Assembly: GCF_006345805.1 (NCBI RefSeq)
Contig: NW_021835742.1
Span: 1-47,873 of the forward strand
Length of the DNA stretch: 47,873 bases
Direction of reading: 5' to 3'
From: Octopus sinensis
Taxonomy: Eukaryota
Position 1 is the first letter of the stretch. Every line of letters starts with the position of its first letter. Both the position numbers and the translations under genes were made by a program. The notes under the pieces were generated by a model. The model was given only the letters and a program-made list of their open reading frames with translations. It made no database searches and had not been told where the DNA came from. Shown here piece by piece: positions 1 to 47,873 of this stretch.

Positions 1-3000
1 TGGATTAATTTTATGAAAAAGAAACAGAAGAGAAAGAAAAAGGAGAAATGTGATCAAGGAGTAAGCACTGGAGTAAGTTTATGAAAAAGAAGAGAGGAGA
101 AGAGAAAGAAAAAGGGAAATGTGGTCAAGGAGAAAGAACGTGCTGGATTAGTTTTGGAAAATGAGAGGAGAAGAGAAAGAAAAAGGAGAAATGTGATCAA
201 GGAGAACGTACTGGAGTAGGTTTATGGAAAATGAGGAGATGAGAAAGAAAAAGGAGAAATGTGATCAAGGAGAAAGTACTGGAGTAAGTTTATGAAAAAT
301 GAGAAGAGAAAGAAAAAAAGGGAAATGTGATCAAGGAGAAAGTAATTGAATAAGTTTCTGGAAAATGAGTAGAAGAGAAAGAAAAAGGAGAAATGTGATC
401 AAGGAGAAAGTACTGGAGTAAGTTAATGGAAAATGAGAAGAAGAGAATGAAAAAGAAGAAATGTGATCAAGGAGAAAGAACAGGAGTAAGTTTATGAAAA
501 ATGAGGAGAAGAGAAAGAAAAAGGAGAAATGAGATCAAGGAGAAAGTACTGGAGTAAGTTTATGGAAAATGAGGAGAGAAAGAAAAAGGAGAAATATGAT
601 CAAGGAGAAAGTACTGGAGTAAGTTTATGGAAAATGAGAAGAAGAGAAAGAAATGTGATCAAGGAGAAAGTACTGGAGTAAGTTTATGGAAAATGAGAAG
701 AAGAGAAAGAAAAAGGAGAAATGTGATCAAGGAGAAAGGACTGGAGTAAGTTTATGGAAAAATGAGGTGAAGAGAAAGAAAAATGAGAATTGTGATCAAG
801 GAGAAAGTACTGGAGTAAGTTTATGAAAAATGAGGAGAAGAGAAAGAAAAAGGAGAAATGTGATCAAGGAGAAAGTACTGGAGTAAGTTTATGGAAAATG
901 AGGAGAAGAGAAGAGAAAGAAAAAGAGAAATGTGATCAAGGAGAAAGTACTGAAGTAAGTTTACGTAAAATGAGAGATGAGAAAGAAAAAGGAGAAATTT
1001 GATCAAGGAGAAAGTACTGGAGTAAGTTTATGGAAAATGAAAAGAAGAGAAAGAAAAAGAAGAAATGTGATCACGGAGAAAGTACTGGAGTAAGTTTATG
1101 AAAAATGAGGAGAAGAGAAAGAAAAAGAAGAAATGTGATCAAGGAGAAAGTACTGGAGTATGTTTATGTAAATGAGGAGAAGAGAAAGAAAAAGGAGAAA
1201 TGTGATCTAGGAGAAAGTACTGGATTAATTTCATGAAAAAGAAACAGAAGAGAAAGAAAAGGAGAAATGTGATCAAGGAGAAAGCACTGGAGTAAGTTTA
1301 TGAAACTGAGGAGAAGAGAAAGAAAAAGGGAAATGTGTCAAGGAGAAAGTGCTGGAAAGTTTATGGAAAATGAGGAGAAGAGAGAAAGAGAAAGAAAAAA
1401 GGAGAAATGTGATCAGGGAAAGTACTGGAGTAAGTTATGAAAAATGAGGAGAAGAAGAGAAAGAAAAAGAGAAATGTGATCAAGGAGAAAGTACTGAAGT
1501 AAGTTTATGAAAATGAGGAGAAGAGAAAGAAAAAGGAGAAATGTGATCAAGGGTAAATTACTGGAGTACGTTTATGGAAAATGAGGAGAAGAGAAAGAAA
1601 AAGGAGAAATGTGATCAAGGAGAAAGTACTGGAGTAAGTTTATGAAAAATTAGGAGAAAAGAAAGATAAAGGAGTAATGTGATCAAGGAGAAAGTACTGA
1701 GTAGTAAAGTTTATGGAAAATGAGAAGAAGAGTAAGAAAAAGGAGAATTGTGATCAAGCAGAAAGTACTGGAGTAATTTTATGAAAAATGAGGAGTGAGA
1801 AAGAAAAGGAGAAATTTGATCAGGAGAAAGTACTGGAGTAAGTTTATGAAAAATGAAAAGAAGAGAAAGGAAAGAAAAGAAGAAATGTTGATCAAGGAGA
1901 GAGAAAGTGCTGGAGTAAGTTATGAAAAATGAGGAGAAGAGAAAGAAAAAGAAGAAAAAGTGATCAAGGAGAAAGTACTGGAGTATGTTTATGGTAAATG
2001 AGGAGAGAGAAAGAAAAAAGGAGAACATAAATGTGATCAAGGAGAAAGAGAAAGTACTGGAGTAAGTATATGGAAAATGAGAAGAAGAGTAAGAAAAAGG
2101 AGAATTGTGATCAAGCAGAAAGTACTGGAGTAATTTTATGAAAAATGAGGAGATGAGAAAGAAAAAGGAGAAATTTGATCAAGGAGAAAGTACTGGAGTA
2201 AGTTTATGGAAAATGAAAAGAAGAGAAAGAAAAAGAAGAAATGTGATCAAGGAGAAAGTGCTGGAGTAAGTTTATGAAAAATGAGGAGAAGAGAAAGAAA
2301 ATGAAGAAATGTGATCAAGGGGAAAGTACTGGAGTATGTTTATGGTAAATGAGGAGAAGAGAAAGAAAAAGAGAAAGGAGAAAGGAATCTAGAGGAAAGT
2401 ACGGATAATTTATGAAAAAGAAGAGAAGAGAAAGAAAAAGAGAGAAATGTGATCAAGGAGTAAGCACTGGAGTAAGTTTATGAAAATTGAGGAGAGAGAG
2501 AAAGAAAAAGGAGAAATGTGGTCAAGGAGAAAGTACTGGATTAAGTTTTGGAAAATGAGGAGAAGAGAAAGAAAAGGAGAAATGTGATCAAGGAGAACAT
2601 ACTGGAGTAGGTTTATGGAATTAGGAGATGAGAAAGAAAATGGAGAAATGTGATCAAGGAGAAAGTACTGAGTAAGTTTAATGAAAAATAAGAAGAAGAA
2701 GAAAAAAGGGAAATTGATCATGGAGAAAGTAATGAAAAAGTTCGGAAAATGATTAGAAGAGAAAGAAAAAGGAAAATGTGATCAAGGAGAAAGTACTGAG
2801 TGGAGTAGTTTGGAAATGAGAAGAAAGAATGAAAAAAGAAAATGTGATCAAGGAAAAGAACAGAGTAAGTTTATGAAAAATGAAGGAGAGAGAAAGAAAA
2901 AGGAGAATGAGATCAAGGAGAAAGTACTGGAGTAAGTTTATGGAAAATGAGGAGAAGAGAAAGAAAAAGGAGAAATGTGATCAAGGAGAAAGTACTGGAG

Positions 3001-6000
3001 TAAGTTTATGTAAAATGAGAAGAAGAGAAAGAAAAAGAAGAAATGTGATCAAGCAGAAAGTATTGGAGTAAGTTTCTTAAAAATGAGAAGAAGTGAAAGA
3101 AAAAGAAGAAATGTGTTCAAGGGGAAAGTGCTGGAGTAAGTTTATGGAAAATGAGGAGATGAGAAAGAAAAAGGAGAAATGTGATAAAGGAGAAAGTACT
3201 TGAGTAAGTTTATGGAAGATGAGGAGAAGAGAAAGAAAAAAGAGAATGTGATCAAGGAGAAAGTACTGAGTAATTTTATGGAAAATGAGAAGAGAAAAAA
3301 AAAGGAGAAATGTGATCAAGTAGAAAGTCTGGAGTAAGTTATGGAAAATGAGAAGAAGAAAAGAAAGAGGAGAAATGTGATCAAGGAGAATCTGGAGTAA
3401 GTTTTGGAAAATGAGGAGAAGAGAAAGAAAAAGGAGAATGTGATCAAGGAGAATGTACTGGAATAAATTTATGGAAATGAGGAGAACAGAAGAAAAAGAG
3501 AAATGTGATCAAGGAGAAAGTTCTGAAGTAAGTTTACGTAAATGAGAGAAGAGAAAGAAAAAGGAGAAATTGATCAAGGATAAATTACTTGGAGTACGTT
3601 TATGGAAATGAGAAAACGAGAAAAAGGAGAAATGTGTGATCAAGTAGAAAGTACTGGAGTAAGTTTATTGAAAATTAGAGAAAAGAAAGAAAAGAAGTAA
3701 TGTGATCAAGGAGAAAGTACTGGAGTAAGTAATGGAAAATGAGGAAGAAGTAAGAAAAGGAGAATTGTGATCAAGCAGAAAGTACTGGAGTAATTTTATG
3801 AAAATGAGGAGAGAGAAAGAAAAGGAGAAATGTGATCAAGGAGAAAGTACTGGAGTAAGTTATGGAAAATGAAAGAAGAAAACAAAGAAGAAATAGATCA
3901 AGGAGAAAGTGCTGGAGTAAGTTTATGAAAAATGAGGAGAAGAGAAAGTAAAAGAAGAAATGTGATCAAGGGAAAGTTACTGGAGTAAGTTTATGGTAAA
4001 TGAGGAGAAGAGAAAGAAAAAGGAGAAATGTGATCAAGGAGAAGTACTGGAGTAAGTTATGAAAAATGAGAAGAAGAGAAAGAAAAAGGAGAAATGTGAT
4101 CAGCAGAGTACTGGAGTAATTTATGAAAAATGAGAGATGAGAAAGAAAAGGAGAAATTGATCAAGGAGAAAGTACTGGAGTAAGTTTATGGAAATGAAAA
4201 GAAGAGAAAGAAAAGAAGAAATGTGATCAAGGAGAAAGTGCTGGAGTAAGTTTTATGAAAAATGAGAGAAGAGAAAGAAAAAGAAGAAATGTGATCAAGG
4301 GAAAGTACTGGAGTATGTTTATGGTAAATGAGGAGAAGAGAAGAAAAAAGGAGAAATGTGATCAAGAGAAAGTACTGGAGTAAGTTTTAAAAAGAGGAGA
4401 AGAGAAAGAAAAAGGAGAAATGTGATCAAGTAAGCACTGGAGTAAGTTTATGAAAACTGAGGAGAAGAGAAAGAAAAAGGAGAAATGTGATCAAGGAGAA
4501 AGTGCTGGAGTAAGTTTATGGAAAATGAGGAGAAGAGAAAGAAAAGGTGAATGTGATCAAGGAGAAAGTACTGGGTAGGTTAATGGAAAAATGAGGAGAT
4601 GAGAAGAATGGAGAATGTGATCAAGGAGAAAGTACTGGAGTAAGTTTATGAAAAATAAGAAGAGAAAAAAAAAGGAAATGTGATCAAGGAGAAAGTAATA
4701 GAAAGTTTCTGAAAATGATTAGAAGAGAAAGAAAAAGGAGAAATGTGATCAAGGAGATGTACTGGAGTAAGTTAATGGAAAATGAGAAGAAGAGAATGAA
4801 AAAGAAGAAATGTGATCAAGGAGAAAGAACAGGAGTAAGTTTATGAAAAATGAGGAGAAGAGAAAGAAAAGGAGAAATGAGATCAAGGAGAAAGTACTGG
4901 AGTAAGTTTATGGAAAATGAGAGAGAAAGAAAAAGGAGAAATGTGATCAAGGAGAAAGTACTGGAGTAAGTTTATGGAAAATGAGAATAAGAGAAAGAAA
5001 AAGAGAAATGTGATCAAGGAGAAATACTGGAGTAAGTTTATGGAAATGAGGAGAAGAGAAAGAAAAAGAAGAAATGTGATCAAGGAGAAAGGACTGGAGT
5101 ATTTTATGGAAAATGAGGTGAAGAGAATAAAAATGAGAATTGTGATCAAGGAGAAAATACTGGAGTAAGTTTATGAAAAATGAGGAGAAGAGAAAGAAAA
5201 AGGAGAAATGTGATCAAGGAGAAAGTACTGGAGTAAGTTTATGAAATGAGGAGAAGAGAAAGAGAAAGAGAATGTGATCAAGGAGAAAGTACTGGAGTAA
5301 GTTTACAAAGAAAAAAGAGAAAGAAAAAGAAAAATGTGATCAAGGAGAAAGTACTGGAGTAAGTTTATGAAAAATGAGGAGAAGAGAAAGAAAAAGGAGA
5401 AATGTGATCAAGGAGAAAGTACTGGAGTAAGTTTATGTAAATGAGGAGAAAGAAAGAAAGGAGAAATGTGATCAAGGAGAAAGTACTGGAGTAAGTTTAT
5501 GAAAATGAGAATAAGAGAAAGATAAAGGAGAAATGTGATCAAGGAGAAAGAACTGGAGTAAGTTTATGAAAATGAGGAGAAGAGAAAGATAAAGGAGAAA
5601 TGTGGTCAAGGAGAAAGTACTGGATTTTTTTATGGAAAATGAGGAGAAGAGAAAGAAAAAGGAGAAATGTGATCAAGGAGAAAGTACTGGAGTAAGTTTA
5701 TGGAAAATGAGGAGAAGAGAAAGAAAAATGAGAAATGTGATCAAGGAGAAAGTACTGGAGTAAGTTTATGGAAAATGAGAAGAGAAAGAAAAAGGGGAAA
5801 TGTGATCAAGGAGAAAGTACTGGAATAAGTTTATGGAAAATGAGTAGAAGAGAAAGAAAAAGGAGAAATGTGATCAAGGAGAAAGTACTGGAGTAAGTTT
5901 ATGGAAAATGAGAAGAAGAGAAAGAAAAAGAAAATGTGATCAAGGAGAAAGTAACAGAGTAAGTTTATGAAAATGAGGAGAAGAGAAAGAAAAGGAGAAT

Positions 6001-9000
6001 GTGATCAAGGAGAAGTACTGGAGTAAGTTTATGGACAATGAGGAGAGAAGAAAAGGAGAAATGTGATCAAGGAGAAGTACTGGAGTAAGTTTATGGAAAA
6101 TGAGAGAAGAGAAAGAAAAAGAAGAATGTGATCAAGGAGAAATACTGGAGTAAGTTTATGGAAAATGAGAATAAGAGAAATAAAAGAAGAAATGTGATCA
6201 AGGAGAAAGAACTGGAGTAAGTTTATGAAAAATGAGGAGAAGAGAAAGAAAAAGGAGAAATGTGATCAAGGAGAAAGTACTGGAATAAATTTATGGAAAA
6301 TGAGGAGAAGAGAAAGAAAAAGAGAAATGTGATCAAGGAGAAAGTACTGAAGTAAGTTTACGTAAAATGAGGAGAAAATAAAGGAGAAATGTGATCAAGA
6401 GAAAGACTGGAGTACGTTTATGGAAAATGAGGAGAAACGAAAGAAAAAGGAGAAATGTGATCAAGGAGAAAGTACTGGAGTAAGTTTATGAAAAATTAGG
6501 AGAAAAGAAGAAAAAGGAGAATGTGATCAAGGAGAAAGTACTGGAGTAAGTTTATGAAAAATGAGGAGAAGAGAAAAAAAGGAGAAATGTGATCAAGGAG
6601 AAAGTACTTGGAGAAAGAATTGGAAAATGAGAAGAGAGTAAGAAAAGAAGAAATGTGATCAAGCAGAAAGTACTGGAGTAATTTTATGAAAATGAGGAGA
6701 TGAGAAAGAAAAAGGAGAATTTAATCAAGGAGAAAGTACTGGAGTAAGTTTATTGAAAATGAAAAGAAGAGAAAGAAAAGAAGAATGTGATCAAGGAGAA
6801 AGTACTGGAGTAAGTTTATGAAAATGAGAGAAGAGAAAGAAAAGAAGAAATGTGATCAAGGAGAAAGTACTGGAGTAAGTTTATGTAAATGAGAGAAGAG
6901 AAAGAAAAAGGAGAAATGTGATCAAGGAGAAAGTACTGGAGTAAGTATATGGAAAATGAGAAGAAGAGTAAGAAAAAGGAGAATTGTGATCAAGCAGAAA
7001 GTACTGGAGTAATTTTATGAAAAATGAGGAGATGAGAAAGAAAAAGGAGAAATTTGATCAAGGAGAAAGTACTGGAGTAAGTTTATGGAAAATGAAAAGA
7101 AGAGAAAGAAAAAGAAGAAATGTGATCAAGGAGAAAGTGCTGGAGTAAGTTTATGAAAAATGAGGAGAAGAAAAGAAAAAGAGGAATGTGATCAAGGGAA
7201 AGTACTGGAGTATGTTTATGGTAAATGAGGAGAAGAGAAGAAAAAGGAGAAATGTGATCTAGGAGAAAGTACTGGATTAATTTATGAAAAAACCAGAAGA
7301 GAAAGAAAAAGGAGAAATGTGATCAAGGAGTACACTGGAGTAAGTTTATGAAAACTGAGGAGAAGAGAAAGAAAAAGGAGAAATGTGGTCAAGGAGAAAG
7401 TGCTGGATTTAGTTTTTGGAAAATGAGGAGAAGAGAAAGAAAAAGGAGAAATGTGATCAAGGAGAACGTACTGGAGTAGGTTTATGGAAAATGAGGAGAT
7501 GAGAAAGGAAAAGGAGAAATGTGATCAAGGAGAAAGTACTGGAGTAAGTTTATGAAAAATGAGGAGAAGAGAAAGAAAAAAGGGAAATGTGATCAAGGAG
7601 AAAGTAATTGAATAAGTTTCTGGAAAATGAGTAGAAGAGAAAGAAAAAGGAGAAATGTGATCAAGGAGAAAGCACTGGAGAAAGTTAATGGAAAATGAGA
7701 AGAAGAGAATGAAAAAGAAGAAATGTGATCAAGGAGAAAGAACAGGAGTAAGTTTATGAAAAATGAGGAGAAGAGAAAGAAAAAGGAGAAATGAGATCAA
7801 GGAGAAAGTACTGGAGTAAGTTTATGGAAAATGAGAAGAGAAAGAAAAAGGAGAAATATGATCAAGGAGAAAGTACTGGAGTAAGTTAATGGAAAATGAG
7901 AAGAAGAGAAAGAAAAAGAAGAAATGTGATCAAGGAGAAATTACTGTAGTAAGTTTATGGAAAATGAGGAGAAGAGAAAGAAAAAGAAGAAATGTGATCA
8001 AGGAGAAAGGACTGGAGTAAGTTTATGGAAAATGAGGTGAAGAGAAATAAAAATGAGAATTGTGATCAAGGAGAAAGTACTGGAGTAAGTTTATGGAAAA
8101 TGAGGAGATGAGAAAGAAAAAGGAGAAATGTGATCAAGGATAAAATACTGGAGTAAGTTTATGTAAAATGAGGAGAAGAGAAAGAAAAAGGAGAAATGTG
8201 ATCAAGGAGAAAGTATTGGAGTAAGGTTATGGAAAATGAGGAGAAGAGAAATATAAAGGAGAGATTTGATCAAGGAGAAAGTGCGGAGTAAGTTTATGGA
8301 AAATGAGGAGATGAGAAAGAAAAAGGAGAAATGTGATCAAGGATAAAGTACTGGAGTAAGTTTATGTAAAATGAGAAGAAGAGAAAGAAAAAGAAGAAAT
8401 GTGATCAAGCAGAAAGTATTGGAGTAAGTTTATTAAAAATGAGAAGAAGAGAAAGAAAAAGAAGAAATGTGATCAAGGGGAAAGTGCTGGAGTAAGTTTA
8501 TGGAAAATGAGGAGATGAGAAAGAAAAAGAGAAATGTGATCAAGGGGAAAGTACTGGAGTAAGTTTATGGAAAATGAGGAGATGAGAAAGAAAAAGGAGA
8601 AATGTGATCAAGGAGAAAGTACTTGAGTAAGTTTATGGAAAATGAGGAGATGAGAAAGAAAAAGGAGAAATGTGATCAAGGAGAAAGTACTGGAGTAATT
8701 TATTAAAATAAGGAGAAGAAAGAAAAAGGAGAAATGTGATCAAGGAGAAGTACTGGATTAAGTTTATGGAAAATAAGAAGAAGAGAAAGAAAAAGGAGAA
8801 ATGTGATCAGGAGAAATTACTGGAGTAAATTTATGAAAAATGAGAGAAGAGAAAGGAAAAGGAGAAATGTTATCACAGAAAGTATTGGAGTAAGTTTATG
8901 AAAATGAGAAGAAGAGAAAGAAAAGAAGAAATTTGATCAAGCAGAAAGTATTGGAGTAAGTTTATGAAAATGAGAAGAATAGAAAGATAGAAGAAATGTG

Positions 9001-12000
9001 ATCAAGGAGAAAGTACTGGAGTAAGTTTATGGAAAATGCGAAGAAGAGAAGAAAATGACAAATGTGATCAAGAAGAAATACTGGAGTAAGTTTATGAAAA
9101 TGAGGAGAAGAGAAAGAAAAAGAGAAATGTGATCAAGGAGAAAGGACTGGTTTAAGTTTATGAAAAATGAGGTGAAGAGAAATAAAAATGAGAATGTGAT
9201 CAAGGAGAAAGTACTGAGATAAGTTTATGGAATTAGAGAAGAGAAAAAAATGAAGAAATGTGATCAAGGAGAAAGGACTGGATTAAGTTTATGGAAAATG
9301 AGGTGAAGAGAAATAAAAATGAGAATTGTGATCAAGGAGAATGTACTGGAGTAAGTTTATGAAAATGAGGAGAGAAAAGTAAAAGGAGAAATGTGATCAA
9401 GGAAAAGTACTGTAGTAAGTTTATGAAAATGAGGAGAAAGAAAGAAAAAGAAGAAATGTGATCAAGGAGAAAGTACTGGAGTAAGTTTATGAAAAATGAG
9501 GAGAAGAAAAGAAAAAGAAGAAATGTGATCAAGGAGAAATACTGGAGTAATTTATGAAAATGAGGAGAAGAAAGAAAAAGAGAATGTGATCAAGCGAAAG
9601 TACTGGAGTAAGTTTATGAAAAATGAGAGAAGAGAAGAAAAAGAAGAAATGTGATCAAGGAGAAAGTACTGGAGTAAGTTTATGGAAAATGAGGAGAAGA
9701 GAAAGAAAAATGAGAAATGTGATCAAGGAAAAGTACTGTAGTAAGTTTATGAAAAATTAGGAGAAAAGAAAGAAAAAGAAGAAATGTGATCAGGAGTAAG
9801 TACTGGAGTAAGTTTATGGGAAAGAGGAGAAGAGAAAGAAAAAGGAAGATGTGATCAAGGAGAAATTGCTGGAGTAATTTATGAAAAATTAGGAAGAAAG
9901 AAAGAAAAGGAGAAATGTGATCAAGGAGAAATGCTGGAGTAAGTTTATGGAAAATGAGGAGAAGAAAGAAAGAGGTGAAATGTGATCAAGGAGAAAGTAC
10001 TGGAGTAACTTCATGAAAAATGAGAAGAAGAGAAAGAAAAAGGCGAAATGTGATCAAGGCGAAAGTACTGGAGTAAGTTTATGAAAAATGAGGAGAAGAG
10101 AAAGAAAAAGCGAAATGTGATCAAGGATAAAGTACTGAGTAAGTTTATGTAAAATGAGGAGAGAGAAAGAAAAAGAGAAATGTGATCAAGGAGAAAGTAC
10201 TGGAGTAATTTATTAAAAATGAGAAGAAGAGAAAGAAAAAGGAGAAATGTGATCAAGGAGAAAGTACTGGAGTAAGTTTATGGAAAATGAGGAGATGAGA
10301 AAGAAAAAGGAGAAATGTGATCAAGGAGAAAGTACTGGAGTAAGTTTATGGAAAATGAGGAGATGAGAAAGAAAAAGGAGAAATGTGATCAAGGAGAAAG
10401 TACTGGAGTAAGTTTATGGAAAATGAGGAGAAGAGAAAGAAAAAGGAGAAATGTGATCAAGGAGAAAGTACTGGAGTAAGTTTATGAAAAATGAGGAGAA
10501 GAGAAAGAAAAAGGAGAAATGTGATCAAGGAGAAAGTACTGGAGTAAGTTTATGGAAAATGAGAAGAAGAGAAAGAAAAAGGAGAAATGTGATCAAGGAG
10601 AATTACTGGAGTAAGTTTATGAAAAATGAGGAGAAGAGAAAGGAAAGGAAATGTGATCAAGCAGAAAGTATTGGAGTAAGTTTATGAAAAATGAGAAGAA
10701 GAGAAAGAAAAAGAAGAATTGATCAAGCAGAAAGTATTGGAGTAAGTTTATGAAAAATGAAGAAGAGAAAGATAAAGAAGAAATGTGATCAAGGAGAAAG
10801 TACTGGAGTAAGTTTATGAAAAATGAGAAGAAGAGAAAGAAAATGACAAATGTGATCAAGAAGAAATCACTGGAGTAAATTTATGAAAAATGAGGAGAAG
10901 AGAAAGAAAAAGGAGAAATGTGATCAAGGAGAAAGGACTGGTTTAGGTTTATGGAAAATGAGGTGAAGAGAAATAAAAATGAGAATTGTGATCAAGGAGA
11001 AAGTACTGGAGTAAGTTTATGGAATATGAGGAGAAGAGAAAAAAATGAAGAAATGTGATCAAGGAGAAAGGACTGGATTAAGTTTATGGAAAATGAGGTG
11101 AAGAGAAATAAAAATGAGAATTGTGATCAAGAAGAATGTACTGGAGTAAGTTTATGAAAAATGAGGAGATGAGAAAGTAAAAGGAGAAATGTGATCAAGG
11201 AGAAAGTACTGGAGTAAGTTTATGAAAAATGAGGAGAAGAGAAAGAAAAAGAAGAAATGTGATCAAGGAGAAAGTACTGGAGTAAGTTATGAAAAATGAG
11301 GAGAAGAGAAAGAAAAAGAAGAAATGTGATCAAGGAGAAATTACTGGAGTAAGTTTATGAAAAATGAGGAGAAGAGAAAGAAAAAGAAGAAATGTGATCA
11401 AGCGAAAGTACTGGAGTTAGTTTATGTAAAATGAGGAGAAGAGAATGAAAAAGGAGAAATGTGATCAAGGAGAAAGTACTGTATTAAGTTTATGGAAAAT
11501 GAGGAGAAGAGAAAGAAAACGGAGAAATGTGATCAAGGAGAAAGTATTGGAGTAAGGTTATGGAAAATGAGGAGAAGAGAAATATAAAGGAGAGATGTGA
11601 TCAAGGAGAAAGTGCTGGAGTAATGTTATGAAAAATTAGGAGAAGAGAAAGAAAAAGGAGAAATGTGATCAAGGAGTAAGTACTGGAGTAAGTTTATGGA
11701 AAATGAGGAGAAGAGAAAGAAAAAGGAGAAATGTGATCAAGGAGAAAGTGCTGGAGTAAGTTTATGGAAAATGAGAAGAAGAGAAAGAAAAAGGAGAAAT
11801 GTGATCAAGGAGAAAGTACTGGAGTAAGTTTATGAAAAATGAGGAGAAGAGAAAGAAAAAGGAGAAATGTGATCAAGGAGAAAGTACTGGAGTAAGTTTA
11901 TGGAAAATGAGGAGAAGAGAATGAAAAAGAGGAAATGTGATCAGGAGAAAGTACAGAGTAAGTTTATGGAAAATGAGAAGAAGAGAAAGATAAAGGAGAA

Positions 12001-15000
12001 ATGTGATCAAGGAGAAAGAACTGGAGTAAGTTTATGAAAAATGAGAATAAGAGAAAGATAAAGGAGAAATGTGATCAAGGAGAAAGAACTGGAGTAAGTT
12101 TATGAAAAATGAGGAGAAGAGAAAGAAAAAAAGTGAAATGATCATCAAGGAGAAAGAACTGGAGTAAGTTTATGAAAAATGAGAAGAAGAGAAAGATAAA
12201 GGAGAAATGTGATCAAGGAGAAAGAACTGGAGTAAGTTTATGAAAAAGAAGAGAAGAAAGAAAAAAGAGAAAATGATATCAAGGAGAAAGTACTGGAGTA
12301 AGGTTATGAAAATGAGGAGAGAGAAGAAAGAAAAAAGAGAAATGTGATCAAGGAGAAAGTACTGGAGTAAGTTATGAAAAAATGAAGAGATGAGAAAGAA
12401 AAAAGAAGAATTATGATCAAGGAGAAAGTACTGGAGTAAGTTTATATAAATGAGAGAAGAAGAGAAAGAAAAAAGAGAAATGTGATAAAGGAGAAAGTAC
12501 TGGAGTAAGTTTATGAAAAATGAGAGAAGAGAAAGAAAAAAGAGAAATGTGATCAAGAGAGAAAGTACTGGAGTAAGTTTATGAAAAATTAGGAGAAGAG
12601 AAAAAAAAAGAGAAATATGATCACGGAGAAAGTACTGGAGTAATGTTATGAAAAATGAGGAGAAGAGAAAGAAAAAGAGGAAGTGTGATCAAGGAGAGAA
12701 GTACTGGAGTAAGTTATGAAAATGAAGAGATGAGAAAGAAAAAAAGAGAAATGTGATCAAGGAGAATCTACTCGAGTAATTTTATGAAATATGGAGAAGA
12801 GGAAAGAAAAAAGAGAAATGTGATCAAGGAGAAAGTACTGGAGTAAGTTTATGAAAAATGAAGAGAAGAGAGAAGAAAGAAAGAAAAGAGAAAGGATAAA
12901 GGAGAAAGTACTGGAGTAAGTTTATGAAACATTGAGAGAGAAGAGAAAAAAAAAAGAGAAATGTGATCAAGGAGAAAGTACTGGAGTAAGTTTATGAAAA
13001 TGAGGAGAAGAGAAAGAAAAAGAGAAATGTGATCAAGGAGAAACTAAGAGTAAGTTTATGAAAATGAGGAGAGAGAAAGAAAGAAAAAAGAGAAATGTGA
13101 TCAAGGAGAAACTACTGGAGTAAGTTATGAAAAAAGGAAAGAGAAAGAAAAGAAGAGAAAGAAAAAAGAGAAATGTTATCAAGGAGAAAGTACTGGAGTA
13201 AGTTTATGAAAAATGAGGAGAAGAGAAAGAAAAAAGAGAAATGTGATCAAGGAGAAAGTACTGGAGTAAGTTTATAAAAAATGAGGAGAAGAGAAAGAAA
13301 AAAGAGAAATGTGATCAAGGAGAAAGTACAGGAGTAAGTTTATGAAACATGAGGAGAAGAGAAAGAAAAAAGAGAAATGTGATAAAGGAGAAAGTACTGG
13401 AGTAAGTTTATGAAAAATGAGGAGAAGAGAAAGAAAAAAGAGAAATGTGATCAAGGAGAAAGTACTGGAGTAAGTTTATGAAAAATGAAGAGAAGAGAAA
13501 GAAAAAAGAGAAATATGATCAAGGAGAAAGTACTTGAGTAAGTTTATGAAAAATGAGGAGAAGAGAAAGAAAAAAGAAAAATGTGATCAAGGAGAAAGTA
13601 CTGGAGTAAGTTTATGAAAAATGAGGAGATGAGAAAGAAAAAAGAGAAATGTGATCAAGGAGAAAGTACTGGAGTAAGTTTATGAAAAATAAGGAGAAGA
13701 GAATGAAAAAAGAGAAAATTGATCAAGGAGAAAGTACCGGAGTAAGTTTATGGAAGATGAGGAGAAGAGAACGAAAAAGGAGAAATGTGATAAAGGATAA
13801 AGTACTGGAGTAAGATTATGAAAAATGAGGAGAAGAGAAAGAAAAAAGAGAAATGTGATCAAGGAGAAAGTACTGGAGTAAGTTTATGAAAAATGAGGAG
13901 AAGAGAAAGAAAAAAGAGAAATGTGATCAAGGAGAAAGTACTGGAGTAAGTTTATGAAAAATGAGGAGAAGAGAAAGAAAAAAGAGAAATGTGATCAAGG
14001 AGAAAGTACTGGAGTAAGTTTATGAAAAATGAAGAGAAGAGAAAGAAAAAAGAGAAATGTGATCAAGGAGAAAGTACTGGAGTAAGTTTATGAAAAATAA
14101 GGAGAAGAGAATGAAAAGAGAAATGTGATCAAGGAGAAAGTACAGGAGTAAGTTTATGAAATGAGGAGAAGAGAACGAAAAAGGAGAAATGTGATCAAGG
14201 ATAAAGTAAGTACTGGAGTAAGTTTATGAAAAATGAGGACAGAGAGAAAAAAGAGAGAAAAAGAGAAATTTGACCAAGGAGAAAGCACTGGAGTAAGTTT
14301 ATGAAAAATGAAGAGAAGAAAGAAAAAAAGAGAAATATGATCAAGGAGAAAGTACTGGAGTAAGGTGTGAAAAAATGAGGAGAAGAGAAAGAAAAAAAGA
14401 AAGAAAAAAGAGATGTGATCAAGGAGAAGTACTGGAATAAGTTTATGAAAAATGAAGAGATGAGAAGAAAAAGAGAAATATGATCAAGGAGAATCTGCTC
14501 GAGTAATTTTATGGAAAATGAGGAGAAGAGAAAGAAAAAAGAGAAATGTGATCAAGGAGAAAGTACTGGAGTAAGTTTATGAAAAATGAAGAGAAGAGAA
14601 AGAAAAAAGAGAAATGTGATAAAGGAGAAAGTACTGGAGTAAGTTTATGAAACATTAGGAGAAGAGAAAAAAAAAAGAGAAATGTGATCAAGGAGAAAGT
14701 ACTGGAGTAAGGTTATGAAAAATGAGGAGAAGAGAAAGAAAAAAGAGAAATGTGATCAAGGAGAAACTACTAGAGTAAGTTTATGGAAAATGAGGAGAGG
14801 AGAAAGAAAAAAGAGAAATGTGATCAAGGAGAAACTACTGGAGTAAGTTTATGAAAAATGAAGAGAAGAGAAAGAAAAAAGAGAAATGTTATCAAGGAGA
14901 AAGTACTGGAGTAAGTTTATGAAAAATGAGGAGAAGAGAAAGAAAAAAGAGAAATGTGATCAAGGAGAAAGTACTGGAGTAAGTTTATAAAAAATGAGGA

Positions 15001-18000
15001 GAAGAGAAAGAAAAAAGAGAAATGTGATCAAGGAGAAAGTACAGGAGTAAGTTTATGAAACATGAGGAGAAGAGAAAGAAAAAAGAGAAATGTGATAAAG
15101 GAGAAAGTAATGGAGTAAGTTTATGAAAAATGAGGAGAAGAGAAAGAAAAAAGAGAAATGTGATCAACGAGAAAGTACTGGAGTAAGTTTATGAAAAATG
15201 AAGAGAAGAGAAAGAAAAAAGAGAAATATGATCAAGGAGAAAGTACTGGTTAAGTTTATGAAAAATGAGGAGAAGAGTAAAGAAAAAAAAAATGTGATCA
15301 AGGAGAAAGTACTGGAGTAAGTTTATGAAAATGAGGAGATGAGAAAGAAAAAAGAAATGTGATCAAGGAGAAAGTACTGGAGTATGTTTATGAAAAACAA
15401 GGAAGATAGAATGAAAAAGAGAAATTGATCAAGGAGAATACCGGAGTAAGTTTATGGAAGATGAGGAGAAGAGAACGAAAAAGGAGAAATGTGATAAGGA
15501 TAAAGTACTGGAGTAAGATTATGAAAATGAGGAAAGAGAAAGAAAAAAAGAAATGTGATCAAGGAGAAAGTACTGGAGTAAGTTTATGAAAAATGAGGAG
15601 AAGAGAAAGAAAAAAGAGAAATGTGATCAAGGAGAAAGTACTGGAGTAAGTTTATGAAAATGAAGAGAAGAGAAGAAAAAGAGAATGTGATCAAGGAGAA
15701 AGTACTGGAGTAATTTATGAAAATGAAGAGAAGAGAAAGAAAAAAGGAAATGTGATCAAGAGAAAGCACTGGAGTAAGTTTATGAAAAAGAGAAAGAAAA
15801 AAAAGAGAAATATGATCAGGAGAATGTACTGGAGTAAGTTTATGAAAAATGAGGAGAAGAGAAAGAAAAAGAGAAATGTGATCAAGGAGAAACTACTAGA
15901 GTAAGTTTATGGAAAATGAGGAAAAGAGAAGAAAAAGAGAAATGTGATCAAGGAGAAAGTACTGGAGTAAGTTTATGAAAAATGAAGAGAAGAAAGAAAA
16001 AAGAGAAATGTGATCAAGGAGAAAGTACTGGAATAAGTTTATGAAAAATGAGAGAAGAGAAAGAAAAAGAGAAATGTGATCAAGGAGAAAGAAACTGGAG
16101 TAAGTTTATAAAAAATGAGGAGAAGAGAAAGAAAAAAGAGAAATGTGATCAAGGAAAGTACGGAGTAAGTTTATAAAACATGAGGAGAAGAGAAAGAAAA
16201 AAGAGAAATGTGATCAAGGAGAAAGTACTGGAGTAAGTTTATGAAAAATGAGAGAAAAGAAAGAAAAAGAGAATGTGATCAAGGAGAAGTACTGGAGTAA
16301 GTTTATGAAAAATGAGGAGAAGAGAAAGAAAAAGAGAATGTGATCAAGGAGAAAGTACTTGAGTAAGTTTATGAAAAATGAGAGAAGAGAAGAAAAAAGA
16401 AATGTGATCAAGGAGAAAGTACTGGAGTAAGTTATGAAAAATGAGGAGAAGAGAAGAAAAAGAGAAATGTGATCAAGGAGAAAGTACTGAGTAAGTTTAT
16501 GAAAAATAATAGAAGAGAAAGAAAAAAGAAATGTGATCAAGGAAAGTACTGGAGTAAGTTTTAAAAATAGGAGAATAGAATGAAAAAGAGAAAAGTGATC
16601 AAGAGAAGTACCGGAGTAATTTTATGGAAAATGAGGAGAAGGAACGAAAAAGAGAATGTGATCAAGGATAAAGTACTGGAGTAAGATTATGAAAAATGAG
16701 GAGAAGAGAAAGAAAAAAGAGATGTGATCAAGGAGAAAGTACTGGAGTAAGTTTATGAAAATGAGGAGAAGAGAAAGAAAAAAGAAATGTGATCAGGAGA
16801 AAGTACTGAGTAAGTTTATGAAAATGAAGAGAAGACAAAGAAAAAGAGAAATGTGATCAAGGAGAAAGTACTGGAGTAAGTTTATGAAAAATGAGAAGAA
16901 GAGAAGAAAAAAGAGAATGTGATCAAGGAGAAAGTACTGGAGAAAGTTTATGAAAAATGAAGAGAAGAGAGAAAAAGAGAAATGTGATCAAGGAAATGTA
17001 CTTGAGTAAGTTTATGAAAATGAGGATAAGAGAAAGAAAAAGAGAAATGTGATCAAGGAGAAAGTACTGGAGTAAGTTTATATAAAATGAGGAGAAGAGA
17101 AAGAAAAAAGAAATGTGATCAAGGAGAAAGCACTGGAGTAAGTTTATGAAAATGAAAGAAGAGAAAGAAAAAAGTGAAATGTGATCAAGGAGAAAGTACT
17201 GGAGTAAGTTTATGAAAAATGAGAGAAGAGAAAGAAAAAGAGAAATTTGATCAAGGAGAAAGTACTGGAGTAAGTTTATGAAATGAAAGAAGAGAAAGAA
17301 AAAAGAGAAATTATCAGGAGAATGTACTTGAGTAAGTTTAATGAAAAATGAGGAAAAGAGAAGAAAAGGAGAAATGTGATCAAGGAGAAAGTACTGGTGT
17401 AAGTTTATATATAAAATGAGGAGAAGAGAACGAAAAAGAGAATGTGATCAAGAGAAGTACTGGAGTAATTTTATGGAAAATGAGGAGAATAGAAAGAAAA
17501 AAGAGAAATGTGATCAAGGAGAAAGTACTGGAGTAAGTTTATGAAAAATGAGGAGAAGAGAAAAAAAAAGAGAAATGTGATCAAGGAGAAAGTACTGGAG
17601 TAAGTTTATGAAAATGAGGAGAAAGAAAGAAAAAAGAGAAATGTGATCAAGGAGAAAGTACTGCGTAAGTTTATGAAAATGAAGAAGAGAAAGAAAAGAA
17701 GAATATGATCAAGGAGAATGTACTGGAGTAAGTTTATGAAAAATGAGAGAAGAGAAAGAAAAAGAGAATGTGATCAAGGAGAATCTACTAGAGTAAGTTT
17801 ATGAAAATGAGGAGAAGAGAAAGAAAAAGAGAAATGTGATCAGGAGAAGTACTGGAGTTCGTTTATGAAAATAAAGAGAAAGAAAAAAGAGAAATGTGAT
17901 CAAGGAGAAAGTACTGAGTAAGTTTATTAAAAATGAGAGAAGAGAAAGAACAAAGAGAAATGTGATCAAGGAGAAGTACTGGAGTAAGTTTATGAAAATG

Positions 18001-21000
18001 AAGAAGAAAATAAAAAGAGAAATGTGATCAGGAGAAAGTACTGGAGTAGCTTATGAAAATGAGGAGAAGAAGAAAAAAGAGAAATGTGATCAGGAGAAAG
18101 TACTGGAGTAAGTTTATGAAAAATGAGGAGAAGAGAAATAAAAAGGAAAATGATCAAGGAGAAAGTACTGAGTAAGGTTATGAAAATGAGGAGAAAAGAA
18201 AGAAAAAAGAGAAATGTGATCAGGAGAAAGTACTGGAGTAAGTTTATGAAAATGAAGAGAAGAAAGAAAAAAGTGAAATGTGATCAAGGAAAGTACTGGA
18301 GTAAGTTTATGAAAATGAGGAGTAGAGAAAGAAAAAGAGAAATGTGATCAAGGAGAAAGTACTGGAGTAAGTTTATGAAAATAGGAGAAGAGAATAAAAA
18401 AGAGAAAAGTGATCAAGGAAAGGTACCGAGTAAGTTTATGGAAGAGAGGAAAGATAACGAAAAGGAAATGTGATAAAGGATAAAGTACTGGAGTAATTTG
18501 AAAAATGAGGAGAAGAGAAAGAAAAAGAGAAATGTGATCAAGGAGAAAGTACTGTGTAAGTTTATGAAAAATGAGAGAAGAGAAAGAAAAAAGAGAAATG
18601 TGATCAAGGAGAAAATACTGGAGTAAGTTTATGAAAAATGAGAGAAGAGAAGAAAAAAGAGAAATGTGATCAAGGAGAAAGTACTGGAGTAAGTTATTAA
18701 AAATGAAGAGAAGAGAAAGAAAAAGAGAAATGTGATCAAGGAGAAAGCACTGGAGTAAGTTTATGAAAATGAAGAGAAGAGAAGAAAAAAGAGAAATATG
18801 ATCAAGGAGAAAGTACTGGAGTAGGTTATGAAACATGATGATAAGAGAAGAAAAAAGAAATGTGATCAAGGAGAACTACTAGAGTAAGTTTATGGAAAAT
18901 GAGGAAAGAGAAAGAAAAAAGAAATGTGATCAAGGAGAAAGTACTGAGTAAGTTTATGAAAATGAAGAGAAGAGAAAGAAAAAGAGAACTGTTATCAAGA
19001 AGAAAGTACTGGAGTAAGTTTTGAAAAATGAGGAGAAGAGAAAGAAAAAGAGAAATGTGATCAAGGAGAAAATACTGAGTAAGTTTATAAAAAATGAGAG
19101 AAGAGAAAGAAAAAGAGAATGTGATCAAGGAGAAAGTACTGGAGAAATTTTATGAAAATGAAGAGAAGAGAAAGAAAAAAGAGAGATATGATCAAGGAGA
19201 ATGTACTTGAGTAAGTTTATGAAAAATGAGGATAAGAGAAGAAAAAGAGAATGTGATCAAGGAGAAAGTACTGGAGTAAGTTTATATAAAATGAGAGAAG
19301 AGAAAAAAAGAGAAATGTGATCAGAGAAAGTCACGGAGTAAGTTTATGAAAAATGAAGAGAAGAGAAAGAAAAAAGAGAAATATGATCAAGAGAAGTACT
19401 GGAGTAAGGTTATGAAAAATGAGGAGAAGAGAAGAAAAAGAGAAATTTGATCAAGAGAAAATACGGAGTAAGTTTATGAAAATGAAGAGAAGAGAAGGAA
19501 AAAAGAAATATGAATCAAGGAGATGTACTTGAGTAAGTTTATGAAAATAGGATAAGAGAAAGAAAAAGGAGAATGTGATCAAGGAGAAAGTACTGGAGTA
19601 TTTATATAAAATGAGGAGAAAGAAAGAAAAAAGAGAAATGTGATCAAGGAGAATCTACTGGAGTAATTTTATGGAAAATGAGGAGAAGAGAAAGAAAAAA
19701 GAGAAACGTGATCAAGGAGAAAGTACTGGAGTAAGTTTATGAAACATTAGGAGAAGAGAAAGAAAAAAGAGAAATGTGATAAAGGAGAAAGTACTGGAGT
19801 AAGGTTATGAAAAATGAGGAGAAGAGAAAGAAAAAAGAGAAATGTGATCAAGGAGAAAGTACTGGAGTAAGTTTATGAAAAATGAAGAGAAGAGAAAGAA
19901 AAAAGAGAAATATGATCAAGGAGAATATACTGGAGTAAGTTTATGAAAAATGAGGAGAAGAGAAAGAGAAAAGAGAAATGTGATCAAGGAGAATCTATTA
20001 GAGTAAGTTTATGGAAAATGAGGAAAAGAGAAAGGAAAAAGAGAAATGTGATCAAGGAGAATGTACTGGAGTTAGTTTATGAAAAATGAAGAGAAGAGAA
20101 AGAAAAAAAGAGAAAAGTGATCAAGGAGAAGGTACCGGAGTAAGTTTATGGAAGATGAGGAGAGAGAACGAAAAAGGAGAAATGTGATCAGGATAAAGTA
20201 CTGGAGTAAGATTATGAAAAATGAGGAGAAGAGAAAGAAAAAAGAGAAATGTGATCAGGAGAAAGTACTGGTGTATTTATGGAATGAGGAGAGAGAAAGA
20301 AAAAAGAAATGTGATCAAGAAGAAAGTACTGGAATAAGTTTATGAAAAATGAGGAGAAGAGAAAGAAAAAAGAGAAATGTGATCAAGGAGAAAGTACTGG
20401 AGTAAGTTTATAAAAAATGAGGAGAAGAGAAAGAAAAAAGAGAAATGTGATCAAGGAGAAAGTACTGGAGTAAGTTCATGAAAAATGAAGAGAAGAGAAA
20501 GAAAAAAGAGAAATGTGATCAAGGAGAAAGTACAGGAGTAAGTTTATGGTAGATGAGGAGAAGAGAACGAAAAAGGAGAAATGTGATAAAGGATAAAGTA
20601 CTGGAGTAAGATTATGAAAATGAGGAGAAGAGAAAGAAAAAAGAGAAATGTGATCAAGGAGAAAGTACTGGAGTAAGTTTATGAAAAATGAGGAGAAGAG
20701 AAAGAAAAAAGAGAAATGTGATCAAGGAGAAAGTACTGGAGTAAGTTTATGAAAAATGAGGACAAGAGAAAGAAAAAAGAGAAATGTGACCAAGGAGAAA
20801 GCACTGGAGTAAGTTTATGAAAAATGAAGAGAAGAGAAAGAAAAAAGAGAAATATGATCAAGGAGAAACTACTAGAGTAATTTTATGGAAAATGAGGAGA
20901 AGAGAAAGAAAAAAGAGAAGTGTGATCAAGGAGAAAGTACTGGAGTAAGTTTATGAAAAATAAAGAGAAGAGAAAGAAAAAAGAGAAATGTGATAAAGGA

Positions 21001-24000
21001 GAAAGTACTGGAGTAATTTTATGAAACATTAGTAGAAGAGAAAAAAAAAAGAGAAATGTGATCAAGGAGAAAGTACTGGAGTAAGGTTATGAAAAATGAG
21101 GAGAAGAGAAAGAAAAAAGAGAAATGTGATCAAGGAGAAAGTACTGGAGTAAGTTTATGAAAAATGAAGAGAAGAAGAAAAAAGAGAAATATGATCAAGG
21201 AGAATGTACTGGAGTAAGTTTATGAAAAATGAGGAGAAGAGAAAGAAAAAAGAGAAATGTGATCAAGGAGAAACTACTAGAGTAAGTTTATGGAAAATGA
21301 GGAGAAGAGAAAGAAAAAAGAGAAATGTGATCAAGGAGAAAGTACCGGAGTAAGTTTATGGAAGATGAGGAGAAGAGAACGAAAAAGGAGAAATGTGATA
21401 AAGGATAAAGTACTGGAGTAAGTTTATGAAAAATGAGGAGAAGAGAAAGAATAAAGAGAAATTTGATCAAGGAGAAAGTACTGGAGTAAGTTTATGAAAA
21501 ATGAGGAGAAGAGAAACAAAAAGAAAAATGTGATCAAGGAGAAAGTACTGCAGTAAGTTTATGAAAAATGAAGAGAAGAGAAAGAAAAAAGAGAAATATG
21601 ATCAAGGAGAAAGTACTGGAGTAAGTTTATGAAAAATGAGAAGAGAAAGAAAAAAGAGAAATATGATAAAGGAGAAACTAATGGAGTAAGTTTATGAAAA
21701 ATGGGGATAAGAGAAAGAAAAAGGAGAAATGTGATCAAGGAGAAAGTACTGGAGTAAGTTTATGAAAAATGAGGAGAAGAGAAAGAAAAAAGAGAAATGT
21801 GATCAAGGAGAATCTACTGGAGTAGGTTTATGGAAAATGAGGAGAAGAGAAAGAAAAAAGAGAAATGTGATCAAGGAGAAAGTACTGGAGTAAGTTTATG
21901 AAAAATGAAGAGAAGAGAAAGAAAAAAGAGAAATGTGATCAAGGAGAAAGTACTGGAGTAAGTTTATGAAAAATGAGGAGAAGAGAAAGAAAAAAGAGAA
22001 ATGTGATCAAGGAGAAAGTACTGGAGTAACTTTATGAAAAATAAGGAGAAGAGAATGAAAAAAGAGAAAAGTGATCAAGGAGAAGGTACCGGAGTAAGTT
22101 TATGGAAGATGAGGAGAAGAGAACGAAAAAGGAGGAATGTGATAAAGGATAAAGTACTGGAGTAAGATTATGAAAAATGAGGAGAAGAGAAAGAAAAAGG
22201 AGAAATGTGATCAAGGAGAAAGTACTGGAGTAAGTTTATGAAAAATGAGGAGAAGAGAAAGAAAAAAGAGAAATGTGATCAAGGAGAAAGTACTGGAGTA
22301 AGTTTATGAAAAATGAAGAGAAGAGAAAGAAAAAGAGAAATGTGATCAAGGAGAAAGTACTGGAGTAAGTTTATGAAAAATGAAGAGAAGAAAGAAAAAA
22401 GAGAAATGTGATCAAGGAGAAAGCACTGGAGTAAGTTTGATGAAAAATGAAGAGAGAGAAAGAAAAAGAGAAATATGATCAAGTAGAAAGTACTGGAGTA
22501 AGGTTATGAAAATGAGGAAAGAAGAAAAAAGAGAAATGTGATCAAGGAGAAACTACTAGAGTAAGTTTTATGAAAATGAGGAGAAGGAGAAAGAAAAAGA
22601 GAAATGTTATCAAGAAGAAAGTACTGGAGTAAGTTTATGAAAATGAGGAGAAGAGAAAGAAAAAGAGAAATGTTATCAAGAAGAAGTACTGGAGTAAGTT
22701 TATGAAAATGAGGAGAAGAGAAAGAAAAAGAGAAATGTGATCAAGAAGAAAGTACTGGAGTAAGTTTATAAAAAATGAGAGAAGAGAAAGAAAAAGAGAA
22801 ATGTGATCAAGAGAAAAGCACTGGAGTAAGTTCATGAAAAATGAGAGAAGAGAAAGAAAAAAGAGAATATGATCAAGGAGAAATTACTTGAGTAAGTTTA
22901 TGAAAAATGAGGAGAGAGAAAGAAAAAACAAAAATGTGATCAAGGAGAAAGTACTGGAGTAAGTTTATGAAAATGAGGAGATAGAAAGAAAAAAGAAATG
23001 TGATCAAGGAGAACGTACTGGAGTAAGTTATGAAAAATGAAGAAGAGAAAGAAAAAGAGAATTGTGATCAAGGAGAAAGTACTGGAGTAAGTTTATGAAA
23101 AATGAGGAGAAGAGAAAGAAAAAGAGAAATTGATCAAGGAGAAAGTACTAGAGTAAGTTTATGAAAATGAGGACAAGAGAAAAAAAAGAGAAATGTGACC
23201 AAGGAGAAAGCACTGGAGTAAATTTATGAAAAATGAAGAGAAGAGAAGAAAAAAGAGAAATATGATCAAGGAGAATGTACTGGAGTAAGGTTGTGAAAAA
23301 TGAGGAGAAGAGAGAAAAAGAGAAGTGTGATCAAGAGAAAGTACTGGAGTAAGTTTATGAAAAATTCGAGAAGAGAAAGAAAAAGAGAAATATGATCAAG
23401 GAGAAAGTACTTGAGTAAATTTATGAAAAAGAGTAAGAGAAAGAAAAAGAGAAATGTGATCAAGGAGAAAGTACTGGAGTAAGTTTTTATAAAATGAAGA
23501 GAAGAGAAGAAAAAGAGAAATATGATCAAGGAGAAAGTACTGGAGTAAGTTTATGAAAAATGGAGAGAAGAGAAAGAAAAAGAGAAATGTGATCAAGAGA
23601 AAGCACTGAAAAAGTTTATGAAAAAAAAATGAAGAGAGAGAAAGAAAAAAAAAATAGATCAGAGAAAGAAAAAGTACTGGAGTAAGGTTATGAAAAATGA
23701 GGAGAAGAGAAAGAAAAAAGCAATGTGATCAAGGAGAAACTACTAGAGTAAGTTTATGGAAAATGAGGAGAAGAGAAGAGAAAGAAAAAAGTGATAATTA
23801 GAAGATAGTAAAATACTGGAGTAAGTTATGAAAAATGAAGAGAAGAGAAAGAAAAAAGAGAAATGTTATCACGAAGAAAGTACTGGAGTAAGTTTATGAA
23901 AAATGAGGAAAAGAAAAGAAAAAGAGAAATGTGATCAAGGAGAAAGTACTGGATTAAGTTTATAAAAAATGAGGAAAGAGAAAAAAAAAAAAGAAATGTG

Positions 24001-27000
24001 ATCAGGGAGAAAGTACTGGAGTAAGTTCATGAATAATGAAGAGAAGAAGAGAAGAAAAAAGAAAATATGATCAAGGAGAAATTACTTGAGTAAGTTTATG
24101 AAAAATGAGAAGAAGAAGAAAAAAAACAAAAATGTGATCAAGGAGAAAGTACTGGAGTAAGTTTATGAAAATGAGGAGATGAAAAGAATAAAGAAATGTG
24201 ATCAAGGAGAACGTACTGGAGTAAGTTTATGAAAAATGAAGAGAAGAGAAAGAAAAGAGAATTGTGATCAAGGAGAAGTACTGGAGTAAGTTTATGAAAT
24301 GAGGAGAAGAGAAAGAAAAAGAGAAATGTGATCAAGGAAAGTGTACTAGAGTAAGTTTATGAAAATGAGGACAAGAGAAAGAAAAAAGAGAAATGTGACC
24401 AAGGAGAAAGCACTGGAGTAAGTTTATGAAAAATGAAGAGAAGAGAAAGAAAAAGAGAAATATGATCAAGGAGAAAGTACTGGAGTAAGGTTGTGAAAAA
24501 TGTGGAGAATAGAAAGAAAAAAGAGAAGTCTGATCAAGGAGAAAGTACTGGAGTAAGTTTATGAAAAATGAAGAGAAGAGAAAGAAAAAAGAGAAATATG
24601 ATCAGGAGAAGTACTTGAGTAAATTTATGAAAATGAGGATAAGAGAAAGAAAAAGGAAAATGTGATCAAGGAGAAGTACTGGAGTAAGTTTATATAAAAT
24701 GAGAGAAGAGAAATAAAAAGAGAAATGTGATCAAGGAGAAACTACTAGAGTAAGTTTATGGAAAATGAGGAGAAGAGAAAGAAAAAAGAAATGTGATCAA
24801 GGAGAAAGTACTGGTGTAAGTTTATGAAAAATGAAGAGAAGAGAAAGAAAAAGTGAAATGTGATCAAGGAGATGTACAGGAAGTTTATGAACATGAGGAG
24901 AAGAGAAGAAAAAAGAGAAATGTGATAAGGAGATACTGGAGTAAGTTTTTATGAAAAATGAGGAGAAGAGAAAGAAAAAAGAGAATGTGATCAAGGAGAA
25001 AGTACTGGAGTAAGTTTATGAAAAATGAGAGAAAGAGAAAGAAAAAGAGAATATGATCAAGGAGAAAGTACTTGAGTAACTTTATAAAAATGAGGAGAAG
25101 AGAAAGAAAAAAGAAAAATGTGATCAAGGAGAAAGTACTGGAGTAAGTTTATGAAATGAGGAGAAGAGAATGAAAAAGAGAAAAGTGATCAAGGAGAAAG
25201 TACCGGGAGAAGTTTATGGAAGATGAGGAGAAGAGAACGAAAATGGAGAAATGAGATAGAGGATAAAGTAATTGAGTAAGATTATGAAAAATGAGGAGAA
25301 GCGAAAGAAAAAAGAGAAATGTGATCAAGGAGAAAGTACTGGAGTAAGTTTATGAAAAATGAGGAGAAGAGATAGAAAAAAGAGAAATGTGATCAAGGAG
25401 AAAGTACTGGAGTAAGTTTATGAAAAATGAAGAGAAGAGAAAGAGAAAAGAGAAATATGATCAAGGAGAATGTACTTGAGTAAGTTTATGAAAAATGAGG
25501 ATAAGAGAAAGAAAAAGGAGAAATGTGATCAAGGAGAAAGTACTGGAGTAAGTTTATATAAAATGAGGAGAGAGAGAAAGAAAAAAGAGAAATGTGATCA
25601 AGGAGAAAGTACTGGAGTAGTAAGTTCATGAAATGAAGAGAAGAGAAAGAAAAAAGAGAAAAAGAAATATGATCAAGGAGAAAGTACTGGAGTAAGTTTA
25701 TGAAAAATGAAATGAGGAGAAGAGAAAGAAAAAAAGAGAAATGTGATCAGGAGAAAGTACTGGAGTAAGTTTATGAAAATGAAGAGAAGAGAAGAAAAAA
25801 GAGAAATATGATCAAGGAGAATGTACTGAGTAAGTTTATAAAAAATGAGGAGAAGAGAAAGAAAAAAAGAAAAGTGATCAAGGAGAAAGTACTGGAGTAA
25901 GTTTATGAAAAATGAGGAGAAGAGAATGAAAAAGAGAGAAAGTGATCAAGGAGAAAGTACGGAGAAAGTTTATGGAAGATGAGGAGAAGAGAACGAAAAA
26001 AAGGAGAAATGAGAAATAGGAGAAAGTATTGGAGTAAGTTATGAAAAATGAGGAGAAGAGAAAGAAAAAGAGAAATGTGATCAAGGAGAAAGTACTGGAG
26101 TAAGTTTATGAAAAATGAAGAGAAGAGAAAGAAAAAGAGAAATATGATCAAGGAGAATGTACTTGAGTAAGTTTATGAAAAATGAGGATAAGAGAAAGAA
26201 AAAGAGAAATGTGATCAAGGAGAAAGTACTGGAGTAGTAAGTTTATATAAAAGAGGAGAAGAGAAAGAAAAAAAAAAAGAGAAATGTGATCAAGGAGAAG
26301 AAAGCACGAGGAGTAAGTTTATGAAAAATGAAGAGAAGAGAAGAAAAAAGAGAAATGTGATCAAGGGAAAAGTACTGGAGTAAGTTATGAAAAATGAGGA
26401 GAAGAGAAAGAAAAAAGAGAAATGTGATCAAGGAGAAAGTACTGGAGTAAGTTTATGAAAAATGAAGAGAAGAGAAGAAAAAAAAAGAAATATGATCAAG
26501 GAGAAATGTACTTGAGTAAGTTTATGAAAAATGAGGATAAGAGAAAGAAAAAGGAGAAATGTGATCCAGGAGAAAGTACTGGAGTAAGTTTATATAAAAT
26601 GAGGAGAAGAGAAAGAAAAAAGAGAAATGTATCAAGGAGAATCTACTGGAGTAATTTTATAGAAAATGAGGAGAAGAGAAAGAAAAAAGAGAAATGTGAT
26701 CAAGGAGAAACTACTGGAGTAAGTTTATGAAAAATGAAGAGAAGAGAAAGAAAAAAGAGAAATGTGATAAAGGAGAAAGTACTGGAGTAAGTTTATGAAA
26801 CATTAGGAGAGAGAAAAAAAAAAGAGAAATGTGATCAAGGAGAAAGTACTGGAGTAAGTTTATGAAAAATGAAGAGAAGAGAAAGAAAAAAGAGAAATAT
26901 GATCAAGGAGAAGTACTGGAGTAAGTTTATGAAAATGAGAAGAGAAGAGAATGAAAAAAGAGAAATGTGATCAAGGAGAAAGTACGGAGTAAGTTATGGA

Positions 27001-30000
27001 AAATGAGAGAAGAGAAAGAAAAGGAGAAATGAGATCAAGGAGAAAGTACTGGAGTAAGTTTATGAAAATGAGGAGAGAGAAAAAAAAAGAGAAATGTGAT
27101 CAAGGAGAAAGTACTGGAGTAAGTTTATGAAAAAATGAGGAGAAGAGAAAGAAAAAAGAGAAATGTGATCAAGGAGAAAGTACTGGAGTAAATTTATGAA
27201 AAATGAAGAGAAGAGAAAGAAAAGAGAAATATGTGATCAAGGAGAAAGTACTTGAGTAAGTTTTATGAAAAATGAGGATAAGAGATAAGAGAAAGAAAAA
27301 GAGAAATGTGATCAAGGAGAAAGTACTGGAGTAAGTTTATGAAAAATGAGGAGAAGAGAAAGAAAAAAGAGAAATGTGATCAAGGAGAAAGTACTGGAGT
27401 AAGTTTATGAAAATGAGAGAAGAGAAGGAAAAAAAGAGAAATGTGATCAAGGAGAATGTACTTGAGTAAGTTTATGAAAAATGAGGATAAGAGAAGAGAA
27501 AAGGAGAGAATGTGATCCAGGAGAAAGTACTGGAGTAAGTTTATAAAAATGAGGAGAAGAGAAAGAAAAAAGAGAAATGTGATCAAGGAGAAAGTACTGG
27601 AGTAATTTTATAGAAAATGAGGAGAGAGAAGAGAGAAAAAAAAAAGAGAAATGTGATCGAGAAGAAGAAACTACTGGAGTAAGTTTATGAAAAATGAAGA
27701 GAAGAGAAAGAAAAAAGAGAAATGTGATAAAGGAGAAAGTACTGGAGTAAGTTTATGAAACATTAGGAGAAGAGAAAAAAAAAAGAGAAATGTGATCAAG
27801 GAGAAAGTACTGGAGTAAGGTTATGAAAAATGAGGAGAAGAGAAAGAAAAAAGAGAAATTTGATCAAGGAGAAAGTACTGGAGTAAGTTTATGAAAAATG
27901 AAGAGAAGAGAAAGAAAAAAGAGAAATATGATCAAGGAGAATGTACTGGAGTAAGTTTATGAAAAATGAGGAGAAGAGAAAGAAAAAAGAGAAATGTGAT
28001 CAAGGAGAAAGTACTGGAGTAAGTTTATAAAAAATGAGGAGAAGAGAAACAAAAAAGAGAAATGTGATCAAGGAGAAAGTACTGGAGTAAGTTCATGAAA
28101 AATGAAGAGAAGAGAAAGAAAAAAGAGAAATATGATCAAGGAGAAATTACTTGAGTAAGTTTATGAAAAATGAGGAGAAGAGAAAGAAAAAACAAAAATG
28201 TGATCAAGGAGAAAGTACTGGAGTAAGTTTATGAAAAATGAGGAGATGAGAAAGAAATAAGAGAAATGTGATCAAGGAGAACGTACTGGAGTAAGTTTAT
28301 GAAAAATGAAGAGAAGAGAAAGAAAAAAGAGAATTGTGATCAAGGAGAAAGTACTGGAGTAAGTTTATGAAAAATGAGGAGAAGAGAAAGAAAAAGAGAA
28401 ATGTGATCAAGGAGAAAGTACTAGAGTAGTTATGAAAAATGAGGAAAAAAGAGAAAGAAAAAAAAAAAGAGAAATGTGATCAAGGAGAAAGTACTGGAGT
28501 AAGTTTATGAAAAAAGAAGAGAAAGAGAAGAAAGAGAAAAGAAATATGATCAAGGAGAATGTACTGGAGTAAGTTTATGAAAAATGAGGAGAAGGAAAGA
28601 AAAAGGAGAAATGTGATCAAGGAGAAAGTACTGGAGTAAGTTATGAAAATGAGGAGAGAGAGAAAGAAAAAAAAGAAATGTGATCAAGGAGAAAGTACTG
28701 GAGTAAGTTTATGAAAAATGAAGAGAAGAGAAGGAAAAAAGAGAAATATGATCAAGGAGAATGTACTTGAGTAAGTTTATGAAAAATGAGGATAAGAGAA
28801 AGAAAAAGGAGAAATGTGATCCAGGAGAAAGTACTGGAGTAAGTTTATATAAAATGAGGAGAAGAGAAAGAAAAAAGAGAAATGTGATCAAGGAGAATCT
28901 ACTGGAGTAATTTTATAGAAAATGAGGAGAAGAGAAAGAAAAAAGAGAAATGTGATCAAGGAGAAACTACTGGAGTAAGTTTATGAAAAATGAAGAGAAG
29001 AGAAAGAAAAAAGAGAAATGTGATAAAGGAGAAAGTACTGGAGTAAGTTTATGAAACATTAGGAGAAGAGAAAAAAAAAAGAGAAATGTGATCAAGGAGA
29101 AAGTACTGGAGTAAGGTTATGAAAAATGAGGAGAAGAGAAAGAAAAAAGAGAAATTTGATCAAGGAGAAAGTACTGGAGTAAGTTTATGAGAAATGAAGA
29201 GAAGAGAAAGAAAAAAGAGAAATATGATCAAGGAGAAAGTACTGGAGTAAGGTTATGAAAAATGAGGAGAAGAGAAAGAAAAAAGAGAAATGTGATCAAG
29301 GAGAAAGTACTGGAGTAAGTTATAAAAAATGAAGAAGAAGAGAAAGAAAAAGAAAAAAAAGAAATGTGATCAAGGAGAAAGTACTGGAGTAAGTTCATGA
29401 AAAATGAAGAGAAGAGAAAGAAAAAAGAGAAATATGATCAAGGAGAAAGTACTTGAGTAAGTTTATGAAAAAAATGAGAAGAGAAAGAAAAAACAAAAAT
29501 GTGATCAAGGAGAAAGTACTGGAGTAAGTTTATGAAAAATGAGGAGATGAGAAAGAAATAAGAGAAATGTGATCAAGGAGAACGTACTGGAGTAAGTTTA
29601 TGAAAAATGAAGAGAAGAGAAAGAAAAAAGAGAATTGTGATCAAGGAGAAAGTACTGGAGTAAGTTTATGAAAAATGAGGAGAAGAGAAAGAAAAAAGAG
29701 AAATGTGATCAAGGAGAAAGTACTAGAGTAAGTTTATGAAAAATGAGGACAAGAGAAAGAAAAAAGAGAAATGTGACCAAGGAGAAAGCACTGGAGTAAG
29801 TTTATGAAAAATGAAGAAGAGAAAGAAAAAAGAGAAAATGATCAAGGAGAAAGTACTGAGTAAGTTTATATAAATGGGAGAAGAGAAAAAAAAAGAGAAA
29901 TGTGATCAAGGAGAAAGTACTAGAGTATTTATGGAAAATGAGAGAAGAGAAAAGAAAAAGAGAAATGTGATCAAGGAGAAAGTACTTGGAGTAAGTTTCT

Positions 30001-33000
30001 GAAAATGAAGAGAAGAGAAAGAAAAAGTGAAATGTGATCAAGGGAAGTACTGGAGTAAGTTTATAAAAATGAGGAGAAGAAGAAAGAAAAAGAAAATGTG
30101 ATAAAGGAGAAAGTACTGGAGTAAGTTTATGAAAAATGAGGAGAAGAAAGAAAAAGAGAAATGTGATCAAGGAGAAAGTATTGGAGTAAGTTTATGAAAA
30201 ATGAAGAGAGAAAAAAAAAGAGAAATATGATCAAGGAGAAAGTACTTGAGTAAGTTTATAAAAAATGAGAGAAGAGAAAGAAAAAGAGAAATGTGATCAA
30301 GGAGAAAGTACTGGAGTAAGTTGATGGAAAATAAAGAGAGAAAGAAAGAAAAAGAGAAATATGATCAAGGAGAAAGTACTGGATTAAGTTTATAAAAATG
30401 GAGAAAGAGAAAAAAAAAGAGAAATATGATCAGGAGAAAGTACTTGAGTAAGTTTATAAAAATGAGGAGAAGAGAAAGAATAAAGGGATATGTGATCAAG
30501 GAGAAAGTACTGGAGTAAGTTCATGAAAAATGAGGAGAAGAGAAAGAAAAAAGAGAAATGTGATCAAGGAGAAAGTACTGGAGTAAGTTTATGAAAAATG
30601 AAGAGAAGAGAAAGAAAACAGTGAAATGTGATAAAGGAGAAAGTACTGGAGTAAGTTTATGAAAAATGAGGAGAAGAGAAAGAATAAAGGGATATGTGAT
30701 CAACGAGAAAGTACTGGAGTAAGTTCATGAAAAATGAGGAGAAGAGAAAGAAAAAAGAGAAATGTGATCAAGGAGAAAGTACTGGAGTAAGTTTATGAAA
30801 AATGAAGAAAGAGAAAGAAAAAAGAGAAATGTGATCAAGGAGAAGTACTGGAGTATTTATGAAAATGAGGAGAAGAGAAAGAAAAAGAGAAATGGTGATC
30901 AGGAGAAAGTACTGAAGTAAGTTTATTCAAATGAAGAGAAGAGAAGAAAAAAGAGAAATATGATCAAGGAGAAAGTACTGGAGTAAGTTTATGAAAAATG
31001 AGGAGAAGAGAAAGAAAAAAGAGAAACGTGATCAAGGAGAAAGCACTGGAGTAAGTTTATGAAAAATGAAGAGAAGAGAAAGAAAAAAGAGAAATGTGTT
31101 AAAGGAGAAAGTACTGGAGTAAGTTTATGAAAAATGAGAAGAGAAGGAAAAAAGAGAAATGTGATCAAGGAGAATCTAATGGAGTAAGTTTATGAAAAAT
31201 GAGGATAAGAGAAAGAAAAAGGAGAAATCTGATCAAGGAGAAAGTACTGGAATAAGTTTATGAAAAATGAGGAGAAGAGAAAGAAAAAAGAGAAATGTGA
31301 TCAAGGAGAAACTACTGGAGTAAGTTTATGGAAAATGAGGAGAAGAGAAAGAAAGAACAGAAATGTGATCAAGGAGAAAGTACTGGAGTAAGTTTATGAA
31401 AAATGAAGAGAAGAGAAAGAAAAAAGAGAAATGTGATAAAGGAGAAAGTACTGGAGTAAGTTTATGAAAAATGAGGAGAAGAGAAGGAAAAAAGAGAAAT
31501 GTGATCAAGGAGAAAGTACTGGAGTAAGTTTATGAAAAATGAAGAGAAGAGAAAGAAAAAAGTGAAATGTGATCAAGGAGAAAGTACTGGAGTAAGTTTA
31601 TGAAAAATAAGGAGAAGAGAATGAAAAAAGATAAAAGTGATCAAGGAGAAAGTACCGGAGTAAGTTTATGGAAGATGAGGAGAAGAGAACTAAAAAGGAG
31701 AAATGTGATCAAGGAGAAAGTACTGGAGTAAGTTTATGAAAAATGAGGAGAAGAGAAAGAAAAAAGAGAAATGTGATCAAGGAGAAACTAATGGAGTAAG
31801 TTTATGAAAAACGAGAATAAGAGAAAGAAAAAGGAGAAATGTGATCAAGGAGAAAGTACTGGAGTACGTTTATGGAAAATGAGGAGAAGAGAAAGAAAAA
31901 AGGAAAATGTGATCAAGGAGAAAGTACCGGAGAAAGTTTATGAAAAATGAAGAAAAGAGAAAGAAAGAACAGAAATGTGATCAAGGAGAAAGTACTGGAG
32001 TAAGTTTATGAAAAATGAGGAGAAGAGAAAAAAAAAGAGAAATGTGATCAAGGAGAAAGTACTGGAGTAAGTTTATGAAAAATGAGGAGAAGAGAAAGAA
32101 AAAAGAGAAATGTGATCAAGGAGAAAGTATGGAGTAAGTTGATGGAAAATAAGAGAAGAGAAAGATAAAAGAGAAATATGATCAAGGAGAAAGTACTGGA
32201 TTAAGTTTATGAAAAATGAGGAGAAGAGAAAGAAAAAGAGAAATGTGATCAAGGAGAAAGTACTGGAGTAAGTTTTGAAAAATGAGGAGAAGAGAAAGAA
32301 TAAAGGGATAGTGATCAAGGAGAAAGTACTGGAGTAAGTTCATGAAAAATGAGGAGAAGAGAAGAAAAAAAGAAAGTGATCAGGAGAAAGTACTGGAGTA
32401 AGTTTATGAAAATGAAGAGAAGAAAAGAAAACAAGAGAAATGTGATCAAGGAAAAGTACTGGAGTAAGTTTATGAAAAATGAGGAGAAGAGAAAGAAAAA
32501 AGAGAATATGTGATCAGGAGAAAGTACTGGAGTAAGTTCATGAAAAATGAGGAAAGAGAAAGAAAAAGAAAATGTGATCAAGGAGAAAGTACTGGAGTAA
32601 GTTTATGAAAAATGAAGAGAAGAGAAAGAAAAAAGAGAAATGTGATCAAGGAGAAAGTACTGGAGTAAGTTTATGAAAAATGAGGAGAAGAGAAAGAAAA
32701 AGAGAAATGTGATCAAGGAGAAAGTACTGAAGTAAGTTTATGAAAAATGAAGAGAAGAGAAAGAAAAAAGAGAAATATGATCAAGGAGAAAGTACTGGAG
32801 TAAGTTTATGAAAAATGAGGAGAAGAGAAGGAAAAAAGAGAAATGTGATCAAGGAGAAAGTACTGGAGTAAGTTTATGAAAAATGAAGAGAAGAGAAAGA
32901 AAAAAGAGAAATGTGATCAAGGAGAAAGTACTGGAGTAAGTTTATGAAAAATGAAGAGAAGAGAAAGAAAAAAGAGAAATGTGATCAAGGAGAAAGTACT

Positions 33001-36000
33001 GGAGTAAGTTTATGGAAAATGAGGAGAAGAGAAAGAAAAAGGAGAAATGTGATCAAGGAGAAAGTACTGGAGTAAGTTTATGAAAAATGAGAATAAGAGA
33101 AAGATAAAGGAGAAATGTGATCAAGGAGAAAGAACTGGAGTAAGTTTATGAAAAATGAGAATAAGAGAAAGATAAAGGAGAAATGTGATCAAGGAGAAAG
33201 AACTGGAGTAAGTTTATGGAAAATGAGAAGAAGAGAAAGATAAAGGAGAAATGTGATCAAGGAGAAAGTACTGGAGTAAGTTTATGAAAAATGAAGAAAA
33301 GAGAAAGAAAGAACAGAAATGTGATCAAGGAGAAAGTACTGGAGTAAGTTTATGAAAAATGAGGAGAAGAGAAAAAAAAGAGAAATGTGATCAAGGAGAA
33401 AGTACTGGAGTAAGTTTATGAAAAATGAGGAGAAGAGAAAGAAAAAAGAGAAATGTGATCAAGGAGAAAGTACTGGAGTAAGTTGATGGAAAATAAAGAG
33501 AAGAGAAAGAAAAAAGAGAAATATGATCAAGGAGAAAGTACTGGAGTAAGTTTATGAAAAATGAAGAGAAGAGAAAGAAAAAAGAGAAATGTGATAAAGG
33601 AGAAAGTACTGGAGTAAGTTTATGAAAAATGAGGAGAAGAGAAAGAATAAAGGGATATGTGATCAAGGAGAAAGTACTGGAGTAAGTTCATGAAAAATGA
33701 GGAGAAGAGAAAGAAAAAAGAGAAATGTGATCAGGAGAAAGTACTGGAGTAAGTTTATGAAAAATGAGAGAAAGAAAGAAAAAGAAGAAATGTGATAAAG
33801 GAGAAAGTACTGGAGTAAGTTTATGAAAAATGAGGAGAAGAGAAAGAATAAAGGGATATGTGATCAAGGAGAAAGTACTGGAGTAAGTTCATGAAAAATG
33901 AGGAGAAGAGAAAGAAAAAAGAGAAATGTGATCAAGGAGAAAGTACTGGAGTAAGTTTATGAAAAATGAAGAGAAGAGAAAGAAAAAAGAGAAATGTGAT
34001 CAAGGAGAAAGTACTGGAGTAAGTTTATGAAAAATGAGGAGAAGAGAAAGAAAAAGAGAAATGTGATCAAGGAGAAAGTACTGAAGTAAGTTTATGAAAA
34101 ATGAAGAGAAGAGAAAGAAAAAAGAGAAATATGATCAAGGAGAAAGTACTGGAGTAAGTTTATGAAAAATGAGGAGAAGAGAAAGAAAAAAGAGAAACGT
34201 GATCAAGGAGAAAGCACTGGAGTAAGTTTATGAAAAATGAGAAGAGAAGAGAAAGATAAAGGAGAAATGTGATCAAGGAGAAAGTACTGGAGTAAGTTTA
34301 TGAAAAATGAGAATAAGAGAAAGATAAAGGAGAAATGTGATCAAGGAGAAAGAACTGGAGTAAGTTTATGAAAAATGAGAATAAGAGAAAGATAAAGGAG
34401 AAATGTGATCAAGGAGAAAGAACTGGAGTAAGTTTATGAAAAATGAGAATAAGAGAAAGATAAAGGAGAAATGTGATCAAGGAGAAAGAACTGGAGTAAG
34501 TTTATGGAAAATGAGGAGAAGAGAAAGAAGAACATAAATGTGATCAAGAGAAAGTACTGGAGTAAGTTTATGAAAAATGAAGAAAGAGAAAAAAAAGAGA
34601 AATGTGATAAGGAAAAAGTACTGGAGTAATTTATGAAAAATGAGGAAAGAGAAGAAAAAAGTGAAATGTGATCAAGGAGAAAGTACTGGAAGTAAGTTAT
34701 GAAAAATAAGAAGAAGAGAAAGAAAAAAGTGAAATGTGATCAAGGAGAAAGTACTGGAGTAAGTTTATGAAAAATAAGGAGAAGAATGAAAAGATAAAAG
34801 TGATCAGGAGAAAGTAACCCTGGAGTAAGTTTATGGAAGATGAGGAGACGAGAACGAAAAAGATCAATGTGATAAAGGATAAAGTACTGGAGTAAGTTTA
34901 TGAAAAATGAGAGAAGAGAAAGAATAAAGAGAAATGTGATCAAGGAGAAGTACTGGAGTAGTTTATGAAAAATGGAGAGAAGAGAAAACAAAAAGAGAAA
35001 TGTGATGAAGGAGAAAAGTACTTGGAGTAAGTTTATGAAAATGAGGAGAAGAGAAACAAAAAGAAATGTGATCAAGGAGAAAGTACTGGAGTAAGTTTAT
35101 GAAAAATGAAGAGAAGAGAAAGAAAACAGGGAATGTTATCAAGGAGAATCTATGGAGTAATTTCTGAAAAATGGATAAGAGACAAAAAAGAGAAATGTGA
35201 TCACGAAAAGTACTGGATAAGTTTATGAAAAGTGAGGAGAAGAAGAAAAAAAAGAAATGTGATTAGGAGAATCTACTGGAGTAAGTTTATGGAAAATGAG
35301 GAGAAGAAAAGAAAAAAGAGAAATTGATCAGGATAAAGTACTGGAGTAAGTTTATGAAAAAGAAGAGAAGAGAAAGAACAAAGAGAAATTTGATAAAGAA
35401 AGTACTGGATATGTTTATGAAAAATGAGGAGAAGAGAAAAAAAAGAGAATTGATCAGGAGAAAGTACTGGATTAATTTATGAAAAATGAGGAGAAGAAAA
35501 GAAAAAAAGGAGAATGTGATCAGGAGAAAGTACTGGAGTAATTGATGGAAATGAAGAGAAAGAAGAAAAAAGAGAATATGATCAAGGAGATTACTGGAGT
35601 TTTTATGAAAAATGAAGAGAAGAGAAAGAAAAAGAGAAATGTGATAAAGGAGAAAGTACTGGAGTAAGTTTATGAAAAAATGATGAGAAGAGAAGAAAAA
35701 AGAGAAATATGATCAAGGAGAATGTACTGGAGTAAGTTTATTAAAAATAGGAGACGAGAAAGAAAAGAGAAATTGATCAAGGAGAAATACTGGAGTAAGT
35801 TTATGAAAAATGAAGAGAAGAGAAAGAAAAAAGAGAAATGTGATCAAGGAGAAAGTACTGGAGTAAGTATATGAAACATGAGGAGATGAGAAAGAAAAAA
35901 GAGAAATGTGATCAAGGAGAAAGTACTGGAGTAAGTTTCTGAAAAATGAAGAGAAGAGAATGAAAAAAGAGAAAAGTGATCAGGGAGAAAGTACCGGAGT

Positions 36001-39000
36001 ATGTTTATGGAAGATGAGAAGAGAACGAAAAATGAGAAATGTGATAAAGGATAAAGTACTGGAGTAAGTTTATGAAAAATGAGAAGAAGAGAAAGAATAG
36101 AGAGAAATGTGATTAAGGAGAAAGTACTGGAGTAAGTTTATGAAAAATGAGGAGAAGAGAAAGAAAAATGAAATGTGATCAAGACAAGTACTGGAGTAAG
36201 TTTATGACAATGAAGAGAAAAAAGAAAAAAGAGAATGTGATCAAGGAGAAAGTACTGGAGTTTAAGATTTTATAAATGAGGAGAAGCGAAAGAAAAAGAG
36301 GAATGTGATCAAGGAAATGTACTGGAGTAATTTATGAAAAGGAAGAGAAGAGAAAGAAAAAAGAGAATATGATCAAGGAGAAAGTACTGAGTAAGTTTAT
36401 GAAAAATGAGAGAGAGAAATAAAAAGAGAATGTATCAAGGGAGAAAGTACTGATACGTTATGAAAAATGAGGAAAGAAAAGAAAAAAGAGAAGTGATCAA
36501 GAGAAGTACTGGAGTAAGTTTATGAAAAATGAAGAGAAGAAGAAAAAAGAGAAATGTGATAAGGAGAAAGTACGGAGTAGGATTATGAACAAATGAGGAG
36601 ATGAGAAAGAAAAAGAGAAATGTGTTCAAGAGAAAAATACTGGAGTAAGTTTATGAAAAATGAAGAGAAGAGAAGAAAAAAAAGAAATGTGATCAAGGAG
36701 AAGTACTGGAGTATTTTATGGAAGATGAGAGAAGAGAACGAAAAGGAGAAATGTGATAAGGGATAAGTACTGTAAGTAAGTTTATGAAAAATGAGGAGAA
36801 TAAAGAATAAAGAGAAATGTGATCAAGGAGAATGTACTGGAGTAAGTTTATGAAAAATGAGAGACGAGAAAGAAAAAGTAAATGTGATCAAGGAGAAAGT
36901 ACTGGAGTAAGTTTATGAAAAATGAGGAGAAGAAAAGAAAAGAGAAATTGATCGAGGAGAAAGTACTGGAGTAAGTTTATGAAAAATGAAGAGAAGAGAA
37001 AGAAAAGAGAAATATAATCTAGGAAAGTACTGGAGTAAGTTTATTAAAAGAGAGAAGAGAAAGAAAAAAGAGAATGTGATAAAGGATAAAGTACTGAGTA
37101 AGTTTATGAAAAATTGAGGAGACGAGAAAAAAAAGAGATGTGATCAAGGAGAAACTACTGGAGTAAGTTTATGGAAAATGAGGAGAAGAGAAAGAAAGAA
37201 CAGAAATTTGATCAAGGAGAAGTACTGGAATAATTTTTATGAAAAATGGAGAAGAGAAAGAAAAAAGAGAAATGTTATCAAGGAGAAACTAATGGAGTAA
37301 GTTTGAAAAAAATGAGAGATAAGAGAAAAAAAGGAGAAATGTGATCAAGGAGAAAGTACTGGAGTAAGTTTATGAAAAATGAGGAGAAGAGAAAGAAAAA
37401 GAGAAATGTGATCAAGAGAAAGTACTGGAGTAAGTTTATGAAAAATGAGGAGAAGGAAAGAAAAAGAGAAATGTGATCAAGGGGAAAGTACTGGAGTAAG
37501 TTTATGAAAAATGAAGAGAAGAGAAAGAAAATGAGAAATATGATCAGAGAGAAAGTACTGGAGTAAGTTTATGAAAAATGAGGAGAAGAGAAAGAAAAAA
37601 GAGAAATGTGATCAAGGAGAAACTAATGGAGTAAGTTTATGAAAAATGAGGATAAGAGAAAGAAAAAGGAGAAATGTGATCAAGGAGAAAGTACTGGAGT
37701 AAGTTTATGAAAAATGAGGAGAAGAGAAAGAAAAAAGAGAAATGTGATCAAGGAGAAACTAATGGAGTAAGTTTATGAAAAATGAGGATAAGAGAAAGGA
37801 AAAGGAGAAATGTGATCAAGGAGAAAGTACTGGAGTACGTTTATGGAAAATGAGGAGAAGAGAAAGAAAAAAGAAAAATGTGATCAAGGAGAAAGTACCG
37901 GAGTAAGTTTATGAATAATGAAGAGAAGAGAAAGAAAAAAGAGAAATGTGATAAAGGAGAAAGTACTGAGTAAGTTTATGAAAAATGAGGAGAAGAGAAA
38001 AAAAAGAGAACGTGATCAAGAAAGTACTGGAGTAAGTTTATGAAAATGAGGAGAAGAGAAGAAAAAAGAGAAATTTGATCAATGAGAAAGTAACTGGAGT
38101 AAGTTGATGGAAAATAAGAAGAGAAGAGAAAGAAAAAGAGAAATGTGATAAAGGAGAAAGTACTGGAGTAGTTTATGGAAAATGAGGAGAAGAAAAGAAT
38201 AAAGGGATATGTGATCAAGGAGAAAGTACTGGAGTAAGTTCATGAAAAATGAGGAGAAATAAAGAAAAGAGAAATGTGATCAGGAGAAAGTACTGGAGTA
38301 AGTTTATGAAAAATGAGAGAAAGAAAGAAAAAAGAGAATGTGATCAAGGAGAAAGTACTGGAGTAAGTTTATGAAAAATGAGGAGAAGAGAAAGAAAAAG
38401 AGAAATTTGATCAAGGAGAAAGTACTGGTAAGTTTATGAAAAATGAGGAGAAGAGAAAGAAAAAAGAGAAATGTGATCAAGGAGAAAGTACTGGAGTAAG
38501 TTTATGAAAAATGAAGAGAATAGAAAGAAAAAAGAGAGATGTGATCAAGGAGAAAGTACTGGAGTAAGTTGATGGAAAATGAAGAGAAGAGAAAGAAAAA
38601 AGTGAAATATGATCAAGGAGAAAGTACTGGAGTAAGTTTATGAAAAATGAGGAGAAGAGAAAGAAAAAAGAGAAATATGATCAAGGAGAAAGTACTCGAG
38701 TAAGTTTATGAAAAATGAAGAGAAGAAGAAAAAAGTGAAATATGATCAAGGAGAAAGTACTGGAGTAAGTTTATGAAAATTAGGAGAAGAGAAAGAAAAA
38801 GAGAAATATGATCAAGGAAAAGTACTCGAGTAAGTTTATGAAAAATGAAGAGAAGAGAAAACGAAAAAGTGAAATGTGATAAGGAGAAAGTACTGGATTA
38901 AGTTTATGAAAATGAGGAGAAGAGAAAGAAAAAGAGAAATGTGATCAAGGAGAATGTACTGGAGCAATTTTATGAAAAATGAGAAGAGAAAGAAAAAAGA

Positions 39001-39173
39001 GAAATGTGATCAAGGAGAAAGTAATGGAGTAAGTTTATGAAAAATGAAGAGAAGAGAAAGAAACAAGGGAAACGTGATCAAGGAGAAAGTACTGGAGTAA
39101 GTTTATGAAACATGAGGAGAAGAGAAAGAAAAAAAGAGAAATGTGATCAAGGAGAAAGTACTGGAGTAAGTTT
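1..39173 (+). repeat. 68-bp tandem satellite array, purine-rich strand on + (about 575-585 monomers, estimated)
   Basis: TGATCA recurs at 194 and 262 and GTACTGG at 10264 and 10332, i.e. a 68-bp period. The same monomer continues uninterrupted to 39173. Copy number is estimated from length/68, not counted. Confidence 0.99.
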
Positions 39174-41308
39174 CTCCTTGATCACATTTCTCCTTTTTCT
39201 TTCTCTTCTCCTCATTTTCCATAAACTTACTCCAGTAGTTTCTCTTTGATCACATTTCTCTTTTTTCTTTCTCTTCTCCTCATTTTCCATAAACTTACTC
39301 CAGTAGTTTCTCTTTGATCACATTTCTCTTTTTTCTTTCTCTTCTCTTTATTTTTCATAAACTTACTCCAGTACTTTCTCCTTGATCATATTTCTCTTTT
39401 CTCATTCTCTTCTCCTCATTTTTCATAAACTTACTCCAGTACTTTCTCCTTGATCACATTTATCTTTTTATTTTCTCTTCTCCTCATTTTTCATAAACAT
39501 ACTCCAGTACTTTCTCCTTTATAGCATTTCACTTTTTTCTTTCCCTTCTCTATATTTTTCATAAACTTACTCCAGTACTTTCTCCTTGATCACATTTCTC
39601 TTTTTTCTTTCTCTTCTCCTAATTTTCCATAAACTTACTCCAGTAGATTCTCCTTGAACACATTTTTCTTTTTTCTTTCTCTTCTCCTCATTTTTCATAA
39701 ACTTACTCCAGTACTTTCTCCTTGATCACATTTCTACTTTTTCTTTCTCTTATCCTCATTTTTCATAAACTTACTCCATTAGTTTCTCCTTGATCACATT
39801 TCTCTTTTTTCTTTCTCTTATCCTCATTTTTCATAAACTTTTTCCAGTACTTTCTCCTTGATCACATTTCTCTTTTTCTCTTTCTCTTCTCCTCATGTTT
39901 CATAAACTTACTCCAGTACTTTCTCCTTGATCACGTGTCTCTTTTTTCTTTCTCCTCTTCTCATTTTTCATAAACTGACTCCAGTAATTTCTCCTTGATC
40001 ACATTTCTCTTTTTTCTTTCTCTTCTCCTCATTTTTCATAAACTTTCTCCAGTACTTTCTCCTTGATCATATTACTCTTTTTTCTTTCTCTTCTCTTCAT
40101 TTTTCATAAATTTACTCCAGTACTTTCTCCTTGATCACATTTCTCTTTTTTTCTTTCTCTTCTCCTCATTTTTCATAAACTTACTCCAGTACATTCTCCT
40201 TGATCACATTTCTCTTTTTCTCTTTCTCTTCTCCTCATGTTTCATAAACTTACTCCAGTAAATTCTCCTTCATCACATTTCACTTTTTTCTTTCTCTTCT
40301 CTTCATTTTTCATAAACTTACTCCAGTACTTTCTCCTTGATCACATTTCTCTTTTTTCTTTCTCCTCTTCTCATTTATCATAAACTTACTCCAGTAGTTT
40401 CTCCTTGATCACATTTCTCTTTTTTTTTCTCTTCTCCTCATTTTTCATAAACTTACTCCAGTACTTTCTCCTTGATCATATTTCTCTTTGTTCTTTCTCT
40501 TCTCTTCATTTTTCATAAACTTAGTCCAGTACTTTCTCCTGAATCACATTTCTCTCTTTTCTTTCTCTTCTCCTCATTTTTCATTAACTTACTCCAGTAC
40601 TTTCTGCTTGATCACATTTCTCTTTTTTCTTTCTCTTCTCCTCATTTTTCATAAACTTACTCCAGTACTTTCTCCTTGATCACATTTCTCTTTTTTCTTT
40701 CTCTTCTCCTCATTTTCCATAAACTTACTCCAGTAGATACTCCTTGATCACATTTCCCTTTTTTATTTCTCTTCTCGTCATATTTCATAAACTTACTCCA
40801 GTATTTTCTCCTTGATAACATTTCTCCTTTTTCTTTCTCTTCTCCTCATTTTCCATAAACTTACTCCAGTAGATTCTCCTTGATCACATTTCTCTTTTTT
40901 CTTTCTCTCCTCTTCATTTTTCATAAACTTACTCCAGTACTTTCTCCTTGATCACATTTCTCATTTTTCTTTCTCTTCTCCTCATTTTCCGTAAACTTAC
41001 TCCTGTACTTTCTCCGGGATCACATTTCTCTTTTTTCTTTCTCTTCTCCTCATTTTTCATAAACTTACTCCAGTACTTTCTCCTTGATCACATTTCTCTT
41101 TTTTCTTTATCTTCTCCTCATTTTTCATAAACTTACTCCAGTACTTTCTCCTTTATCACATTTCTCTTTTTTCTTTCTCTACTCTTCTTTTTACATAAAC
41201 TTAATCCAGTACTTTCTCCTTGATCACATTTCTCTTTTTTCTTTCCCTTCTCCTCATTTTCCATAAACTTACTCCAGTAGATTCACCTTGATCACATTTC
41301 TCTTTTTT
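39174..41308 (-). repeat. Inverted block of the same 68-bp satellite (about 31.5 monomers)
   Basis: Sequence switches to the reverse complement (TTTCTCCTTGATCACATTTCTC...) at 39171-39174 and back (CTGGAGTAAGTTT) at 41309. 32 TGATCA-equivalent positions were counted by eye. Confidence 0.99.
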
Positions 41309-44300
41309 CTGGAGTAAGTTTATGAAAAATGAAGAGAGGAGAAAGATAAAAAGAGAAATGTGATCAAGGAGAAAGTACTGGAGTAAGTTTATGAAACATG
41401 AGGAGAAGAGAAAGAAAAAAAGAGAAATGTGATCATGGAGAATGTACTGGAGTAAGTTTATGATAAATGAAGAGAAGAGAAAGAAAATAGGGAAATATGT
41501 TCAAGGAGAAAGTACTGGAGTAAGTTTATGAAAAGTGAGAAGAGAACGAAAAAGAAATGTAATCAAGGAGAAAGTACTGGAGTAAGTTTATGAAAAATGA
41601 AAGAAGAGAAAGAAAAAATGAAATGTGATCAAGGAGAAATACTGGAGTAGTTTATGAAAATGAGGAGAAGAGAAAGAAAAATGAGAAATGTGATCAAGGA
41701 GAATGTACTGGAGTAAGTTTATGAAATATGAGGAGAAAAGAAAGAAAAAAGAGAAATGTGATCAAGGAGAAAGTACTGGTGTAAGTTTATGGAAAATGAA
41801 GAGAAGAGAAAGAAAAAAGAAAAATGTGATCAAGGAGAAAGTACTGGAGTAACTTTATGAAAAATGAGGAGAAGAGAAAGAAAAAAGAGAATGTGATAAA
41901 GGAAAAACTACTGGAGTAAGTTTATGAAAAATGAGGAGAAGAGAAAGAAAAAAGAGAAATGTGATCAAGGAGAAAGTACTGGAGAAAGTTTATGAAAATG
42001 AGGAGAAGAGAAAGAGAAAAGAGAAATGTGATCAAGGAGAAAGTAGAGGAGTAAGTTTATGAAAAATGAGGAGAAGAGAAGAAAAAAGAGAATGTGATCA
42101 GGAGAAACTACTGGAGTAAGTTAATGGAAAATGAGGAGAAGAGAAAGAAAAAGAGAAATGTGATCAAGGAGAAGGTACTGGAGTAAGTTTATGAAAAATG
42201 AAGAGAAGAGAAGAAAAAAGAGAAATTGTGATCAGGAGAAACTAATGGAGTAAGTTTATGAAAAATGAGGATAATAGAAAGAAAAGGAAAAGTGATCAAG
42301 GAGAAAGTACTGGAGTAAGTTATGAAAAATGAGATAAGAGAAAGAAAAAAGAGAAATGTGTTCAAGGAGAATCTACTGGAGTAAGTTTATGGAAAATTAG
42401 GAGAAGATAAAAAAAGAGAAATGTGATCAAGGAGAAACTACTGGAGTAAGTTTATGGAAAATGAGGAGAAGAGAAAGAAAAAAGAGAAATGTGATCAAGG
42501 TGAAGGTACTGGAGTAAGTTTATGAAAAATGAAGAGAAGAGAAAGAAAAAAGAGAAATGTGATAAAGGAGAAAGTACTGGAGTAAGTTTATGAAAAATGA
42601 GGAGAAGAGAATGAAAAAGAGAAATGTGATCAAGGAGAATGTACTGGAGTAAGTTTATGAAAACTGAAGAGATGAGAAAGAAAAAGGGAATATGATCATG
42701 GAGAAAAGTACTGAGTAGTTTAATAAAATGAGTAGAAGATAAAGAAAAAAGAGATATGTGATCAAAGAAACTACTCGAGTAAGTTTATGGAAAATGAGGA
42801 GAAGAGAACGAAAAGGAGAAATGTGATCAAGGAGAAAGTACTGGAGTAAGTTTAATGAAAAATGAGAAAGAACGAAAAAGAGAAATGTGATCAAGGAGAA
42901 AGTACTGGAGTAAGTTTTGAAAAATGAAGAGAAGAGAAAGAAAAAAAGAAAATGTGATCAAGGAGAAGTACTGGAGTAATTTTTATGAAGAATGAGGAGA
43001 AAGAAAGAAAAAAGAGAAACGTGATCAAGGAGAAAGTACTGGAGTAATTATATTAAAATGAAGAGAAGAGAAACAAAAAAGAGAAATATGATCAAGGAGA
43101 AAGTACTGGAGTAGTTTATGTGAAAAAAAATGAGGAGAAGAAAAGAAAAAGAGAAATGTAATCAAGGAGAAAGTACTGGAGTATTTTATGAAAAATGAAG
43201 AGAAGAGAAAGAAAAGTAAACTGTGACAAGGAGAAGTACAGAGTAAGTTATGAAAAATCAGGAGAAGGAAAGAAAAAGAGAAATGTGATAAAGGAGAAAG
43301 TTCTGGATTAAGTTTATGAAAAATAAAGAGAAGAGAAGGAAAAAAGAAAAATGTGATCAAGGAGAAAGTACTGGAGTAAGTTTATGAAAAATGAGGAGAA
43401 GAGAAAGAAAAAAGAGAAATGTGATCAAGGAGAATGTACTGGAGTAAGTTTATGAAATATGAGGAGAATAGAAAGAAAAAAGAGAAATGTGATCAAGGAG
43501 AAAGTACTGGTGTAAATTTATGGAAAGTAAAGAGAAGAGAAAGAAAAAAGAGAAATGTGATCAAAGAGAAACTACTGGAGTAAGTTTATCAAAAATGAAG
43601 AGAAGAGAAAGAAAAAAGAGAAATGTGATAAAGGAGAAAGTACTGGAGTAAGTTTATGAAAAATGAGGAGAAGAGAAAGAAAAAAGAGAAATGTGATAAA
43701 GGAAAAAGTACTGGAGTAAGTTTATGAAAAATGAGGAGAAGACAAAGAAAAAAGAGAAATGTGATCAAGGAGAAAGTACTGGAGTAAGTTTATGAAAAAT
43801 GAAGAGAAGAGAAAGCAAAAAGAGAAATGTGTTCAAGGAGAAACTACTGGAGTAAGTTTATGAAAAATGAGGATAAGAGAAAGAAAAAGGAGAAATGTGA
43901 TCAAGGAGAAAGTGCTGGATTAAGTTTATGAAAAATGAAGAGAAGAGAAAGAAAAAAGAGAAATGTGATCAAGGAGAAAGTACTTGAGTAAGTTTATGAA
44001 AAATGAGGAGAAGAGAAAAAAAAAGAGAAATGTGATCAAGGAGAATGTACTGGAGTAAGTTTATGGAAACTGAGGAGAAGGTAAAGTAAAAGAGAAATGT
44101 GATCAAGGAGAAATCTGGAGTAGTTTATGATAAATGAAGAAAGAGAAAGAAATAAGAGAATATGATCAAGAGAAGTACTGGAGTAAGTTTATGAAAAATG
44201 AGTAAGAAAAAAGAGAAATGTGATCAAGGAGAAAGTACTGGAGTAGTTTATGAAAATGAAGAGAATAGAAGAAAAAAAGAAATGTGATCAAGAGAAAGTA

Positions 44301-44432
44301 CTGGAGTAAGTTTATGAAAAATGAAGAGAAGAGAAAGAAAAGTGAAATGTGATAAAAGAGAAAGTACTGGAGTAAGTTTATCAAAAATGAGGAAAGAGAA
44401 AGAAAAAAGAGAATGTGATCAGGAGAAAGTAC
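41309..44432 (+). repeat. 68-bp satellite, forward orientation (about 46 monomers)
   Basis: Forward monomers resume at 41309 and end abruptly at ...GGAGAAAGTAC (44432). Confidence 0.98.
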
Positions 44433-44612
44433 AACAGCATCACAAAAACAACAACAAACCACAAGAAAATGGAGGGGGAGAAGAAGAAGAAAAAGAAGAA
44501 GAAGAAGTAAAGGAAAGAAGGCGACAGAAGAAAAAGAAGAAGAAGAAGGAAAGAAAAGAAGAGGAAAGGAGAAAAAGCAGAAAAAGAGAAGAAGAAGAGA
44601 AGAAGAAGAAAA
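44433..44612 (+). repeat. Degenerate (CAA)n followed by (GAA)n-rich low-complexity tract
   Basis: AAAAACAACAACAAACC followed by GAAGAAGAAGAAAAAGAAGAAGAAGAAG-type sequence. Confidence 0.85.
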
Positions 44613-44960
44613 GTCAAGAGGAAATTATTTCGTGGAAGTGTGGATAAATAACCACACGGCACCACAGAATAAAGAGAACAATGTGAAACAAAAAACAGTA
44701 GAAAAAACATAAGTATTATATTAACACTGAAGTCACACTCATACATATATGAACATACACGTTTTCAGGAATAGAATTTTGATGCAGACGATTATCAACT
44801 GCCAGTCATTGTCATGTTCAGACACAATCAAATAAATATAACACGAATATGGAAAGTGATTATGACTTCCAGTAATAGGGAGTGAGAATAAATAGAAATC
44901 AGGGAATATTTAATTAAAGACACATTATATTCCTCATGTATAAATGACAACATTGAAAGG

Positions 44961-44966
44961 ACTTAC
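44961..44966 (-). promoter_or_regulatory. 5' splice donor GTAAGT of the downstream LRR exon
   Basis: Plus-strand ACTTAC at 44961-44966 reads GTAAGT on minus, immediately after the 72-nt exon (...ACTCT|GTAAGT). Confidence 0.9.
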
Positions 44967-45038
44967 AGAGTCTGTAAACTGTGAAGGTCTTCAAACGTTC
45001 CTTCTTCAATCCTCGAAATTTTATTGTTCCAGAGATAT
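44967..45038 (-). CDS. Internal 72-nt coding exon encoding one typical 24-aa leucine-rich repeat: (L)YLWNNKISRIEEGTFEDLHSLQT(L)
   Basis: Minus strand reads ttcctgcttcag|ATATCTCTGGAAC...CAGACTCT|gtaagt. Exactly 72 nt, phase 2-2, no stop. Translation fits LxLxxNxIxxIxxxxFxxLxxLxxL. Confidence 0.93.
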
Positions 45039-45066
45039 CTGAAGCAGGAAACAATATTTCTTAGTT
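45039..45066 (-). promoter_or_regulatory. 3' splice acceptor with pyrimidine tract and branch-point-like ACTAAG
   Basis: Minus strand reads ...AAACTAAGAAATATTGTTTCCTGCTTCAG|, with the CTAA motif about 23 nt upstream of the AG. Confidence 0.8.
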
Positions 45067-45150
45067 TGACATAGTATGGAATTGGCATAAAATATTTAAA
45101 TATTGTTCTTGAGGTATAGGAAGAAAATCATAGGTAAATAAAATGACAAT

Positions 45151-45424
45151 AGAAGAAGAAGAAGAAGAAGAAGAAGAAGAAGAAGGAGAAGAAGGAGGAG
45201 GCGGAGAAGAAGAAGAAGAAGAAGAAGAAGAAGAAGGAGAAGGAGTAGAAGAAGAAGAAGAAAAAGAAGAAAAAAAGAAGAGAAGAAGAAAAGAAGAAGA
45301 AGAAGAAGAAGAAGAAGAAGAAGAACAACAACAACAACTACAACAACAACAAAACAACAACAGCACAACAAGATCAAGTAGAACAAGATGAAGAAGAAGA
45401 AGAAGAACAAGAAGAAGAAGAAGA
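45151..45424 (+). repeat. Compound microsatellite (GAA)n/(GGA)n/(CAA)n/(GAA)n inside the short intron
   Basis: Long GAA runs at 45151-45325, CAA run at 45326-45371, GAA again at 45390-45424. Confidence 0.95.
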
Positions 45425-45514
45425 TAGTGCACTCTGAAAGTTTATTCGTTTCTGAGAGAAAATATATCAGCATCAATGTATACATTCAGATAATAGTATT
45501 AAGAAACTGAACGA

Positions 45515-45520
45515 ACTTAC
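45515..45520 (-). promoter_or_regulatory. 5' splice donor GTAAGT of the upstream LRR exon
   Basis: Plus-strand ACTTAC at 45515-45520 (...TCATT|GTAAGT on minus). Confidence 0.9.
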
Positions 45521-45592
45521 AATGACTTTAAATTCGAAAGCCCCGTGAAGGTCCCTTCTTTGATGGTTGCAATGTTGTTGTGGGCAAAATTT
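45521..45592 (-). CDS. Internal 72-nt coding exon encoding one typical 24-aa leucine-rich repeat: (x)NFAHNNIATIKEGTFTGLSNLKS(L)
   Basis: Minus strand reads ctttctttactgctatag|AAATTTTGCCCAC...AAAGTCATT|gtaagt. Exactly 72 nt, phase 2-2, no stop. Same LRR register as the neighbouring exon, including the shared EGTF motif. Confidence 0.93.
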
Positions 45593-45622
45593 CTATAGCA
45601 GTAAAGAAAGAGTAAAATAGAT
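45593..45622 (-). promoter_or_regulatory. 3' splice acceptor (TAG) with polypyrimidine tract
   Basis: Minus strand reads ...ATCTATTTTACTCTTTCTTTACTGCTATAG|. Confidence 0.85.
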
Positions 45623-45698
45623 TATATGGAAAATATTAGTGATACAACATCAAACGCCGTGGCTTTAGAATGAAAGGATGAAAAAGAAAAGAGATAAC

Positions 45699-45713
45699 GA
45701 AGAAGAAGAAGAA

Positions 45714-45757
<44 letters not shown>

Positions 45758-45830
45758 GGAAGAAGGAGAAGAAGAGGAAAAAGGAGAAGAAGAAGAAGAA
45801 GAAGAAGAAGAAGAAGAAGAAGGAGGAGGA
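45699..45830 (+). repeat. (GAA)n microsatellite with GAG/GGA interruptions
   Basis: Direct reading of the GAAGAAGAA... runs. Confidence 0.95.
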
Positions 45831-46105
45831 ATAAGGAGGTGGAGGAGGGGAGTAGAAGCCGAGAAGGAGGAAAAGAAATATAAAGGGGAAGTGGAAGATA
45901 AAAAGTAATCAGAGGATGCAGAAAATAAGGGAGTAAGTTGATGAAAAAGAAGCAGAAGAAGAAGAATGAGGAATAAAGGGGAGGTGAGGAGAGGAGGCGC
46001 TAGGAGACGGTAGGGAAGGAGGGAGTGATGTAGGAGCGGGTAGGGGATGAGAGAGGTGGTGCATGAGCAGGAACAGGAGGACAAGGAGAATAGGAGGAAG
46101 ATGTT
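45831..46105 (+). repeat. Purine-rich low-complexity transition zone with a decayed satellite-like fragment
   Basis: GGAG/GAGG-rich sequence. GGAGTAAGTTGATGAAAAA at 45930-45948 matches the satellite core. Confidence 0.6.
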
Positions 46106-47873
46106 GAAGAGAATAAAAAGGAGAAATGTGATCAAGGAGAAAGTACTGGAGTAAGTTTATGGAAAATGAGAAGAAGAGAAAGAAAAATGAGAATGTGATC
46201 AAGGAGAAAGTACTGGAGTAAGTTTATGAAAAATGAGTAGAAGAGAAAGAAAAAGGAGAAATGTGATCAAGGAGAAAGTACTGGAGTAAGTTTATGGAAA
46301 ATGAGAAGAGAAAGAAAAATGAGAATGTGATCAAGGAGAAAGTACTGGAGTAAGTTTATGAAAAATGAGGAGAAGAGAAAGAAAAAGGAGAAATGTGATC
46401 AAGGAGAAAGTACTGGAGTAAGTTTATGGAAAATGAGAATAAGAGAAAGATAAAGGAGAAATGTGATCAAGGAGAAAGAACTGGAGTAAGTTTATGAAAA
46501 ATGAGAATAAGAGAAAGATAAAGGAGAAATGTGATCAAGGAGAAAGTACTGGAGTAAGTTTATGGAAAATGAGAATAAGAGAAAGATAAAGGAGAAATGT
46601 GATCAAGGAGAAAGTACTGGAGTAAGTTTATGAAAAATGAGGAGAAGAGAAAGAAAAAGGAGAAATGTGATCAAGGAGAAAGTACTGGAGTAATTTTATG
46701 GAAAATGAGAAGAAAAGAAAAAAAAAAAAGAGAATGTGATCAAGGAGAAAGTACTGGAGTAAGTTTATGAAAAATGAGTAGAAAGAAAGAAAAAGGAGAA
46801 ATTGATCAAGGAGAAAGTACTGGAGTAAGTTTACGGAAAATGAGAAGAAGAGAAAGAAAAATGAGAATGTGATCAAGGAGAAAGTACTGGAGTAACTTTA
46901 TGGAAAATGAGAAGAAGAGAACGAAAAAGGAGAATGTGATCAAGGAGAAAGTACTGAAGTAAGTTTATGAAAAATGAGAAGAGAAAGAAAAAGGAGAAAT
47001 GTGATCAAGGAGAAAGTACTGAAGTAAGTTTACGGAAAATGAGGAGAAGGGAAGGAAAAAGGAGAAATGTGATTAAGCAGAAAGTACTGGAGTAAGTTTA
47101 CGGAAAATGAGAAGAAAAGAAAGAAAAAGGAGAAATGTGATCAAGGAGAAAGTACTGGAGTAAGTTTATGGAAAATGAGAAGAAGAGAAAGAAAAAGGAG
47201 AAATGTGATCAAGGAGAAAGTACTGGAGTAAGTTCATGAAAAATGAGGAGAAGAGAAAGAAAAATGAGAAATGCGATGAAGGAGAAAGTACTGGAGTAAG
47301 TTTACGGAAAATGAGGAGAAGAGTAAGAAAGTAGAAATGTGATCAAAGAGAAAGTACTGGAGTAATTTTATGGAAATGTAAGAAGAAAAGAAAAAGGAAG
47401 AATGTGATCAAGGAGAAAGTACTGGACAAGTTTACGGAAAATGAGGAGAAGAGAAGAAATTATAAATGTGATCAAGAGAATACTGGAGTAAGTTTTGAAA
47501 AATGATGAGAAGAGAAAGAAAAAGGAGAATGTGATCAAGGAGAAAGTACTGAAGTAAGCTTACGGAAATTAGGAGAAGAAAAGAAAAAGGAGAAATGTGA
47601 TTAACAAAAGTACTGGAGTAAGTTTACGGAAAATGAGAAGAAGAGAAAGAAAAAGGAGAAATGTGATCAAGGAGCAGGTACTGGAGTAAGTTTACGGAAA
47701 ATGAGAAGAGGAGAAAGAAAAAGGAGAAATGTGATCAAGGAGAAAGTACTGAAGTAAGCTTACGGAAAATGAGAAGAAGAGAAAGAAAAAGGAGAAATGT
47801 GATTAAGCCGAAAGTACTCGAGAAAGTTTTACGGAAAATGAGGAGAATAGAAAGAAAAAGGAGAAATGTGATC
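46106..47873 (+). repeat. 68-bp satellite resumes, same orientation (about 26 monomers), runs off the window end
   Basis: GAAGAGAATAAAAAGGAGAAATGTGATC from 46106. AAAAAGGAGAAAT-type monomers with frequent TTTACGG variant. Confidence 0.98.

Follow-up and report, generated by a model that had tools for sequence, protein, structure and literature searches.

The window, a stretch of Octopus sinensis DNA of 47,873 nucleotides analysed as a whole, is read here as a pair of LRR cassette exons of an octopus gene family, on the minus strand, swollen on both sides by a locally born 68-bp satellite lying in intron positions. This reading is considered somewhat probable. The interpretation of the arrays as giant introns is structurally plausible and unproven, and takes intron status from the architecture of the family.

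The LRR exons and their family

A non-satellite island of 1.7 kb contained two small intact LRR exons (A and B), with satellite arrays on either side (Table 1). Each exon was preceded by a pyrimidine tract and AG, was followed by GTAAGT, and was in phase 2. The spliced A-B frame is open because the terminal TT of exon A joins the first A of exon B in a Leu codon. The 48-aa spliced peptide, which follows the consensus LxxLxLxxNxIxxIxxxxF, scored above the Pfam gathering thresholds for LRR_8 (E=4.8e-14, 52.3 bits, cutoff 27) and LRR_4 (46.9 bits, cutoff 27). That A and B are genuine LRR exons with good splice sites is supported. A first, sequence-only reading of this DNA had placed an intron of 482 bp between them, as found here. 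It had also reported no exon past the donor at 44966 within 354 bp of unique sequence; tblastn with 24 family proteins against the whole window agreed, giving exons A and B as the sole matches, but the non-satellite stretch beyond the donor measured 534 bp.

Table 1. Coordinates of the exons, flanks and satellite segments in the window
Feature	Position	Strand	Description
Satellite, subfamily V1	1..12000	+	TTTATGG.. / ..AAGGAGAAATG variants; TRF, BLAST, consensus and variant counts
Satellite, subfamily V2	12001..39170	+	TTTATGA.. / ..AAAGAGAAATG
Inverted satellite block	39171..41310	minus	2140 bp, about 31 V2 monomers
Satellite (V2)	41311..44432	+	terminal monomers degenerate, about 44050..44432
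Downstream flank (gene sense) of exon B	44433..44966	minus	534 bp non-satellite; AGA-type microsatellite 44479..44610; 87-91% to paralogue cassette introns
Exon B	45038..44967	minus	72 bp, one LRR: YLWNNKISRIEEGTFEDLHSLQT + CT of next Leu; acceptor ttcag/A, donor CT/GTAAGT
Exon A-exon B intron	45039..45520	minus	482 bp; (AGA)n/(CAA)n microsatellite at 45151..45424
Exon A	45592..45521	minus	72 bp, one LRR: NFAHNNIATIKEGTFTGLSNLKS + TT of Leu; acceptor ctatag/A, donor TT/GTAAGT
Upstream flank (gene sense) of exon A	45593..46105	minus	non-satellite; (GAA)n 45699..45846, relic monomer 45884..45966, G-rich unique stretch
Core of relic monomer	45930..45948		GGAGTAAGTTGATGAAAAA
Satellite, V1-like with own TTTACGG variant	46106..47873	+	continues past window end

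Exons A and B belong to an octopus-specific LRR/adhesion-GPCR-like family. The closest relatives were Octopus vulgaris P0158/P0060 (41/46 aa, 89%), and the next-best matches were all O. vulgaris or O. sinensis members of the family. Models of this family in the two species are named by NCBI 'adhesion G-protein coupled receptor G6-like', 'slit homolog-like' or 'LRR-containing protein 15-like', and many are LRR-only. An octopus-specific expansion of adhesion GPCRs ('group 3'), some members of which have LRRs, has been described (Ritschard et al., 2019, PMC6408891).

Five paralogue loci (L001-L005) were compared. They have one LRR per 72-bp exon, and exons A and B aligned to them end to end with the same boundaries. 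Exons like A and B were internal cassette exons in all five sampled relatives, whose genes span 40-97 kb; a sixth family gene (P0172) spans 114 kb. In the LRR region their introns measured about 0.6-10 kb, apart from a single 32-kb one, and sense-strand (TTC)n was abundant in them. Seven to ten LRR exons were packed in about 20 kb, and the sampled gene models gave about 10-19 tblastn exon matches each. The intron flanks of the island were 84-91% identical to the best-matching paralogue cassettes, and the island is therefore taken to be a native cassette of the family. The likeness thus covers 72-bp one-LRR phase-2 cassettes, homologous intron flanks and the peptide itself. Unlike the family, the window held no LRRNT, LRRCT, GPS/GAIN or 7TM_2 exon detectable with the same 24 proteins, and the satellite array was absent from all five paralogue loci (about 405 kb).

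Exons of 72 bp with symmetrical phases, each encoding one 24-residue LRR, can be duplicated and skipped; in O. sinensis, isoform length falls from 525 to 501 and 477 aa in steps of 24 aa. One LRR per exon is also the plan of vertebrate glycoprotein-hormone/LGR receptors and Slit, which resemble the octopus family in architecture only.

The satellite and its origin

TRF called a 68-bp period at 1..39173 (586 copies, score 56530) and the same unit at 39171..41310 and 41309..47873. BLAST with a consensus trimer gave unbroken coverage of 1..44432, equal to 98.8% of 1..44966, and covered 46106..47873. Everything from 44432 down to base 1 is therefore satellite, as had been claimed. The further claim that the left side is about 99% one 68-bp repeat was right as to coverage but not as to uniformity, as the array contains an inverted block and two subfamilies. 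The unit is present in about 650 copies, head-to-tail, and qualifies as satellite DNA. The V1/V2 boundary was sharp and lay near 12 kb, a position that is approximate at the 2-kb bins used. V1 monomers occur on both sides of the island, the far-left 12 kb resembling the array on the opposite side.

Monomers were about 89% identical pairwise, and identity was flat (about 0.89) across lags 1-12, on which ground a higher-order repeat was rejected. The inverted block was about 90% complementary to the adjoining arrays. A fold-back chimera was rejected as its source, the best match elsewhere being 91.8%, which is inter-monomer background. Hidden exons and transposon insertions were likewise rejected, as no non-repetitive stretch of at least 25 bp was found inside the arrays. 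All six frames of the 68-bp consensus are interrupted by stops. No protein homologue was found for the longest satellite ORF (173 aa), the satellite had no match in Rfam, and an exact 30-mer of the monomer had none in metagenome contigs. A literature search on a 68-bp satellite or on octopus satellites returned nothing relevant. An invented or collapsed repeat is unlikely, because the edge monomers are degenerate and subfamily domains are present.

The monomer consists of a complex core of about 41 bp and a GA-rich, microsatellite-derived part. The core was found as single-copy sequence at two positions of L002, 5951-5979 (27/29) and 11191-11233 (37/43, E=6e-6). Both copies lie in annotated introns of the O. 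sinensis paralogue, in antisense orientation to the gene, with (TTC)n alongside. BLAST patches at L001, L003, L004 and L005 were rejected as seeds, being GA-rich matches without the complex core. In the window, the upstream array begins 513 bp upstream of exon A, beyond a degenerate relic monomer. The order upstream of exon A is seed, (TTC)n, exon, as at L002, and both arrays have the orientation of the seed relative to the exons. The purine-rich strand of the V1 array at 1..12000 is the plus strand, antisense to the LRR exons.

Comparison with the paralogue loci showed that the satellite was born locally, out of the family's own cassette intron, since the monomer core has single-copy homologues in paralogue introns. 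The seed may then have been amplified by slippage or unequal exchange, reaching at least 44.4 kb in the left array and at least 1.8 kb in the right. The arrays are taken to be intron bloat, passive and roughly neutral, and not a regulatory device. Birth from a local unique-sequence or microsatellite seed is a general model of satellite origin. The locus conforms to it in the single-copy monomer homologue beside (TTC)n in paralogous introns and in the degenerate relic at the array edge, and departs from it in that the seed is located in an exon cassette duplicated within a gene family, which gives several introns a potential seed each.

Intron status and alternative readings

The satellite occupies the position of a paralogue intron and has the same antisense orientation as the intronic single-copy monomer homologues. 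The left array has a single boundary within the window, at the donor at 44966, and the right array likewise has one, at the acceptor at 45593. Neither is demonstrably exon-bounded, because no exon lies beyond either array within the window. The giant intron of at least 45 kb proposed from the sequence alone agrees with the donor and with family architecture but has no bounding far exon in the window. The length of the left candidate intron, 44,966 bp, is a lower bound, as the array runs off the window. The proposal that the upstream intron is filling with the same satellite was correct as to the array; this starts 513 bp from exon A and would be intronic by analogy with the family. A larger satellite domain fits the V1 monomers on both sides of the island as well as two separate introns do.

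Sense-strand RNA of the array would be pyrimidine-rich (76% C+T), as had been noted earlier; UCUU occurs on this strand 2027 times, and strong acceptor-like sites (CTTACTCCAG) 397 times. GTAAGT occurs 26 times on the sense strand of the window, as the two exon donors and 24 copies in the inverted block. The array is unlikely to create false exons, because every sense frame is closed by stops and consensus 5' splice sites within it are confined to the inverted block. The 24 donors of that block, its potential for about 2 kb of dsRNA and the 397 acceptor-like sites would be hazards for a functional intron.

The main alternative, a serious one, is a stranded fragment, in which a dead LRR cassette pair lies inside a satellite domain that outgrew and destroyed a copy of a family gene, the arrays not being functional introns. 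It is live because decayed cassette exons exist in the family (L002 ~2549, frameshift and stop), and it is regarded as possible, on the unlikely side. It would account for only two family exons in 47.9 kb, against the dense packing of LRR exons in the paralogues, and for V1 monomers flanking the island on both sides. Fast birth and death of cassettes and genes in the family, seen in published work (PMC6408891) and in the locus comparison here, also favours it. No annotated protein, called gene or transcript with exons A and B was found, a point in its favour that is weak, as the word-index search missed obvious relatives. The 48-aa spliced peptide had no match in a word-index search of proteins, an uninformative result, as HMMER later gave relatives with an 18-aa identical run; the 41-aa ORF over exon B had no exact match among protein records. 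Against a dead fragment, the open frame, LRR consensus, correct phase and consensus splice sites have been kept despite nucleotide divergence of 18-25% from the best-matching sampled cassettes, although an intact ORF of 144 bp is too short to say much about ongoing selection. The freedom of the direct-oriented array from sense GTAAGT fits tolerance in a transcript, or may reflect base composition.

An assembly artefact, with the island or inverted block mis-joined into satellite reads and the window perhaps a small unplaced repeat contig, is considered improbable. The family fragments L002 and L004 lie on unplaced O. sinensis contigs of 44-48 kb, similar in size to the window; variation in monomer length is mostly A-run indels, as in noisy long-read assemblies; and the inversion breakpoints fall inside monomers. 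A mis-join would leave unexplained, however, that both arrays are oriented as the seeds predict, that the relic and degenerate edge monomers border the island, that the seed-(TTC)n-exon order agrees with L002, and that the inverted block does not copy neighbouring sequence in reverse complement.

A transcript ending right after exon B would leave the donor unused and stop at the TAA in GTAAGT (…QTL-stop), with ATTAAA at 44914 as the poly(A) signal and the left array intergenic. The in-frame TAA and the placement of ATTAAA, 52 nt past the donor, permit this, but such a stop arises wherever GTAAGT follows a phase-2 exon whose last bases are TT or CT, exon A included. AATAAA is absent, and a terminus in mid-LRR without LRRCT is unlike every family member seen. 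This reading is very improbable.

The earlier comparison with Drosophila Y-linked genes proved loose. As described by Fingerhut et al. (2019, PMC6508621), the introns of the fertility genes kl-3 and kl-5 consist of simple 5-7-bp repeats over lengths from hundreds of kb to Mb; they are transcribed and depend on dedicated RNA-binding proteins. By comparison, the octopus locus is alike in its small exons and in tandem repeat making up nearly all of the inter-exon distance, and unlike in that its array, of at least 45 kb, is built of a complex 68-mer and has its far exon outside the window. The lower bound for the left array is about eight times the mean O. minor intron of 5.4 kb (PMC6279123) and far below the Mb scale. 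That a transcribed satellite intron might serve to time or gate the gene's expression, or to attract heterochromatin or RNA-binding proteins in the Drosophila Y style, is the least credible reading: the gene-in-satellite layout, the pyrimidine-rich UCUU-bearing sense RNA and the lack of false donors outside the inverted block would suit it, but the array is not a family feature, being absent at 5/5 sampled paralogue loci, its visible size is 45 kb and not the Mb given in that source, and neutral expansion would itself predict an origin from a local seed.

Within the favoured reading of a satellite-swollen cassette pair, it is improbable that the array serves as a live intron in an expressed LRR/adhesion-GPCR-like receptor gene, which would place more than 40 kb of pyrimidine-rich satellite, free of false donors, in the pre-mRNA, with the 2.1-kb inverted block folding with its neighbours into long dsRNA as a natural substrate for the heavy A-to-I editing or the small-RNA pathways of coleoids. 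If live, it would be the first gene with a satellite intron to be known from outside the Drosophila Y, its satellite being traceable to a single-copy intronic seed. If the arrays are spliced introns, satellite-swollen introns arise outside the Drosophila Y, in a fast-evolving octopus receptor family linked to the nerve cord, suckers and skin. Apart from its traceable satellite birth, the locus shows repeat bloat of an ordinary kind, in a simple-repeat-rich genome. The firmer and smaller result is a satellite whose birth is traceable to a segment of single-copy intron sequence next to (TTC)n, with the ancestral state kept in paralogues. It bears on how tandem arrays start and on how repeat-rich cephalopod genes tolerate them.

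Composition of the satellite arrays

The plus strand of the window was 49% A and 27% G. Tandem Repeats Finder reported a 68-bp unit (TGGAGTAAGTTTATGAAAAATGAGGAGAAGAGAAAGAAAAAAGAGAAATGTGATCAAGGAGAAAGTAC) in 586 copies over 1..39173, continuing across 39171..41310 and 41309..47873. By BLAST, the consensus trimer covered 1..44432 without a gap and also 46106..47873, in agreement with the sequence-only reading that all of 44432 down to base 1 is satellite and that the same satellite recurs upstream of the exons. Its further claim, that 1-44966 is about 99% one 68-bp repeat, held for coverage (98.8%) but not for uniformity, as an inverted block and two monomer subfamilies (V1 and V2) were present.

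A k-mer scan inside the arrays found no non-repetitive sequence 25 bp or longer, and hidden exons and transposon insertions there were therefore ruled out. Pairwise monomer identity was ~89% at every lag, and a higher-order repeat was rejected because of this flat profile. The satellite consensus had stop codons in all six frames, no protein relative was found for the longest satellite ORF, and an Rfam scan of the window gave no match. The V1/V2 boundary was sharp and lay near 12 kb (1..12000 compared with 12001..44432). The far-left 12 kb (V1) was closer to the array across the island (46106..47873) than to the island-adjacent V2 array.

Breakpoints of the inverted block fall inside monomers, and its derivation as a reverse-complement copy of adjacent sequence was rejected (best match 91.8%). 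Complementarity to the neighbouring arrays was roughly 90% over ~2.1 kb; a transcript across 39171..41310 could pair with its neighbours as dsRNA for ~2 kb. At the inversion junction 41310 (41275..41380, gene sense, the minus strand), a pyrimidine tract and CTTACTCCAG are followed by 36 nt (AAAAAAGAGAAATGTGATCAAGGTGAATCTACTGGA) and GTAAGT. This segment, predicted from sequence as a candidate cryptic micro-exon of textbook form, is open in the phase set by exon B, one of the two LRR exons of the window.

Coordinates of satellite and exon features in the window and of seed copies in paralogue locus L002
Feature	Location	Strand	Length or match
V1 monomers	window 1..~12 kb		
V2 monomers	window ~12..44.4 kb		
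Same satellite, inverted orientation	window 39171..41310		2140 bp
Exon B	window 45038..44967	minus	72 bp
Intron between exon A and exon B			482 bp
Exon A	window 45592..45521	minus	72 bp
Degenerate relic monomer copy	window 45884..45966		core 45930..45948
Close variant of V1	window 46106..47873		
Seed copy	L002 5951-5979		27/29
Seed copy	L002 11191-11233		37/43, E=6e-6

The LRR exons and their gene family

Exons A and B lie on the non-satellite island between the arrays, each preceded by a pyrimidine tract and AG and followed by GTAAGT. The first reading had the exon positions, the 44966 donor and the 482-bp intron exactly right. TT at the end of exon A and A at the start of exon B form a Leu codon, so the junction is in frame, and the spliced product (NFAHNNIATIKEGTFTGLSNLKSLYLWNNKISRIEEGTFEDLHSLQT(L)) matched Pfam LRR_8 (E=4.8e-14). 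The two exons alone are insufficient to make a protein.

An exhaustive HMMER scan gave LRR matches in the thousands. Those of high identity were octopus proteins (Octopus vulgaris and O. sinensis) annotated as "adhesion G-protein coupled receptor G6-like", "slit homolog-like" or "LRR-containing protein 15-like", the closest being O. vulgaris models P0158/P0060 (41/46 residues). Longer family members contain GPS and 7TM_2 domains. The family is consistent with "group 3", an adhesion-GPCR expansion specific to octopus that includes members with LRRs (Ritschard et al., PMC6408891). On these matches, the window is almost certainly DNA of an octopod. Searches found no transcript and no annotated protein containing exon A/B. 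The word index, in which a candidate shared three 5-mers with the query, reported none for the LRR peptide; its negatives are unreliable for common LRR words, because P0060, with an 18-residue identical run, was missed.

Five paralogue loci (~405 kb in total) were sampled, L001, L002 and L004 from O. sinensis and L003 and L005 from O. vulgaris. In all five, one LRR corresponded to one 72-bp exon, which matched exons A and B over its full length. LRR-region introns were ~0.6-10 kb, with one of 32 kb, and genes spanned 40-97 kb (114 kb in a sixth family gene). O. sinensis isoforms of 525, 501 and 477 aa differed in steps of whole 24-aa LRR units. The island gave many matches to paralogue cassettes (a 72-bp LRR exon plus its intron) at 66-90% identity overall, and at 84-91% in the flanks of the best-matching ones. 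On these alignments, the island is truly a pair of family cassettes, in the kind of surroundings native to them. The LRR-region introns of L001 and L002 were full of long (TTC)n tracts on the sense strand. The 68-bp array was absent from all five sampled loci, which had GA-rich patches of 80-170 bp only.

Degenerate sense-strand (TTC)n tracts of 0.1-1.9 kb lay between LRR exons at L001 37281-57044 and L002 1001-12272, and the island carries similar ones at 44479..44610, 45151..45424 and 45699..45846. Compared with L004 6939-7011, L003 39364-39435 and L002 8774-8846, exon B was 75-81% identical at the nucleotide level and its flanking introns 87-91%, a contrast not seen for exon A among paralogous cassettes. 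The low conservation of exon B suggests either diversifying selection on LRR surfaces or intron homogenisation. The intact cassette exon at L003 39364-39435 is skipped by O. vulgaris model P0170 and included in O. sinensis model P0162 (L004). Cassette exons are therefore not uniformly used, or not uniformly annotated. A decayed cassette exon of 70 nt, with a frameshift and a stop, lies inside an annotated intron at L002 ~2549-2618. L005 is placed at 215,271,745-215,353,941 of 215,602,707 on O. vulgaris OX597815.1, ~250-330 kb from the chromosome end, and a 1.1-kb (ACCT)n array closes L002. A preference of the family for repeat-rich chromosome regions is possible.

Origin of the satellite

Outside its GA part, the complex sequence of the monomer was found as single copies (seeds) in L002. 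Both are antisense to the gene, adjoin (TTC)n tracts and lie between LRR exons, within introns annotated at 7.4 kb and 5.0 kb; at the end of the 11-kb copy, the unit already starts, in part, a second time. Gene order in the window is relic copy, (TTC)n, exon A, and the order seed, (TTC)n, exon is common to L002. The right array begins just beyond the relic copy, and both arrays are oriented to the exons as the seed is. The three seed observations make an origin in situ reasonably firm, short of proof: a cassette-intron segment beside a microsatellite would have been amplified in place into the satellite.

Intronic status of the arrays

The claim of a giant intron stood in part. In gene sense, the left array starts 534 bp past a consensus donor, the right one stops 513 bp short of a good acceptor, and relatives have introns at the array positions; against it, no exon was found beyond either array within the window, 24 family proteins matching exons A and B only. 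The sense strand is 76% pyrimidine, with 397 acceptor-like CTTACTCCAG sites. GTAAGT occurs 26 times on it, as the two exon donors and 24 times in the inverted block, and never in the direct-oriented arrays; splicing over the direct array is thus possible without false exons. The inverted block, with its consensus donors and long complementarity to its neighbours, would be a splicing hazard.

We lean towards reading the arrays as expansions that are structurally intronic, within a gene copy of the family, and that most probably represent neutral bloat. Against a live gene stand the family's decayed cassette exons, such as that at L002 ~2549, and V1 on both sides of the island, which fits one large satellite domain equally with two separate introns; a stranded, non-functional fragment is possible, if on balance unlikely. 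Misassembly is improbable, and termination of the transcript after exon B is more improbable still. Least probable is regulatory gigantism in the Drosophila sense. Drosophila Y fertility genes have transcribed, Mb-scale introns of simple satellites that depend on specific RNA-binding proteins (PMC6508621), whereas the array here is visible to 45 kb, a lower bound; the likeness is one of layout only. The same bound is ~8x the mean intron of O. minor (5.4 kb, PMC6279123), and simple repeats reach up to ~15% in octopus genomes. The locus is best seen as one more case of a known phenomenon, tandem-repeat expansion in intron position, in which the local origin of the satellite is nicely traceable.

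Follow-up and report, generated by a model that had tools for sequence, protein, structure and literature searches.

Does a stretch of satellite DNA in the genome of Octopus sinensis conceal a protein-coding gene, and of what kind would that gene be? The window analysed here is the entire unplaced contig C12213 (47,873 bases; the assembly comprises 2.72 Gb in 13,516 contigs), in which two exons of 72 nt lie in a short island surrounded by a 68-bp tandem repeat. The original prediction regarded these as internal exons of an intact animal leucine-rich repeat (LRR) receptor or adhesion gene buried in satellite DNA, with the possibility that more such exons would be found on the flanking sequence.

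Anatomy of the exon pair and its island

Both exons are located on the minus strand. Exon A (45592..45521, 72 nt), an LRR cassette of type A, encodes NFAHNNIATIKEGTFTGLSNLKS, and exon B (45038..44967, 72 nt), a cassette of type B, encodes YLWNNKISRIEEGTFEDLHSLQT; the intron between them (45520..45039, minus strand) is 482 nt long. A pyrimidine tract terminating in YAG leads into each exon, and GTAAGT follows each exon. The first base of either exon completes a split TTA/CTN leucine codon as its third base, and the last two bases open the next leucine codon. The two exons are frame-compatible, and the spliced peptide is NFAHNNIATIKEGTFTGLSNLKS-L-YLWNNKISRIEEGTFEDLHSLQT. The acceptor and donor of exon A (TTACTGCTATAG and GTAAGTTC, respectively) are both identical to the family consensus, and those of exon B (TTCCTGCTTCAG and GTAAGTCC, respectively) both match the type-B consensus. 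The original description of the exons, their borders, the intron length and the spliced peptide was confirmed in every detail.

The spliced peptide, when compared with Pfam as had been proposed, matches LRR_8 (E=3.1e-14; 52.9 bits against a cut-off of 27) and LRR_4 (49.4 bits against a cut-off of 27), which upholds the earlier assignment to the 24-residue extracellular LRR class. The LxxLxLxxNxI core is present in both exons, and the repeat length is 24 in each when the split leucine is counted. Framework residues are kept with two exceptions: in exon A, a phenylalanine replaces the second core leucine (the Leu that is conserved in xLxxN), and exon B contains an EEGTFED stretch that is unusual. 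No stop codon, frameshift or splice-site loss is found in the 144 nt and four splice dinucleotides of the pair. On the minus strand of the window, the pattern YAG-72nt-GTAAGT occurs twice, at exons A and B, and GTAAGT outside the inverted satellite block (see below) is confined to the two exon donors. A and B are true cassettes that encode one LRR each, of the extracellular class with 24 residues.

The non-satellite island that contains the exons consists of two segments (44433-45883 and 45967-46105). A (TTC/TTG)n microsatellite (45151-45424) lies within the A-B intron. The unique intron sequence 5' of exon A (45593..46105, minus strand) includes a (TTC)n run (45699-45822) and a satellite-like piece of 83 nt (45884-45966), and the unique intron sequence 3' of exon B (44433..44966, minus strand) is colinear with paralogues. 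Other than these, the island contains, on both strands, only open frames of low complexity that run through the (TTC)n stretches, and Rfam gave no match. Neither a first exon nor a terminal LRR, LRRCT or later exon is present in the window, and no further 72-nt exons, a search for which had been proposed, were found: the contig carries two cassettes only.

Paralogues of the cassettes in the genome

The island DNA, introns included, is 70-87% identical to more than 170 places in the genome, which are distributed over C29 (several clusters), C25, C5, C1 and many small unplaced contigs. At the protein level, the A-B peptide matches ~120 single 72-nt open frames that end in the TAA of the donor. 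The paralogous matches are not restricted to the exons; the introns match as well, and the A-B intron is colinear with paralogous introns at 80-86% identity. The whole island is colinear with C1622:12296-15436 (locus L013), and the order A then B, with an intron of 520-850 nt, also occurs in the paralogous loci L011, L013, L030 and L032.

The loci sampled contain four cassette types (A, B, C and D), each with its own acceptor and donor strings. The type-A consensus is NNIATIKEGTFTGLSNLK (acceptor TTACTGCTATAG and donor GTAAGTTC), and the type-B consensus is NNKISRIEKxMFQDLHSLx (acceptor TTCCTGCTTCAG and donor GTAAGTCC). Cassettes are intact, with common splice consensus sequences, in 53 of the 61 copies located by DNA homology, a limited sample that is biased towards intact copies because it was picked partly via protein matches. 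When the array most similar to the window (C29, 3.213-3.233 Mb) was read without this bias, 13 cassettes were intact and 6 of the 19 were broken, and duplicate contigs of the array carry the same breaks. Gene model P0039 leaves out cassettes that are intact. In the assembly, the cassette most similar to exon A lies on contig C9682 (12005-12076) and is referred to as A'.

Architecture and identity of the gene family

Cassette copies are arranged in ordered same-strand arrays between the signal-peptide exon and the LRRCT exons. The C29 paralogue, which is encoded on the minus strand and was followed downstream as far as 3,182,001, contains an exon for a signal peptide and LRRNT (3234673-3234482), the 19 cassettes, 13 of them intact (between 3233310 and 3213005), a terminal LRR (~3207642), an LRRCT (~3202499), and Cys-rich exons with further modules (below 3199674). 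The order for the family as a whole, pieced together from several models and relatives, is signal peptide plus LRRNT, a variable array of 72-nt LRR exons, a terminal LRR, LRRCT, a Cys-rich module, a weak HRM/GAIN region, GPS and 7tm_2. The HRM and GAIN matches in the family score below cut-offs. The Cys-rich module has no Pfam match; its CCxxHLCN ending makes Ly6/uPAR domains a candidate comparison. Close copies of the first exon number about 28-31 in the assembly, redundant contigs counted.

NCBI names for family members include 'LRRC15-like', 'slit homolog 1/3-like' and 'uncharacterized LOC115230659', and an O. vulgaris model is named 'adhesion GPCR G6-like'. The non-LRR part of the O. vulgaris model gave 52 matches among 1.84 billion representative proteins. 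The long proteins among these 52 matches combine LRR_8, GPS and 7tm_2, and one of them additionally contains a Death domain. Directly 3' of the LRR arrays read, no 7tm_2 exon was present in the heuristic genome list or in the part of the C29 gene that was followed; the link of the family to seven-transmembrane receptors therefore rests on relatives of the post-LRR module.

An octopus-specific expansion of adhesion GPCRs, termed 'group 3', was described by Ritschard et al. 2019 (PMC6408891). In that study, LRRs were found in 5 of 22 group 3 sequences and a Death domain in one, the genes were co-localised and showed signs of positive selection, and expression was reported in the axial nerve cord, suckers and skin (PMC6408891). 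The domain set of our family relatives is the same as that of group 3. Because these relatives carry a signal peptide, LRRNT, LRRs, LRRCT, the Cys-rich module, GPS and 7tm_2, the family is equated here with the octopus-specific LRR adhesion-GPCR expansion, and the window exons, judged by their sequence homology, are members of it in Octopus sinensis. They do not represent a hidden gene of a new type, as the family is already annotated by NCBI and has been described at the family level (PMC6408891).

Since each cassette starts and ends in the same codon phase, any number of cassettes can be spliced or duplicated in frame. The NCBI isoforms X3 and X6 of the C25 gene differ solely in which cassettes are included, and a link between exon-modular LRRs and alternative splicing has been made previously (PMC6642158).

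Selection on cassette codons

Amino-acid entropy reaches its maxima at cassette positions 1, 3, 4 and 23. These are the x positions of LxxLxLxxN, which are solvent-exposed on the concave sheet. In the 18 type-A cassettes, diversity at codon positions 1/2/3 was 0.71/0.47/0.39 for these hypervariable (HV) codons and 0.13/0.03/0.18 for framework codons, and the introns flanking type-A cassettes showed a diversity of 0.10-0.21. The dN/dS ratios (Nei-Gojobori) of HV and framework codons were 1.49 and 0.27, respectively, for type A and 3.70 and 0.38, respectively, for type B; these ratios and the diversity figures derive from few codons and non-independent pairs in a sample biased towards intact copies, uncorrected for gene conversion. 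The direction is clear: framework codons are under purifying selection and ligand-facing codons diversify.

The same distribution is seen when exon A is compared with A' of C9682, from which it differs at 6 of 12 HV nucleotides and at 3 of 60 framework nucleotides (Fisher p=4e-4). The introns of the island are 14-20% diverged from their nearest paralogues. In a neutral-decay simulation at 15-20% divergence, both exons stayed intact in 0.5-1.6% of runs, and this low survival under neutral drift indicates that the A-B pair was under constraint for most of its history.

Origin of the 68-bp satellite

The 68-bp tandem repeat occupies the whole window outside the island (1-44432 and 46106-47873), and the description of the exons as buried in satellite is correct in this respect. 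In the sense of the gene, the array upstream of the exons (46106..47873, plus strand) runs to the contig end, and the array downstream of them (11301..44432, plus strand) contains an inverted block of about 31 monomers (39171-41310); the remaining segment (1..11300, plus strand) is common to C9682. TRF reported a period of 68 with about 586 copies and 87% matches, plus further blocks, and near 12 kb the array changes in base composition.

Short forms of the repeat are present in the introns of paralogues, as pieces of 80-200 nt (1-3 units) that are 72-88% identical to the monomer and always have the same orientation relative to the gene. Their typical location is about 1-2 kb downstream of a B cassette and some 1 kb upstream of an A cassette. 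On both sides, alignments of paralogues continue without loss of colinearity past the island boundary and cover the first 100-200 nt of satellite. On the side 3' of exon B, the alignment of L026 reaches 44323, which is 110 nt inside the satellite, and that of L011 reaches 44392; on the other side, positions 46193..45872 of the window align to C1622 (L013) at 85% identity, indicating that a short form of the repeat is native to the intron position 5' of exon A.

A genome-wide pattern search with a 26-mer from the monomer (<=1 mismatch) gave 755 matches, and a control pattern gave 0. The matches are distributed to the window contig C12213 (359), C11665 (293), C9682 (77) and C6512 (26), of which C11665 (32.6 kb) and C6512 (5.5 kb) are pure satellite, and all four contigs are unplaced. 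This search was exhaustive; heuristic DNA searches with satellite queries had missed C9682 and C11665. The expanded satellite amounts to at least 85 kb of non-redundant sequence in the assembly. It forms the long head-to-tail arrays of a genome-wide satellite but not arrays at many loci. Its restriction to four contigs and the short forms in introns show the satellite to be an expansion, private to one locus, of a proto-repeat that belongs to the introns of the family; it is not a generic setting in which a gene is hidden. We found no specific description in the literature of an octopus satellite or cassette array of this kind.

Read in gene sense, each monomer contains a pyrimidine tract followed by the acceptor-like motif CTTACTCCAG, of which there are 397 exact copies. 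These motifs are candidate decoy acceptors that could divert splicing. None of the contigs in the assembly exits the satellite into 3' exons.

A neighbouring contig with a first exon

C9682 (25,774 b) carries a first exon of the family (7890-8081), with an open frame 89% identical to residues 1-64 of P0005, followed by the single type-A cassette A' (12005-12076), an intron of 1.1 kb that lacks a B cassette, and satellite that begins at 13190 and fills the rest of the contig. Its region from ~14,500 to 25,760 is >=99% identical over 11.3 kb to positions 11,300..1 of the window on the opposite strand; the differences are mostly small indels, and both contigs stop at the same point. The gene-to-satellite orientation is equal in the two contigs, and the first exon on C9682, which has the same orientation as the window exons, leads into the same satellite.

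Because the two contigs converge on the same satellite end and do not abut, they could represent two haplotypes, recent paralogues or a chimeric assembly. In the haplotype version, one haplotype could lack the A-B island, an outcome that unequal crossing-over of the arrays on its two sides would produce. As far as can be judged from the contig sequences, the fork places the window exons at a locus with a proper gene start in the right orientation, and the A-B pair is probably part of, or closely adjacent to, the transcription unit whose start lies on C9682.

Proposed explanation and status of the exon pair

We assign a probability of about 0.8 to the following account of what the exons are, to which family they belong and how the satellite arose. 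The A-B pair consists of cassettes of one paralogue of the Octopus sinensis LRR adhesion-GPCR family, which grows by tandem duplication of exon-plus-intron units, with framework codons kept by purifying selection and the four codons of the concave, ligand-binding sheet diversifying. The satellite arose in place from the proto-repeat of 1-3 units that is normal in the introns on either side of A-B units; at one locus, this proto-repeat has grown to at least 85 kb, splitting the assembly into four unplaced contigs. The estimate does not extend to the proposed link with C9682, by which the exon pair probably lies in, or beside, the unit that starts there with a first exon and one A cassette and then enters the satellite.

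Whether the A-B exons are still spliced into functional mRNA is a separate matter, and we consider continued splicing a little short of an even chance. The original prediction of an intact animal LRR receptor gene stands as far as the animal LRR receptor family is concerned, whose relatives carry GPS and 7tm_2, but intactness is unproven. It is possible, though doubtful, that A and B are internal exons of an intact, expressed receptor gene with very large, satellite-filled introns. Both exons are intact and have the splice signals of the family consensus, the differences from the nearest paralogue are concentrated in ligand-facing codons, C9682 has a first exon of the family that points the same way and runs into the same satellite, and NCBI isoforms use family cassettes in varying combinations. 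However, the window contig is without 5' or 3' exons, no assembled contig was found to emerge from the satellite into later exons, and every downstream monomer bears an acceptor-like motif. In addition, the A-B peptide has no carrier among proteins of 27-86 aa or 165-525 aa in a collection of 5.8 billion sequences; the search at 165-525 aa returned three paralogous proteins only, none with the exact A-B junction. The 6 of 19 broken cassettes in the closest array and the models that skip intact cassettes likewise argue against taking intactness for granted.

These last observations are also what might be expected if the A-B unit had been stranded by satellite expansion or unequal crossing-over, too recently to decay, leaving orphan pseudo-exons, an interpretation that we regard as about equally likely. 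The breaks in the most similar array (C29, 3.213-3.233 Mb) are repeated on duplicate contigs, and model P0039 passes over cassettes that are intact. Because C9682 gets to the same satellite without an A-B island, at least one haplotype or copy does without the A-B exons. Moreover, the intactness of exon A says little about present constraint, because only 3 of its 60 framework nucleotides differ from the closest copy. Against such stranding, the pair has lost neither frame nor splice site, and neutral drift matching the 14-20% divergence of the introns rarely spares both exons in simulation. It is rather unlikely that the context is partly an assembly artefact, the island being real and the 44-kb array, or a join near 11.3 kb, resulting from false overlap of satellite reads, with C12213 and C9682 as redundant or chimeric renderings of one locus. 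The 11.3 kb common to the two contigs at >=99% identity, with mostly small indels and a shared stop point, the change in array base composition near 12 kb and the unplaced status of all four satellite contigs are consistent with such an artefact; yet the island has no second copy in the assembly, its best paralogue being 80-86% identical, and its flanks enter the satellite where paralogues carry the proto-repeat. An artefact of this kind bears on the size of the array and not on the nature of the exons, and it is compatible with either used or orphan exons. Finally, the repeat-rich setting and the presence of the exon-plus-intron unit on several chromosomes might point to chance open frames, or to exons captured and spread by a transposable element. 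This is very improbable in view of the LRR_8 match (E=3e-14), the ordered same-strand arrays between signal-peptide and LRRCT exons, the lack of any transposon-like open frame or Rfam match in the island, and a codon-position pattern that indicates selection; a chance open frame in particular is ruled out by the LRR_8 match together with the uniqueness of the YAG-72nt-GTAAGT pattern on the strand and the more than 170 paralogous places. A bacterial source or contamination is likewise rejected, as the assembly is a 2.72-Gb animal genome and the protein hits bear the name Octopus sinensis.

Comparison with known systems

The closest relatives of the window exons are the group 3 adhesion GPCRs and the NCBI models of O. 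sinensis and O. vulgaris, to which they are homologous in exon as well as intron DNA; the 24-residue cassettes and the splice consensus sequences are the same. Relatives combining LRR, GPS and 7tm_2, one of them with a Death domain, are a further point in common with group 3 (PMC6408891). The window copy differs in having two cassettes, no first or last exons on its contig and no gene model, and in being flanked by tens of kilobases of expanded intron repeat.

The ectodomains of LGR and relaxin receptors are built from exon-modular LRRs. Slit is also listed as an exon-modular LRR gene (Little et al. 2002, as cited in PMC6642158). The original prediction drew a parallel to both, and it holds as a comparison of gene architecture (PMC6642158): in all of these genes, there is one LRR per short exon with equal end phases, and cassettes can be added, lost or skipped in frame. 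As a statement of family identity, the parallel fails. Identity with Slit is rejected because EGF, LamG and CTCK were matched in no family model or long relative scanned with Pfam, and the 'slit-like' NCBI names reflect LRR similarity only. A receptor of the LGR/relaxin type is rejected because the membrane part, in the relatives that have one, is 7tm_2 following GPS (class B2) and not 7tm_1.

The vertebrate receptors ADGRA2 and ADGRA3 (GPR124/125) have an LRR ectodomain, a hormone-receptor-like region, GAIN/GPS and a secretin-type 7TM. This layout resembles that of the octopus family, in which HRM and GAIN are below cut-offs; the octopus family differs in that no Ig domain was seen and in possessing an extra Cys-rich module and a lineage-specific tandem expansion. 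The lamprey VLR germline likewise contains LRR cassettes in arrays, in which the framework is invariant and the residues of the concave face are hypervariable; VLR cassettes lack splice sites and flank an incomplete germline gene. The octopus cassettes share the arrays and the residue pattern, but they have canonical AG/GT borders and are located between ordinary first and last exons. Somatic assembly of the VLR type is rejected on these grounds, and nothing suggests such assembly. In common bean, the khipu satellite is reported to be interleaved with NB-LRR clusters (PMC3797529, PMC6102362). The plant system resembles the octopus locus in the association of a satellite with a fast-duplicating LRR cluster, where it is a possible substrate for unequal recombination, but differs in that khipu is subtelomeric, lies between genes and occurs at many loci, whereas the octopus repeat is intronic and private to one locus.

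Implications

A far-reaching reading, which we consider improbable, is that the family is a germline diversity system in which cassettes are combined by alternative splicing, giving many adhesion-GPCR ectodomains per gene. By analogy, this would be a Dscam-like logic on an LRR scaffold, with the four ligand-facing codons under diversifying selection. In such a system, the expanded intronic proto-repeat could drive unequal crossing-over that adds or removes cassettes, and C9682 without the A-B island and the window with it could be a segregating example.

What was taken for a hidden gene in heterochromatin becomes an unannotated cassette pair of a known and annotated octopus family. The locus illustrates how an intron repeat of 1-3 units can give rise, at one site, to a satellite of 85 kb or more, which breaks the assembly exactly there; because of this breakage, the cassette and gene counts for the family in current assemblies are probably too low. 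Two points deserve renewed attention from specialists: the hypervariable codons of the cassettes and the expansion of the satellite at a single locus. In these octopus-specific adhesion GPCRs, arrays of cassettes with one LRR each make up the LRR ectodomains. Diversity in the cassettes is concentrated in the four codons of the concave face, whereas framework and introns alike remain similar, as would be expected of recognition receptors on which diversifying selection acts.

Organization of the satellite array

The consensus of the 68-bp satellite monomer begins with TGGAGTAAGTTTATG. On the plus strand, GA|GTAAGT is present in every monomer of the window, which contains 500 copies of GTAAGT in total, and on the minus strand, the strand of the gene, every monomer carries a pyrimidine tract followed by CTTACTCCAG (397 exact copies). 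These motifs are splice-signal look-alikes on both strands. Approximately 31 monomers at positions 39171-41310 are inverted, the rest of the array being uniformly oriented; this block reflects either an inversion inside the array or an assembly error.

The GC content of the array shifts at about 11300-13300, from 0.33 below this region to 0.31 above it, and a 78-nt variant unit was identified by TRF at 13072-13241. Close to this shift lies the onset of near-identity with C9682, an unplaced contig on which a first exon of the LRR adhesion-GPCR family and one type-A cassette are followed by the same satellite. Positions 1-11300 of the window and 14500-25760 of C9682 share 11.3 kb of satellite with at least 99% identity, differing mainly by small indels, and the two contigs stop at the same point of the shared satellite. 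The overlap represents an assembly fork, a haplotig pair, or a chimeric join. Two other unplaced contigs, C11665 (32,573 bases) and C6512 (5,488 bases), consist wholly of the 68-bp repeat. Neither of them matches the window, or the other contig, at an identity of 94-96% or higher, and both are probably further stretches of the satellite locus of the window.

Gene models and post-LRR modules of the family

The Octopus vulgaris model P0015, named 'E3 ubiquitin-protein ligase MIB2-like', joins the signal peptide, LRRNT, and six cassettes of the family to an ankyrin-repeat C-terminus, and is probably a chimeric prediction spanning neighbouring genes. A 0.8-Mb cluster on contig C10 of the O. sinensis assembly (G000; 79.8-80.6 Mb) comprises dozens of 7tm_2 open frames that lack introns and are ~650-700 aa long. 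This cluster is a separate secretin/adhesion-type GPCR expansion, unrelated to the window, and perhaps corresponds to the methuselah-like 'group 4' of PMC6408891.

In the family gene on contig C29, the post-LRR modules are present twice in tandem (3182001-3199700): an exon encoding WTKSFVFRLI... is followed by one encoding SQLRRNISQVLNK..., at ~3195967 and ~3192837 in the first copy and at ~3188038 and ~3184779 in the second. The duplication of exon units is therefore not limited to the LRR part. In four family proteins (P0001, P0005, P0039, and P0121), the LRRCT is followed by a Cys-rich module of ~90 residues with a C-terminal CTGCCVGHLCN, for which no Pfam match was found. Relatives of the whole post-LRR region numbered only 52 among 1.84 billion representative proteins, and this region thus represents a lineage-restricted ectodomain module.
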